A DNA stretch of 44,636 bases from Patescibacteria group bacterium (lineage in GTDB: Bacteria > Patescibacteriota > Microgenomatia > UBA1400 > PJMF01), in NCBI GenBank assembly GCA_018816385.1, contig JAHIVK010000054.1:1-44636 (forward strand). The letters are read 5' to 3'. Below are positions 1 to 44,636 of the stretch, piece after piece. Every line of letters begins with the position of its first letter. The stretch's first letter is position 1. The notes beneath the pieces were generated by a model that was not told the DNA's origin, did not search any database, and worked only from the letters and a program-made list of their open reading frames with translations. The position numbers were made by a program, and so were the translations under genes.

Positions 1-137
1 TAATTATGGATAGATTTTATAGCATTTTCGTTGATTCTGATGACGATAGTAGCCTCAGCTACTTGAGGAAGAAGAAGCAAAGAAAATGCATAAAAGATGC
101 CATAAGTAGCCATTGCCCTTATTTCGCGACAAGTCTA
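1..137 (+). mobile_element. Family A palindromic MITE-like element (left end cut by window edge)
   Basis: Near-identical to 38055..38219; ends in CTTATTTCGCGACAAGTCTA. Confidence 0.85.
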
Positions 138-161
138 TTATATCCTAAACAATTAACCTAT

Positions 162-1586
162 CTAAGGGACTTGCAGTAATGTTAAAGAATTGGTCAATCC
201 TGGCTTTTTCCAGAGCGTACCGTATGCCAGTAAAATCTGATCGCCAGATTTAGCAATCCCCAACTGGGCAAACTGATCCAGGAGCTTTTGAGAACTTTCC
301 AGTTTGTCCGAGTCCGGCAGATTGATAATCATGCCTGTCACATCATACAACAAACTCATTTTGCGATAAGTTTGAGGGTTGCTGGTCAGAGCAATAATGG
401 GGACCTTAGGTCTGAATCGAGCCATCATTTTGGCTGTTTGACCGGTTTCGGTTAAACAAACAATTTTGTCAATTTTGGTCTGACCATTGTTGATAATTGA
501 ATCTTCAACCAAATCAGCTGAGGCTTGAGTCATAAATGAGGTTGTACCGGAAAAGACTGGATGTACTTGTTGACATGGTGCATGTTGTTCGTTAAATTCG
601 GCGATAGTGGCTTGAGTAGCTACGGCCTCAACTGGATACTTGCCAATAGTAGTTTCTTCACTCAACATGACCGCATCAGTCCCGTCGTAGATAGCATTGG
701 TCACATCAGATACCTCGGCTCTGGTTGGTCGAGGATGATCGACCATGGACATGAGCATTTGGGTGGCAGTAATTACGGGTTTAGCGTGTTGGCGACACTG
801 ATAAATAATGGTTTTTTGCCAGTAAGTTAATTTCTGAAATGAAATTTCGACTGCCAAATCCCCCCTGGCCACCATGACCGCATCAGAAGCAATGATAATT
901 TCTTCCAGATGATCAATAGCTGATTGATTTTCGATTTTAGCCACGATGTCTTGAGTTAAATTTCTCTTTTTGAGTTCTGCCCGAAGGATTTCAATATCCT
1001 CCGCAGTTCTGACAAAAGATAAACCAATGTAATCCACCAGTTCGTTGGTGATGATGTCCAGATATTTTTTGTCTTGATCAATCAGGGCGGGTAAGTTAAT
1101 AGTTACTCCTGGTGTATTAAGAGTTTTGCGATGTTTGACTTCAAAATTGCTTAAAGCTCTAGCGTTGAGGCAGTTACCTTCTTTGGATTTGATGATAAAC
1201 TCTCCCAAGCCATCATCAATTAATATTGAACCATCAACACTTAGTGCATCAATCACGGCTTGAGGAATTTGAGGTTGTTTGGGTTGGGGCTCATTTTGTT
1301 CAGAACAAAATTTAATGATTTCATCTTTGACCACTGGGAAAGATTTACCTTCTGCTAAATTAATCCGAATTTCTGGACCTTGCAAATCAAGTAGAATGGC
1401 AATCGGTTGATTCATTTCCTTGGCTACTTGATGAACTCGCTTAATTCTTTCCAAGTGCCAAGTTGGTTCAGAATGTTTAGTATTAAATCTGGCTACGTTC
1501 ATACCGTTTTCGATCAGCAGTCTGATAATTTCAATCGATTCGGTGGCAGGGCCGATGGTGGCCACAATCTTAGTTGCTTTAGTCAT
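162..1586 (-). CDS. pyk: Pyruvate kinase
   Basis: TKIVATIGPA, DLQGPEIR, KIEN, MVARGDL, ATQMLMSM..PRPTRAEVSDV, DAVMLSEET motifs. Confidence 0.97.
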   Translation of the reverse strand: MTKATKIVATIGPATESIEIIRLLIENGMNVARFNTKHSEPTWHLERIKRVHQVAKEMNQPIAILLDLQGPEIRINLAEGKSFPVVKDEIIKFCSEQNEPQPKQPQIPQAVIDALSVDGSILIDDGLGEFIIKSKEGNCLNARALSNFEVKHRKTLNTPGVTINLPALIDQDKKYLDIITNELVDYIGLSFVRTAEDIEILRAELKKRNLTQDIVAKIENQSAIDHLEEIIIASDAVMVARGDLAVEISFQKLTYWQKTIIYQCRQHAKPVITATQMLMSMVDHPRPTRAEVSDVTNAIYDGTDAVMLSEETTIGKYPVEAVATQATIAEFNEQHAPCQQVHPVFSGTTSFMTQASADLVEDSIINNGQTKIDKIVCLTETGQTAKMMARFRPKVPIIALTSNPQTYRKMSLLYDVTGMIINLPDSDKLESSQKLLDQFAQLGIAKSGDQILLAYGTLWKKPGLTNSLTLLQVP

Positions 1587-1680
1587 GAGTCCTTTCCATG
1601 TCCCTCTTGAGTTGTGGTTTAGTTTGGGTTAGAGTGATTTGGTAATTAAGGTAATTGTAAACTAAAGAAGGAGAACTGTC

Positions 1681-2178
1681 ATGGGAGATAACACACCAAA
1701 ACTGCAAACTGGAGATGATATTGCCATAGCGGCGGTTAGTCAACAAACCAAAGAATTAACCGAAGCTGAAGAAGTGGCTCAATCTAATGAATTGGCAGAC
1801 ACTTTAACTTCTCTGCAAAGTCTGATTGAGCGAAATGCCAAAAGGATTAATCAAGTCAGACAAGATTTGAGGGAGAAAAGAGAAAGTTTAAAAAGTGTTT
1901 ATGATAACGACGGCCAGTTGAGTGGCGCTCAGGAAGAGTTAAAACAGTATGACCAGAAAGTTAGAGAGCGCCGAGTTCAAATCAGTAATGATCCTCAAGC
2001 TGTCACCCTTAGAAATGACATTGGTGAATTAAATGAGAGCAAAAAAGACTTGGAAATGGCTTTGAGTGACCACTTGGTTAACTATTACCAACTCACCAAC
2101 TCCACCAGCTTTGATACCAGCGATGGTGATCAATGGGAGTTTAAAATCACGGCCAAAGTCAAGACTCAGCGCAAGTAA
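1681..2178 (+). CDS. Hypothetical coiled-coil protein
   Basis: 165-aa ORF, AAGGAG SD upstream, heptad-like E/Q/K/L-rich sequence. Confidence 0.75.
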   Translation: MGDNTPKLQTGDDIAIAAVSQQTKELTEAEEVAQSNELADTLTSLQSLIERNAKRINQVRQDLREKRESLKSVYDNDGQLSGAQEELKQYDQKVRERRVQISNDPQAVTLRNDIGELNESKKDLEMALSDHLVNYYQLTNSTSFDTSDGDQWEFKITAKVKTQRK

Positions 2179-2186
2179 TCAAAAAC

Positions 2187-2438
2187 CTACTTGGAAATCC
2201 GATCGGCAATCTTTTGCAAGACTAGAGGTGAGATATTCTTCATTCTCTTGAGAGAACGAGATCTTCTTTTAAGTCTTTTGATCTGAATTTTCACAGTGGC
2301 TCTTTCTTTGGAAGGTTTACTGTAGTATTGACCATCTTTGGCATCTTGGACGATGTCGGTCATGGACACCGCCTTCTTGAATTTTTTAATGACGTCATGA
2401 GTTGAATCTTTGCCTTGGGCTCTAATGATAAGTGACAT
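2187..2438 (-). CDS. rpsU: 30S ribosomal protein S21
   Basis: S21-like pattern (DS..DVIKKFKK ... YYSKPS..R, basic tail); strong SD AAGGAGGTGA favours ATG at 2438. Confidence 0.8.
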   Translation of the reverse strand: MSLIIRAQGKDSTHDVIKKFKKAVSMTDIVQDAKDGQYYSKPSKERATVKIQIKRLKRRSRSLKRMKNISPLVLQKIADRISK

Positions 2439-2500
2439 ACGGCTCACCTCCTTCCAAGTCTAGTTAGTCTACAGACTAATCTGAGCGACAATTATACCAT

Positions 2501-2983
2501 CTACTGGCTGGATTGACGGATCTGATGGGCTAGTTGGGCTAAATCTTTATCATCGGCACGAATTGAGTCGTTGGAGCTCAAGTATCCGGGATAAGTTTTA
2601 AAGAATTTTTTGTGGCTTTGGCTCTCGATATTTTTCCAAGCTTCCAGACCTCCCGTACCATGCATGGGAAAAAGTTTGCTGTGAAGATGATCAACGCCAA
2701 AGCCCTCAAAAAACATACCACACCTGGCTACATCTTCAAAGTAGTTGTCAAGAAGTCCTGCAACTTTTTTGGTGGCCACAATTAGTTCGCTCAACACTTG
2801 ATCAGATTGCTCAAAAGCATAGCTAGTATAGTGATCTTTGGGCATGACCACACTAAAACCTTGAGTGTTGGGAAAAATACTTAGGAATGCTAGGTGTTTT
2901 TCATCACTCCAAATGGTGTGTGATGGTACATCTCCTCTGACAATGGCACAAAACAAACAATCTTTTTTATTCAGCTTAAGCAT
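2501..2983 (-). CDS. HIT-family nucleotide hydrolase
   Basis: DCLFCAIVRG N-terminus, AFLSIFPNTQG, variant triad DHLHSKLFP. Confidence 0.88.
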   Translation of the reverse strand: MLKLNKKDCLFCAIVRGDVPSHTIWSDEKHLAFLSIFPNTQGFSVVMPKDHYTSYAFEQSDQVLSELIVATKKVAGLLDNYFEDVARCGMFFEGFGVDHLHSKLFPMHGTGGLEAWKNIESQSHKKFFKTYPGYLSSNDSIRADDKDLAQLAHQIRQSSQ

Positions 2984-3851
2984 AAATTTTTTTGATTAGG
3001 TCAATGATTTTATTTAAACCCAAAGGTGTGGCTTTTTGGCTTCTGTGTTTACGCGACCCGTTTAACAACATTTTGCCACTGGGATGATAATACCAAGTCC
3101 CCTCTGAATCAATTTCCAGTATTTTTGTATAGAGCGACTCGAGACTTAAAGCTTGATCTGGTCGAACTTTAATCCGAACATGCCCTTGTTCGGTATCTTT
3201 TCTGATGACTAGATCATAGCCCATTTTTTGAGCCAGCTTGAGAGTTTCATCATTTCTGGTGTCCAGCGCCAAACATTTGATTGATCCTAAATTAAAGGGC
3301 TGGCCTTTTTCCTTGATAATTTCTTCAGCCTTGATTTGTTGAGTTAAGACAGCATACACACTATCCAGACACTCAAAACCAAAATTGAGTTGTGAGTCAT
3401 CATTGTGGGGATCAAGATACTCCATGCCATGAATTAGCTCGTGAAGCATAAAAGTGTAACGGATGTGATTAGCCTCAGGCCAGGCAATTTCACCAAAATG
3501 ATCGACATCAGTCACATGTTGAACTAGGGCTTGGAGAGCTAAGTCAGTGACCAGTTCTGGGTGAAGTTTTGCTAGATGATCAAAAACTAGAGAACTTGCG
3601 GAAATGTGTTGTAGACCTCTGTCGGGTTGATGGTGATCGAACTCGCCCAGGCCGGTGTCAACATGCACCACTTGACTGGCATCAAAGCCCAAATGCAAGC
3701 GGTTAGTTTCTGATATATTGTCACCAGGATCAACAAAAGCCACTTGAGCCGAGGCATAATCTTGAGCATCAAAGCGCTTGAACAGCCAAACAGCAGTGAT
3801 GGCGTCTAAATCTGGGGCGTGGTGGGTGACAATTAGTTTTCTCTCAGGCAT
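2976..3851 (-). CDS. DHH/MYG1-like phosphoesterase
   Basis: VTHHAPDLDA, HVDTG, FDHHQ metal-binding motifs. Confidence 0.65.
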   Translation of the reverse strand: MPERKLIVTHHAPDLDAITAVWLFKRFDAQDYASAQVAFVDPGDNISETNRLHLGFDASQVVHVDTGLGEFDHHQPDRGLQHISASSLVFDHLAKLHPELVTDLALQALVQHVTDVDHFGEIAWPEANHIRYTFMLHELIHGMEYLDPHNDDSQLNFGFECLDSVYAVLTQQIKAEEIIKEKGQPFNLGSIKCLALDTRNDETLKLAQKMGYDLVIRKDTEQGHVRIKVRPDQALSLESLYTKILEIDSEGTWYYHPSGKMLLNGSRKHRSQKATPLGLNKIIDLIKKIYA

Positions 3852-4047
3852 GAGTGGTCATAGTATACCATCAATAAAAAACCAACCACACCATCCTTAT
3901 AAGGAGTGTTGTAGTTGGTGTTCCCCACCGGGAAAGTAAGCTTAGTATACAATAAATTACACTCAGATATACTCGGAAAATGGTATGCCTCATCAGTCAA
4001 TAGTCATCAGACTTGAGGTAGGGAATAATAACTATAAGCCTAAATAT

Positions 4048-5739
4048 TTATTGTACTTTCTGCGGTAAAAGTTTGGTTAAAACTTCTTTTTTGGATAAGA
4101 CTTGAGATTTTTGGCTGGTTCTGGCTTTCCACTCAACTGCATCTTGGGTTTTTTGAGATACCACCAGTCTGACAGGAGCACCAATCAAATCAGCTACGGC
4201 AAATTTTTTACCAGCTGGTTCGTCTCGATCATCCCACAAAACTTCTGTACCTTGTTTGATGAGTTGATCATAAAGTTGCTCCGCTGACTCTTCTCCACCA
4301 GGCAGAGAAATGAGTTGAACGGCGAATGGAGCCACTGATTTGGGCCAAATAATGCCATGTTCGTCATGGTATTTTTCCACAATGGTGGCCAGAGTCCTTC
4401 CAATGCCAATGCCATAACAACCCATGTAATAGGGTTTGAGTTGGCCATCTTCGGCTTGGTAAGTCGCCCCCTTCATCTTTGATGAGTAGTGAGTGCCTAG
4501 TTGGAAAATGTTACCTACCTCGATACCTTTAACCTCTGTCAACTTTTTGCCTTGATGATTAGTATGACCCGCTTGGGCCAAAGCAATATCGGCCTCAACC
4601 TCGGTTTTAAAATCTCGGCCGTAGTTAACATTAAAAGTGTCAGTTGTTTCAGTTTTTTGACCACCATAGAAGTTGATAACTGTTTTGAGTGATAAATCTG
4701 CCACATACAGTGCTTGATGTCCCCAGGAGTGGACAAAGCCAGGTTTGGTGTCTAGAGTTTTAAGATCTTCTGGAGTGGCTTCATCAAGTAATTCAATAGC
4801 ATCAATAGCTTTTTCTAGTTTAGTTTTATTGACTGTCAAATCTCCTCTGATGGTGGCAATCACAATTTGGCCAGTATCTTGGCGTTTATAAACCACGTTC
4901 TTTAAGAATCGCCACTTGGGTTGTTTAAAGTGAGTCGCTAATTTTGCCATATTGGTCACATCTGTGGGTAAATCTCGAACTTCCATAGGTAGAGGTTTTT
5001 CATCTGGGTTAATTGGCTCGAGCTTAACTTCTGCCACGTCTTCATGGGCGCAGTAACTGTCATCTGCGGTTTCTAAATAGCGGCTCTCCCCCACATTGGA
5101 ATCGACTATAAACTCATGACAGTACTCTCCGCCAATATAGCCATTGTCTGCCAAAACCTGTTTAGTTTTTAAACCTAGTTTTTCAAAGATTTTAAAATAG
5201 GCATCGGCCATTTGCCCATAAGTTTTCTTGAAGGTTTGAGCATCTGTATCAAAACTGTAGGCATCCTTCATTAAAAATTCCCGAGCTCTAAGCAAACCAC
5301 CCCTAGCCCTGAGTTCATCTCTAAATTTTTGGGAGAATTGGTAAATATTAAAAGGCAGATCTTTATAAGACAATTGAAATTTGCGGACCACATCCACAAA
5401 CATTTCTTCGGCGGTGCCACCTAAGGCAAATTTAGCACCGCGCCGATCGGCCAGAGTCATTAAACCAAAGTTGCCAGCATTTTGACGATTAGTTTCTTGC
5501 CACAACTCAATTGGGTGAAGCACAGGCGAGATCATTTCTTGGGCGCCGACCGAATCCATTTCTCGGCGAATAATATCCACTATTTTATTTTGGACTCTCA
5601 TGCCCAGAGGTAACATGAAGTAACGACCGGCCACACTTTCTCTAATAAAACCGCCTTTAACCAACAGTTGATGACTGATAAGTGTGGCATCTTTGCTGGT
5701 ATCTTTGGTGGGTTTGCCAAAAAGCTGTGAATACTTCAT
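4048..5739 (-). CDS. proS: Proline--tRNA ligase (bacterial type with INS editing domain)
   Basis: KFRDELRARGGLLRAREFLMKDAYSF, IEVGNIFQLG, MGCYGIGIGR. Confidence 0.97.
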   Translation of the reverse strand: MKYSQLFGKPTKDTSKDATLISHQLLVKGGFIRESVAGRYFMLPLGMRVQNKIVDIIRREMDSVGAQEMISPVLHPIELWQETNRQNAGNFGLMTLADRRGAKFALGGTAEEMFVDVVRKFQLSYKDLPFNIYQFSQKFRDELRARGGLLRAREFLMKDAYSFDTDAQTFKKTYGQMADAYFKIFEKLGLKTKQVLADNGYIGGEYCHEFIVDSNVGESRYLETADDSYCAHEDVAEVKLEPINPDEKPLPMEVRDLPTDVTNMAKLATHFKQPKWRFLKNVVYKRQDTGQIVIATIRGDLTVNKTKLEKAIDAIELLDEATPEDLKTLDTKPGFVHSWGHQALYVADLSLKTVINFYGGQKTETTDTFNVNYGRDFKTEVEADIALAQAGHTNHQGKKLTEVKGIEVGNIFQLGTHYSSKMKGATYQAEDGQLKPYYMGCYGIGIGRTLATIVEKYHDEHGIIWPKSVAPFAVQLISLPGGEESAEQLYDQLIKQGTEVLWDDRDEPAGKKFAVADLIGAPVRLVVSQKTQDAVEWKARTSQKSQVLSKKEVLTKLLPQKVQ

Positions 5740-5784
5740 GTTTTCTTAGACCAATTAAATAGAATTCTTTCGCTACAAGGCTAC

Positions 5785-6681
5785 CTACTTCCAAAACTCC
5801 ACTTCATCCGCAATCAACTTGGCGATGGAGATGGTTTCTACATTGTGGGGAAGAGTCTGATGATAAATAGTGTTGGTAATCACCACTTTTTCGATGGGTG
5901 CTGATTTGATTTTATCCAGCGCTCCTCCGGCAAATAGGCCGTGAGTGGCTAAAAAGTAGATTTGCTTGGCTCCTTCCGCGTGCAACAGTTTGGCAGTCTC
6001 CACCGCCGTACTGCCCCCCACAATAATATCGTCATATAATATCACCTGCTTGCCTTTGACATCACCCTGAAGACTAACCTCGGTCACTTTACCGGTTTGC
6101 AAATCTCGATGTTTATTAATATTTAGCAGTTCTACGTCAAGTTGTTTGGCAAACTGGCGGGAACGTTTGAGACCGCCAAAGTCCGGGCTCACCACTACTG
6201 TTTGTTTATGATTCAGATGATCTTTGACGTACTCCAGCATCAACTGTTCGGCCGAAATATGAGTGGTGGGCACCGAGAAAAAGGCCGGAATACTGGTATT
6301 GTGCAGATCAATTAAGACCACCCGCCGGACAAATGAGTTGGAAACTAAGTCGGCCACCACTTTGGCCGAGATGGGTTCGCCGGGCGAAAAAACTTTGTCT
6401 TGCAGGGAGTAACCCATCCAAGGGATAACGGCTTCAACCGACTTGGCCCCCATCCGTTCCAGGGCATCAGTCAGCAGGAGAAATTCAATAATTTGTTGAT
6501 CGGCCGGGCTCGAAAAAGACTGCAAAATCACCACGTCTTGGCCACGGACGTCATCCTTCACTTTGACTCGGCGCTCGCCATTGGCAAAAATGTTACTGGC
6601 AATTTTCACTAAAGAAACACCCAAGGCAGTGGCCACTTCAGTGGCCAGTTGGGGGTTGGATGAGCCGGCTATTAGTCGCAT
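5785..6681 (-). CDS. prs: Ribose-phosphate pyrophosphokinase
   Basis: FANGE, IPWMGYSLQDK, VVSPDFGG, YDDIIVGGST, ATHGLF. Confidence 0.95.
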   Translation of the reverse strand: MRLIAGSSNPQLATEVATALGVSLVKIASNIFANGERRVKVKDDVRGQDVVILQSFSSPADQQIIEFLLLTDALERMGAKSVEAVIPWMGYSLQDKVFSPGEPISAKVVADLVSNSFVRRVVLIDLHNTSIPAFFSVPTTHISAEQLMLEYVKDHLNHKQTVVVSPDFGGLKRSRQFAKQLDVELLNINKHRDLQTGKVTEVSLQGDVKGKQVILYDDIIVGGSTAVETAKLLHAEGAKQIYFLATHGLFAGGALDKIKSAPIEKVVITNTIYHQTLPHNVETISIAKLIADEVEFWK

Positions 6682-6774
6682 AAAGCTCCAAGTCGATTTA
6701 CTTTACGAGTTTCGCGCCTCCAGATCGGCTAAACCAAGTTTGGTTTGATTGCCGTAAAACTCGCGTTACTCATT

Positions 6775-6813
6775 GTAGTTTAACTGGTAACCAGGGTTTC
6801 GTCCAGAATGGAT
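6775..6813. repeat. 39-bp conserved site, copy 1 (GTAGTTTAACT-N9-GGTTTCGTCCAGAATGGAT)
   Basis: Both blocks identical, with the same spacing, to 7994..8032. Confidence 0.85.
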
Positions 6814-6865
6814 CATGACTAACAACGATTGATTTAGCTGGCACTTAACTTATGTGCCAAGAATT

Positions 6866-7783
6866 TTATGCAGTTCTTTGAGCAATTATCAAATCCAGTT
6901 CTTCTTCTGTCATCTGGAGCTGATCAGCAAGCTTATGAGCCTGGGCTAGATTTATTGAATTGTCACGATACAGCTCATCTATTTGATTTCGTATCTCCTC
7001 AATTTTGGTTCGAGTATTGCCAAATTGTGTGAGATCAGTCATCTCTAGGTTCATAATTATAGATAAGTATTCTGAATAGGTAGCGTCTTGTAATACTTGC
7101 CTTTTTTCTTTGATAACTTGTTGTAGTTCAGTTAATTGGGCTTCACTTATTTTATCATTAATCTTTTTGAGATCCATGACAGAACTAGCTTGGTTTATAG
7201 CAGTTTGAAAAGACTCAAATTGTTCTTCTTGAAATTGTTCTATTGAAGCTATTATTTTTTCTCTCAATCTACCAGCGTGAGAGTGACCAAGTCCACCTTC
7301 CGATTCTGTGCGATCAACATTCTCTCTTAAACTCAGGAACTTATCCATGGAATCAGCGTCGTTAATCTCTTGGATAAATTCGTCTTCTTGCTTATCCCAA
7401 CCTCCTATTAAGTCTCTTTGATCGCGTATCATCCGGACAAAATCATCATAAACTCGCCCATAAACTTGTTCTGGCGGACTGGTTCTTTGTTCAAACTCCG
7501 AAATCTTTTTGTCTGCCTCAGACTCAAAGAACGGTTGAGATGCACGATCTAATTCTTTTTGAGTCTCGGCTTGATGAACAGCTCTGGCATAAGTTAGAAC
7601 ATTATCTAGGCGTACGCCTTTTGGAGGATAAATTGTATCTAGAACGCGATCATCGAACTTTTGGCCCTTTTTAAATGTTGACTTAAACAGAGCAACCAAA
7701 TCATCAGTTGTTTTTCCTTCCGCTAAACTTGGGCCTATCAAATCTCTGGATATTTTTGGGGTGTCACGTTGTTCTTGATTCAT
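6866..7783 (-). CDS. Hypothetical acidic alpha-helical protein
   Basis: 305-aa ORF, AT-rich, no recognised motif. Confidence 0.75.
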   Translation of the reverse strand: MNQEQRDTPKISRDLIGPSLAEGKTTDDLVALFKSTFKKGQKFDDRVLDTIYPPKGVRLDNVLTYARAVHQAETQKELDRASQPFFESEADKKISEFEQRTSPPEQVYGRVYDDFVRMIRDQRDLIGGWDKQEDEFIQEINDADSMDKFLSLRENVDRTESEGGLGHSHAGRLREKIIASIEQFQEEQFESFQTAINQASSVMDLKKINDKISEAQLTELQQVIKEKRQVLQDATYSEYLSIIMNLEMTDLTQFGNTRTKIEEIRNQIDELYRDNSINLAQAHKLADQLQMTEEELDLIIAQRTA

Positions 7784-7858
7784 AAAATCATTGATCAGTT
7801 AAGTTTGTACTGATCACCTTTTTGGTTTTACAAACTACTGCGGTAATTATATCATAAT

Positions 7859-7987
7859 GCATCTTTTGACCATTTTCCCATTTTTATCTTCCTCAAGTAG
7901 CTCTGGCTACTATCGTCATCTAAAAATGGTGAAAATGTGTCAAAATCTATCATTAATTTCTTTATTTCTTATTTCACTACAAGTCTA
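7859..7987 (-). mobile_element. Divergent, one-ended family A element
   Basis: Shares core CTCAAGTAGCTCTGGCTACTATCG and end CTTATTTCACTACAAGTCTA with 41967..42132; stem arms differ compensatorily. Confidence 0.8.
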
Positions 7988-7993
7988 TTGATA

Positions 7994-8032
7994 GTAGTTT
8001 AACTCGAAGCTGAGGTTTCGTCCAGAATGGAT
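7994..8032. repeat. 39-bp conserved site, copy 2
   Basis: Direct repeat of 6775..6813. Confidence 0.85.
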
Positions 8033-8044
8033 TGAGACAATTTG

Positions 8045-11000
8045 TTATGTGGCTTTTTCTATGATGAAAAAATTATCGAAAGATGTCCAAGAAGGTTCAG
8101 CCACGTCAATACTACCCCCGAGTGAATCATAGTATTTTTTTAGTTTGAGATTACTTTCGTTGATAAAATATTCTCCCGAAATTGGTTTTATATGATACCC
8201 TCTTGATTCAAGTACCTTGAGAACATCAGCTCTAGCAGTGAATCGATGCGTATTAAATATGATTGATAATTCCGGAGTATTTAATATCCTGTCGACCATA
8301 TGCAAAATCATTTCGCTGGAAAAATGCTCGCTAAAGTTTTGATACTGTGGATTCACATATTCGCGATCAATCAAGATTGCTAATCTTGGTTGATTGTCCC
8401 CTGAGAGTCGAACTTGAGAAAGTTCAACGAAACTTCTTGCCAATCTATTTCTTTCGCCATGTCTGATTTCAAAAATATCAATCATTTCATTAGAGCCATC
8501 CAATAAACGAGAGTAAGCTGCATGATTGTGGCCAGTTGGTTCTGTTAATCTTTGACAACTCAAAGTGATATCGGGTGCTCTTGCCAGATTTCTAAATGCG
8601 ACTGTCGTCTCGGTTTCAAAGACAGTTTGTCCCGAGACACTTTCTTCACTCATAGTACTTTTTAATTTATCTAAATCAGATAAAACTTCTTCTTCCAATG
8701 CTCTTGTGTTTGCATCTGTTGACCTTCTTTCGGGATCTATTATTCCCAACCTTTTCAAAGCACTAAAAAATTCTCCAACAAGCTTGTCAATTTCATTGAG
8801 ATAATCTCGTTGGGCTTTGAACTTATCTTCACTGATTGTTCCCAATTTATACAGTGCTTTTAATATAACCGATATTCCCTGATATGTTCCCAGACTTTTT
8901 CCTAATTTTCCCTTTTCTTCCCTTGGTGTTTCAGGATTTTTAAGTTTAGTTTGCGCATCTTTAATAAATGTCATGACTGCTCGATATATATTCGGTAAAT
9001 CTTGGCGTATCACTCCTTCTAAAGTCATCAAGTACCGCTTATATATCTTAAGCTGTTCAGCTTCTGAGTCACTAGCATTTTCCTTTTCAATTCTCGCTTC
9101 AAGCTCTTTGATTTTTGCGGAAAATAGTTCTCTCAGGTGAATAGACAAATCCGACTGGACAATATCTTTGATTCTCTTGAGACGATGTGTGGTAGATTCT
9201 TCAGACGTAATGACATTGCCATTGACACGCAATCTTCTTCTTGGAGTTAAATCAAGCCAAGTTCGCATGACCCTACTTCTGACTTCTGGAGGGATGCCTT
9301 CAAATATCCTATTAAATTGATGTTCAGAAAGTTCAGCTCGTTTTTCTAAATAAGCTTGAGGATTACGCTCCAAATTCAGTTCAAGTGATTGTCTGATCGC
9401 ATCCATTAATATGCCAAATTGCGGACTTTGGCTTGAAAAACTCTGCCCAAATATTCCTACAGCCCGACAATTAATTTCAAGTATGTCATCGAACTCCCTA
9501 TCTGCTTTTGCCAGTTCTATTAATTCATTTTGTTTTGTAGCTAACTTCTCTTGTTCCAAATCAGAATATATGACAGGAATGGCCAGATCGACCATCATGC
9601 TGGTTAAAATTTCATTAGCTTCTTGAAAATTGGCTGACTGAAGCAATTGATTTTGCCAATCCGTAATTTGCGCGACTGCCGCGATTCTGGCATTGATGAG
9701 ATATTTTAGGGCTAATCGATCCAATTCCGTGGCTTTTTGTGAAATAGAAAATATTTTTGTAAGTACTTCATCTGGAATTTCACCATTCAAGATACTCTTA
9801 TTAAATTGGCCAATTCTATTGTGAGCATCTCTGATATTGGAAAAATAGTCATCTGAAAAAAGTTTTTTGGCATGGTTATATAGTTGAACATCGGCGCTCA
9901 ATGCCACAAACAATTTGAAATTATTTTCTGGCATTAAATCTTCTTCTTTGAGTGAATTTCTTGCTTCTTTGAGTTTCTCTTCTATTCCTGGAAATTGTGC
10001 TAATTGGGCGTAATATTGAAATAGATTGGGATTAAAAGTGAAGCCAAGATTATCTCGTAGAATATCTAATACTTGAAAAATATGATCGCGATCAGGAGAT
10101 TCCGTAAGACTTTTCAGAAGTTTAATGTGGTGAAAATTAAATTTGTAGTTATAGCTTGCCAGTCGAGTAATCACGTCTTTATTATCTTTAATGAAGATGG
10201 CAGCTGGAATTGATCCGATATTGAACTTTGCCGAAGGTTGGTCAATAAATTGATTATAAACTTGGACTGCGTCTATTAATTGTTCTTTTGTATAACCACT
10301 CTCAATAAAGGTTGTCAGTTCATGACTATCACTAATTGTTAAACTGTACTTTATCACTTCTCTTAAAATTACAACTGCTGTGGGCAACTGATCAATAACT
10401 GGTTCAAGCTGTAATAAAAAAGGCAAGTCTGTTATTTTAAAGACATACGGACCAATGTCTCTTTCGTCTTGAAAATAAGAGTCATCACTGGCTTGAACTT
10501 GACTTACTGTAGAAAGAAGTTTTGGCAAACTTTCCATGTGTGGTATCAGATGCGAAAGGTTTTTTATGTCATCGGCTCGAAATTTATATCCATGAATAAC
10601 TAAAAGATCAAGGTAACCTTCATGACTTGCTGATAATTGAAGCAATGGCATTAAGTCACTATTTTGAAAAGCATAGTGATATGTTTGTTGTAGTTTGCCA
10701 ATGAAATCATGAAAATCAACCGGAGTGTTGACAATAATTTTAATGTCCTTTAACTGAAGATTATGATAACCAAAGTTTTCACTAAGTATTTTAAATACTT
10801 CTTGCGTTTGTTTGGAAAATAACTTTGTTTTTAAGGCATCATCTTGAGATAACGCATCAAGTAATGTTTGTTGGTCTTTGATTTCGAACTTAGCAAAAAT
10901 TGGATAAAAATTAAATTGATCTATTAGACTGACCATTAATTCTCGACGGGGATGATCTATATTTAAGATCCGTTTGATATCAGGCAGACATATTTTATTT

Positions 11001-13036
11001 GATTGGACTTTCTTGATAAAATCTGAATTTTCTGGATTAAATAACTGCTGTTGTAGCTCTTTATCATCAAATATTTCCAGTAAATTAATTATTTCTTTGG
11101 CATCGACTTGCCACCCGAATTCTTGCATCAATCTGATTGTTAAAGCTTTCAATTCTGGAGACTCTAATTTACTTAAAGCAGTTGGGTCATTGGCAATAGT
11201 TTCAAAGGTTTCTACGTTTGGTAACATGAAAGAATCTGATAAATTGCAACCAATGCTCTCCATAGCGTTGATTATTGAAACCATATTGGGGTGATTCCCT
11301 AATTGAATGTAGAATTCTGGATTAAATGCATTAAAATTACCTCCTAATGCCCTGATGACTACTGTTGTGGAATCCCGTATAAAATTTTGACGGATTGTCG
11401 GATTCACAAATATCTCTGCTATATGACTTTTTCCCTCATAATAAAGATCAAAATTACTGGGTTTATATCCAGCTTTAGTTTTAAGAATCTCCAGAAATTT
11501 GAGGAAATCCTCATCAGTAAATATTTCCATTACATCGTGATTAGAGACCATTGAAGATAGAGTCTTCAAGTCAATGCTAAATTTCTCGATGTCTTGATAT
11601 ATTCTTTGTAAAGACTTTAAAATATAAATAGCACTTTTGCCCTTTGCTAGATCTTCTCCAAATAATTCGTTGAGATTGGATAATTCATCCACAGTTATGG
11701 GAGAACCTCTTATTTCTGCTAATAATTCAACAAACTCTCGGCTTTGAGTATCGCTCAAAAATTTTTGGATATGAGGTTGACTTAATACTTCCTGCAAATA
11801 TTGCACAGCTTCTTGTCGTACTTCTTGAGGTTTTTGCTCGGCTTCGTAACTGTCAAATAATGTTCCTAATGTGGGTTTGCCACCTAAGTAATCGTATTTG
11901 CTAGCATATCCAAGAGATACGCCAGAACGATAGAGGTCAACTATAAGTTTTAATATACCCGCTTGGTCAAGAGCTATTATATTTTCAAATATAGGTATGT
12001 TGCGTTTATAATTTGATGGTAAAATAACAAACTTACTTAAATAAGCAACAAATTCTAAGTAATTTGGGTTATTTAGAATTATTTGGAGTTGTCCAATTTC
12101 TGCAACACTTACTTGTATATTTAAGGCAGTAGACAGAGTATTTATTTTTTGGACCAAGTCTAGTGAAAATACTGTATCAAGATCGGGGTTTTGGGCAAGC
12201 TGAGTGAGAAATTCTATTTGTCCAACCTCAACAACTTTGCCATACGTAGCATTTTTCTGCGAGAACCAATCATTACCCCACCAAGATATATTTTGTGCAA
12301 GTTCGAGGACCCCTTTTGCATGGGGTGCAGAAAAAAATTCTTCCAGTTTTGCCATATAGTCAGGCGACTTCAACATGTAATCGCTAAACCAAAAACCAAT
12401 TTTGACCAATCCTTCAGCCAGTTCAACAGGGTGATTATTGGTAGAAATGAGGCCTTTGATGAGCTCGATATGCTTTTGTTCAAGTTTCAAAGGTACACTT
12501 CGATCAAGAGATAATTTGGCATGCTTACCAGTTTGATTTTCATCAATGTGGTAAATTTCTCCCTGCCAACCTTTTTTTTTCCACTCTTTCAGTATTCGCC
12601 TCTTTTGTTCATCTTTGAGACCCTTTGGTACTTCAACCTGTTTGTGCTGATATTCGTAAACTGTAGATTCAAAGTAATCTGCCAGTTCCAGAAAACGGTT
12701 TAAATCTTTTATGCCTTCAAGTCGAGCTTGGACAAGTAGTATCTGTCTATGGATTTTATCTGAAATTGATCGTGGTCTTTCTTGTGGCTTCTCAATTTTA
12801 GAAACTGGTTTTTCTATACTAGTAGCGGTTTTTTCTATAACCTCCCAGGTTTTTTGACTTTGTTGAGTTTGTTCAACCTGATGACGAGCCACCTCTGCTT
12901 GATAAAAGCTCTCTATATCGATAAACCTGCGTTGTTGAAGAACAGGTTCCTGAGGAAGAACCTCTGGAGTGACCACTGGTCTTGGTTCCTGTTTAATCAA
13001 TAATTCTTGTTTTTGGGGAACTTCAACATCTATCAT
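8045..13036 (-). CDS. Giant hypothetical protein (1663 aa) with degenerate helical repeats
   Basis: Uninterrupted 5-kb AT-rich ORF; no recognisable family. Confidence 0.85.
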   Translation of the reverse strand: MIDVEVPQKQELLIKQEPRPVVTPEVLPQEPVLQQRRFIDIESFYQAEVARHQVEQTQQSQKTWEVIEKTATSIEKPVSKIEKPQERPRSISDKIHRQILLVQARLEGIKDLNRFLELADYFESTVYEYQHKQVEVPKGLKDEQKRRILKEWKKKGWQGEIYHIDENQTGKHAKLSLDRSVPLKLEQKHIELIKGLISTNNHPVELAEGLVKIGFWFSDYMLKSPDYMAKLEEFFSAPHAKGVLELAQNISWWGNDWFSQKNATYGKVVEVGQIEFLTQLAQNPDLDTVFSLDLVQKINTLSTALNIQVSVAEIGQLQIILNNPNYLEFVAYLSKFVILPSNYKRNIPIFENIIALDQAGILKLIVDLYRSGVSLGYASKYDYLGGKPTLGTLFDSYEAEQKPQEVRQEAVQYLQEVLSQPHIQKFLSDTQSREFVELLAEIRGSPITVDELSNLNELFGEDLAKGKSAIYILKSLQRIYQDIEKFSIDLKTLSSMVSNHDVMEIFTDEDFLKFLEILKTKAGYKPSNFDLYYEGKSHIAEIFVNPTIRQNFIRDSTTVVIRALGGNFNAFNPEFYIQLGNHPNMVSIINAMESIGCNLSDSFMLPNVETFETIANDPTALSKLESPELKALTIRLMQEFGWQVDAKEIINLLEIFDDKELQQQLFNPENSDFIKKVQSNKICLPDIKRILNIDHPRRELMVSLIDQFNFYPIFAKFEIKDQQTLLDALSQDDALKTKLFSKQTQEVFKILSENFGYHNLQLKDIKIIVNTPVDFHDFIGKLQQTYHYAFQNSDLMPLLQLSASHEGYLDLLVIHGYKFRADDIKNLSHLIPHMESLPKLLSTVSQVQASDDSYFQDERDIGPYVFKITDLPFLLQLEPVIDQLPTAVVILREVIKYSLTISDSHELTTFIESGYTKEQLIDAVQVYNQFIDQPSAKFNIGSIPAAIFIKDNKDVITRLASYNYKFNFHHIKLLKSLTESPDRDHIFQVLDILRDNLGFTFNPNLFQYYAQLAQFPGIEEKLKEARNSLKEEDLMPENNFKLFVALSADVQLYNHAKKLFSDDYFSNIRDAHNRIGQFNKSILNGEIPDEVLTKIFSISQKATELDRLALKYLINARIAAVAQITDWQNQLLQSANFQEANEILTSMMVDLAIPVIYSDLEQEKLATKQNELIELAKADREFDDILEINCRAVGIFGQSFSSQSPQFGILMDAIRQSLELNLERNPQAYLEKRAELSEHQFNRIFEGIPPEVRSRVMRTWLDLTPRRRLRVNGNVITSEESTTHRLKRIKDIVQSDLSIHLRELFSAKIKELEARIEKENASDSEAEQLKIYKRYLMTLEGVIRQDLPNIYRAVMTFIKDAQTKLKNPETPREEKGKLGKSLGTYQGISVILKALYKLGTISEDKFKAQRDYLNEIDKLVGEFFSALKRLGIIDPERRSTDANTRALEEEVLSDLDKLKSTMSEESVSGQTVFETETTVAFRNLARAPDITLSCQRLTEPTGHNHAAYSRLLDGSNEMIDIFEIRHGERNRLARSFVELSQVRLSGDNQPRLAILIDREYVNPQYQNFSEHFSSEMILHMVDRILNTPELSIIFNTHRFTARADVLKVLESRGYHIKPISGEYFINESNLKLKKYYDSLGGSIDVAEPSWTSFDNFFIIEKAT

Positions 13037-13121
13037 ATTTATTTATCCATAACTAGCATACAAAAATTTGGAACATTAATAAAGATTCAGTGTCTAGCAG
13101 ACGTAGGATGCTGAGTACATT

Positions 13122-16046
13122 TTAACTGCGGTGAGCAGAGGCGTTAATCAAACCGCACTTCTTGTACTTCAATCCCGACCCGCAGGGACAGGGATCATTG
13201 CGGCCAATTTTGGCCTGCTTTTCGCCCGGTTCGGGCCGGCGGGCGGTAGCTCCTTTGGCTCCAGCCAAGGCTGAAGCAAAATCACCTTTTGAGGCAGAGG
13301 TTTTTTGAGGTGCCGGTTGAGGTAAACTGGCATCAGCTACCTCTTTGGTCAATTCTTCGTGAATATCATCTTTATGAGCCACCATTTGGGCTGGTGCTGG
13401 TTGGCGCATGGGAGCTTGATTCAGTTGGACTCTAAACATCCGACTGGCAATAGTTGATTCGGTCGTGCCCAGTAGGGTCTCAAACATGGCAAAAGCTTCT
13501 TTTTTATATTCAGACAAGACAGTTTGTTTATCGCCCCTCAGCCAAATGCCTTGTCTGAGTGAATCCATAGCATCCAGGTGGTCCATCCACTGCTGATCAA
13601 TAGTAGAGATGGTGACGACTCTTTCCAGCATCCGCATCTGCTCTTCGCCTATGGTTTGTTCTCTAGCCCCGTAGGTTTGTTGGGCTAAAGTCACCAATTT
13701 GTCGGTGATGGAATCGATATCATCAACTTTTTTTAAGTCTTCAGCTAAGCGTTGTTGTGAAGTCTGATCAAAAGGAATCAGTTTGGTGAACTCTTTGGCC
13801 AATGTGGCATACTCATTGTCTGTGTACTCATGAGGAGCGTGCAAACTGGTAATGGATTTAACTTCATCCTCGATATAGCCCAAAATTTGATCTTTAAGAC
13901 TGGTCTGAGTTTCTGATGTGGTTTGGCTGGCTTGTTCCAGCAATCGTCTGCGCCGGGCATAAATAATATCTCGTTGTTTATTCATCACATCGTCAAACTC
14001 CACTAACCGTTTTCTTTGATCAAAGAAAAATCCTTCAACTTTAACTTGAGCTGACTCAATGGATTTACCCACCATGCCGTGTTCAATGGGTTGGGTCTCA
14101 TCAATTTTAAGGAAATCCATAAGTTTGGAGATTTGTTCTCCGCCAAAAATGCGCATAATTTCATCTTCCAGTGAGATGAAAAATTGGGAAGCGCCCGGAT
14201 CACCCTGCCGGCCAGATCGGCCTCTGAGCTGATTATCGATTCGGCGAGATTCGTGACGCTCTGTACCCAAAATAAACAGTCCGCCAGTTTCCACCACTGC
14301 ATCATGATCGGTCTGCCACTTGGTCAAAGCTGTGGCGTATTCAGCTAATTTGTAGTTAGCAGGATTAACTGAGGGTGGCAGTTTGACACCAGCTGGAATA
14401 TTAACTTTTTTAAGTGATTTGGTGAGAGTTTTTTTGCGATAATCTTTAAGTTCCGGTTTGGCTCCTCCCAGCACAATGTCCACTCCTCGACCGGCAATGT
14501 TGGTGGCCACGGTGATAGCGCCTTTTTTACCCGCATCAGCAATAATAAAAGCCTCTTTTTCGTGATTCTTGGCGTTGAGAGTTTGGTGAGTGATTTTTTT
14601 GCGATCCAAGAAATCGGCCACAATTTGGTTGTGATTAATCGATCTGGTACCAATTAAAATTGGCTGACCTGTGGCGTGAAGCTCTTCGATCTTTCTGACA
14701 ATGGCAGAGTATTTGGCGGTAGTAGTCTTGTAGACAATGTCCAGCTTGTCCTGGCGAATAACCAGTTGATTAGTGGGGATGACAATCACATCAGTTTCAT
14801 AGATTTTTCTAAACTCTTCTGCCTCGGTTTGGGCGGTGCCCGTCATACCAGACAGTTTTAAGTAAAGACGGAAGTAATTTTGAATAGAAATAGTGGCTAA
14901 GGTTCTTGATTCCTGCTGAATTGGCACATCCTCTTTGGCTTCAATCGCCTGATGCAAACCCTCACTGTAGCGACGGCCATACATCAGGCGCCCCGTGTGT
15001 TCATCCACAATGATAACTTGCTTATCGCGCACAATGTAATCTTTATCTCTGGTGAAAATGGTTCGAGCTTTGAGGGCGCTCTCTACATGATGGATAACGT
15101 CAAAACTTTCTTCGTAAAGATTTTTGACACCTAGTTTTTGTTCCAGACGTTTAACTCCCAGGTCGGTTAAAGTCACCGAACGGGCTTTTTCATCAACTTT
15201 GTAATCTGCTTCTTTGGCCAAAGAAGTCACCATTTTGGCATACTGATAGTATTTGTCTGTCGGGTCGCTATCTGGGGCGGAAATAATTAAAGGAGTCCTG
15301 GCTTCGTCAATTAGAATTGAGTCAGCCTCATCCACAATGGCAAAGTGATGGGCATTTTCCTGGCGTTGGACCATCTGATCCAAGCTTTGGACCATGTTGT
15401 CCCTTAGGTAATCAAAGCCAAACTCATTGTTGGTGCCGTAGGTAATATCGGCTGAATAGGCTTGTTGGCGGGTGGTAGGCTCAAAGTGTTCCAGGCGCTC
15501 ATCTCCTCGATCCTGGGAATCTATGTCTGGATTATAAAACTTAGCTTGGTCATGAGTGATAACAGCTACTTTTAAGTCTAGGAAATGATAAATAGGTCCC
15601 ATCCAACCTGTGCCGGTTTCTGCTAGATAATCATTGACCGTTACCAGATGAGCGCCCTTACCCAGTAGGGAATTGAGGTATAGAGGCATAGTCACAGTTA
15701 AAGTTTTACCTTCTCCAGTTTTTTGTTCAGTAATGGTGCCATTATGTAAAGCAATAGCCGCCAGAATTTGGACATCAAAATGGCGTAAACCAATCACCCT
15801 TCGGGAAACTTCGCGGACAGTGGCAAACGCCTCTGGCAAAATCTGATTCAGAATATCTGTTTCGGCTTGATGCTGTTCTCTGCCTTGCTTAATCAGTTCG
15901 CGGAAAAGTTTGGTTTGACCTGACAATTTAGTATCACTCAAACCCTTGAATTTTGGTTCTAAAGTATTGACTTGATCGACAATTTTCTGGTAGCGATCCA
16001 GGGCTTTTTTGTTCTCGTCAAACAGGTTTTTGAATAGGCCTAACAT
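13122..16046 (-). CDS. secA: Preprotein translocase ATPase SecA
   Basis: KTGEGKTL, VDEADSILIDEARTPLIIS, DNQLRGRSGRQGDPG, C-terminal GRNDPCPCGSG; start moved to ATG 16046. Confidence 0.98.
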   Translation of the reverse strand: MLGLFKNLFDENKKALDRYQKIVDQVNTLEPKFKGLSDTKLSGQTKLFRELIKQGREQHQAETDILNQILPEAFATVREVSRRVIGLRHFDVQILAAIALHNGTITEQKTGEGKTLTVTMPLYLNSLLGKGAHLVTVNDYLAETGTGWMGPIYHFLDLKVAVITHDQAKFYNPDIDSQDRGDERLEHFEPTTRQQAYSADITYGTNNEFGFDYLRDNMVQSLDQMVQRQENAHHFAIVDEADSILIDEARTPLIISAPDSDPTDKYYQYAKMVTSLAKEADYKVDEKARSVTLTDLGVKRLEQKLGVKNLYEESFDVIHHVESALKARTIFTRDKDYIVRDKQVIIVDEHTGRLMYGRRYSEGLHQAIEAKEDVPIQQESRTLATISIQNYFRLYLKLSGMTGTAQTEAEEFRKIYETDVIVIPTNQLVIRQDKLDIVYKTTTAKYSAIVRKIEELHATGQPILIGTRSINHNQIVADFLDRKKITHQTLNAKNHEKEAFIIADAGKKGAITVATNIAGRGVDIVLGGAKPELKDYRKKTLTKSLKKVNIPAGVKLPPSVNPANYKLAEYATALTKWQTDHDAVVETGGLFILGTERHESRRIDNQLRGRSGRQGDPGASQFFISLEDEIMRIFGGEQISKLMDFLKIDETQPIEHGMVGKSIESAQVKVEGFFFDQRKRLVEFDDVMNKQRDIIYARRRRLLEQASQTTSETQTSLKDQILGYIEDEVKSITSLHAPHEYTDNEYATLAKEFTKLIPFDQTSQQRLAEDLKKVDDIDSITDKLVTLAQQTYGAREQTIGEEQMRMLERVVTISTIDQQWMDHLDAMDSLRQGIWLRGDKQTVLSEYKKEAFAMFETLLGTTESTIASRMFRVQLNQAPMRQPAPAQMVAHKDDIHEELTKEVADASLPQPAPQKTSASKGDFASALAGAKGATARRPEPGEKQAKIGRNDPCPCGSGLKYKKCGLINASAHRS

Positions 16047-16096
16047 GGAGGGCAATTATGGCAGAAAAAGGTCATTTTGGGGAGGGGAAAAAGGGG

Positions 16097-16215
16097 TTTG
16101 TCATCCTCGCGCCTTTTTGTCATCCTCGCGCCTTTTTGTCATCCTCGCGCCAGCGGGGATCCAGGGGCGCAGTTGTCAATCCTGGATTCCCCCCGCCTGG
16201 GCGAGGAGAATGACA
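16097..16215 (+). repeat. Family B REP-like bipartite palindrome preceded by 19-bp tandem copies of its left end
   Basis: (TTTGTCATCCTCGCGCC) x3, then ...AGCGGGGATCCAGG-spacer-CCTGGATTCCCCCCGCCTGGGCGAGGAGAATGACA. Confidence 0.9.
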
Positions 16216-16232
16216 ACTAACGAAAAAAGTCT

Positions 16233-17486
16233 CTACATCAACTCTTGAATAATTCCTGGGATTTTGATTTGCCCGTCCTTGGTTTGCCAGTTCTCTGCGC
16301 ACGCCACTAACAGTCTGGGTGTAGCCACCATGGTGTTGTTGATGGTGTAGACGTACTTGGTGGTGCCATCTTGATCTCGATACTTAATGTTCAGCCTTCG
16401 AGCTTGAAAGTCATTAAAGTAACTAGCCGAGTGAGTTTCCCGATATTTATTTTGAGCTGGGAACCAAGTTTCAATGTCAAACTTGAGGCGTTGGCCAGCT
16501 CCCATGTCACCAGTACACATGTTAACCACTTGATAGGGTAAACCCAAGTCCACCAACATACTTTCGGCCAACTCCACCATTTGCCCGTGCCATTTTTTGG
16601 TTTCTGCTTCATCAGCTATGGTATAGACTACCTGTTCAACTTTATTAAACTGATGAACTCGGATAATGCCTTGGGTATCTTTGCCGTAGGTGCCCACCTC
16701 CCGTCTAAAGCAAGGTGATAAACCACACATCTTAATAGGTAGATCTTTGTAGGAAAGTGTTTCGCCCGTACAGTAGGCAGTTAGAGCCACTTCGGCGGTG
16801 CCAGTTAAAAATTGCCCATCTTGAGTTTGGTAGTGATCCGCTTTGCCCCAAGGAAAGAAGCCAGTGCCCTCAAGAGCCGGTTCGCCCACCAAAACCGGGA
16901 CTGACATAGGCGTAAATCCAGCTTTGATTAATAGTTTTAGTCCGTACTTGAGTAAAGCCTGTTCCAAAAGTAGACCATCACCTTTGAGAAAGTAAGATCT
17001 AAAGCCACCAATCTTGACTGCTCTTTTGACATCAAGCCAACCTAAGTTTTCCATTAATGTCTGATGAGCTTGGGGGGTAAAGTCAAACTTTGTTGGTTCG
17101 CCAACTGTTTTAATCACCTGATTGCCCGATTCATCCTTGCCAACTGGTACGCCTTGAGCTGGAGGATTGGGCATCTCCAACATCAACTTTTGGTAATTTG
17201 TTTGGATTTGAGTTAACTTGGGTTCTTCAATTTTGAGTTGGTCTTTAATTTGTTTGCCTTGGGCAATTTGATCAGCTTGAGGTTTTTGACCTTGAGCCAC
17301 TTGAGTTTTAATCTGGTCAACCAAAGTGTTGCTTTGTTGTCTTAAGTTATCAACCACTAGTTGTTGGGATCTTCTGGCTTCATCAGCCTTCAGCAGTAAA
17401 TCAACTACTTTGGCATCCAGCTGTTTATCTAGACAAGCTTGTTTAATCAAGTCGGTATTATCTCTGATGTAATTAATATCTAACAT
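16233..17486 (-). CDS. serS: Serine--tRNA ligase
   Basis: MLDINYIR start, GTAEV, CFRREVG, GIIRVHQFNKVEQ, DFQARRLNI. Confidence 0.97.
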   Translation of the reverse strand: MLDINYIRDNTDLIKQACLDKQLDAKVVDLLLKADEARRSQQLVVDNLRQQSNTLVDQIKTQVAQGQKPQADQIAQGKQIKDQLKIEEPKLTQIQTNYQKLMLEMPNPPAQGVPVGKDESGNQVIKTVGEPTKFDFTPQAHQTLMENLGWLDVKRAVKIGGFRSYFLKGDGLLLEQALLKYGLKLLIKAGFTPMSVPVLVGEPALEGTGFFPWGKADHYQTQDGQFLTGTAEVALTAYCTGETLSYKDLPIKMCGLSPCFRREVGTYGKDTQGIIRVHQFNKVEQVVYTIADEAETKKWHGQMVELAESMLVDLGLPYQVVNMCTGDMGAGQRLKFDIETWFPAQNKYRETHSASYFNDFQARRLNIKYRDQDGTTKYVYTINNTMVATPRLLVACAENWQTKDGQIKIPGIIQELM

Positions 17487-17561
17487 AGTGGATTTTCTTG
17501 GCAATCAATAAATAGGTTGCTTGCGCTTCTCCAAATACATTATTTTTACGACAGGTCTATT

Positions 17562-18113
17562 TTACTCCTCCACTGGTTGGCTGTTAAAAACTTCTATCAA
17601 AAATGCTATATGAGAGTCTGGTTCAACTCCGATTAATTTAAAACCCTTTTGGATATCAGCTCGGCTAACTTTGGTGGCAAAACTCTTATCTTTGATTTTT
17701 TTCTTGACTGATTTGGGTTTCATATCGCCAAAACCACTGGGTCGCATTAAGGAAACCGCGTGCATTAAGCCGGAGAGTTCATCACAAGCAAACAAATATT
17801 TTTCCATTAGAGTCTGGGGTTCCCGACCGGTCAAACCAGGTGCGTGAGCAGACACGGCATCTTTAACTACCTGAGGATAATCTGCCAAAAGTTCTTTGAT
17901 GGCTTTGTGAGGGTGCTCATCTGGAAACATGTCGTAATCCAGGTCATGGAGTAAGCCCACTTGATACCACAATTCCTCATCTTCACCCAATTTTTGAGCA
18001 TAAGCTTGCATAGCCTGAGCCACCATTTCGCAGTGGTGAATCAGAGCTTGATTTTTAATAAACTCTTTGAGGAGCGTTGCTGTTTGTTGTCTGGTTGGTA
18101 AGTTATTTGTCAT
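17562..18113 (-). CDS. HD-domain hydrolase (HDIG/COG2316-like)
   Basis: LIHHCEMV, GLLHDLDY, ACDELSG. Confidence 0.85.
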   Translation of the reverse strand: MTNNLPTRQQTATLLKEFIKNQALIHHCEMVAQAMQAYAQKLGEDEELWYQVGLLHDLDYDMFPDEHPHKAIKELLADYPQVVKDAVSAHAPGLTGREPQTLMEKYLFACDELSGLMHAVSLMRPSGFGDMKPKSVKKKIKDKSFATKVSRADIQKGFKLIGVEPDSHIAFLIEVFNSQPVEE

Positions 18114-18162
18114 ATTGAGCTTTATTTATTGGCCATGGTCATCATTTTAACAGTTTTTATTT

Positions 18163-19818
18163 TTAGGTCAGGGGCTGATTAACTGAGAGTTGTTTTTGGC
18201 AATTATGGAGAATTTCTTTGGGTGTATTAAGCAACAGCCAAGCAGCTCGAGGTCCATGAGTTTTGCCCAGTAAAACTTGATAGATACTGGTGAAAGCCTG
18301 CTTTGGTCCTATGCCATTTTTTGACTCAGTGAAAATAGCCTGTTGAAGCTCTTGAGGATCTGGCCATTTTTTGTTCAAGACTTGATTAATTGTCCAAATC
18401 ACAAACTCTTTTTGATCTGCAGTCAGTGAACTAGTGTCATATGACACATTTGCTCTGGGTGTGAGTTGAAATTCACTGGGTGCGTAGTTATCCAGCCAGA
18501 TTTGAGCATGTTTTTTTCTGAGTTCAAGTTCGGCAATTTCTTTTTTAGTCAATGCTGATCCCTTGATCTTGGTAAACTCTGCCTCTAAATCTTTTTCGGG
18601 ATACTGCATCCAGCCAGCCACATCCCGATACCTGGGCAGAAAGTATGGCTTGGGGACAGCCCCAACTTGAGCCAGCTCAAAAGATCTGGCCAGTCTTTGA
18701 TCTCCCGTTTCTTGTCCCCAGAATATTTGGGCCGCTTGGTCATAGTCATCAAATAAGTCTGGCACAGCCATAGTGGCAGGATCAAAATCTATGACCTGAT
18801 TAAAATGTTTATTAGTAAATAGAAAACGACCAACTGCTGGAGGAAACAGTTGCACAAATTCCCTGGCTGAAGTCCCCACTCCCTTGCTGGAACTCATCTT
18901 AGCTCCCCTGACTAAAATCCATTCGTAAGGAATATCGAAAGGAATAATTGAGTTAAAAACTTGCTCGCAGAAAGCATTGGCCATATCGCGGGAACCGCCA
19001 GCTGAAGTGTGATCTTTGCCGGAACCCTCAATGGTCACCCCCATTACCTGCCAATGAGCTGGCCAATCAATTTTCCACATCAGTTTGCCCGACCCATCAA
19101 AAGGTGAGGTAGTGAAGCGTTTTAATTCTTGGCCATCTTTGTCCAAACTGACGGCCTCAACCTTTTGACCATCCCAGGATTGAGTTAGGGTTTTTTTTGA
19201 TTGCAAATCTTTATCAAATGATTTGAATGGATACCAATTTGTTGGTAAATCATACTCTGCAACCTTGGTATAAATATCTTTAATGACTTGAGCTTTATCT
19301 AAGGATGTTTTAATCACTCCATTCATTTGTCCTGATTCATAAAGTTGATGACTCCAGACTATTTCTTGAGAACAACCTAAATAGCGGAAAGCATGGATAA
19401 AATCAAAGGCATAAAGTTGGGCATAACTATTGGCCTCTTGTAACTTTTTCTTTTCTTCACTTGGAATGTGACTGGTATCAATGCCTGACTCAGTAATTTG
19501 GGGCGCAGGGATTTGGCAAAGTGGTTTATCAATGTATGGTTGATACTTTTTAGTATCTAAGTAGCTGGGGATTTTTGTCATGCCATCCAGGTCGTTAATG
19601 ACATAGGTGCTAGTCACGGGTTGGTCAGTTTTGGTGGCTAAAACTTTGGCGACTAAGTCATGGAGCACCACACCTCTCAAAGAACCAACGTGGACTCTAC
19701 CAGAGGGAGTTTTCATATCATCCACATGCAGTTTATTAACTTGGTGCTTTGTTTGCCAATCCAGAACTTCTGCCACCAAAGTGTCTATCCAGTGAGGTGA
19801 CCCAGTTTGTGTTGTCAT
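18163..19818 (-). CDS. lysS: Lysine--tRNA ligase, class I
   Basis: TPSGRVHVGSLR (HIGH), GKLMWKIDWP, GKDH, KMSSSKG, GPR anticodon-domain motif. Confidence 0.93.
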   Translation of the reverse strand: MTTQTGSPHWIDTLVAEVLDWQTKHQVNKLHVDDMKTPSGRVHVGSLRGVVLHDLVAKVLATKTDQPVTSTYVINDLDGMTKIPSYLDTKKYQPYIDKPLCQIPAPQITESGIDTSHIPSEEKKKLQEANSYAQLYAFDFIHAFRYLGCSQEIVWSHQLYESGQMNGVIKTSLDKAQVIKDIYTKVAEYDLPTNWYPFKSFDKDLQSKKTLTQSWDGQKVEAVSLDKDGQELKRFTTSPFDGSGKLMWKIDWPAHWQVMGVTIEGSGKDHTSAGGSRDMANAFCEQVFNSIIPFDIPYEWILVRGAKMSSSKGVGTSAREFVQLFPPAVGRFLFTNKHFNQVIDFDPATMAVPDLFDDYDQAAQIFWGQETGDQRLARSFELAQVGAVPKPYFLPRYRDVAGWMQYPEKDLEAEFTKIKGSALTKKEIAELELRKKHAQIWLDNYAPSEFQLTPRANVSYDTSSLTADQKEFVIWTINQVLNKKWPDPQELQQAIFTESKNGIGPKQAFTSIYQVLLGKTHGPRAAWLLLNTPKEILHNCQKQLSVNQPLT

Positions 19819-20147
19819 TGTAGTTGATTATAAAGCATGTATTGAGGTAAAGATAACTGACTAAAACTATTTGTGATTAAAAAACTTGGCAAATTCAATT
19901 TGAGGAGCATGCGAATTAAACACAACTTAATTTAAATACGCTTATCGTTTTGGAGTTTAATTCGTTGAGTGAGCTTTGTTTTTTTAATAAAAAATTCTCA
20001 TAAAGCGAACGCCTCCGACAATTGTAATTTCCAAGTTTTATACCAATTCTGGTTGACTTAGCACGAAGACCGCAAATCTCCGTTAGTAGAGAATCAGGTT
20101 GGGTGATGGCTTGTTGTTTTGAAAACAGGTGGTGCGGGAATGACAGG

Positions 20148-20648
20148 CTATTTAACGTCGATGATTTTGTACTCAACCACTCCCCCTGGTGCTTGGACTT
20201 GGGCTGTATCCCCCTTCTTTTTACCCATCAGGGATTTGCCCAAAGGAGACACGCTAGAGATTTTATTTTCTCCGGGTTCAGATTCAAATTCGCCGGCCAC
20301 ATCAAAAGTTTTTTTAGCTTGAGAGCCTTTTTTCAAAATTGTGACTTTTGAGCCAACTCCAATTACAGTTTTACTGCGAGTATTGGTGATAATTTGAGCT
20401 TTTTCGATAATTTCTCCAATTTGATCAATCCGAGTCTGAACCAGTTGCTGGTCATCTCGAGCACTGTGATATTCTGAATTTTCGGATAGATCACCATACT
20501 CTCTAGCTTTAGTCACTCGATCAATAGCTTCAGGCAGTTTAGTATCAACTAGCTCTTTCAACTCTTGTTTCAATTCATCCAATCCAGCCTGAGTTAACTG
20601 GATTTGTTGACCATTTATTTGATTAGCTTGACCATTGTCTGTTTTCAT
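20148..20648 (-). CDS. greA: Transcription elongation factor GreA
   Basis: GDLSENSEY, ISSVSPLGKSLMG; start 20648 or 20666. Confidence 0.95.
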   Translation of the reverse strand: MKTDNGQANQINGQQIQLTQAGLDELKQELKELVDTKLPEAIDRVTKAREYGDLSENSEYHSARDDQQLVQTRIDQIGEIIEKAQIITNTRSKTVIGVGSKVTILKKGSQAKKTFDVAGEFESEPGENKISSVSPLGKSLMGKKKGDTAQVQAPGGVVEYKIIDVK

Positions 20649-20695
20649 CGTCGCATCAGTATACATTAAAATTATCCGAGAGCAAGTAGGTTTGA

Positions 20696-20998
20696 TTACA
20701 TCTGGAGAGAATCATTTGAATCGACACTTTGCCATCTTTGGGCTTGATCGACACTATCCACCATAATGGTGACTTCGTCGCTGGGTGAAACTGTTAAAAA
20801 GCCATTGGATACGGTCATTGATTTCCAAACATCAGCCTTTAAGTAAAGGAGTTCCCCCTCTTTGATTCTGGTAAATAAAGGAATGTGTCCAGGCAAAATA
20901 GTGATCATACCTTGGACAGCTTGGGCCGAAACAGCTTCGACTTCTGTAGATAAAAGTTCTTTTTCTTGTGAGACTATCTGCAGTTTGAGTTTGGCCAT
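20696..20998 (-). CDS. atpC: ATP synthase epsilon subunit (short)
   Basis: LQIVS, GMITILPGHIPL, VSNGF; position after atpD. Confidence 0.9.
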   Translation of the reverse strand: MAKLKLQIVSQEKELLSTEVEAVSAQAVQGMITILPGHIPLFTRIKEGELLYLKADVWKSMTVSNGFLTVSPSDEVTIMVDSVDQAQRWQSVDSNDSLQM

Positions 20999-21003
20999 GA
21001 TAT

Positions 21004-23278
<2,275 letters not shown>

Positions 23279-23284
23279 ATAATA

Positions 23285-24814
23285 TTACTTAGATTGTTCT
23301 AACATCAATTCCGGATGTAAACTGTTAAAAGTTTTAACTATTTGATGCAGTTCTTGATCAATGTCTTCGGTTAATTTGGCTTGATTTTTGATTTCACTCA
23401 AAAGTTTGCGATGATTGGAGTGCATGTACTTGATGTATAACTGCTCCCACTCGGTGATAGCTTTTTCTTCAACTGGGTCAAGATAACCCTTGACTGCCGC
23501 AAAAATGATCACCACCTGCTCTTCTGGTTTGAGGGGTTGGTCCCAACCTTGTTTTAAGATGGCATTAACCCTAATACCTCTATCTAGTTGAGCTTTAGTT
23601 TTTTCATCCAAATCAGAACTAAATTGAGAAAAGGCTTCCAATTCTCTAAATTGAGCTAGATCTAATTTCATAGTGCCAGCCACTTGTTTAGTGGATTTAA
23701 GTTGAGCTGATGAGCCGACTCTAGAAACAGACAAACCAATATTAATAGCTGGTTTCATGCCAGCGTTAAACAGGTCAGTTTCAAGATAGATTTGACCATC
23801 AGTAATTGAGATGACATTAGTGGGAATATAGGCAGATACGTCTCCAGCCTGAGTTTCGATAATTGGCAGAGCAGTAATTGAACCTCCGCCGTATTTATCA
23901 TCTAGTCGGCAAGCTCTTTCCAGTAGCCTGGAGTGAAGGTAAAAAACATCACCAGGATAGGCTTCTCTACCAGAAGGACGACGCAGTAAAAGTGAAATTT
24001 CTCGGTAAGCTTGAGCGTGTTTAGTTAAATCATCAAAAATGATTAACACATCTTTGCCTTGATCTAAAAAGTATTCGGCTACAGCTTGACCAGTGTAGGG
24101 AGCTAAGTATTGGGCGGCGGCAGTATCAGAAGCGCTGGCCGAGACAATTATGGTATGATCCATAGCTGATCTTTCGGTTAAGACTTGAGTAATTTGAGCC
24201 AGTGAAGCTCGTTTTTGACCAATTGAAACATAAACACAAACCACATCACCAGCGGTTTGATTAAGGATGGTCCCCAGGGCAATAGCCGTTTTGCCTGTAG
24301 ACCTGTCACCAATAATCAGCTCTCTTTGGCCTCGACCAATGGGAATCATAGCGTCAATGGCTTTGATGCCAGTATGCATAGGGACCGAGACTGATTTGCG
24401 TCGAATCACTCCAGGAGCAATTTTTTCTAGAGGCATGAATCTTTTTGGTTTAATAGGATTGCCGCCATCAATCACCTGTCCTAGACTATCAATAGTTCTA
24501 CCCAGAATACTGTCTGCTACTCCAACTGACAGGACTCGGCCGGTTCTCTTAACAGTTGAACCAGCTCTCAAATGCATAACGTGTCCTAGGGCGACAATAC
24601 CCACGCCCTCTTTTTTGAGATTTAAAGCTAAACCAAACTCACCCTGGCCTAGATCAATTAATTCGCTAATTTGAGCAGAATCTAGTCCAGAGACTTCTAT
24701 GATGCCGTCACCAAATGATTCAACCGTGCCCACAGATTCAGACTGGGGTGATAAATCTGCATCTTGAATTAATTCCTTGAGAGACTCTGAGAATGAGGGA
24801 CTGAGTTTATTCAT
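23285..24814 (-). CDS. atpA: ATP synthase alpha subunit
   Basis: GRGQRELIIGDRSTGKT, GREAYPGDVFYLHSRLLER. Confidence 0.99.
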   Translation of the reverse strand: MNKLSPSFSESLKELIQDADLSPQSESVGTVESFGDGIIEVSGLDSAQISELIDLGQGEFGLALNLKKEGVGIVALGHVMHLRAGSTVKRTGRVLSVGVADSILGRTIDSLGQVIDGGNPIKPKRFMPLEKIAPGVIRRKSVSVPMHTGIKAIDAMIPIGRGQRELIIGDRSTGKTAIALGTILNQTAGDVVCVYVSIGQKRASLAQITQVLTERSAMDHTIIVSASASDTAAAQYLAPYTGQAVAEYFLDQGKDVLIIFDDLTKHAQAYREISLLLRRPSGREAYPGDVFYLHSRLLERACRLDDKYGGGSITALPIIETQAGDVSAYIPTNVISITDGQIYLETDLFNAGMKPAINIGLSVSRVGSSAQLKSTKQVAGTMKLDLAQFRELEAFSQFSSDLDEKTKAQLDRGIRVNAILKQGWDQPLKPEEQVVIIFAAVKGYLDPVEEKAITEWEQLYIKYMHSNHRKLLSEIKNQAKLTEDIDQELHQIVKTFNSLHPELMLEQSK

Positions 24815-24843
24815 AGTTTGGCCTTATTTATTAAATCTATAAT

Positions 24844-24868
24844 TAGACTTTCTGCGGCAGAAAGTCTA
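24844..24868. repeat. 25-bp perfect palindrome made of two family A termini
   Basis: TAGACTTTCTGC-G-GCAGAAAGTCTA; overlaps atpH stop. Confidence 0.85.
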
Positions 24869-25300
24869 TTGTTGTTGAAGTATTTTTTTTATTTTTTCCA
24901 GTTTGCTGGCAATTGTGCCGTCATATTCGGTTGATCCCACTCGAACTTTAAGACCACCAACCACCTTTGGATCAATGACTTCTCTAAAGTCGATGGGTCC
25001 TTGGTTTTTTTCAATGGCTTGTTTGATTTTTTTTCTTTGATCATCTGATAGTTTGACAGCTGTGACCACGGTGGCAGTTGGCAATTGAGATTGAAGCTTG
25101 GCCAATTTACCGGCAATCGTGACGTCAAATTCTTTAAGACCAACCGTAATTTTTAATCCGCCAATAACCCCCGAATTAACCACTTCCTTCAACTCAAACT
25201 CTTGACCAATTTTACGCCTGATTTCACTCTCAACAGCTTTTTTTTGAGTTGGTGTTAATTTGTGGGCAGTGGTAATGACAACTCTTGGTTGATTGGTCAT
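24866..25300 (-). CDS. atpH: ATP synthase delta-like subunit made of two tandem C-terminal domains
   Basis: Two copies of V.TA..L...Q...I ... V.GGLK..VG..E.D.TIA.KL; lies between atpF and atpA. Confidence 0.88.
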   Translation of the reverse strand: MTNQPRVVITTAHKLTPTQKKAVESEIRRKIGQEFELKEVVNSGVIGGLKITVGLKEFDVTIAGKLAKLQSQLPTATVVTAVKLSDDQRKKIKQAIEKNQGPIDFREVIDPKVVGGLKVRVGSTEYDGTIASKLEKIKKILQQQ

Positions 25301-25307
25301 AAATTAT

Positions 25308-25793
25308 TTATATTTGTTTCAAAAACAGATTAAGTTCTTGGTCAATCAGTTTTGAGTGTTGAGCAGAAGTCAATGAAGTGCCCACAACTTTGGCACTGGT
25401 TTGAATGACTGCTTCGGCTAGTTGATCGTTCATACCTTTGAGCATTTGTTCCTTTTCATTGACCCACTTTTGTTTCAAAAGTTCAACTTCTACTTGAGCC
25501 TGTTGTTTTGCCTCTTCAATGATTTGAGTTTTGGTAGTGCTAGCTTCTTTGGTGGCTTTGTCCAAAATTTGAGCTGATTTTTCATTCAGTTCTTGTTTGG
25601 TTTTCTCTCCTAGCGCCTCAATTTGTTCTCTTTGCACCAAAGCTTCTTCAGCCGCCTTTTGTCCTTCGGCAATTCTTTTTGATCTCTCATCAAAGACTTT
25701 TAAAATGGGTTTATAGAGTAGCACAGACAGACTGCCAACAACCACCAAAAAGTTGATGGCTTGAAACAAAATTTGGGGAAATTGAATATCCAT
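25308..25793 (-). CDS. atpF: ATP synthase b subunit
   Basis: QAINFL TM helix, LYKPI...DER...I, coiled coil. Confidence 0.95.
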   Translation of the reverse strand: MDIQFPQILFQAINFLVVVGSLSVLLYKPILKVFDERSKRIAEGQKAAEEALVQREQIEALGEKTKQELNEKSAQILDKATKEASTTKTQIIEEAKQQAQVEVELLKQKWVNEKEQMLKGMNDQLAEAVIQTSAKVVGTSLTSAQHSKLIDQELNLFLKQI

Positions 25794-25814
25794 AGCTCTC
25801 CTTTATTTTTGATT

Positions 25815-26039
<225 letters not shown>

Positions 26040-26053
26040 TTATAAATAATTAC

Positions 26054-27007
26054 TTAATGTTCTTCGTGACCTTGGGTGGCCATGTTAAAAAATACCAGCG
26101 ACAACATAGAAAAAACTAAGGCTTGAATAAAACCCACAAATAGCTCCAAGCCGTAAAAAGGCATAGGCACCACCACGGGAATTAAAAAAGTGATGACTAC
26201 CAACAGCACTTCGCCGGCAAAGATATTGCCAAATAACCGGAAAGCAAACGAGATAATTTTGGCAAACTCGGAAATAAGCTCCAGCAGGCCTACAAAAAAA
26301 TCAATGGGACTGGCAAGATTAAAGAATTTTTTGAGGTAAGAAAACTTGAGGGTCATTAGACCAAAAATTTGAGTAGCAATGACTGAAGTAATTGCCAAAG
26401 CTAAAGTCGTGTTGAGGTCAGCACTACCGGGACGGAAAACAGGAGCCTTAATTTGATGATTGCTAGCTTCAATTAATTCTTCTTTAGTGAACATATCTAA
26501 ATCATTGACAATATTGGTTTCTGTTTCAACTTGATGTTGGAGAGTGATCTCATGATTGGGGTCAGCCTGATGCTGGTCTGTTTCTAGGTGTTGATTAACT
26601 TCTTCCAGTGTCACTTCAATCGCCTCAAGTTCATTGGTTATAGTCACTTCATCTTGTTCGGCAATAGGCGTAGTAACTATGGTACCCACACCCGGCAATA
26701 AGCCGAACCAGTTGTTAAACAGGATAAACAAGAAAAAAGTTGCAAAAAATGGTAAAAATCGGCGTGTTTTTTTGGCGTCTCCAGTGATAGTTTGGATAAA
26801 GCTTTGTAAAGTCTCAATTAGCCACTCAGCAACATTTTGTAAACCTTTTGGTTTATTTGTAGATTTAAGTTTAAAGCGAACTATCAAGGCAAACGCAATC
26901 ATTACAAAACTAACAATCAAGCTGGTTAACATTGAGTTAGTAATTTGGAGATGGCCAATTTGGAATAATGGTTCAGCTGAAATTGAAATATGTGGACCAG
27001 TTGCCAT
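26054..27007 (-). CDS. atpB: ATP synthase a subunit with acidic/His-rich insertion
   Basis: NWFGLLPG, ADLNTTLALA, SFAFRLFGNIFAGE, IQALVF. Confidence 0.96.
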   Translation of the reverse strand: MATGPHISISAEPLFQIGHLQITNSMLTSLIVSFVMIAFALIVRFKLKSTNKPKGLQNVAEWLIETLQSFIQTITGDAKKTRRFLPFFATFFLFILFNNWFGLLPGVGTIVTTPIAEQDEVTITNELEAIEVTLEEVNQHLETDQHQADPNHEITLQHQVETETNIVNDLDMFTKEELIEASNHQIKAPVFRPGSADLNTTLALAITSVIATQIFGLMTLKFSYLKKFFNLASPIDFFVGLLELISEFAKIISFAFRLFGNIFAGEVLLVVITFLIPVVVPMPFYGLELFVGFIQALVFSMLSLVFFNMATQGHEEH

Positions 27008-27075
27008 AAGTTATTTCTGTATTATTTTGACTCAAAAGTACGCATTATATCCAGATTGAGTATTATAACAGCACC

Positions 27076-27114
27076 AGACTTTATTAACTCGTTTTTTATT
27101 TCGCAGAAAGTCTA
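27076..27114. repeat. Family A truncated derivative upstream of the atp operon
   Basis: AGACTTT...TTAACTCGTTTTTTATTTCGCAGAAAGTCTA. Confidence 0.75.
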
Positions 27115-27176
27115 CTCAATTTAATAGTGACTGCTTCAATAACACACATTTTTAGTTAATTCAAAAAAACGGGTTG

Positions 27177-28982
27177 TTACTCTGCCAGAACAATCACTGC
27201 ACTGTATTTGCTCAAGCTATCTTCAGTTGAGTAACCCTCAGCAAATACTAATTCTAACTCTGAATCCTTACTTAAAGCTTGCACCAATCCAACACTCTCT
27301 TCGGCCATCAGCACGTACACGCCAGCTTCATAATCACCCTTAGCATTGCCAGCCACCACAGATTTATAATCAGCGGTTTCCAGTTTTGTTTTGGTCGTGC
27401 CGGCGTAGCCTGCTTTGGTAGTGGCATTGACAACCAAGATAGAAACGGTTGTTCGATCAACTTCAATGGGTGTGGGTGCGATAGTGGGCTCAGTTTCGCC
27501 TGGAGTTTGAGCGTCGTCAGTGATGACAACTGGAGTTTCTGGGGGGGTAGCTTGCGAATTGGTGAAGTTAAGGATGGCTAATCCAACTCCAACGCCAATG
27601 GCGACAGTTGCGAAGAATACAGCCACGGTGATAAAGAGCATTCTGAGCATAGTGTTGACTCCTGTTGATTTGGTTGATGCAGGCTTTTGTATTTGAGTGG
27701 CTGATGTGAGTTGAGGTTTAAGACTTGGTTTTTCTTGATGACTATTGTCTGAGGTAGAGCTAGTGAAGCGAGTCAAGTCGATGTTGGCTTTGGGAGTTTC
27801 TTCTGGTTTGGCTTTACCCATGGCTGATCCTACAGTTGGACTAACCTCTTTCTTTTCCAGGGTTTTGTTTAATTTAGCTTCAATATCTAATTTATTATCT
27901 AGTTTGGCAGTTGATTCAAACTTAACTCCCGATTTAGTAGGTTTAATTTGATCGGTGGTTTCACCGACTGATTCCACACTTACCTCTGGCGTAGGAGCGA
28001 CAACAGGTGTTGATTTTTCCTCTTGGGAGGCATCATTGGGTTTGGGCAGATCTGACATACTCTGGGTCTCCTGACTAGTTGATGCTTCATTATTAAATGA
28101 ATTGGCTTGATATACAAGGTCCTCTTGGTCTTGAGTCGAAATAGAGCCAAGTTTAAACTGAGGCACCGGATACTCATCAATCGACAGAGTTCTCATGCCG
28201 GACTCAATAATTTGTTTAACAAATCCCGGCATTTTGGCCTGATCGTCTTTAATATTTGTTAATTGCTGAAGTGGCACGGTGTCACTTAAGAGAGTTTTGA
28301 GTTTATCTTCAATTTGATTACTGGCTAGTAAGTATATAGTTTGAATGTTAGGTTCAGTACCCTTGAGAGTTTTAATAGTTTCGGCGACTTGATCAACGTC
28401 TGTTGCAAGAGTTAGGGTGGCTTGATCAACACCAATGTAGTGCAAGGCTGTATAGAGATAAGCTCCAATTTGCAGGACGGAAATTGAGGGTTCAAGGGAA
28501 ACTACAGATTTAACAGTCCAAGTTACGGGTGAAATACTAGAAATTTGGACCTTATATTTATTGGCCATGATTCTGATGGGAGCCAGCAATGATTTTTCCA
28601 GAGCCGAAACTTGCACTTTGGCATTGTTATTAAGTTGAGCCAACACACTGGTTTCGATTTCATGGGTAGATTTGGTTAAACCTAGTTTGGGTAAGGTGGT
28701 GTTGATAAGTTGGTCAATTATCTTTTTATCATCTGTTTCATTGACTGTTAGGATGGTATTGGTGAACATAGAATCAGGTAAAATTAACCGATATTCTTCC
28801 GGTTCCAGTTTTTCAAACAACTTTTCAATGTTGACAGTATTAAAAACATTTTCATCCATAAACTGACCATTGATCTGGCGAAATGACTGGATGGCAAAGG
28901 TATGGGGTTTTTTGGCGGGTAGCAACTCGGCGATGTACGCCAAATCCGGCAGGATGTAGAGAAGTTTGTGTGTGTTGAGCAT
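27177..28982 (-). CDS. Membrane-anchored protein: N-terminal globular domain (possibly PilM/GspL-like), low-complexity linker, TM helix, LytR C-terminal domain
   Basis: TM LFITVAVFFATVAIGVGVGLAIL; LytR_C-like ILVVNATTKAGYAG...L...Y..V.AGNA. Confidence 0.65.
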   Translation of the reverse strand: MLNTHKLLYILPDLAYIAELLPAKKPHTFAIQSFRQINGQFMDENVFNTVNIEKLFEKLEPEEYRLILPDSMFTNTILTVNETDDKKIIDQLINTTLPKLGLTKSTHEIETSVLAQLNNNAKVQVSALEKSLLAPIRIMANKYKVQISSISPVTWTVKSVVSLEPSISVLQIGAYLYTALHYIGVDQATLTLATDVDQVAETIKTLKGTEPNIQTIYLLASNQIEDKLKTLLSDTVPLQQLTNIKDDQAKMPGFVKQIIESGMRTLSIDEYPVPQFKLGSISTQDQEDLVYQANSFNNEASTSQETQSMSDLPKPNDASQEEKSTPVVAPTPEVSVESVGETTDQIKPTKSGVKFESTAKLDNKLDIEAKLNKTLEKKEVSPTVGSAMGKAKPEETPKANIDLTRFTSSTSDNSHQEKPSLKPQLTSATQIQKPASTKSTGVNTMLRMLFITVAVFFATVAIGVGVGLAILNFTNSQATPPETPVVITDDAQTPGETEPTIAPTPIEVDRTTVSILVVNATTKAGYAGTTKTKLETADYKSVVAGNAKGDYEAGVYVLMAEESVGLVQALSKDSELELVFAEGYSTEDSLSKYSAVIVLAE

Positions 28983-29012
28983 CAAGTACGATTATACTAT
29001 ACAATCTGGAGC

Positions 29013-29021
29013 TGGTATAAT
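29013..29021 (+). promoter_or_regulatory. Extended -10 promoter of tRNA-Lys
   Basis: TGGTATAAT 20 bp upstream of the tRNA. Confidence 0.6.
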
Positions 29022-29041
29022 CCAGGGTTGCCCAAAATATT

Positions 29042-29115
29042 GGGTCCGTAGCTCAGTTGGTTAGAGCGACAGCCTTTTAAGCTGTGCGTCCCGGGTTCGA
29101 GTCCCGGCGGACTCA
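29042..29115 (+). tRNA. tRNA-Lys(UUU), CCA not encoded
   Basis: Cloverleaf: GGGTCCG/CGGACTC acceptor, ACAGC-CTTTTAA-GCTGT anticodon arm, GGTTCGAGTCC T arm. Confidence 0.96.
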
Positions 29116-29121
29116 CTTTCT

Positions 29122-29152
29122 AAAATAAGTCGATAGAATATCGACTTATTTT
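29122..29152 (+). terminator. Hairpin/terminator after tRNA
   Basis: AAAATAAGTCGATA-GAA-TATCGACTTATTTT perfect 14-bp stem. Confidence 0.6.
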
Positions 29153-29274
29153 AAAAATGATCCTACGGATCAAACCCATGTCTTCAATAAAGACTCATCT
29201 TTATTGAAGACACGGGTTCCCCCGAAATTGATCTTAATCAATTTCGGGACTAGTCCCGAATCGAAGATTCGGGG

Positions 29275-29295
29275 GAGTCCCGGCGGACTCACTTT
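29275..29295 (+). repeat. 21-bp duplication of the tRNA-Lys 3' end (att-like)
   Basis: GAGTCCCGGCGGACTCACTTT identical to 29099..29119. Confidence 0.9.
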
Positions 29296-29314
29296 TGTCT
29301 GATAGACTATCTCT

Positions 29315-30157
29315 ATGCCCGAACTGCCTGAAGTTGAGACGATTGTGAAAAGACTCAAATCCGAGCTGGTGGGTGAGGTGATTACCCGAGTTGAAGTGAA
29401 GCGAGCTAAAAGTTTTCAGGGAAATACCAAACAGCTCAAGGGCCGGCGGATAGTCGATGTCTCTCGGAGGGCAAAGCTAATTCTCATCAAGTTAAACCAG
29501 GACAACCTTTTAATTCATCTCAAGATGACCGGCCAATTGATCTTGATCAATGACCATAAACGACTAGGAGGTGGTCATCCCTCGGCCGACTGGATTGGGG
29601 GTCTGCCCAGTTCTCATACACGAGTGATTATTTACTTAATGTCCGGCCAAGTGCTCTACTTTAACGATCAGCGGGTGTTTGGTTGGATTAGACAGATGAG
29701 CGATCAAGCAGTCGATCAAGAGTTAGCCCAATATGGTCCCGATATTATCAATGTTCGTGTTACTGCGGGGTATCTTTATCAAAGACTGCAAGCAAGGTCA
29801 TCAGCCATTAAACTGGTTTTACTTGATAGTCGGGTGGTGGCCGGTTTAGGCAATATCTATGTGTGTGATGGTCTGTTTCTGGCGGGCATCAATCCTCAAA
29901 AAAAAGCCAAGACTGTATCTCTGTCTCAAGTCACTAAGTTATTAACCGCTCTCAAGACAGTCATCAACAGAGCCATCAAGCTGGGCGGAGCCAGCATCAA
30001 CACTTACCGTCAAGTTGACGGCTTGTCCGGGGGTTATCAAGACGAACTGTTAGTTTACGGCAGGGAGGACATGCCCTGTCCCCAGTGTGGCGCCAAAATT
30101 GAAAGGTTCAAGCAGGGAGGTCGAAGCACGTTTTGGTGCCGGCAGTGCCAAAGATAA
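29315..30157 (+). CDS. mutM: Formamidopyrimidine-DNA glycosylase
   Basis: MPELPEVET, HLKMTG, GLGNIY, C-terminal CPQC...CRQCQ zinc finger. Confidence 0.97.
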   Translation: MPELPEVETIVKRLKSELVGEVITRVEVKRAKSFQGNTKQLKGRRIVDVSRRAKLILIKLNQDNLLIHLKMTGQLILINDHKRLGGGHPSADWIGGLPSSHTRVIIYLMSGQVLYFNDQRVFGWIRQMSDQAVDQELAQYGPDIINVRVTAGYLYQRLQARSSAIKLVLLDSRVVAGLGNIYVCDGLFLAGINPQKKAKTVSLSQVTKLLTALKTVINRAIKLGGASINTYRQVDGLSGGYQDELLVYGREDMPCPQCGAKIERFKQGGRSTFWCRQCQR

Positions 30158-30229
30158 CTGGGTCGCCCTTCACAGAAAAATCAGCAGAACAAATTTACAG
30201 AAACATCGGCAAAATTTGATTGGAGATGA

Positions 30230-31165
30230 TTACTGGCAGTATTGCTTGATCTTCTCCACCGACCTAGCCAGCGCCTGCTTTTCTTCCCAATTGAGCTTGG
30301 GTTTCAAGATCTCCCCTACTCCACTCCGGTCCACCACACAGGGCACGCTCAAGCTGACGCCGGAATGATCCAAGTATTGATGTAGAGGAATGCTGACGGG
30401 CAGGACTTCTTTGGCGTTGGTTAGCACAGTTTTCACCAGATGATGAATGACGGCCGCGATGCCGTAGTAAGTGGAGCCTTTGGATTCAATAATTTTGTAG
30501 GCGGCGTTTTTGGCTTTTTGAAAGGCTGTTTGGGCCTTTTCATCGCTAAACTCGGGAAACTCGTTCAAAGTCTGGCCGCCGACAGTAGCGCTGGACAGTA
30601 CCGGAAAAGAACTGTCGCCATGCTCGCCCAGAATGTAGGCGTGAATACTGTTGGGGCTGACTTGCAGAAATTGGCTTAAGTGAAAGCGAAAACGAGCCGT
30701 GTCCAGAGTCGTGCCGGAACCAAAAATTCTCCCCTTGGGCCAGCCAGCCAACTGATAGGCTCGATAAGTTAAAACATCCACTGGGTTTGAAACAATGATC
30801 ACAACTGCTCCGGGCGCGTGACGGACCACCATCGGTATAATCTGCTCGATCACCGCCAGGTTGTTTTGAGCCAGATCCAGCCTAGTGTCGCCGGGTTTCT
30901 GGGCACTGCCGGCGGTGATAACCACCACGTCACTATGGCGAATATCCAGATAGGAATCGGTGGCCAAAATCTTGGTGGGGTTTAAAAAACTCAAGCCGTG
31001 TTCTAGGTCCAGTTGCTCACCCACGATTTGTTGTTTGTGGCGCCCCAGCAAAACCAGTTCGTTAACTAGATTATCGTGTAGTAGGGAAAAAGCGACGCTC
31101 ATGCCCACTCGACCACAACCAATGATAGTGACCTTGTTATTGTCAAAGCGAGCAGGGCTGGACAT
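30230..31165 (-). CDS. ldh: L-lactate dehydrogenase
   Basis: IIGCGRVG, TAGSAQKPGDTRLDL (Gln = lactate specificity), SGTTLDTARF, GEHGDS. Confidence 0.93.
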   Translation of the reverse strand: MSSPARFDNNKVTIIGCGRVGMSVAFSLLHDNLVNELVLLGRHKQQIVGEQLDLEHGLSFLNPTKILATDSYLDIRHSDVVVITAGSAQKPGDTRLDLAQNNLAVIEQIIPMVVRHAPGAVVIIVSNPVDVLTYRAYQLAGWPKGRIFGSGTTLDTARFRFHLSQFLQVSPNSIHAYILGEHGDSSFPVLSSATVGGQTLNEFPEFSDEKAQTAFQKAKNAAYKIIESKGSTYYGIAAVIHHLVKTVLTNAKEVLPVSIPLHQYLDHSGVSLSVPCVVDRSGVGEILKPKLNWEEKQALARSVEKIKQYCQ

Positions 31166-31188
31166 GGTATCAGTTTATCACTTTAAAC

Positions 31189-32151
31189 CTACTTGAGCAA
31201 TAATACTCTAATAACGGCTGCGATTTTATCGACAGTTAAGCCGTGTTTTTGATAGAGTTCTGCTGGAGTGCCGGACTCACCGAACTGGTCTTTGACCCCT
31301 AAAATTTGGAAGGGAATTTTAAGCTGATGTTGGCTGATGACCTCGGCCACCGCGCTACCCAAGCCTCCGATGACTTGGTGATCTTCCAGAGTGATCACAA
31401 CTTTGGCCACTTGGCAAATTTGGAGGATTGATGGCTGGTCCAGTGGCTTGAGCGTATGGCAGTTGACCACGCCAACTTTGAGACCTTGTTTGGACAGGGA
31501 TTGGGCAGTATCAATGGCTGTCTGAAGTAAATATCCATGAGCCAAGATAATAGCATCATTGCCGTAGATGACAGTTCTAGTTTTGCCAAGTTCAAAGGGT
31601 TGTTGAAATTTAATGATTGGAGTTTTGGGTTTGGTGACTCTCAAATAGGTTGGACCTGGGACGCTGGCTAAACTCAAGGTGGCTTGGTAGGCTTCGGCTC
31701 CATCGGCGGGCGAAACAACTGTCATGTGAGGTAAACTTCTCATTAAAGCAATATCTTCCAGCGCTTGATGAGTGGCGCCGTCTGGTCCGGTGGCTAAGCC
31801 AGCGTGTCCGCCAATAATTTTGACTGGTAAATTGGGCAGGCAAATGCTAGTCCGAATCACGCCCCAGTTTAAGCTAGGGCTAAATACTGCAAAACTGGCT
31901 ATAAAAGGTATTTTGCCGGCCATGGCCAGACCGGCGGCTAGACCGGCCAGGTGCTGTTCGGCCACACCTACCTCAAAAAAGCGATCTGGGAATGCTTGTT
32001 TGAACCAATCTACTCTGGTGGAACTGGCCAAATCAGCCGAAACTACCACCACATTGGGATTAGTTCTGCCCAGCTCCAATAGGGCTTGCCCCACTCCGTC
32101 TCTGGTTGACTGCAAATCTACCGGTGGTTTGGGTGGTAATTGATTATTCAT
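31189..32151 (-). CDS. Transketolase, C-terminal subunit
   Basis: SADLASST, VGVAEQ, GPDGATHQALED, LEDHQVIGGLG. Confidence 0.93.
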   Translation of the reverse strand: MNNQLPPKPPVDLQSTRDGVGQALLELGRTNPNVVVVSADLASSTRVDWFKQAFPDRFFEVGVAEQHLAGLAAGLAMAGKIPFIASFAVFSPSLNWGVIRTSICLPNLPVKIIGGHAGLATGPDGATHQALEDIALMRSLPHMTVVSPADGAEAYQATLSLASVPGPTYLRVTKPKTPIIKFQQPFELGKTRTVIYGNDAIILAHGYLLQTAIDTAQSLSKQGLKVGVVNCHTLKPLDQPSILQICQVAKVVITLEDHQVIGGLGSAVAEVISQHQLKIPFQILGVKDQFGESGTPAELYQKHGLTVDKIAAVIRVLLLK

Positions 32152-32195
32152 TTGTCATTGTGACTTTCCTTCCACGGGTTGGTTTTTTTATGACC

Positions 32196-32507
32196 ATCAT
32201 TTCTCTTCGCGCCTTGTCATTTTCCTCTCGCGTACTGTCATTCTCCTCGCGTAGCGGGGGGAATCCAGTGGTTGGTCTCATACTCCTGGATCCCCGCTGG
32301 CGTGAGGATGACAGACCCTCTGGATCCCCGCTGGCGCGAGGATGACAGACCCTCTGGATCCCCGCTGGCGCGAGGATGACAGACCCTCTGGATCCCCGCT
32401 GGCGCGAGGATGACAGACCATCTGGATCCCCGCTAGACCCCGCCCAAGCGGGGGGCGCGAGGATGACAGACCCTCTGGACCCCGCCCAGGCTGGGCGTGA
32501 GGATGAC
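32196..32507 (-). repeat. Family B element with tandem array of 34-bp units
   Basis: Four CTGGATCCCCGCTGGCG(C/T)GAGGATGACAGACC(C/A)T units from 32286, two variant units, the opposite arm at 32236 and degenerate arm copies from 32196. Confidence 0.92.
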
Positions 32508-33423
32508 CAGTGCCCGCGGGTTTATTTTGATGAACAGTCTGATTAAGTTCATCCAAAGCTTGTTTAGCCTCGGCTTGATTTGGGGCTCGCCCGTGCCAAT
32601 CGGGATTATTTTCCATAAACGACACGTCCTTGCCAGCCGTCGTGTGGCAGATAATGGCAGTTGGTAGGTGGCACGTGCGAGCCCCATTCAGAGCCCAACT
32701 AATTTGATCAAAATTATGGCCATCAATTTCTACCACTTGCCAATTGCAACTGGTAATTTTTTCGGCCAGTGGTTCCAAGGGGGCAATTTCCTGGGTGGTA
32801 CCATCAATTTGGATGTCATTGCGATCAATCAGAACAGTCAGGTGAGTTAAATGATGAGCGCCAGCGTAACGATAGGCTTCCCAGATTTGGCCTTCCTGAT
32901 GTTCCGCATCACTGGTTTGGACAAAAATGTGGTTGCTTTTGTGGTCTAGTTTGAAAGCTGTGGTCAGACCGCAACCCAAAGACAAACCCTGGCCCAGCAG
33001 ACCCGATGTATTCTCTACCCCCGGCAGTGAACCTTGGTGAGGGTGGCCTTGGAGACGTGAGCCAAACTGTCTTAAAGACCCAAGTTCCTCAAGGGGAAAG
33101 TAACCGGCTTGGGCTAACGTCGCATACCAAACCGGACAGACATGACCATTGGAGAGCAGAAAATAATCGCGCTCTGGCCAGTCCGGTTGATGAGGTCTCT
33201 GCTTGAGGACAGCAAAATAAAGACCAGTCATCACATCAGCCAATCCCAGCGACCCGCCAGGGTGGCCACTGCCGGCCCCAGCGATCATCTCGATCACGTG
33301 GCGCCTAATCTTTTGGGCGATAAAAGCTAACTCCGAGGGAGTTTTTGTTAAACTTGTCGCGAAATGAGGGAAATGATTAACCGGTTTCTTATTTCTGGGC
33401 ACATCTCTTGTCTGATCGGGCAT
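32278..33423 (-). CDS. Transketolase, N-terminal (TPP-binding) subunit with repeat-derived termini
   Basis: SGHPGGSL, LSNGH, LQGHP, GLLGQGL, SDAEHQEG...N, WHG; last ~75 aa read through the family B array. Confidence 0.9.
   Translation of the reverse strand: MPDQTRDVPRNKKPVNHFPHFATSLTKTPSELAFIAQKIRRHVIEMIAGAGSGHPGGSLGLADVMTGLYFAVLKQRPHQPDWPERDYFLLSNGHVCPVWYATLAQAGYFPLEELGSLRQFGSRLQGHPHQGSLPGVENTSGLLGQGLSLGCGLTTAFKLDHKSNHIFVQTSDAEHQEGQIWEAYRYAGAHHLTHLTVLIDRNDIQIDGTTQEIAPLEPLAEKITSCNWQVVEIDGHNFDQISWALNGARTCHLPTAIICHTTAGKDVSFMENNPDWHGRAPNQAEAKQALDELNQTVHQNKPAGTGHPHAQPGRGPEGLSSSRPPLGRGLAGIQMVCHPRASGDPEGLSSSRQRGSRGSVILAPAGIQRVCHPHASGDPGV
33349..33407 (-). repeat. Internally deleted family A element inside the transketolase CDS
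   Basis: TAAACTTGTCGCGAAATGAGGGAAATG matches the element end at 24/27 nt, followed by ATTAACCGGTTTCTTATTTC matching the other end. Confidence 0.8.
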
Positions 33424-33452
33424 TAAAGCTACTATATCAGTTACGCGTTTAA

Positions 33453-33618
33453 TAGACTTGTAGTGAAATAAGAAACGAGTTAATTATGGATAGATTTTAT
33501 AGTATTTTCGTTGTTTCTGATGCCGATAGTAGCCAGAGCTACTTGAGAAAGAAGAAACAAATGAAAATACATAAAAGATGTCATAAGTAGTCGTTGTGCT
33601 TATTTTGCTACAAGTTTA
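33453..33618 (+). mobile_element. Family A MITE-like element, full length
   Basis: TAGACTTGTAGTGAAATAAG ... CTTATTTTGCTACAAGTTTA. Confidence 0.88.
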
Positions 33619-33688
33619 ATAAACACCTAGTTTATGATACTTTTGATACAGACATCAGAACTCAGTCAGTTTATGATGAAAGGTATCT

Positions 33689-34612
33689 ATGGAATATGTT
33701 TTAGCTGCTGATGGTGGTGCTACAAAAACTAGTGTGCTAGTGGCAGATTTATCTGGCCAAGAAGTGGGACAAGGCTCGGCCGGACCAACTAGTTTGGCAA
33801 CTGCCTCTGTGGGAGCGGCTAGCTTCAATTTAAGAGAAGCCATCCGTCAGGCGACTCAGCAATTACCAGAAGGCTACGTCATCAAAAAGGCTGTCATGGG
33901 TTTGGCCGGTTTAGATACAGAGCAAGAAATGGTTAAGTCTCTAGAGGTGTTTGATCCCATCCTCAAATTCTTTAAGATTGAAGATTTCAAATTAGTTAAT
34001 GATAGTCTAATTGCTTTGGCAGGAGGAACGGATAATCCGAATGCGGTTGTCTTAATTTCTGGGACTGGTTCAATCTGTTATGGCCGAAATGACCAAGGCG
34101 CATCTGCTCGAGTCAGCGGTATGGATTATTTACTGGCAGATCAGGGCTCGGCTTATTACATTGGCTATCGAGTTATAAGACATGCGGTTAAAAGTCATGA
34201 TGGCCGAGAAAACAAGAGCCAGTTGGAGGATTTAGTGGCTGGTCATTTCAGAATTCCTAACATCAGTCAACTAAAAGACCATGTTTATAACCCTCCTTTG
34301 ACCAAAAATGAGATTGCCAGTTTAGCCAAGCTTTGTTACCAGGCTCATGAAACGGGAGATGAAACTGCCAAACTTATTTTGGATCAAGCCGTAGAACAGT
34401 TGGCTATGATGGTGACAACGGTGGCCAAAAGACTCAATCTTGAAGACAAGCGAATTGATGGGGTGATAGCGGGTTCGGTCATGGCGTGTGAGTATGTCAA
34501 AACCAATTTAGTTTTGAAGCTCAAGACCGATCTCCCCCGCTTAACCCCAGTTTTTCCAGCCAAACCCAACGTCTATGGTGCACTCAAGATGGCGCTTAAA
34601 ACACAAACTTAA
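33689..34612 (+). CDS. BadF/BadG/BcrA/BcrD-type ATPase, N-acetylglucosamine/MurNAc kinase-like
   Basis: ADGGATKT, GLAG, LVNDS..AL, ISGTGS, LADQGSAY. Confidence 0.85.
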   Translation: MEYVLAADGGATKTSVLVADLSGQEVGQGSAGPTSLATASVGAASFNLREAIRQATQQLPEGYVIKKAVMGLAGLDTEQEMVKSLEVFDPILKFFKIEDFKLVNDSLIALAGGTDNPNAVVLISGTGSICYGRNDQGASARVSGMDYLLADQGSAYYIGYRVIRHAVKSHDGRENKSQLEDLVAGHFRIPNISQLKDHVYNPPLTKNEIASLAKLCYQAHETGDETAKLILDQAVEQLAMMVTTVAKRLNLEDKRIDGVIAGSVMACEYVKTNLVLKLKTDLPRLTPVFPAKPNVYGALKMALKTQT

Positions 34613-34880
34613 TAAATTACAATTAGTTTTGACGTTCGCTCCACACAAACTGCAAACGAAAAACAGATCATCCGCTTTGTAAAGGCTGATTTTTTCTGAT
34701 GGTTTAGTTCAATGCGCAATGTGTTGTTGTATGTTTTTGGATATCCGCATATTTTATCTCATCTCAACTGGTGAAGTGTGCGATTCCACTCACGAACTTG
34801 TGCGTTAACATTTTTTATACATTTGTGATATACTTCAATAGTACTATGTATCATTACGAACTAGCATAGGAATCGCTGAT

Positions 34881-35219
34881 ATGAAATCAAAAGACGCATC
34901 GCCCGCATCAGAATCGTTGGATAGTAACACTGTTGATATCTCACAAATTGGACCACACAGTAAAGACGTGTTGTATTTAGTAAGCAAAATAGAAGAAACC
35001 TTATATTATGTCTCTGACGCAGCAAAAGTGTCACCTGAGAACACAGTGGCTTGTCTTCATTCTATTGCCAGATCACTAAGTTGGTTGCATGGTGGATATT
35101 ATTCACTCATATTAGCAGGAACGGATGATTTGCAACGACAAGTGTACTTTGCTCTAATACAAGATATTTCAAGGCTCTTTACTATCATCCATACCTATAT
35201 CTTAGAGTATCAGGCATAA
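34881..35219 (+). CDS. Hypothetical protein
   Basis: 112-aa ORF in otherwise empty space, TGATATACT and AGGA upstream. Confidence 0.45.
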   Translation: MKSKDASPASESLDSNTVDISQIGPHSKDVLYLVSKIEETLYYVSDAAKVSPENTVACLHSIARSLSWLHGGYYSLILAGTDDLQRQVYFALIQDISRLFTIIHTYILEYQA

Positions 35220-35283
35220 CTTTGTGCGCCACTCGAAATTAGATAGCCCCCCGGTAGATCACGAGTCACAAGCTTGATCAATT

Positions 35284-35580
35284 TTATTTTACCTTGAGTT
35301 TTTGGAACCAGCCCCGGCGATACAGTACCCCGATCACGGCGTAAACCGCCACGTCGATCCAAGTCTCGTCGATAGTTTCATTTTGAGGTTCTTGTTTGGT
35401 GACCAGCAAGTGTTTGGTTCGCTCGATTTTTTCGCTAATCCGCATGGCAATGCCCAGCTCGCCATTAGCCAGAATGTTGCCCTTGCCGTAATCTTTGTGC
35501 TTCTTGAGAAACATCGCTAGTAACTCGGCGTTAACTAGATTAAAAGCTTCATCCAGAGTTTGAGGTGTAATTTGGACCAT
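35284..35580 (-). CDS. DUF1599-like all-alpha NTP pyrophosphatase-type protein
   Basis: KKHKDYG...GIAMRISEKIER...ETIDETWID.A.YA pattern. Confidence 0.7.
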   Translation of the reverse strand: MVQITPQTLDEAFNLVNAELLAMFLKKHKDYGKGNILANGELGIAMRISEKIERTKHLLVTKQEPQNETIDETWIDVAVYAVIGVLYRRGWFQKLKVK

Positions 35581-35692
35581 GATGGATTCTTTATTTTATA
35601 GTTAGTTTAAAGCCATTTGTAGCTTTTACTTAAACCTAAATCTGATATTTGGTTTTGAGGTTGTTATATATATTTGCTCCCTTCAATCATAA

Positions 35693-35716
35693 TAGACTTC
35701 TTTCGAAAAAAGTCTA
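35693..35716. repeat. 24-bp collapsed family A palindrome
   Basis: TAGACTTCTTTCGAAAAAAGTCTA. Confidence 0.7.
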
Positions 35717-35737
35717 ATTGACTTGGATTCAATCAGA

Positions 35738-36340
35738 CTACTTAAAATAAGCCCGAATCACATCAGCCGAAAAATGTAGCTGATTAAACCTGCCAATAAT
35801 TTCTTGTCGAGTGTAACCTTGTTTTTGCCACTGATTTCCCAAGGCTATAATGCCCTCAACAGCATCATAGGGAAAGATAATCCAAGCACTGGTGGTGGAA
35901 CTGTAAAAATTGGGTTTAAAACTAGAATGAGGTTTATAGAAAAGCGAAGCTGTAGTTAAAGATTCGACTTCTTTTTTTTTGAGTAGTTGGCTGACAAACT
36001 CAAAAGATGCGCCAGTGTCAGCTACATCATCAAACAGTAAAACATCTTCTCCCTTGATAGATATGGGAATATCTTGATAAACCTGAGGTCGTTTTAATTG
36101 TTGATTAATGCCAGCATAGAACTTGACACCAATGCTGGCTACCTCTTTGACCTGAAGATAGTCAACCAAAGATCTGGTCATGGGCCAACCACCTTTAGCC
36201 AATGTCACAATTCGATCAAACTTCAATCCATCGCTTCTGATAGCTTGAGCTACCTCAAATGCCAGCCGGTCAAGGTCTGGCCAACTAGGAGTAATGTATT
36301 GAGTTTGGCACTTGGGAAAAGCAATTGGTTTGAACTCCAT
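35738..36340 (-). CDS. Purine phosphoribosyltransferase (Gpt-like)
   Basis: IVTLAKGG, VLLFDDVADTGAS PRPP loop, WIIFPY; start set to ATG 36340. Confidence 0.85.
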   Translation of the reverse strand: MEFKPIAFPKCQTQYITPSWPDLDRLAFEVAQAIRSDGLKFDRIVTLAKGGWPMTRSLVDYLQVKEVASIGVKFYAGINQQLKRPQVYQDIPISIKGEDVLLFDDVADTGASFEFVSQLLKKKEVESLTTASLFYKPHSSFKPNFYSSTTSAWIIFPYDAVEGIIALGNQWQKQGYTRQEIIGRFNQLHFSADVIRAYFK

Positions 36341-36496
36341 ATGCCAGATTATCACTAATTGGCAAATATTTGCAACTAGTGTGTTATAATACTTGGGTAA
36401 AGTTGAAAGAACAGACGGAGAGAGCAGTTAATTTGCCTTCAAAGAATCGTTCCCAGACTTAGTAATAATAGAGCCCGAGTTAATTTTAGGGCAGAA

Positions 36497-36877
36497 ATGA
36501 GTGAGTGTATGTTTGATCAGACACCACAAGAGAATCCAAAAAAGCTGTTCGTAGGCAGCGTTCCTTATAGCGCAACGGAAGATCAGTTGCGTGATCTATT
36601 TGCTCCCCATGGGGAGTTAGTAGAGGTCAAATTGATTACCGATCGGATGACTGGTCGTTCCAAGGGCATTGCCTTTGTGACCTTCGCCGAAGAGAGTCAA
36701 GCTAAAGCCGCTATCGAAGCCGTCAATGGTTTCGAGATGGATGGCAGAGCTTTGATTGTCAACGTGGCCAGACCTCCACAACCCCGAACTGATCGAGGTG
36801 GTTATAACCGAGGCGGTTATAGCAACGATCGTCGTGATAGTGGTGGTGGCGGTTACGACCGCAGACCTCAGAGGTAA
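36497..36877 (+). CDS. RRM RNA-binding protein with RGG tail
   Basis: KLFVGSV (RNP2), SKGIAFVTF (RNP1), RGGY repeats. Confidence 0.93.
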   Translation: MSECMFDQTPQENPKKLFVGSVPYSATEDQLRDLFAPHGELVEVKLITDRMTGRSKGIAFVTFAEESQAKAAIEAVNGFEMDGRALIVNVARPPQPRTDRGGYNRGGYSNDRRDSGGGGYDRRPQR

Positions 36878-36896
36878 TTTTTTACTTTTGAAATTG

Positions 36897-36922
36897 AAAG
36901 AGCCCTCGCAAGAGGGCTCTTT
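36897..36922. terminator. Bidirectional intrinsic terminator
   Basis: AAAGAGCCCTC-GCAA-GAGGGCTCTTT between convergent genes. Confidence 0.85.
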
Positions 36923-36948
36923 TGGTTTGTGTTAATTTAATCGATTTA

Positions 36949-37425
36949 CTAATTTAATTGCCAGAGCGAAAAATTAAGTAGCGTGGCAAAACTGACCCAA
37001 AGTAAGTATGGCCAGAGTAAACGACTGGCCCAGATGTTTAACTTAGAAAAAAGTCTGATCAGTAGCACAATCATCAACCAAAGAACAATAATAATTGCCA
37101 AAGCCAACCCTAAATTCTTCAGTCCAAAGAATGCGATAGACCAAGCGGAATTAACTACTAAGTGAAGTAAAAATATACTGGTAGCTGTTTTAACTTGAGG
37201 TATTTGATTGCCTTTTGACCAGACTAGATATAAGGCTATACCCATCAGCGTATAGAGAGTTATCCAAACCGGACCAAAGATCCAGTTAGGCGGATTAAAA
37301 TCGGGTTTAACCAAGGTCACATACCAAGTAGAAATGGCAGAGGCAGTGGCTAACGAGCCTATGATCCCAGCTAACTGAGATAAGAGAATAGAAGCAACAA
37401 GTAACAAAGGCTTTTTTATTTTCAC
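36949..37425 (-). CDS. tspO: TspO/MBR tryptophan-rich sensory protein
   Basis: WY..L.KP.FNPPNWIFGPVW..LY..MG, WS..FFG, PYLLWVSFA..LN. Confidence 0.93.
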   Translation of the reverse strand: MKIKKPLLLVASILLSQLAGIIGSLATASAISTWYVTLVKPDFNPPNWIFGPVWITLYTLMGIALYLVWSKGNQIPQVKTATSIFLLHLVVNSAWSIAFFGLKNLGLALAIIIVLWLMIVLLIRLFSKLNIWASRLLWPYLLWVSFATLLNFSLWQLN

Positions 37426-37499
37426 TTTATCCAGTATAGCAAACTACAACTCAGTCAGGGCTGTAATTTAGTTCACATTTGAGGCATAATACCCAAGTT

Positions 37500-38054
37500 A
37501 TGTGGCAGATTTATCTCCAGATTGTGATTCAAATAGTTTTTATACTGCTTTTTATTCGGCAGATTCTAATTGCAGTCATCGCTTGGTGGACTGGGACTCA
37601 GTCTGATGCTCCATTTGAATCTACCAAAGTCAGTATCACCAAAAAATTGGTCCAGGGTTTGAAACTTCAACCAGATCAAAAGATTTATGATCTAGGTAGT
37701 GGTTCGGGTAAGCTAATTTTCACTTTAGCTAAATTGATTAAAAATCCCATGGTGGGAGTCGAAAAGAACTGGCCTTTATTTATGATTTCTCAAGTTAGAA
37801 AATTCATTTCACCTTACAAAAATCGGATCAATTTTCTTCATCAGGACTTGTTCGAGATGGACCTGTCCCTGGCTGATGTGGTTTATATTTACCTCAGTCC
37901 CAAAACCAATCGCAGAATTAAAGCCAAGTTTGAAAAAGAACTCAAGCCAGGAGCAATTGTGATAGCTCTTAGGTGGCAGTTTGAGTTTGATCAATTAAAG
38001 TTAATCAAAACCATTGACGCCATGCACAAGATATATATCTATCGGAAAATTTAA
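37500..38054 (+). CDS. Membrane-anchored class I SAM-dependent methyltransferase
   Basis: N-terminal TM, APF, YDLGSGSG, ADVVYIYL, ELKPGA. Confidence 0.85.
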   Translation: MWQIYLQIVIQIVFILLFIRQILIAVIAWWTGTQSDAPFESTKVSITKKLVQGLKLQPDQKIYDLGSGSGKLIFTLAKLIKNPMVGVEKNWPLFMISQVRKFISPYKNRINFLHQDLFEMDLSLADVVYIYLSPKTNRRIKAKFEKELKPGAIVIALRWQFEFDQLKLIKTIDAMHKIYIYRKI

Positions 38055-38219
38055 TAGACTTGTCGCGAAATAAGAAATAAGTTAATTATGGATAGATTTT
38101 ATAGCATTTTCGTTGATTCTGATGACGATAGTAGCCTCAGCTGGTTGAGGAAGAACCAGCAAAGAAAATGCATAAAAGATGCCATAAGTAGCCATTGCCC
38201 TTATTTCGCGACAAGTCTA
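38055..38219 (+). mobile_element. Family A MITE-like element, full length
   Basis: Perfect 20-bp inverted ends TAGACTTGTCGCGAAATAAG / CTTATTTCGCGACAAGTCTA. Confidence 0.92.
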
Positions 38220-38393
38220 ATAATCATTTAATTCAAATTTTGATTAGTAATTGTGACTACTTAAAATCAACCACTACCTGTTTGCCGTTTTTTTCTGCAA
38301 TCTGATACAAAGTTTCCAGGGTGATATTCTGCCTATCTAGGGGTATAATGTGTGCCTCCACTGAATAATTTGTATATATTTTCAGTCTTGATC

Positions 38394-40208
38394 ATGAACA
38401 TCAGAAATATTGCTATTATCGCTCACGTGGATCATGGTAAAACTACCTTGATCGATGGCATGCTTAAACAAACTCACTTGTTTCGGGATAATCAGTCGGA
38501 GATGAGTCAGTCGACCATTCTTGACTCTGGGGATTTGGAGCGAGAAAAAGGCATCACCATCTTGGCCAAAAATACGGCCGTTTTATACAAAGATTACAAG
38601 ATAAATATTATCGATACCCCTGGTCACGCTGATTTTAGTGGCGAAGTTGAACGAGTCATTAATATGGCTGATGGAGCTTTGCTAGTCGTTGATTCGGCCG
38701 AAGGTCCCCTACCCCAAACTCGGTTTGTTCTGGAACAGGCCTTTAAAAATCACTTAAAGATGATTGTAGTGATTAACAAGATTGATAAAAAGTTAGCCGA
38801 ACCTCAAAAAGTCCTAGCTCAAACCGAAGAGTTGTTTGTGAGTTTGGCAGACGATGCAGAGCAACTTAATTTTCCGGTAGTCTATGCCTCGGGAATTGCC
38901 GGTAAAAGTTGGCTAGAGTTACCCAGTGATTTTAATCAGCCAGCTAACCTAGTGCCTCTGTTTGACACCATTTTGGATTTTATTCCCGCCCCTCAAGCCA
39001 ACGCCACCCTGCCTTTTAAAATGCAAGTGGCCAACATTGACTTTGATAGCTACAAAGGCACTTATGCCATCGGCAAAGTTTTACAAGGCACAGTTAAAAT
39101 CGCTGATCGATTGAATATTTGGACCGAAAATGAAAAAGTTGGCGATTGCAAAATTACTCATCTTTTTACCAGTAAAGGTTTAGAGCGGGTGGAAGTTGAT
39201 GAGGCTTATGCCGGAGATATTATTTTTTTGACTGGGATTGATGAAATCAAGATTGGTCAAACTTTGGCCGATCCAGTTTTGGTGGGTGGTTTACCGACTA
39301 TCCAAATTAGTGAGCCAACTCTCAAAATTCAGATTGCTCCCAATAGTTCCCCTTTTGCAGGTAGGGAGGGAGAGTTTGGCACAGTCCGTCAATTGGCAGA
39401 GCGCTTGAGACGGGAGAAAAAAACTAACATCGGCTTGAAAATTGAAGAACAATCGGGCGATAAAGGTTTTATTGTCTCGGGCAGAGGCGAACTACACTTA
39501 GCTGTTTTAATTGAAAGTATGCGACGGGAAGGCTATGAGATGGAAGTTTCTAAGCCTCAAGTTATCTATAAAGAAATTGATGGTCAGAAACATGAACCGG
39601 TTGAACAACTTAACATCAGAATTTTGCAAGAATATATGGGAGTGGTGACGGAAGAATTGGGTAAACGCTTAGGTTTGCTTCAAGAAAGTCTGACAGATGA
39701 TAAAGGCGTGGCCCACATGACATATCGGGTGAGTAGCAGAAACCTACTGGGTTTTAGGTCTTCAATATTGAGCAAAACCAGAGGCAACGGTTTATTTGAT
39801 GCTCAGTTTTTAGGTTACTTTCCAGTTCAATCAGCCAGTATGAAAAAAATTAGAAATGGCGTGTTGGTGGCCACCGAAACTGGTCAAACCACTGCCTATG
39901 CTTTAATTAGTTTGCAAGAAAGAGGTTTGCCGTTTATGGGTGTGGGTGAACAAGTTTATGCCGGCATGATTGTGGGTTTGGGCAAAACATATGAAGACAT
40001 TGATATGAATGCCTGCAAAGCCAAGAAGTTAACTAACTTTAGGTCAAATGCCGATATTGCCATTCCCCTCGATACACCCATGAGACTGAGTTTAGAACAG
40101 TCGTTGGATTTTATTGAAGATGATGAACTGCTGGAGTTGACTCCCATCAGTTTGCGTTTGAGAAAAAAGATTCTAGATAAGAATCAAAGATATAAAAGAC
40201 AAAATTAA
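38394..40208 (+). CDS. typA: Translational GTPase TypA/BipA
   Basis: IRNIAIIAHVDHGKTTL, EREKGITILAKN, DTPGHADF, GRGELHL, KKLTN.R; start ATG 38394. Confidence 0.97.
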   Translation: MNIRNIAIIAHVDHGKTTLIDGMLKQTHLFRDNQSEMSQSTILDSGDLEREKGITILAKNTAVLYKDYKINIIDTPGHADFSGEVERVINMADGALLVVDSAEGPLPQTRFVLEQAFKNHLKMIVVINKIDKKLAEPQKVLAQTEELFVSLADDAEQLNFPVVYASGIAGKSWLELPSDFNQPANLVPLFDTILDFIPAPQANATLPFKMQVANIDFDSYKGTYAIGKVLQGTVKIADRLNIWTENEKVGDCKITHLFTSKGLERVEVDEAYAGDIIFLTGIDEIKIGQTLADPVLVGGLPTIQISEPTLKIQIAPNSSPFAGREGEFGTVRQLAERLRREKKTNIGLKIEEQSGDKGFIVSGRGELHLAVLIESMRREGYEMEVSKPQVIYKEIDGQKHEPVEQLNIRILQEYMGVVTEELGKRLGLLQESLTDDKGVAHMTYRVSSRNLLGFRSSILSKTRGNGLFDAQFLGYFPVQSASMKKIRNGVLVATETGQTTAYALISLQERGLPFMGVGEQVYAGMIVGLGKTYEDIDMNACKAKKLTNFRSNADIAIPLDTPMRLSLEQSLDFIEDDELLELTPISLRLRKKILDKNQRYKRQN

Positions 40209-40229
40209 AATTTCAGTATGTCGGGCAAA

Positions 40230-40266
40230 CCATAATTAACTCGTTTCTTATTTCGCCACAAGTCTA
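40230..40266 (-). repeat. Family A half element
   Basis: CCATAATTAACTCGTTTCTTATTTCGCCACAAGTCTA; supplies the TAG of the 40264 gene. Confidence 0.85.
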
Positions 40267-41868
40267 ATTACTGATCAATCGATAAAGGGTAAAGTTGTTG
40301 GTTTGAAGAGTTTTTTCCAGGTTGGGATAGGCTTGAAACTGCGGGTAGCTGTTTTTGGCGACTACAATCCAGTCGATTTGGTTTTGATGCAAAAAATCCC
40401 CGGCTTCTGTTTGGCTCAATTGATGGAGGAAAAACCCCTCTTGTTTTGTTTTGGCTTCTTGACCCCGGGGGGTTTGGAGAGTATGTCCGTAAAAGACTGA
40501 CTGATGGGTGACTGATGGCAAATAATTAGCAACTTCATACGGTGCCAGGACTCCCCCACCCGAATCTTGATCAATGGTCGATATCACCTGTTGCAGATCT
40601 GCCGGTAAATAAACCCAAGGGTTATTTTGTGTTACTACATCTATTCTCATGGCAAAGACCAAGACCCGACTGGCAAGAAACAACATGACAAAGAAGATCA
40701 CGACCAATTTTTGAGTGACCTGATCGGTGATTGATTTGAGAGCTAGAAGTAGAATCACGGTTAATGGAAAAAACAGCCCCCTTAGAAAAAATCTGGCGAT
40801 GCCCAGGGGCAGGAGTGATAACACTAAACAGCTCACCACCCAAGTTATCAAGAATGGTAAGTGTCTCGATGTTATTTTTTTTCTTGGCAGGCAATACCAG
40901 ACTGCAAAAAACAAAATAAATACTCCGTAACCAAGTAATAATTGCTCAAGATTGGGTTTGGATAAGACTTGAGTTGCCACCGAGCTGAAACCTGTTTGTC
41001 TTAAGTGCCAGTAGTAGATGAGAGTAGCGATTGAGGTGGTGATCAGAATTGAGCCCCATCTCACCCAAAATGTTTTGAGAAGAACTGGCTTGTTTTTTAA
41101 CCCAAGATTTGCGGTTAATTGAGCCACTTTTGGTTTGGTTAATCCGGTAGGGCGCTCGTGTTTTAAAAAAGCCAGTAGGGGAAAAACCACCATCAGCAGT
41201 AACAGATAGTAGGGATAGAACAAGACGAGTCCCAGCCAACTGATGAGAGATGCCCAAAAGTGTTTGGGCAACCGAGAAACGTCAAGATACCAATACAAAT
41301 TAATCAGGCCGGAAAAGTAAAGCAGGATGCCCAGCGCCTCGTGGGGTCTCTGCAGAGCGCTTTGAAAAGTGAAAGAGGTGATGTAGAGATCGGCCGGCGC
41401 CAGGTTGGAAGAGGCCAGCCAGCCCAGTCCCCCGCCCAGACCGCAGATGGCTAGTCCCAGCAAACTGAGTGATTTTGAGTTGACAAACTGCTTCAACCAG
41501 GAATACAAGCAGACAAGCAGAACAGCGCCAGTGACGATGGCCGTTAGGTGAAAAACCAGACTGGTGGGCAGGGGCAAGACTAAACCCAACAGAGCGTAGA
41601 GGGGATAGAACAAACTGGGTGAGGATAAAATAGTTGTATAGCGATTGGCCAAGAGAAAGTGACCCATTTGGCCGTTTTTAATGGCGGCTAAATAAACGTT
41701 CACATCCCAGGGATCAAACCAGGAGGCTTGGCCGGTGTAGAGCCTGTCGGTTGGAGTTTTGATCCAGGCGTAGAGGTTGGGTAACTGCTGGCTGACAATG
41801 ATCAATAAAATCACCAGCACCAGAGGAAGGTGAATTGATCGAAGCCGAATCATGATCTGTTTGAGCAT
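40264..41868 (-). CDS. Polytopic membrane protein, possibly GT-C fold glycosyltransferase
   Basis: Many TM segments, acidic DPWD motif in the first external loop, soluble C-terminal domain. Confidence 0.6.
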   Translation of the reverse strand: MLKQIMIRLRSIHLPLVLVILLIIVSQQLPNLYAWIKTPTDRLYTGQASWFDPWDVNVYLAAIKNGQMGHFLLANRYTTILSSPSLFYPLYALLGLVLPLPTSLVFHLTAIVTGAVLLVCLYSWLKQFVNSKSLSLLGLAICGLGGGLGWLASSNLAPADLYITSFTFQSALQRPHEALGILLYFSGLINLYWYLDVSRLPKHFWASLISWLGLVLFYPYYLLLLMVVFPLLAFLKHERPTGLTKPKVAQLTANLGLKNKPVLLKTFWVRWGSILITTSIATLIYYWHLRQTGFSSVATQVLSKPNLEQLLLGYGVFILFFAVWYCLPRKKITSRHLPFLITWVVSCLVLSLLPLGIARFFLRGLFFPLTVILLLALKSITDQVTQKLVVIFFVMLFLASRVLVFAMRIDVVTQNNPWVYLPADLQQVISTIDQDSGGGVLAPYEVANYLPSVTHQSVFYGHTLQTPRGQEAKTKQEGFFLHQLSQTEAGDFLHQNQIDWIVVAKNSYPQFQAYPNLEKTLQTNNFTLYRLISN

Positions 41869-41905
41869 TTTTGTTTACTTTCCAGTATAGCTTGATTTTA
41901 AATAA

Positions 41906-41933
41906 TAGACTTTCTTATTTCGCAGAAAGTCTA
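41906..41933. repeat. 28-bp collapsed family A element
   Basis: TAGACTTTCTTATTTCGCAGAAAGTCTA. Confidence 0.8.
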
Positions 41934-41966
41934 CAGTCTGTTACTTTTTGAAAATAGGTATATTAT

Positions 41967-42132
41967 TAGACTTGTAGCGAAATAAGCACAACGACTACTT
42001 ACGGCATCTTTTATGTATTTTCATTTGTTTCTTCTTTCTCAAGTAGCTCTGGCTACTATCGGCATCAGAATCAACGAAAATACTATAAAATCTATCCATA
42101 ATTGACTCGTTTCTTATTTCACTACAAGTCTA
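41967..42132 (-). mobile_element. Family A MITE-like element, full length, reverse orientation
   Basis: Near reverse complement of 33453..33618. Confidence 0.9.
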
Positions 42133-42141
42133 TTTCGTATT

Positions 42142-43434
42142 ATGAAAAAAAATTTTCTATTTGTGTCGTACGATGCCTTAATTACTGATACCGCTTGGCA
42201 GGTAGTTAAAGAGGGGCACCATGTTAAGTACTCAGTTGATGATAAAAAAAGTCAGGATGTCGGGATTGGTTTTGTGCCCAGAACCAAAAACTGGCGGGCT
42301 GAAGTAGATTGGGCTGACGTGATTGTTTTCGACGACGTGTTGGGTCATGGGATTTTGGCAGAAAAACTCCGCCAAAAGGGCAAGCTGGTTGTGGGAGGTA
42401 CCAAGTATACAGATCGACTAGAAGATGATCGCTCATTTGGTCAGAATGAACTCAAAAAACACGGTATCAAGATTCTTCCCTACCAAGAGTTTAATTATTT
42501 TGATGATGCCATTGATTATGTCAAAGCCAACCCTAATTCCTATGTCATCAAGCCGAGTGGTGATGCCCAGAACTATAAAAAGCTGTTATTTGTGGGTCAG
42601 GAAGATGATGGTTTAGATGTACTCAGAGTTTTGAATGCCTATAAAAAAACTTGGAGCGAACAAATAAAAGAGTTTCAACTCCAGCGTAAAGTCACTTCTG
42701 GTGTAGAAGTGGCAGTGGGCGCCTTTTTCAATGGTCATCAATTTATTTATCCAATTAACGTCAACTTTGAACACAAAAAACTCTTTCCTGGTGATTTAGG
42801 AGTGGCCACTGGAGAAATGGGCACCAGTATGTTTTGGAGTGCGCCCAATAAATTATTTTCCGAAACTCTCAAAAAAATGGAACCGACTTTAAAAGAAGAA
42901 CATTATGTGGGTTATGTTGATATCAACTGTATAGTCAATGGCAATGGTATTTATCCTTTGGAGTTTACTTCTAGATTTGGTTATCCAACTATTCAAATTC
43001 AAGCCGAATCGATGCTGATGCCAGTCGGCGAATTTTTATACAAATTGGCTGTAGGTGAAGATTTTCAACTTAAAACTAAACCCGGATTTCATTTGGGGAC
43101 TAGAATAGTAGTGCCACCATTCCCCTACAATGACCCCAAAACTTATAGAACTTTTTCCAAAAATAATGCCATTATTTTTAAAAAGCCTCATTTGGATGGA
43201 GTTCATTTGGAAGATGTAAAAATTAAACAGGGTGAATGGACGATTGCGGGTGACTCTGGGATTATTTTGGTGATTGCCGCCTCTGGTTTAACAATGCTTC
43301 AAGCTCAAACCCAGATGCGAAATAGGATTAAAAACATTGTGATTCCCAATATGTACTACCGGATTGATATTGGCAGTCGCTGGTATGAAGACAGCGACAA
43401 GCTCCACACTTGGGGGTATTTGCGCGAATTATAA
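42142..43434 (+). CDS. PurD-like ATP-grasp ligase (divergent phosphoribosylamine--glycine ligase)
   Basis: LEDDRSFG, VIKP, EHKKLFPGDLG..TGEMG, LEFTSRFGYP, YYR.DIG. Confidence 0.8.
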   Translation: MKKNFLFVSYDALITDTAWQVVKEGHHVKYSVDDKKSQDVGIGFVPRTKNWRAEVDWADVIVFDDVLGHGILAEKLRQKGKLVVGGTKYTDRLEDDRSFGQNELKKHGIKILPYQEFNYFDDAIDYVKANPNSYVIKPSGDAQNYKKLLFVGQEDDGLDVLRVLNAYKKTWSEQIKEFQLQRKVTSGVEVAVGAFFNGHQFIYPINVNFEHKKLFPGDLGVATGEMGTSMFWSAPNKLFSETLKKMEPTLKEEHYVGYVDINCIVNGNGIYPLEFTSRFGYPTIQIQAESMLMPVGEFLYKLAVGEDFQLKTKPGFHLGTRIVVPPFPYNDPKTYRTFSKNNAIIFKKPHLDGVHLEDVKIKQGEWTIAGDSGIILVIAASGLTMLQAQTQMRNRIKNIVIPNMYYRIDIGSRWYEDSDKLHTWGYLREL

Positions 43435-43467
43435 TATTTTATTGATCAAAGCTACAGAAAGAACTAA

Positions 43468-43914
43468 ACGCAAAATACTCAATTAGCTAAAAAAAAGATT
43501 TTAGATTTACTTAAACACACTAACTGTCGACTCAAACCTTCGGTTATTGCCGGCGTAGGTGTATTTGCCATTCGAGATATTCCGGAAGATACAAATATAT
43601 TTTATGGTCAACCTGATCCTAAGTGGCATACTTTTAAAATGAGTCAGTTAAAAAATCTGGACAAGCAAGTTTTAAAAATGATTGATGATTTTTTTGTGAT
43701 TGAAAAAGATCAAACAGTCCAGATTCCAGAAGGAGCATTCGCTGATATGAATATTTCTTATTATCCAAATAATTCAGAGACTCCCAATGCTAAAACTACT
43801 GATGGAGGTTATACATTTGTGTCACTCAGGGATATTAAAAAAGGTGAGGAAATCACGGTGGCTTACAGTACGTATGATGAGAAGTATAAAGTGGATTCAG
43901 TCATCCTCACGTAG
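43468..43914 (+). pseudogene. SET-domain protein with ACG in the start position
   Basis: Frame open from 43468: ..CRLKPSVIAGVGVFAIRDIP...NNSETPNA...RDIKKGEEITVAY. Confidence 0.7.
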
Positions 43915-44000
43915 TGGGGAAATGTCATCCTCGCGTAAGCGGGGATCCAGGAGTGAGCCGGTCGACTGTGGATTCCCCCCGCCTGGGCGGGGAGAATGAC
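43900..44000 (+). repeat. Family B element with extra left-arm copy
   Basis: GTCATCCTCACGTAGTGGGGA, then TGTCATCCTCGCGTAAGCGGGGATCCAGG...TGGATTCCCCCCGCCTGGGCGGGGAGAATGAC. Confidence 0.88.
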
Positions 44001-44033
44001 GACTTAACTCGTTTCTTATTTCATAGAAAGTCT
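44001..44033. repeat. Family A half element abutting family B
   Basis: GACTTAACTCGTTTCTTATTTCATAGAAAGTCT. Confidence 0.75.
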
Positions 44034-44102
44034 TATTATCACGCTCATGAATCCAGAGACATGTTGCCAGATAAGCATCATGGATATTGTGCAGAGTATT
44101 GT

Positions 44103-44447
44103 TTAATTTTTCTTTGAGTGCTGATCGCGAGCGGCCCAATTGAAGGCTTTAAAGTAATTCTGCCAAGCTTCATCAGTAGTTCCAAAAGTGTTGTTTGCAA
44201 AAAAACTGTCAACTAGATTTTCGCGTAACCGGCAGACTTCTTTGAGGATTGATGCTTGGTGATTAAAAAGAATAGTTAAATCTATGAGTTCTAAGGCTCT
44301 AAAAAATGCTCTTTGACTATAATCTAATTTATTCTTTTTGCGCCAACTGATGGTCCGCTCTACTTCTGAACCGATGTTGGCCATTTGTTCAACCAGTGAC
44401 AAAGATTGCCATCTGCCAGCAGCCAAATCGGCGTGTTGATAAGGCAT
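44103..44447 (-). CDS. Hypothetical helical protein
   Basis: 114-aa ORF with protein-like RWQSLSLVEQMANIGSEVER motif. Confidence 0.7.
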   Translation of the reverse strand: MPYQHADLAAGRWQSLSLVEQMANIGSEVERTISWRKKNKLDYSQRAFFRALELIDLTILFNHQASILKEVCRLRENLVDSFFANNTFGTTDEAWQNYFKAFNWAARDQHSKKN

Positions 44448-44504
44448 AATTTATTTGACCAATTGACCGACTATCTGAGTAATTATTTGTCTAACTTCTA
44501 TACG

Positions 44505-44636
44505 CCTGAGCAGAGAACGCCGGGCTTTTAAGCCCGGTGGTGAATGCGAGGCCTTGAGTGCTTAGTTTGTTGACGATCTAAGTAGGCTCTAATCACTTCT
44601 TCATTCTTTTCCCCGATACTTTCAACAAAATAACCA
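44505..44636. mobile_element. End of an IS200/IS605-family element (boundary approximate)
   Basis: Subterminal hairpin CCGGGCTT-TT-AAGCCCGG (44520..44537) overlapping the tnpA stop. Confidence 0.75.
44528..44635 (-). CDS. tnpA: IS200/IS605 HUH transposase, C-terminal fragment (runs off window)
   Basis: GYFVESIGEKNEEVIRAYLDRQ matches the Y1 transposase GYF..S.G.....I..Y...Q motif. Confidence 0.85.
   Translation of the reverse strand, partial: GYFVESIGEKNEEVIRAYLDRQQTKHSRPRIHHRA

Follow-up and report, generated by a model that had tools for sequence, protein, structure and literature searches.

The locus described here raises the question of how an element can continue to move, and can keep a conserved and structured center, where 0 of the 139 other genomes in its host's taxonomic family encode the required enzyme. 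The window, by which we mean the entire analyzed stretch of 44,636 nucleotides from a Patescibacteria group bacterium (GCA_018816385.1, JAHIVK010000054.1:1-44636), carries many copies of a hairpin-shaped, noncoding element of ~165 bp (162 to 168 bp), here called family A, whose copies are long, imperfect palindromes. Family A occupies well over a hundred intergenic sites in this one-megabase groundwater bacterium and belongs to a known kind of element, the MITE. We consider it highly probable that it is a high-copy, non-autonomous MITE with IS5-family termini and an A-N-T duplication, on which an additional constraint acts as a single strand.

Family A in the window and the assembly

The initial annotation of the window described a short fold-back element with terminal inverted repeats (TIRs), and we recovered every copy that it listed, with positions that agree exactly or differ by a few bases (Table 1). 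The element is noncoding, as proposed, and its copies, which show every degree of decay, occupy many unique sites between genes. The pattern TAGACTTK-N4-GAAATAAG, with up to two mismatches, has 15 matches in the window compared with a mean of 0.09 in shuffled sequences, and 0 of 100 shuffles reached 15. The predicted fold of a single copy has an energy of -63.3 kcal/mol (z = -9.1).

Table 1. Copies and remnants of family A in the window, with cognate insertion sequences (IS) from other genomes
Location	Position or length	Strand	Description	Flanks and context
Window	1..137	+	Young copy, element positions 29-165; first 28 bases lost at contig end; 97.1% to 38055 copy	24 nt downstream of pyruvate kinase ORF (162..1586, minus strand)
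Window	7853..7987	-	Old divergent copy, model positions 1-134, far end missing; 74.4% identity	Between two minus-strand ORFs
Window	24844..24868		Collapsed 25-bp hairpin remnant, two termini only	atpA-atpH spacer
Window	27076..27114	-	End fragment, model positions 1-39	Upstream of ATP synthase A-chain ORF
Window	33349..33408	+	Decayed ~60-bp internal-deletion (mini) copy, from by-eye comparison with 68-bp mini copies	Overlaps predicted start of transketolase N-terminal ORF
Window	33453..33618	+	Full copy, 85% to 38055 copy	A-A-T repeats at 33451-33453 and 33618-33620
Window	35693..35716		Collapsed 24-bp hairpin; left terminus joined to last bases of right terminus at AAG microhomology	
Window	38055..38219	+	Full young copy; element proper 38056-38218	A-A-T repeats at 38053-38055 and 38219-38221; left repeat overlaps TAA stop of ORF 37479..38054
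Window	40228..40266	-	End fragment, model positions 1-39	Between convergent typA/bipA ORF and ORF 40264..41868
Window	41906..41933		Collapsed 28-bp hairpin remnant	
Window	41967..42132	-	Full copy, 86% to 38055 copy; 97% complementary to 33453 copy	A-T-T repeats at 41965-41967 and 42132-42134
Window	43998..44034	-	Family A end	Joined to GC-rich family B repeat (43923-44004)
Okeania L191	999-2020		IS of 1022 bp; 303-aa ORF, DDE_Tnp_4 at 2.5e-29 and HTH_Tnp_4; termini match MITE 19/19	
G031 (same order)	1018 bp		IS; 318 aa	TTT/TTT
G073 (same order)			IS	ATT/ATT
G096 (same order)	988 bp		IS	AAT/AAT

The chimera of families A and B at the far end of the window recurs on contigs C58 and C1.

Across the assembly (G000) we recovered 182 non-overlapping nhmmer matches to family A (36 full internal copies, 64 at contig ends, 77 end fragments, and 5 internal pieces), which cover 19,468 bases, or 1.95% of the total. 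The genome is small, as the earlier description of a streamlined genome implied (1.0 Mb at 97.5% completeness, 87% coding), and 64 of its 154 contig ends stop within a family A copy, the family being the main reason that the assembly lies in 77 pieces. In Logan unitigs from run X1 the depth of the family A core was 1349x, compared with 35 to 37x for its flanks, which corresponds to ~37 copies of the young subfamily; both unitigs and contigs break at the repeat, giving depth without a usable empty site, and the joints listed in the Logan contigs fit other family A copies or the mini subfamily. The 38055 copy is 99.4% identical to a copy on contig C39 and 95.7 to 97% identical to most others, in line with the earlier view of an active or recently active family.

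Full copies have unique flanks, and all 36 lie between predicted ORFs with an overlap of at most 51 nt in a heuristic ORF set, so the proposed likeness to Rickettsia palindromic elements fails on the point of in-frame insertion; 16 of the 182 matches have over half of their length within a predicted ORF. Mini copies of 68 bp that are missing the center occur at four unique loci. A small ORF inside the element was rejected by inspection, since the ATG-led frame of young copies is broken in diverged ones, in whose alignments single-base indels and a lost ATG were seen.

Termini, target duplication, and cognate insertion sequences

The element proper reads AGACTT...AAGTCT and is flanked by a 3-bp A-N-T direct repeat. 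Among 35 full copies, 15 have flanks identical over all 3 bp (permutation mean 5.2, P = 5e-5), and 22 have the same middle base on both sides (permutation mean 10.8, P = 5e-5), as do 16 of 18 young copies; because these N bases are equal, rather than complementary or unrelated, the duplication includes N. Matched pairs include A-G-T/A-G-T and A-C-T/A-C-T, an A stands at position -2 in 279 of 343 family A termini, and the flank repeats of the 68-bp mini copies match in 4 of 4 cases (our own reading, at four unique loci). The initial annotation had described ends bounded by TA and a TA duplication; the T and the A instead belong to these 3-bp direct repeats.

The 19- to 20-bp termini of family A, together with A-N-T repeats, also bound ~1.0-kb IS5-family insertion sequences with a DDE_Tnp_4 transposase. 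We found these in the cyanobacterium Okeania and, within the order to which the window's host belongs, in three other genomes (G031, G073, and G096), and none in this assembly; the initial annotation had suggested a search for an IS of this kind, with the same termini around a transposase. Each has one ORF of 303 to 318 aa with Pfam DDE_Tnp_4 and HTH_Tnp_4 domains, and the transposases score 73 to 98 bits against NCBIfam transpos_IS5_4, below its cutoff of 140. Four Okeania copies carry AAT/AAT repeats, and a 282-bp Okeania derivative carries ATT/ATT. The terminal matches of the G031, G073, and G096 elements to family A span 19 to 21 nt, and it is only these terminal 19 to 21 nt that family A and its cognates share, the interiors being unrelated. 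IMG/VR yielded four distant relatives of the cognate transposase (31 to 40% identity), and the only match there to the family A terminus was a chance one inside a coding region.

DDE_Tnp_4 (PF13359) had 0 matches in this assembly, none in five of its element-bearing relatives, and 0 among the 139 other genomes of the taxonomic family, and a profile built from the four cognate transposases reached at best E = 0.69 against the six-frame ORFs of at least 40 aa in this assembly. DDE_3, TnpB, IS110, rve, IS256, and IS1595 were also without a match there, pairs of family A termini 0.4 to 4 kb apart bracket ordinary host genes, and the window holds no matching transposase, as already noted from its sequence. 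Two sets of candidate partners were rejected: the DDE_Tnp_1 (PF01609) loci on contigs C54, C27, C36, and C66, whose termini are unrelated, and the multicopy proteins of the genome, which are large serine recombinases and not DDE enzymes. With no cognate transposase found in this assembly or its family, the mobilization of family A in trans by a DDE transposase is, for this organism, an inference.

The mechanism that we propose would have an IS5-type DDE transposase, supplied in trans, cut the element out and paste it into AT-rich A-N-T sites, of which intergenic DNA and stop codons offer many. The enzyme for the recent burst may have come from an IS copy missing from the assembly or from a transient carrier. 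After insertion, copies decay: deletions inside the element, at short repeats, give rise to 68-bp minis that still spread, half copies, and 24- to 28-bp hairpins.

Family A is carried by 40 of the 140 genomes in the taxonomic family, in copy numbers from 1 to >100. Our comparison of filled and empty sites was made in the sister genus g11 rather than in this assembly: G010 and G193 carry the element at one locus that is empty in G190, G192, G194, G195, G196, and G199; one G193 copy, aligned against nine congeners, is absent from all nine, and one G187 copy splits two overlapping genes. Orthologous loci are therefore not always filled, which favors the mobility that had been proposed. At these empty sites, whose spacers have diverged, the A-N-T model comes out 1 to 2 nt short and the TA model 1 to 2 nt long. 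The closest relative compared (G019, TypA 79% identical) is without family A by blastn and is not syntenic with this assembly, and a metagenome scan with TypA for close relatives recovered distant ones only (best, 62%).

A conserved center and the alternative explanations

Two features of family A were unexpected, namely, the strong covariation of its arms and an asymmetric central hairpin that is better conserved than the termini. In the arms 96.0% of cells are paired, compared with 84.3% in shuffles, of which 0 of 500 reached the observed value, and 43 to 48% in slid controls; both sides have changed in 27 of 48 arm pairs, versus 16.0 ± 1.5 in shuffles. Mean pairwise identity across 23 genera is 0.70 in the center versus 0.60 to 0.61 at the termini. 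The central hairpin, which contains a G.A-rich internal loop, is conserved across genera and has a covarying AGUAGC/GCUACU-type stem closed by U.U, tandem G.A/A.G, and a C-G pair.

The same 23 genera display at least four terminus classes on one core, and in 8 of them the termini differ from the IS-type terminus at 9 to 12 of 20 positions with the center conserved. The 20-nt termini are complementary to each other at 16 to 20 of 20 positions in 22 genera and at 10 of 20 in the remaining one (G128). An alternative class, GAACTCATTG..., is present in G133, G202, and G150 and is repeated in G202 (12 matches versus 1 for a control), where no transposase-sized partner was seen for this class. A conserved center with divergent termini is not predicted by a plain MITE model. 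In the MITE reading that we favor, a second constraint acts on the element in single-stranded form, as RNA or ssDNA, and compensatory changes keep the arms complementary.

A rather unlikely alternative is that the long-term selected unit is the central hairpin and not the transposon ends, acting as RNA or single-stranded DNA, with the IS5-type termini only its latest vehicle and the enzyme coming from outside. The hairpin could then be a binding module for a host factor or nuclease (for example, in mRNA processing) or could be needed for the propagation of the element itself; the core would have been fitted with at least four different complementary terminus pairs in different genera, and a phage or another transient carrier might bring the enzyme. 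We judge it improbable that family A is instead a host-selected structured RNA gene or a cis-regulatory hairpin (processing or stabilizing mRNA, or acting as a terminator) whose mobility is incidental or past, although the higher conservation of the center, the covariation of apical hairpin and arms, the multiple terminus classes on one core, and the occurrence of the element in a family in which the cognate transposase is absent from all 139 genomes would fit such a role. G.T mismatches also outnumber A.C mismatches on the strand as aligned (66 versus 30 cells and 25 versus 15 distinct events), but by our own estimate the 25:15 event ratio is not significant and is too weak as a strand test. 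Against a host-selected RNA stand the unbiased orientation to neighboring genes (36 co- versus 29 antioriented downstream of genes, 37 versus 25 upstream), the wide range of copy numbers between genomes, the lineage-specific insertions with empty orthologous sites, the target duplications that flank copies, and the presence of centerless minis at four unique loci. Rfam 15 at the gathering score matched only tRNA-Lys in the window, and at E values up to 10 it gave only sub-threshold miRNA and snoRNA matches, which we regard as noise; CUGAUGA and GA-rich strings in the center resemble hammerhead or k-turn motifs, with CUGAUGA not conserved across genera.

Other modes of transposition fit less well. 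It is very unlikely that family A is a Correia-like or IS630/Tc1-type MITE that duplicates TA: nearly all ends do read TA-GAC...GTC-TA, the flanks look palindromic (A-N-TA-N-T), and one Chlamydiales locus has a terminus 144 nt from an IS630-type (DDE_3) ORF, but the identical N bases place N inside the duplication, DDE_3 was not found in this assembly, the Chlamydiales ORF is without a second matching terminus, and the elements that possess both termini encode DDE_Tnp_4. Since the cognates belong to the IS5 family (DDE_Tnp_4) and the duplication is A-N-T, we take the Correia- or IS630-like picture to be wrong. Compensatory change that keeps the hairpin complementary might also be expected of a hairpin of the REPIN kind that a Y1 transposase (RAYT or IS200-type) mobilizes in the form of single-stranded DNA, and the 3' end of an IS200-type tnpA is repeated with its hairpin at the start of contig C4 and the end of C7; this origin is nevertheless exceedingly unlikely, as IS200/IS605 Y1 elements are known to be without terminal inverted repeats and target duplication, both of which family A has, the IS200 end hairpin is unrelated to family A in sequence, and this assembly contains only sub-threshold C-terminal Y1_Tnp fragments and no match to TnpB.

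Relation to known elements and significance

Family A resembles mPing-type MITEs (IS5/PIF-Harbinger, DDE_Tnp_4) in sharing only its TIRs with an autonomous DDE_Tnp_4-type element, and mPing of rice (Tourist-type) in its 3-bp, AT-rich target duplication. The direct repeat of mPing is given as TAA (PMC6042816), and passages in PMC12730594 describe 3-bp TSDs for canonical Harbinger elements and group Harbinger/ISL2EU with the IS5 family. The duplications themselves differ, being A-N-T in family A and TWA in IS5/PIF-Harbinger MITEs, and unlike mPing, family A has a Patescibacteria bacterium as its host and no autonomous partner in either its own genome or its taxonomic family. Nezha of Anabaena/Nostoc is, like family A, an orphan bacterial MITE with a stable fold and TIRs that match an IS elsewhere; as described in PMC3184786, it is 130 to 170 bp long, its TIRs match ISNpu3, which is in another species only, and it has both filled and empty orthologous sites. 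Its direct repeat of 10 bp (PMC6042816), versus 3 bp in family A, points to a different IS lineage in a comparison made by description only.

Correia elements (CREE/NEMIS) of Neisseria also fold back and are dense in the intergenic DNA of a small genome. They duplicate TA, whereas the duplication in family A is A-N-T and its termini are of the IS5 type. Table 1 of PMC3184786 lists as MITEs both the Correia elements (100 to 160 bp) and ERIC/IRU of the Enterobacteriaceae (a ~127-bp imperfect palindrome). ERIC is without an identified cognate IS, whereas the main terminus class of family A has one, again comparing by description only. ERIC has a conserved central core and is spread over a whole bacterial family, with very different copy numbers between species, and to our knowledge it has no transposase.

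The small genomes of Patescibacteria (CPR) are usually said to contain little mobile DNA, and a full-text search of the literature turned up no account of MITEs in these phyla. In the present genome of 1 Mb, a single MITE family makes up ~2% of the sequence and occupies most kinds of intergenic spacer, including some inside the ATP synthase operon. Together with its cognates it offers a defined IS/MITE pair for study, in which the termini are known, the target is a 3-bp A-N-T, and the transposase has ~310 aa. Family A also matters for annotation: half copies end in ATG and the ends of copies abut stop codons, so that both gene-start and gene-stop calls are affected.

Copy number, structure and target duplication of family A

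Family A is a real, dense and recently amplified family that qualifies, by its defining features, as a prokaryotic MITE. All of the copies listed in the initial annotation were found again in the window (full copies, the copy truncated at the contig start, the divergent copy, end fragments and three collapsed hairpins), and the terminal pattern of the family occurs there 15 times, compared to 0.09 times in shuffles. A single copy folds into a long hairpin of -63.3 kcal/mol, with z-scores of -9.1 on the plus strand and -10.7 on the other. The gene content of the window, which is the entire contig C14, is ordinary housekeeping (the ATP synthase operon, SecA, several aminoacyl-tRNA synthetases, pyruvate kinase, and TypA/BipA), and its family A copies all sit between these genes.

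Across the genome assembly (G000; 999,501 bases in 77 contigs, rated 97.5% complete), a profile made from 31 full copies gave 274 matches at 182 non-overlapping places, the classes of which are listed in the table. Together they comprise 19,468 bases, or at least 1.95% of the assembly, a share that is an undercount because the copies at contig ends are cut. In the groundwater sequencing run X1, an 80-nt core unitig of the family had a depth of 1349 while its unique flanks had depths of 35 to 37, and the core-to-flank ratios in runs X5 and X6 were similar; these ratios indicate ∼37 copies of the young subfamily, whose members have 95.7 to 99.4% identity to the full copy at window positions 38055 to 38219. 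A 68-bp internal-deletion derivative is present at four loci with unrelated flanks, indicating that the ends alone suffice for spread. When ORFs were called with a simple model (962 ORFs; 87% of the genome coding), 36 of the 36 full copies fell between ORFs, overlapping them by no more than 51 nt, and no orientation bias relative to neighboring genes was detected (36 versus 29 downstream and 37 versus 25 upstream). Half copies across the genome tend to end at element positions 33 to 40, next to an internal TTAATTATG, and on contig C61 (positions 135 to 200) the terminal 32 bases of the element occur three times in tandem, each junction being a shared TA.

Although a TA target duplication had been claimed for these elements, their flanks instead show that the duplication is a 3-bp A-N-T repeat. 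The three bases before AGACTT are the same as the three after AAGTCT in 15 of 35 full copies (permutation mean, 5.2; P = 5e-5), and the middle base by itself is shared in 22 of the 35 (mean, 10.8; P = 5e-5); among young copies it is shared in 16 of 18. Rare G and C cases are among the shared middle bases. An A is found two bases outside TAGACTT in 279 of 343 termini in the genome, and the flanking repeats of the 68-bp copies, read by eye, agree in four cases out of four. Because the two N bases match each other instead of being complementary, the repeat is direct and not part of the inverted repeat or of a palindromic target.

Features of the G000 assembly and regional conservation of family A
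Feature	Location	Count or value	Description
Family A, full internal copies		36
Family A, contig ends		64 of 154
Family A, end fragments		47 left, 30 right
Family A, internal pieces		5
Family A, center	element positions 70-99	0.70	mean pairwise identity, 23 genera
Family A, termini		0.60-0.61	mean pairwise identity, 23 genera
Family A, arms		0.47-0.49	mean pairwise identity, 23 genera
IS5_3-type element	C54:148-1961	∼1.8 kb	own 23-nt inverted repeats; transposase (DUF4096 + DDE_Tnp_1) and small resolvase
GC-rich repeat family	window 16097-16218, 32286-32483, 43923-44004; C58:10055-10206; C1:5697-5876
Large serine recombinases	C73:23766-25532; C48:7398-8984; C3:3-809; C27:1-243

Mobility in relatives and a cognate transposon

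Of 140 genomes of the taxonomic family, 40, from 23 of the 57 genera, gave full-length matches to a covariance model of family A. Orthologous loci do not always carry the element: in a comparison of filled and empty sites across 15 species of the sister genus g11, one locus was filled in two species (G010 and G193) and empty in six (G190, G192, G194, G195, G196, and G199), where only 1 to 3 nt lie between the aligned flanks, and another G193 copy was missing from each of the nine congeners in which its site was aligned. The element has therefore moved after the divergence of these species. In the empty sites, the spacers have changed too much for the duplication to be read, the A-N-T model coming out 1 to 2 nt short and the TA model 1 to 2 nt long. 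In a further species (G187:C1:74438-74602), a copy stands between two genes that, in 11 other g11 species, overlap; the upstream ORF now continues into the inserted sequence, whose end is directly followed by the ATG of the downstream gene. The first 84 bases of a “Candidatus Paceibacterota” MAG contig (L250) match a young G000 copy with 100% identity, while the remaining ∼2 kb has no match anywhere in G000; a recent transfer, mis-binning, or chimerism of the contig could account for this.

An IS with the same termini around a transposase, which the initial annotation had proposed to look for, is present in the cyanobacterium Okeania and in three genomes of the window's order (G031, G073, and G096). 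An exact scan for the terminus pattern over one genome per species recovered at least 85 stretches; among the matches listed were cyanobacteria (Okeania, Trichodesmium, and others), Patescibacteria, DPANN archaea, and other phyla, and the majority of those listed were MITE-like ends adjoining host genes. In Okeania, the termini enclose a 1,022-bp element with a 303-amino-acid ORF matching DDE_Tnp_4 (2.5e-29) and HTH_Tnp_4, and matching A-A-T or A-T-T flanks occur at four copies and one 282-bp derivative. A DDE_Tnp_4 search of 286 genomes of the order gave five positives, three of which are the ∼1.0-kb elements of the genomes named here, whose termini are the same and whose 3-bp flanks match. 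The cognate transposases score below the cutoff of the NCBIfam IS5 model transpos_IS5_4, and the sequence common to family A and the IS copies is limited to the terminal 19 to 21 nt. A distant relative of the transposase (34% identity) is encoded at positions 1455 to 2106 of a 195-kb IMG/VR contig (L268), with a terminus resembling the Okeania left end (AGACTTGTTGCTTTATAA) just upstream.

By its termini and duplication, the G000 subfamily groups with IS5/Harbinger-type (DDE_Tnp_4) elements, a position that parallels that of the Tourist/mPing elements of plants. Family A resembles ERIC functionally. Correia-type elements, which are TA elements, differ from it in a defining feature, since its duplication is A-N-T, and the Rickettsia palindromic elements, to which it had initially been likened, and REPINs each differ in a defining feature as well. 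Passages of the literature describe 3-bp target site duplications and a link to IS5 for Harbinger elements (PMC12730594) and a TAA direct repeat for mPing (PMC6042816). The nearest bacterial precedent is Nezha of Anabaena, an orphan MITE whose IS resides in another species (PMC3184786); its direct repeat is 10 bp (PMC6042816), which suggests a lineage other than that of family A. Full-text searches turned up no account of MITEs from Patescibacteria, CPR, or Parcubacteria, and the term “candidate phyla” appears nowhere in the text of one review (PMC10969869).

Missing transposase, conserved center and terminus classes

What sets family A above a routine MITE is the combination of a missing transposase, a conserved structured center, and multiple terminus classes. 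A DDE_Tnp_4 search of G000 gave no match, and when a profile of the four cognate transposases was searched, with every filter disabled, against all six-frame ORFs of 40 amino acids or more, no hit was better than E = 0.69. Because contigs of multicopy IS elements are often lost, failure to find the enzyme in this fragmented, binned assembly is weak evidence; DDE_Tnp_4 was also absent from five relatives bearing family A and from each of the 139 other genomes in the taxonomic family, a set that includes closed and near-closed genomes. The ends of the other G000 transposases (IS5_3-type on C54 and IS4-like on C27, C36, and C66) are unrelated to those of family A.

In 36 copies from five genera, 96.0% of the cells of a 48-pair fold-back were paired, compared to 84.3% in shuffles and 43 to 48% in slid controls, and 27 of the 48 pairs had changed on both sides, compared to 16.0 ± 1.5 in shuffles; none of 500 shuffles attained the observed value. 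Regional conservation was measured on one copy from each of 23 genera (see the table). The apical stem covaries, and by eye it reads as if closed by a U.U, tandem G.A/A.G, and a C-G pair. Mismatches on the aligned strand are more often G.T than A.C, though with only 25 versus 15 distinct events, hinting at single-strand constraint (RNA or single-stranded DNA). In 8 of the 23 genera, 9 to 12 of 20 terminal positions are unlike the IS-type terminus, while the left and right termini match each other at 16 to 20 of 20 positions in seven of these, the exception being the family relative G128 (10 of 20). A plain MITE does not explain the arm pairing with its compensatory changes, the better-kept center, and the varied termini. 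Another family relative, G202, repeats an alternative terminus (GAACTCATTGCAAAATTC) on several contigs (L366 to L383), with 12 matches versus 1 for a control pattern and collapsed hairpins among them; this terminus class therefore has its own history of spread.

Other repeats and mobile elements

A second repeat family consists of GC-rich fold-back GTCATCCTCGCG...GGGGATCCAG units, which occur alone, as a 34-bp tandem array, or as chimeras within or joined to family A ends. The array (window 32278 to 32555) lies inside the 3′ end of an ORF for the N-terminal half of transketolase (32278 to 33423), the Pfam match of which stops at residue 289 of 381; the repeats thus appear to add ∼90 in-frame residues. 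Ends of contigs C4 (1 to 140) and C7 (10800 to 10940) share the final ∼32 codons of an IS200-type tnpA together with a GC hairpin, indicating an IS200/IS605 element in at least two copies, the body of which is absent from the assembly. G000 also has large serine recombinases (Resolvase, Recombinase, and Zn_ribbon_recom domains) in three to four paralogs with 51 to 86% mutual identity, which is many for a 1-Mb genome. Finally, in contigs of groundwater runs X2, X5, and X6, 47 bases at window positions 36899 to 36947, including a terminator-like hairpin after the gene for an RRM protein at positions 36497 to 36877, are swapped for 154 other letters.

What the first reader, a model, noticed from the sequence alone, without database searches (positions are those of the whole stretch)
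24866..25300. ATP synthase delta built from two C-terminal domains with no N-terminal helical domain
Seen: RVVITTAHKLTPTQKKAV...VIGGLKITVGLKEFDVTIAGKLAKL followed by TATVVTAVKLSDDQRKKI...VVGGLKVRVGSTEYDGTIASKLEKI. Established: delta/OSCP normally has an N-terminal helical bundle that grips the alpha N-termini and a single C-terminal domain that binds b. Inference: a different way of anchoring the peripheral stalk to F1, perhaps one domain per b subunit. I do not know of a described example.
Basis: partly seen in the sequence, partly recalled or inferred. Interest (0 to 1): 0.75.

Follow-up and report, generated by a model that had tools for sequence, protein, structure and literature searches.

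The report
ATP synthase delta with doubled tail domain
The only delta (stalk-anchoring) subunit gene of this small groundwater bacterium's ATP synthase has lost its usual cap domain and instead carries two back-to-back copies of the stalk-binding domain, a conserved design that bears on how many side stalks such enzymes have.

Summary
Window 24866-25300 (minus strand) is atpH, lying between atpF and atpA in an a-c-b-delta-alpha-gamma-beta-epsilon operon. Its 144-residue product is two complete OSCP/delta C-terminal domains (residues 6-74 and 75-143) joined without a linker, with no N-terminal helical bundle. No second delta and no separate delta-N gene was found in the 97.5%-complete genome.

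It is not an artefact. Contigs of two other studies carry the gene without indels. 26 of 140 genomes of the same family (11 genera) have the same compact tandem. 30 of 159 proteins held from the protein searches are compact tandems, some down to about 32% identity. Both halves are conserved; the second is the more canonical.

The relatives mostly have a delta-C-only gene of 71-99 residues, or delta-C fused to alpha in place of alpha's N-terminal helix.

Loss of delta-N in CPR bacteria, natural delta-alpha fusions, a delta dimer with two stalks (Chloroflexus) and an engineered three-stalk enzyme are in print. My searches found no description of a free-standing tandem delta-C. This scan has noted related forms on other DNA.

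The mechanism is inferred: most likely a two-grip clamp for one b2 stalk (about 0.5). The rival is one stalk per domain (about 0.25). Folding did not resolve the geometry.

The parts
24866..25300 (-). atpH: delta subunit of 144 aa made of two delta-C (OSCP C-terminal) domains; no delta-N
25079..25285 (-). delta-C copy 1 (residues 6-74), the derived copy; forms its own cluster in the domain tree
24872..25078 (-). delta-C copy 2 (residues 75-143), the copy closer to canonical and to delta-C-only deltas
25308..25793 (-). atpF: single b subunit, 161 aa, ordinary length, no delta-like extension
23285..24814 (-). atpA: alpha, 509 aa; keeps a short N-terminal amphipathic segment before the beta-barrel
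26054..27007 (-). atpB: a subunit, 317 aa, with an acidic insert of about 80 residues
25815..26030 (-). atpE: c subunit, 71 aa
22406..23278 (-). atpG: gamma, 290 aa
21004..22395 (-). atpD: beta, 463 aa
20696..20998 (-). atpC: epsilon, 100 aa, beta-sandwich only; relatives have 137-152 aa

Best explanation
Identity (near certain): this is the genome's only atpH. [quoted passage not shown] It arose by an old internal duplication of a delta-C-only delta and is fixed in about 11 genera of one family of small-genome groundwater bacteria.

[quoted passage not shown] I propose that copy 2, the more canonical one, does this job. Copy 1 is joined directly to the N-terminal end of copy 2, the point where delta-N is attached in ordinary deltas, so it must lie right beside copy 2, towards the top centre of F1. 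There it gives a second grip for the same b2 stalk. That grip would be on the second b chain, on a second alpha N-terminal segment or crown site, or on both.

The tandem would thus be a single-chain double clamp that replaces the two-point attachment lost with delta-N. How many such units and stalks one enzyme carries stays open.
For: Identity:
- Two OSCP C-terminal hits in one ORF between atpF and atpA.
- No other delta-C or delta-N in the genome.
- Fold matches are to delta/OSCP C-terminal domains only.

Real and selected:
- Contigs of two other studies carry the gene without indels.
- 26 of 140 family genomes hold a full-length compact tandem in one open frame, plus one independent tandem in G010.
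- 20 of 20 fetched tandems have the two domains abutting or overlapping by one residue.
- 30 of 159 held proteins are compact tandems.
- In the 49-row alignment the invariant columns are G48 and D59 (copy 1) and G116 and D127 (copy 2). Seven of the 9 nearly invariant columns lie in copy 1.
- Copy 1 differs at fewer residues than copy 2 in 3 of 3 close pairs (7/13, 19/29, 22/26). dN/dS is 0.03-0.29 where computable, but dS is saturated.

Copy 2 canonical:
- It scores higher than copy 1 against a delta-C-only profile in 31 of 35 tandems and against a canonical delta-C profile in 28 of 35.
- The best PDB sequence matches align to copy 2.

One old duplication:
- 25 of 35 copy-1 domains cluster (SH-aLRT 91).
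- Holding 32 copy-1 domains plus one fragment as a clade is not rejected (p-AU 0.679).

Adjacency:
- Linker length is zero and nearly constant.
- In natural delta-C-alpha fusions of relatives, the end of delta-C runs straight into alpha's beta-barrel. This fits the published contact of the delta-C sheet with that barrel (PMC12002316).

Binding:
- Complex prediction of delta with two alpha(1-95) and two b(95-161) gave weak support: score 0.43 against a best control of 0.12. The mark was reached by 116 of 157 solved complexes and 2 of 215 mismatched pairs. At 0.60 or under it was reached by only 18 of those 157 and by both mismatches that passed.
- The runs agree in at least 74% of contacts, and the partner's pLDDT is at least 66. 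A like complex is solved, so this may be likeness only.
Against: - No tool result gives the position of either domain on F1. The complex job returned no contacts. Both AlphaFold2 models have low pTM (0.39, 0.34) and leave residues 61-74, the expected last helix of copy 1, as a low-confidence coil.
- Copy 1 keeps the full sequence signature of a b-binding delta-C, so it could just as well hold a separate stalk.
- With delta-N gone, published work argues that nothing limits the enzyme to one stalk (PMC12229609).
- Other deltas with a full N-terminal part plus 2 or 3 delta-C domains on 15-50-residue linkers exist. This suggests that extra delta-C domains can serve extra attachment points.
- The argument that copy 1 lies towards the centre rests on chain topology, not on coordinates.
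- The clade for the AU test was named after the tree had been seen.
Confidence: 0.5

Rival explanations
1. Two-stalk enzyme: each delta-C of the tandem sits on a different alpha subunit and holds its own b2 stalk and a subunit. The tandem would then be a single-chain equivalent of the Chloroflexus delta dimer (alpha3beta3 gamma epsilon delta1 b4 a2) and would raise the H+/ATP ratio.
For: In CaF1Fo each delta-C independently binds an alpha beta-barrel and one b C-terminus, and two delta-C domains give two stalks and two a subunits (PMC12002316). Deleting delta-N and fusing delta-C to alpha gave up to three stalks (PMC12229609). A 2026 preprint proposes more than one stalk for short-delta enzymes of CPR bacteria. 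Both copies keep the whole delta-C signature. Tandem duplication arose independently at least three more times: G010/L097, P0036 and P0053.
Against: The two delta-C domains of CaF1Fo lie about 135 degrees apart on the F1 head, joined through dimerised delta-N domains and flexible hinges. Here the linker is zero residues and of constant length in 20 of 20 fetched tandems and in the 28-row alignment, which forces the domains to touch. In two of the independent tandems the last helix of copy 1 is truncated: L097 matches profile positions 1-50 of 69, and P0053 matches 2-59. That argues against a canonical b groove in copy 1 there. The operon has one a and one b gene, which decides nothing.
Confidence: 0.25
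2. Copy 1 is a functionless relic of a duplication, and only copy 2 works, as in the delta-C-only deltas of the relatives.
For: Copy 1 scores lower than copy 2 against delta-C-only and canonical profiles in most tandems. The relatives manage with a single delta-C of 71-99 aa.
Against: Copy 1 is retained at full length in 26 family genomes and in tandems down to about 32% identity. It holds 2 of the 4 invariant and 7 of the 9 nearly invariant columns. It has fewer substitutions than copy 2 in 3 of 3 close pairs. It still scores 49-91 bits against the delta-C-only profile in all but one tandem (L097, 38 bits).
Confidence: 0.04
3. Assembly or gene-calling artefact: a collapsed repeat, or two genes read as one.
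For: None found. The two halves are diverged, so a repeat collapse is not expected.
Against: Contigs from runs of two other studies span the whole stretch with 2 and 4 substitutions and no indels, and a third run holds a strain variant with substitutions only. The same architecture occurs in one open frame in 26 genomes. There is no stop or frame change between the halves.
Confidence: 0.01

Closest known systems
Canonical bacterial delta / mitochondrial OSCP (PF00213, TIGR01145; e.g. Bacillus PS3 6N2Y chain I, E. coli 6OQR chain W)
   Same: Same gene position between atpF and atpA. Each half is homologous to the C-terminal alpha/beta domain that holds the b C-terminus.
   Different: There is no N-terminal helical bundle, the part that grips two of the three alpha N-termini and sits on the pseudo-threefold axis. 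The C-terminal domain is present twice.
Chloroflexus aurantiacus F1Fo (PMC12002316; PDB 9ITJ, the best sequence and fold match)
   Same: There are two delta-C modules per enzyme top. Each delta-C is an autonomous module that binds an alpha beta-barrel and a b chain.
   Different: In Chloroflexus two separate 157-aa chains dimerise through a shortened four-helix delta-N, and their delta-C domains lie about 135 degrees apart. Here a single chain has no delta-N and the two delta-C domains are joined directly.
Engineered deltaDeltaN-alpha fused Bacillus PS3 FoF1 (PMC12229609; PDB 9JC1) and natural delta-C-alpha fusions (Acidaminococcus fermentans, named in that paper; relatives G003, G005, G029, G036, G089 here)
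   Same: Delta-N is absent and only the stalk-binding delta-C is retained. The fused forms occur in the same family and order as the window's genome.
   Different: Those have one delta-C per alpha, covalently attached, so three per enzyme. In the natural fusions seen here delta-C replaces alpha's N-terminal segment. The window's delta is free-standing and doubled, and its alpha keeps the N-terminal segment.
Short (delta-C-only) deltas of CPR bacteria (bioRxiv 10.64898/2026.10.01.756066; 71-99-aa genes in most relatives)
   Same: Same lineage and same operon. They are the likely ancestor state of the tandem.
   Different: They have one domain instead of two. At 144 aa the tandem would not even count as 'short (<130 aa)' in that survey. 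The word 'tandem' does not occur in its main text, and its supplements could not be read.
N-ATPase b subunit with a delta-C-like C-terminus (TIGR03321) and the mycobacterial b-delta fusion (PRK13428; 7JG5 chain d)
   Same: Delta-C homology (39.5 and 56.4 bits).
   Different: Both scores are far below the cut-offs (224.7 and 328). Here b is a separate 161-aa protein without a delta-like part.

Membership tests
F-type ATP synthase delta/OSCP (PF00213, TIGR01145) | Profile match above the curated cut-off | tested here: met
   PF00213 scores 108.2 bits against a cut-off of 22.3. TIGR01145 scores 73 against 57.5. The other 11 NCBIfam 'F0F1 ATP synthase subunit delta' models listed stay below their cut-offs.
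F-type ATP synthase delta/OSCP (PF00213, TIGR01145) | N-terminal helical bundle (delta-N) that binds alpha N-termini | tested here: not met
   No match to profile positions 1-100. The first half models as beta-alpha-beta-beta-beta. No delta-N-like frame exists elsewhere in the genome (best E 0.17).
F-type ATP synthase delta/OSCP (PF00213, TIGR01145) | C-terminal alpha/beta domain (delta-C) | tested here: met
   Present twice, at residues 6-74 and 75-143. Fold matches are to delta-C of 9ITJ, 6N2Y, 6OQR and 7JG8.
F-type ATP synthase delta/OSCP (PF00213, TIGR01145) | Gene between atpF and atpA in an F-type operon | tested here: met
   The operon order is a-c-b-delta-alpha-gamma-beta-epsilon.
F-type ATP synthase delta/OSCP (PF00213, TIGR01145) | Binds the b C-terminus and the F1 crown | tested here: inconclusive
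   Complex prediction gave weak support: 0.43 against a best control of 0.12. No contacts were given, and the result may be likeness to solved complexes.
Chloroflexus-type dimeric delta (two stalks) | Shortened four-helix delta-N that dimerises | tested here: not met
   There is no helical N-terminal region at all.
Chloroflexus-type dimeric delta (two stalks) | Two b2 stalks and two a subunits per enzyme | not testable with these tools
   This needs the stoichiometry or a structure of the complex.
Natural or engineered deltaDeltaN-alpha fusion | Delta-C in one polypeptide with alpha | tested here: not met
   A stop codon and 51 nt separate atpH (ends 24866) from atpA (starts 24814). Alpha is 509 aa with its own N-terminal segment.
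Delta-C-only 'short delta' of CPR bacteria | Delta-N absent | tested here: met
Delta-C-only 'short delta' of CPR bacteria | A single delta-C, with length under about 130 aa | tested here: not met
   144 aa with two domains.
N-ATPase b with a delta-C-like tail (TIGR03321) | Delta-C fused to the C-terminus of b, with no atpH | tested here: not met
   b is 161 aa without a delta-like part. TIGR03321 scores 39.5 (delta) and 69.5 (b) against a cut-off of 224.7.

The most novel reading that the evidence does not exclude
The tandem delta-C sets the number of peripheral stalks at two (or lets each of several units hold a stalk). These groundwater CPR-like bacteria would then run a natural multi-stalk, multi-a-subunit F-ATP synthase with about twice the usual H+/ATP ratio, able to make ATP, or to hold a membrane potential, at very low proton-motive force. 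It would be a single-chain counterpart of the Chloroflexus delta dimer and of the 2025 engineered enzyme.
Probability: 0.25. Interest if true: 0.85.

Novelty: new variant of a known kind. Interest (0 to 1): 0.6.

Why it matters
Work published in 2025 showed that delta decides how many peripheral stalks, and hence how many proton-conducting a subunits, an F-ATP synthase carries. Delta-N on the symmetry axis limits the enzyme to one stalk. A delta dimer gives two, and delta-C on every alpha gives up to three, with a higher H+/ATP ratio.

One family of small-genome groundwater bacteria holds delta-C alone, delta-C doubled and delta-C fused to alpha, all in otherwise collinear operons. Expressing these operons side by side would test directly how delta architecture sets stalk number and bioenergetic gearing. 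It would also show how organisms thought to have leaky membranes and a fermentative life use their ATP synthase.

The tandem is the least expected of the three forms. Its rigid, linker-less join does not fit either published solution.

Tried and rejected
That the halves are homologous rests on the profile hits.
- The search for related loci with the 28-row alignment failed because no stretch was conserved enough. A 7-row alignment worked, but the record titles of the closest loci name unrelated taxa, so they gave no taxonomy.
The organisms behind the multi-delta-C proteins could therefore not be named.
- The search for homologous proteins for longer forms found none among 794 candidates, which is weak evidence. 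I saw no tandem-delta-C-alpha fusion in my loci.
- A second AlphaFold2 run with 49 sequences did not improve the model: pLDDT 60, pTM 0.34. The relative position of the two domains stays unknown.
- Complex prediction returned no interface, so it cannot tell the hypotheses apart.
- P0038 (1111 aa) and P0065 (1753 aa), which had many matched stretches, are repeat proteins without an OSCP hit. They are false positives.
- RNA run X14 covers only 25969-26100 (atpE/atpB), not atpH. Transcription of atpH is not shown.
- Some rows have matches running across stop codons, such as G006 and G042. In G006 (locus L009) the match spills into the neighbouring atpF, so I did not count such rows as tandems. 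The other rows were not checked one by one.
- The taxonomy of the genome could not be established.

Full report
WHAT IS THERE

The window carries one F-type ATP synthase operon on the minus strand:
- atpB 26054-27007 (a, 317 aa)
- atpE 25815-26030 (c, 71 aa)
- atpF 25308-25793 (b, 161 aa)
- the ORF in question, 24866-25300 (144 aa)
- atpA 23285-24814 (alpha, 509 aa)
- atpG 22406-23278
- atpD 21004-22395
- atpC 20696-20998

It starts 7 nt after the atpF stop, and its frame is closed just upstream (open frame 145 aa; sequence). An N-terminal extension is therefore impossible.

- Pfam OSCP matches twice (108.2 bits, cut-off 22.3). In the six-frame genome search the two stretches cover profile positions 101-172 (E 2.1e-14) and 105-172 (E 1.4e-15) of 172.
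- The twelve NCBIfam 'F0F1 ATP synthase subunit delta' models listed each match twice, with their last 65-75 positions. Only TIGR01145 passes its cut-off.
- A delta-C profile of my own puts the domains at residues 6-74 and 75-143, so the linker has zero length.
- Two AlphaFold2 runs gave the same secondary structure: E6-11 H17-31 E36-41 E49-53 E56-60, then E75-80 H86-100 E104-109 E117-121 E124-127 H130-143. There is no helical bundle.
- Confidence in those models is modest. The 28-sequence run had pLDDT 67.3 and pTM 0.39. The 49-sequence run had pLDDT 60.0 and pTM 0.34. Residues 61-74, where the last helix of copy 1 is expected, are low-confidence coil in both.
- Foldseek against the PDB gave 25 matches at E <= 0.001. 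All are delta, OSCP or b-delta chains, each aligned over 62-82 columns, i.e. one domain. The best is Chloroflexus 9ITJ chain S.
- By sequence the best solved relatives are also 9ITJ_S (E 2.7e-08), PS3 6N2Y_I and the engineered 9JC1_I. All are aligned to copy 2.

- The genome (999,501 bases, 77 contigs, 97.5% complete) has no other OSCP match at E <= 10.
- A delta-N profile built from 33 canonical deltas has a best E of 0.17 (11.3 bits) over 8837 stop-to-stop frames.
- The delta-C profile hits only this ORF. The next best frame has E 0.29.
- There is only one set of alpha/beta genes, plus one distant paralogue.

IT IS A REAL, CONSERVED GENE

- Contigs of two runs from two other studies of groundwater metagenomes span 24600-26100 in one piece. 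They carry 2 and 4 substitutions, none inside atpH, and no indels. A third run holds a strain variant with substitutions only.
- The one RNA run does not reach atpH, so transcription is not shown.
- A search of 1.84 billion representative proteins found 1255 hits at E <= 0.001. The best 150 were returned.
- I classified the 159 proteins then held with the delta-C profile:
  - 30 compact tandems (<= 160 aa)
  - 49 delta-C-only (<= 100 aa)
  - 18 with a short N-terminal part (101-150 aa)
  - 36 of canonical size
  - 6 longer
  - 15 with two delta-C domains plus extra sequence
  - 3 with three delta-C domains
  - 2 with no delta-C domain
- Across 28 tandems (identity to the window's protein 96% down to 28%) the two halves align without gaps at the junction.

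DISTRIBUTION AMONG RELATIVES

In the 140 species genomes of the same family, 105 have a match to the tandem profile. (One of these 105, G090, is an unpublished genome with a delta-C-only match. No claim here depends on it.)
- 26 genomes, including the window's, match over nearly the whole profile (first position 1-12, last position 143-145, of 145) in one stop-free frame of 135-164 aa. They fall in 11 genera.
- G010 has a shorter tandem (130-aa frame), while the other listed members of its genus have 73-85-aa frames.
- Most other matches are frames of 73-99 aa that cover one half of the profile.
- G003, G005 and G089 have the domain inside 550-556-aa frames.
- All 20 further tandem genes that I fetched have abutting domains and lengths of 141-148 aa.

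All operons inspected keep the order a-c-b-delta-alpha-gamma-beta-epsilon. Subunit b is 160-168 aa, and 161 aa in most. In the fused forms (G003, G005, and G029 and G036 of other families of the order) delta-C runs straight into alpha's beta-barrel and replaces alpha's N-terminal segment. Genomes with a tandem or a delta-C-only delta keep that segment.

Thirty-five of the 140 genomes have no match. Five of them were tested, and all five also lack a beta-subunit match at E <= 1e-20, so they seem to lack the enzyme altogether (not found with this query).

ORIGIN

A tree of 135 delta-C domains has few columns and weak resolution. Within it:
- 25 of the 35 copy-1 domains fall in one cluster (SH-aLRT 91), together with one 88-aa fragment.
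- Copy-2 domains lie scattered among delta-C-only sequences.
- In L097/G010 (support 90), P0036 (99) and P0053 (96) the two copies of one protein are sisters. These are separate, younger duplications.

Holding 32 copy-1 domains plus the fragment as one clade is not rejected. That tree was even 18 log-likelihood units better than the free search (p-AU 0.679). The group was named after I had seen the tree.

Copy 2 scores higher than copy 1 against a delta-C-only profile in 31 of 35 tandems. Against a canonical delta-C profile it does so in 28 of 35.

Copy 1 is nevertheless not decaying:
- It holds 2 of the 4 invariant and 7 of the 9 nearly invariant columns of the 49-row alignment.
- It differs at fewer residues than copy 2 in three of three close pairs (7/13, 19/29, 22/26).
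- dN/dS is 0.03-0.29 where it can be computed, but dS is saturated.

The simplest history is: delta-N lost, leaving a delta-C-only delta, then one old tandem duplication, with copy 2 conservative and copy 1 specialised. The same event recurred elsewhere.

WHAT IS KNOWN

- In the Chloroflexus enzyme two 157-aa deltas dimerise through a shortened delta-N. Each delta-C lays its beta-sheet on an alpha N-terminal beta-barrel and holds the kinked C-terminus of one b chain between its two helices. The two delta-C domains lie about 135 degrees apart, and the enzyme has b4 and a2. (PMC12002316: passages, and the section on stalk plasticity read whole.)
- In the PS3 enzyme one alpha N-terminus contacts delta-C and two contact delta-N. 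Delta-N sits on the pseudo-threefold axis and is argued to limit the enzyme to one stalk. Deleting it and fusing delta-C to alpha gave up to three stalks and an H+/ATP ratio of 5.8. A natural delta-C-alpha fusion in Acidaminococcus fermentans is noted. (PMC12229609: passages only.)
- A 2026 preprint reports short deltas in CPR bacteria and other phyla, as well as delta-alpha and b-delta fusions. It proposes more than one stalk for such enzymes. (bioRxiv 10.64898/2026.10.01.756066: abstract and outline, passages, sections 3.1 and 4.1 read whole.) The word 'tandem' does not occur in its main text, and no 'duplicat' passage shown concerns delta.
- Five literature searches found no description of a delta made of two delta-C domains.

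HOW IT MOST LIKELY WORKS (INFERENCE)

Each delta-C is an autonomous module that binds an alpha crown and a b chain. In ordinary deltas the chain enters delta-C from delta-N, which lies at the top centre of F1. In the natural fusions the chain leaves delta-C directly into alpha's barrel. With a zero-length join, copy 1 must therefore touch copy 2 at the side where delta-N normally is.

I read the tandem as a double clamp for one b2 stalk. Copy 2 does the canonical job. I put this at about 0.5.

The main rival is that each domain holds its own stalk, as a single-chain Chloroflexus-like enzyme.
- For it: the published rule that loss of delta-N frees the stalk number; the full delta-C signature of copy 1; and the existence of deltas with a complete N-terminal part plus two or three delta-C domains on 15-50-residue linkers.
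- Against it: the rigid linker-less join compared with a 135-degree separation; and the truncated last helix of copy 1 in two independent tandems.
- I put it at about 0.25.

A functionless copy 1 (0.04) and an artefact (0.01) are contradicted by conservation and by independent assemblies.

The complex prediction used delta with two alpha(1-95) and two b(95-161).
- It gave weak support: score 0.43 against a best control of 0.12.
- The mark was reached by 116 of 157 solved complexes and 2 of 215 mismatched pairs. At 0.60 or under it was reached by only 18 of those 157 and by both mismatches that passed.
- The runs agree in at least 74% of contacts, and the partner's pLDDT is at least 66.
- No contacts were reported, and a like complex is solved. 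The result therefore shows at most likeness and does not separate the readings.

EARLIER NOTES OF THIS SCAN

The scan has met related forms on other DNA:
- a delta-C-only delta in a Woesebacteria genome;
- a truncated delta with an internal duplication;
- many delta-C-alpha fusions, one said to carry two delta-C modules.

I confirmed delta-C-only and single delta-C-alpha forms in this family myself. I did not see a double delta-C-alpha form.

VERDICT

The protein is a member of the delta/OSCP family by its C-terminal domain and gene position, but it fails the delta-N criterion. It is a new variant (a free-standing, linker-less tandem delta-C) within the recently recognised group of delta-N-less F-ATP synthases. 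The mechanism and the number of stalks remain to be shown.

Noticed in passing
window 20696-20998 (-): Epsilon is only 100 aa. It aligns with a relative's 139-aa epsilon over residues 1-87 (56% identity), then ends, so the C-terminal helical (inhibitory) domain is missing. A GreA gene follows 30 nt downstream. Epsilon ORFs of the relatives that were not cut by a locus end are 137-152 aa.
   Followed up: partly
window 26054-27007 (-): The a subunit is 317 aa, with an acidic insert of roughly 80 residues between membrane segments. Complete a ORFs in loci of the same family with a tandem, delta-C-only or alpha-fused delta are 287-345 aa. Several other loci, mostly of other families of the order, have 245-271 aa.
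   Followed up: no
L105 (G005), L106 (G003), L107 (G029), L108 (G036); also G089: These are natural delta-C-alpha fusions in the same family and order. Delta-C replaces alpha's N-terminal segment and runs straight into the beta-barrel. There is no separate atpH.
   Followed up: partly
P0030, P0031, P0033 (360-412 aa); P0045, P0046, P0052, P0054, P0055, P0060, P0063, P0083, P0091, P0102 (254-349 aa): These are deltas with a full-size N-terminal part plus two or three delta-C domains on linkers of a few to about 100 residues. The seven scanned with Pfam have a full-length OSCP match.
   Followed up: partly
L097 (G010:C1:177721-178101): An independent, younger tandem of 128 aa. Its first copy lacks the last helix, and the other listed members of its genus have 73-85-aa frames that match one half of the profile.
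   Followed up: partly
G008, G016, G024, G055, G066 (same family): No delta match and no beta-subunit match at E <= 1e-20 in genomes that are 92-98% complete. Some genera of the family seem to have lost the ATP synthase altogether.
   Followed up: partly
L016, L017, L018, L076 (genome contigs records): The record titles call the contigs carrying this operon Methylococcaceae, Limisphaerales or Pseudomonadales. Yet L016's contig has the same length as G001:C33 and the same operon layout as L095 (cut from that contig), and G001 is a 1.2-Mb genome of the window's family. The organism labels look wrong.
   Followed up: no
window 18163-19818 (-): Lysyl-tRNA synthetase of class I (PF01921, E 1e-68), the less common type in bacteria.
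   Followed up: no
window 25109-25295, run X6: A strain variant with 16 substitutions, all within the part that codes for copy 1, and no indels. It may correspond to the 96-97% identical proteins P0002 and P0003.
   Followed up: no

What the first reader, a model, noticed from the sequence alone, without database searches (positions are those of the whole stretch)
33349..33407. Family A element domesticated in-frame as the N-terminus of transketolase
Seen: a 59-bp two-ended remnant (57 bp net of a TA, i.e. 19 codons) lies inside the CDS and encodes RDVPRNKKPVNHFPHFATSL; free copies translate as ..HCPYFATSL. Substitutions in the remnant avoid stop codons. The ATG at 33423 has a -10 box 7 nt upstream, and no later ATG precedes the conserved domain. 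Established: in-frame palindromic insertions creating new peptide are known from Rickettsia palindromic elements. Inference: the same process operates here, and this one enzyme has both termini made from two different selfish repeats.
Basis: partly seen in the sequence, partly recalled or inferred. Interest (0 to 1): 0.75.

Follow-up and report, generated by a model that had tools for sequence, protein, structure and literature searches.

The report
Mobile-element remnant translated inside transketolase start
A decayed 57-base copy of this tiny groundwater bacterium's most abundant hairpin-shaped mobile element sits in frame just after the start codon of its only transketolase gene, adding about 20 probably harmless amino acids, as is known from the palindromic elements of Rickettsia.

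Summary
Window 33350-33406 (minus strand) is a diverged 57-nt, two-ended, internally deleted copy of "family A". Family A is a 163-164-bp hairpin MITE with about 171 loci in this 1.0-Mb Patescibacteria-like genome.

- A profile of free short copies aligns to the remnant end to end (E 3.3e-6, whole genome).
- The closest orthologue (78% aa identity, syntenic contig L021) is an empty site. One 60-nt gap lies after codon 5, and the ATG and a TGATATAGT -10-like box are conserved on both sides.
- The family makes 3-bp A-N-T target duplications, not TA. So 57 + 3 = 60 nt = 20 codons, not 19.
- None of 119 homologues has the peptide. None of 99 orthologous loci holds family A.
- DNA contigs from three studies carry the insertion unchanged.
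- The only canonical in-frame starts before the conserved helix are ATG 33423 and GTG 33402, so the remnant is almost certainly translated.

"Domesticated" is not shown. AlphaFold2 gives coil there, and the hairpin has decayed (-4 versus -22 to -35 kcal/mol).

The C-terminal repeat tail is real, but its frame depends on an unresolved 34-bp repeat count.

This is a new member of a known kind (RPE-like). The scan has noted similar cases in other CPR genomes.

The parts
33350..33406 (-). Remnant proper: a 57-nt, two-ended, internally deleted family A copy. It is translated as most of residues 6-25 of the transketolase N-subunit.
   Evidence: Short-form profile hit 33349-33406(-), E 3.3e-6. Same architecture as free copy C42:3102-3163. 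Lies within the single 60-nt gap relative to L021.
33407..33409 (-). Left flank AAG, a degenerate copy of the 3-bp target duplication.
   Evidence: The family makes 3-bp A-N-T duplications. Here the flanks are AAG and AAC, so 2 of 3 positions are shared (read).
33347..33349 (-). Right flank AAC, a degenerate copy of the 3-bp target duplication.
   Evidence: As for the left flank.
33421..33423 (-). ATG start codon of TK-N. It is ancestral: ATG CCC is conserved in the empty-site orthologue.
   Evidence: DNA alignment with L021. It is the first start after an in-frame stop.
33431..33439 (-). TGATATAGT, an extended -10-like box ending 7 nt before the ATG. It is identical in L021. This suggests a leaderless or very short-leader mRNA (inference).
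   Evidence: The simple two-hexamer scan did not call it.
33400..33402 (-). GTG (codon 8), the only other canonical in-frame start before the conserved domain. It lies inside the remnant.
33454..33617 (+). Full-length (164-nt) family A copy with AAT duplications at 33451-33453 and 33618-33620. It sits in the divergent promoter region 31 nt upstream of the ATG and is absent from L021.
32278..33423 (-). Transketolase N-terminal subunit ORF as assembled here (381 aa). The conserved fold spans residues ~29-300.
   Evidence: Pfam PF00456 at residues 35-289, E 9.6e-54. PDB 6yak split-chain TK, E 4.9e-73. AF2 model.
32165..32517 (-). Family B (GC-rich palindromic) repeat block, including a 34-nt tandem array at 32286-32455. 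It lies between the ancestral 3' end of TK-N and the TK-C start. It displaces the stop and is read as the C-terminal tail. Block boundaries are approximate.
31189..32151 (-). Transketolase C-terminal subunit gene. In L021 its ATG overlaps the TK-N stop (ATGA).

Best explanation
A short, internally deleted copy (57 nt) of family A inserted into an A-N-T-like site after codon 5 of the transketolase N-subunit gene. Family A is a hairpin-forming, non-coding mobile element of the MITE kind with 3-bp target duplication. Element plus duplication is 60 nt and the copy was open in that frame, so the gene stayed intact. It now encodes 20 extra residues (about R6-L25) in the unstructured leader that precedes helix 1. 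Translation still starts at the ancestral ATG 33423, behind a conserved -10-like box. Since insertion the copy has decayed to 70-80% identity to free copies, mainly in its left arm. As a result the strong hairpin that free copies form is gone from the mRNA's initiation region. The peptide is most likely a tolerated passenger, not a part with a function of its own.

Shown: the insertion, its origin, the retained frame, and its presence in independent data sets.
Inferred: translation from ATG 33423, neutrality, and selection against the hairpin.
For: Origin of the remnant.
- The short-form profile aligns to the remnant end to end, E 3.3e-6 genome-wide.
- It has the same 57-nt architecture as free copy C42:3102-3163.
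- Family A has 171 merged loci. There are 184 non-overlapping hits: 41 full, 75 left-end only, 63 right-end only, 5 internal.
- Two-ended short forms of 49-80 nt are common.

Insertion event.
- L021 holds the 78%-identical orthologue in the same gene order, with no family A at E<=0.1.
- L021 differs from the window by one 60-column gap right after codon 5. The ATG CCC and the TGATATAGT box are conserved upstream.
- The 3-bp duplication (26 of 47 copies) makes 57+3 = 60.

Orthologue comparison.
- The three closest orthologues have 17 residues before KIRR/NVRL; the window has 37.
- 118 homologues have a median of 30 residues before the [STG]GH motif (quartiles 28-32); the window has 51.
- Columns opposite residues 7-21 are filled in 0-2 of 50 aligned homologues.
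- 0 of 119 homologues share the peptide words tested.
- 0 family A hits at E<=0.01 in 99 orthologous loci, 609,197 nt. These include genomes that carry family-A-like elements elsewhere.

Not an assembly artefact.
- DNA contigs of three studies span 32390/32776 to 33494-33495 with 0-1 differences, and no joint skips the remnant.

Translation start.
- The only canonical in-frame starts before the domain are ATG 33423 and GTG 33402. The next (GTG 33297, ATG 33288) would delete the invariant R40.

Gene intact.
- Pfam and PDB matches are full length. AF2 pLDDT is >90 for 237 residues. It is the only TK-N found in a 97.5%-complete genome.

Insert outside the fold.
- Residues 1-28 are coil with pLDDT 54-56; helix 1 is residues 29-50.

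Hairpin lost.
- The remnant RNA folds at -4.1 kcal/mol (z +1.05; 167 of 200 shuffles fold at least as well). Nine free short copies fold at -22.0 to -35.1 kcal/mol.
Against: - There is no protein-level evidence. Translation through the remnant is inferred from the lack of any other usable start.
- The two flanking triplets are AAG and AAC. They are not identical and neither fits A-N-T.
- The left arm matches only about 23 of 32 positions. The full-length profile did not report it.
- The only RNA-library contig over the site (33298-33495, identical sequence) runs 72 nt upstream of the ATG. That does not fit a transcript starting at the ATG. The gene body has no RNA-contig cover, and such contigs may be DNA carry-over.
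- The two-hexamer promoter scan found nothing on this strand.
- No autonomous element with family A ends was found: PF13358 no match; PF01609 and PF13586 matches are not flanked by family A.
- Hairpin loss may be plain decay rather than selection.
Confidence: 0.85

Rival explanations
1. Translation starts at GTG 33402, inside the remnant. The N-terminus would then be element-derived from its first residue, and the ancestral MPDQT would be lost.
For: GTG 33402 is the only other canonical in-frame start before the domain. A purine-rich AAGAGA lies just upstream of it.
Against: The ATG CCC and the -10-like box 7 nt upstream are conserved with the empty-site orthologue. The purine run sits only 1 nt from the GTG, too close for a usual ribosome-binding site (general knowledge).
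Confidence: 0.07
2. The peptide is domesticated: the element-derived 20 residues have acquired a function (targeting, regulation, subunit contact) and are kept by selection.
For: The frame is open and the insertion is identical in contigs from three studies. The right arm is well kept, 24 of 27 positions against the consensus (my count).
Against: - The peptide is predicted coil with low confidence, outside the fold.
- No orthologue has it, so no conservation can be shown.
- The near-identical contigs show no divergence from which selection could be read.
- Open copies exist among free elements.
Confidence: 0.08
3. The gene is dead or dying: two repeat insertions (5' family A, 3' family B) have made a pseudogene, or translation starts downstream at a rare codon (ATC 33321, ATT 33309).
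For: In this assembly the ORF ends 126 nt before TK-C, so the ancestral ATGA overlap is lost. RNA contigs do not cover the gene body.
Against: - About 300 codons are intact, with all 38 invariant columns kept.
- The AF2 model is confident.
- It is the only TK-N in the genome and TK-C is intact.
- ATC or ATT starts would cut into helix 1.
- The P0001 assembly restores the overlap with TK-C.
Confidence: 0.04
4. Chance resemblance: an AT-rich N-terminal extension that merely looks like family A.
For: The left arm is weak, the full-length profile misses it, and the flanks are not a clean duplication.
Against: - Genome-wide E 3.3e-6 for an end-to-end match.
- An exact 60-nt indel at the expected size of 57+3.
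- The same breakpoints as a free copy.
- The peptide is colinear with other copies' reading (IDLxRNKKRVN...HCPYFATSL).
Confidence: 0.01

Closest known systems
Rickettsia palindromic elements (RPEs). Ogata et al. 2000 and 2002 were not read; I saw them only as summarised in passages of review PMC10969869.
   Same: A small palindromic repeat inserted in frame in a housekeeping enzyme gene. It adds a peptide without breaking the fold, and the same family also lies between genes.
   Different: - The host is a Patescibacteria-like groundwater bacterium, not Rickettsia.
- No sequence relation to RPEs was tested.
- Here I found only one clearly intragenic copy among 171 loci. [quoted passage not shown]
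- The insert is at the extreme N-terminus, and its hairpin has decayed.
Intragenic prokaryotic MITEs in general: ERIC, BOX, Coxiella QMITE1 and Anabaena MITEs, as listed in the review passage. For PMC5896051 I saw only the search listing and the start of the abstract.
   Same: Non-autonomous elements with inverted ends whose ORF-compatible copies make translational fusions with host genes.
   Different: A different family and host phylum. In the library searched, 3 papers hold both 'candidate phyla radiation' and 'miniature inverted'. The 2 listed are on other subjects by title.
Correia elements of Neisseria (recalled, no call).
   Same: An abundant ~100-170-bp hairpin MITE, often next to gene starts, with internally deleted short forms.
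   Different: Correia elements duplicate TA (recalled). Family A duplicates 3-bp A-N-T.
Split-chain transketolase, N-terminal component (PDB 6yak).
   Same: Query residues 32-294 align to chain residues 37-300, E 4.9e-73. The partner C-subunit gene lies next door.
   Different: The window protein carries 20 extra N-terminal residues and a repeat-derived C-terminal tail.

Membership tests
Prokaryotic MITE (family A as a whole) | Small size, no coding capacity of its own | tested here: met
   Full copies are 163-164 nt and short forms 49-80 nt.
Prokaryotic MITE (family A as a whole) | Terminal inverted repeats | tested here: met
   About 20-nt complementary ends. Free copies fold into about 20-bp stems.
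Prokaryotic MITE (family A as a whole) | Target-site duplication | tested here: met
   The 3-nt flanks are identical in 26 of 47 two-ended copies, with target A-N-T.
Prokaryotic MITE (family A as a whole) | Many dispersed copies | tested here: met
   171 merged loci in 1.0 Mb, many at contig ends.
Prokaryotic MITE (family A as a whole) | Autonomous insertion sequence with the same ends | tested here: not met
   PF13358 gave no match. The PF01609 and PF13586 matches (C54, C27, C36, C66) are not flanked by family A ends. The assembly is 97.5% complete in 77 contigs, so a partner may simply be unassembled.
   The 3-bp A-N-T duplication fits. But no IS5-type transposase with these ends was found, and the family rule is recalled, not checked.
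RPE-like in-frame coding insertion (how it works) | The insert length keeps the frame and the insert has no stop codon | tested here: met
   A 60-nt gap relative to the empty site; the ORF is open.
RPE-like in-frame coding insertion (how it works) | Orthologues lack the insert (an empty site exists) | tested here: met
RPE-like in-frame coding insertion (how it works) | The insert lies at a surface or unstructured place compatible with the fold | tested here: met
   AF2: residues 1-28 are coil and helix 1 starts at residue 29. This is a prediction only.
Rickettsia palindromic elements (membership) | Sequence belongs to one of the RPE families of Rickettsia | not tested
   No RPE sequences were at hand. 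The host is a different phylum, so membership is not claimed.
Domesticated (exapted) element-derived peptide | Purifying selection on, or a demonstrated function of, the derived peptide | not testable with these tools
   Only one lineage carries it. The contigs from three studies are near identical.
Split transketolase N-subunit | Transketolase_N domain with an adjacent pyrimidine-binding/C-terminal subunit gene | tested here: met
   PF00456 E 9.6e-54; the next gene has PF02779 and PF02780; PDB 6yak.

The most novel reading that the evidence does not exclude
In this streamlined genome two repeat families have remodelled both ends of the single, probably essential transketolase without killing it.

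- At the 5' end, selection erased a hairpin of about -29 kcal/mol that the insertion placed 15 nt behind the start codon of a probably leaderless mRNA. It did so mainly by mutating one arm.
- At the 3' end, the true population form is the in-frame one (P0001-like). There, about 100 repeat-encoded residues are read through and the ancestral stop/start overlap with the C-subunit gene is kept.
- Family A ends also donate N-termini or start codons to other genes (for example the membrane protein at C28:18324).

On this reading, these elements would be a regular source of new protein termini in CPR bacteria.
Probability: 0.25. Interest if true: 0.55.

Novelty: new member of a known kind. Interest (0 to 1): 0.33.

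Why it matters
This is a clean case, documented by an empty site, of a mobile element being absorbed into the coding sequence of a core metabolic enzyme in an ultra-small Patescibacteria-like bacterium. It has exact arithmetic (57-nt element + 3-bp duplication = 20 codons). It also shows visible decay of the element's hairpin next to the start codon.

It adds to signs that RPE-like 'coding palindromes' are not confined to Rickettsia. Earlier notes of this scan, unchecked by me, list similar cases in other CPR genomes.

It also matters for annotation:
- Start-codon and length calls for such genes are right even though they look over-extended.
- Repeat-derived tails can be assembly-dependent.

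By itself it changes no concept.

Tried and rejected
- **Full-length profile.** It found only the right arm. I had to build a short-form profile.
- **Survey for other intragenic copies.** With at least 30 codons on both sides, only C28:2714-2801 passed, and it looks like an upstream region. The 14 'N-side' loci mostly have a start codon just after the element, so the element lies in the leader.
- **First DNA alignment with L021.** The L021 piece was too short and the alignment was wrong. It was redone.
- **Promoter scan.** No two-hexamer promoter on the gene's strand.
- **Rfam at gathering thresholds over the whole window.** Only a tRNA; families A and B match nothing.
- **Search for an autonomous partner.** None found with family A ends.
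- **RNA evidence.** Only Logan contigs were available, so no start, strand or level can be read. The gene body has no RNA-contig cover, which proves nothing.
- **Resolving the 34-nt repeat count.** DNA contigs break at 32315/32333 and resume at 32390.
- **Literature on MITEs in CPR.** 'Patescibacteria' + 'MITE' returned papers on arthropod mites. 'Candidate phyla radiation' + 'miniature inverted' returned 3 papers, of which 2 were listed, both on other subjects by title.
- **TA duplication.** I considered it (as in IS630 or Correia elements) and rejected it on the flank counts.
- **Stop-codon table.** My fuzzy pattern mis-anchored two rows (C77, C12) and the remnant row itself. Those rows are not counted.

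Full report
**Setting.** The window is contig C14 of a 999,501-nt, 77-contig genome (97.5% complete, GC 41.5%). Its protein relatives carry names such as Woesebacteria, Pacebacteria, Uhrbacteria and Patescibacteria group. Public runs holding this DNA are labelled groundwater metagenomes.

On the minus strand lie a split transketolase and its neighbours:
- TK-N is ORF 32278..33423, 381 aa. Pfam Transketolase_N matches residues 35-289, E 9.6e-54.
- TK-C is ORF 31189..32151, with Transket_pyr and Transketolase_C domains.
- A BadF/BcrAD-type ATPase gene diverges from 33689.
- The closest solved structure is the N-terminal component of a split-chain transketolase, 6yak. Query residues 32-294 align at E 4.9e-73.

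**Family A.**
- A blastn search with the copy at 33430-33640 gave 193 HSPs at E<=1e-3 in the genome, many at contig ends.
- 31 near-full copies align over their whole length.
- A profile of them gives 184 non-overlapping hits at E<=0.01: 41 full, 75 left-end only, 63 right-end only and 5 internal. These merge into 171 loci.
- The element proper runs from AGACTTGT to ACAAGTCT and is 163-164 nt long.
- Its ends are complementary over about 20 nt, and the arms co-vary between copies.
- Of 53 two-ended copies, my pattern located the termini in 47. In 26 of those the three bases on either side are identical. The left triplet is A-N-T in 38 of the 44 rows that had a left flank: AAT 23, AGT 5, ATT 5, ACT 5. 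The family therefore duplicates a 3-bp A-N-T target, not TA.
- Internally deleted two-ended short forms of 49, 51, 56-59, 66, 75 and 80 nt are common. As RNA they fold into near-perfect stems of about 20 bp: -22.0 to -35.1 kcal/mol for nine copies.
- No Rfam family matches at gathering thresholds.
- No transposase gene flanked by family A ends was found.
- Elements 66-74% identical over their full length occur in 5 of 40 relatives searched, all 5 among the 24 genomes of the same taxonomic family.

**The observation.**
- The stretch exists as described.
- On the mRNA strand the remnant reads as a left end, then directly a right end. It ends in CAT TTC CCT CAT TTC GCG ACA AGT TTA, which translates HFPHFATSL. 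Free copies read HCPYFATSL there.
- The full-length profile reports only this right arm: 33349-33379, E 9.5e-4 in the window.
- A profile of four free 66-nt copies aligns to 33349-33406 over positions 4-70 of 72. E = 3.3e-6, 27.1 bits, against the whole genome.
- In a multiple alignment with 15 free short forms, the remnant has the same length and internal breakpoints as the free 57-nt copy C42:3102-3163. It is 57-73% identical to the individual copies including flanks.
- By my count it matches the 66-nt consensus at 47 of 59 positions: right arm 24 of 27, left arm 23 of 32.

**The empty site.**
- The best non-self homologue, P0002 (78% identity), lies on metagenome contig locus L021.
- L021 is syntenic with the window, including the divergent ATPase gene, TK-N and TK-C. 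It has no family A match at E<=0.1.
- A pairwise DNA alignment of the two start regions has 79% mean column identity and exactly one gap. The gap is 60 columns long, placed opposite window 33351-33410; its placement is free by a few bases.
- The ATG CCC start and the TGATATAGT box are conserved upstream, and homology resumes immediately downstream.
- 57 nt of element plus a 3-bp duplication is 60 nt, or 20 codons.
- The present flanks are AAG (33409-33407) and AAC (33349-33347). Two of three positions are shared and neither fits A-N-T, which I read as age.

**At protein level.**
- The three closest orthologues have 17 residues before KIRR/NVRL (P0002 counted from its internal Met). The window has 37.
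- MAFFT gives those three one 20-column gap.
- Among 118 homologues with the [STG]GH motif, the median distance from the N-terminus is 30 residues (quartiles 28-32), against 51 in the window. Only 2 of the 118 are longer, P0018 and P0027.
- None of the 119 other proteins contains FATSL, NKKPVN, RNKK or HFPHF.
- The columns opposite residues 7-21 are filled in 0-2 of 50 aligned homologues.
- Neither family A profile hits any of the 99 orthologous loci (L002-L100, 609,197 nt) at E<=0.01. This includes loci from genomes that hold family-A-like elements elsewhere.

**Is it real DNA?**
- Logan contigs of three DNA runs from three studies span the remnant and the ATG. X2 covers 32390-33494 with 1 difference. 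X3 covers 32390-33495 with 0. X6 covers 32776-33494 with 0.
- No joint skips the remnant. One of these runs may be the source sample.
- A contig from a metatranscriptome library covers 33298-33495 without a difference. Contigs cannot show strand, ends or level, DNA carry-over is possible, and the gene body has no RNA-contig cover. I take no conclusion on expression from it. I note only that it reaches 72 nt upstream of the ATG.

**Where does translation start?**
- In frame, the only ATG/GTG/TTG codons before the conserved domain are ATG 33423 (codon 1) and GTG 33402 (codon 8, inside the remnant).
- The next are GTG 33297 (codon 43) and ATG 33288 (codon 46), which would delete the invariant R40. 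The rare starts ATC 33321 and ATT 33309 would cut into helix 1.
- An in-frame stop lies 20 codons upstream of the ATG.
- TATAGT ends 7 nt before the ATG and is preceded by TG-A. The whole TGATATAGT box and the spacing are identical in L021.
- From general knowledge, this is the layout of an extended -10 promoter making a leaderless or near-leaderless mRNA. That is inference. The simple two-hexamer scan found nothing on this strand.
- Either way the remnant is read as protein.

**What the insert does to the protein and the message.**
- AlphaFold2 with a 51-sequence alignment gives mean pLDDT 81.
- Residues 1-28 have no secondary structure: pLDDT block means are 56 for residues 1-10, 54 for 11-20 and 77 for 21-30. 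The first helix is residues 29-50.
- The core is mostly above 90, and residues 321-381 are below 50.
- So the 20 residues extend an already unstructured leader.
- The remnant RNA folds at only -4.1 kcal/mol (z +1.05; 167 of 200 shuffles fold at least as well). An intact copy of the same length, C42, folds at -29.4 kcal/mol.
- Most substitutions are in the first 12 nt of the left arm.
- A strong stem 15 nt behind a start codon would be expected to hinder initiation, so selection against it is plausible. Plain decay would look the same.

**On 'stop avoidance'.**
- In the frame used by TK-N, 4 of 16 free short copies are open (C44, C73, C45, C61).
- 10 carry a stop: TAG in the GTAG-type arm, or TGA in the ATGAG/GTGAG type.
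- 2 rows were mis-anchored by my pattern.
- The remnant has sense codons at both of those places. An open parent copy explains this as well as later repair does.

**The other end.**
- In L021 the TK-N stop overlaps the TK-C start (ATGA).
- In the window, homology to L021 stops after ...CAA AAT AAA CCC at about 32518 and resumes near the TK-C start.
- In between lie about 350 nt of GC-rich palindromic family B repeats. These include a 34-nt tandem array at 32286-32455. A blastn search with the free family B copy at 16130-16225 gives 50 HSPs genome-wide.
- There is no stop before the repeats, so the ORF reads into them whatever the repeat count.
- P0001, the same protein from another assembly, is 100% identical over residues 1-357. 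It then continues in another frame to a TAA that overlaps the TK-C ATG. The difference is 68 nt, two 34-nt units.
- Short-read contigs break inside the array.
- The tail is therefore real, but its length and frame are unresolved. The P0001 form would keep the ancestral coupling to TK-C.

**Comparison with the known.**
- The review PMC10969869 (passages read) states that intragenic MITEs not rarely make in-frame fusions. It says RPEs of Rickettsia do so at unusually high frequency, and cites Ogata et al. 2000 and 2002, which I did not read.
- The present case works like an RPE insertion. Membership in the RPE families was not tested and is not claimed.
- In the paper library I found nothing on MITEs of CPR/Patescibacteria.
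- Earlier notes of this scan (unchecked AI notes) describe family A ends next to start codons elsewhere in this genome (e1-3301896). They also describe in-frame palindromic repeats in housekeeping genes of other Patescibacteria genomes. The kind has therefore been seen before in this scan on other DNA.

**Verdict.** The RPE-like mechanism is supported. 'Domestication' and the 'both termini' flourish are not established. This is a new member of a known kind, of modest interest.

Noticed in passing
window 32286-32455, and P0001: The 34-nt tandem array of family B differs by two units (68 nt) between this assembly and the one behind P0001. That shifts the TK-N tail frame. The shorter form reads to a TAA overlapping the TK-C ATG, keeping the ancestral gene overlap.
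   Followed up: partly
G000 C28:18324-18383: A right-end fragment of family A reads MKMLFKDAISNHCPYFVTSLI, in frame with a 549-codon membrane-protein ORF (ILLLALLLRLPQLTGSFWLDEA...). No ATG/GTG/TTG follows it closely, so the element may donate the start codon and the first ~21 residues.
   Followed up: partly
window 33454-33617: A full 164-nt family A copy with AAT duplications sits in the divergent promoter region between the ATPase gene and TK-N, 31 nt upstream of the TK-N ATG. It is absent from the orthologous spacer in L021.
   Followed up: yes
Family A copies genome-wide (alignment): The two terminal arms co-vary between copies (GTCGCG/CGCGAC, GTAGTG/GCTAC-type, TTCTGCG/CGCAGAA, CTTCTTTCG/CGAAAGAAG). 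Pairing of the ends is therefore maintained, not just their sequence.
   Followed up: no
window 40228-40267, 27077-27115, 44002-44033, 41910-41934: Solo ~25-40-nt family A left ends lie at gene ends, for example between the convergent typA-like gene (38352-40208) and the membrane-protein gene (40264-41868).
   Followed up: no
window 33473/33584 (read laying joint): All four runs, including the RNA library, hold a contig that joins 33473 to 33584 with TTCG in between. This is a short hairpin form of family A, presumably from another locus.
   Followed up: no
G000 C54:525-1091: A DDE_Tnp_1 (IS4/IS5-type) transposase frame of 311 codons lies on a 2.1-kb contig. It is not flanked by family A ends.
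   Followed up: partly
P0002 / L021:4001-4037: The database start of the closest orthologue (MLITLATDIVNLMPLQ...) looks over-extended by 12 codons. Its upstream ATG lies before the conserved -10-like box, and the internal ATG CCC matches the window's start.
   Followed up: partly
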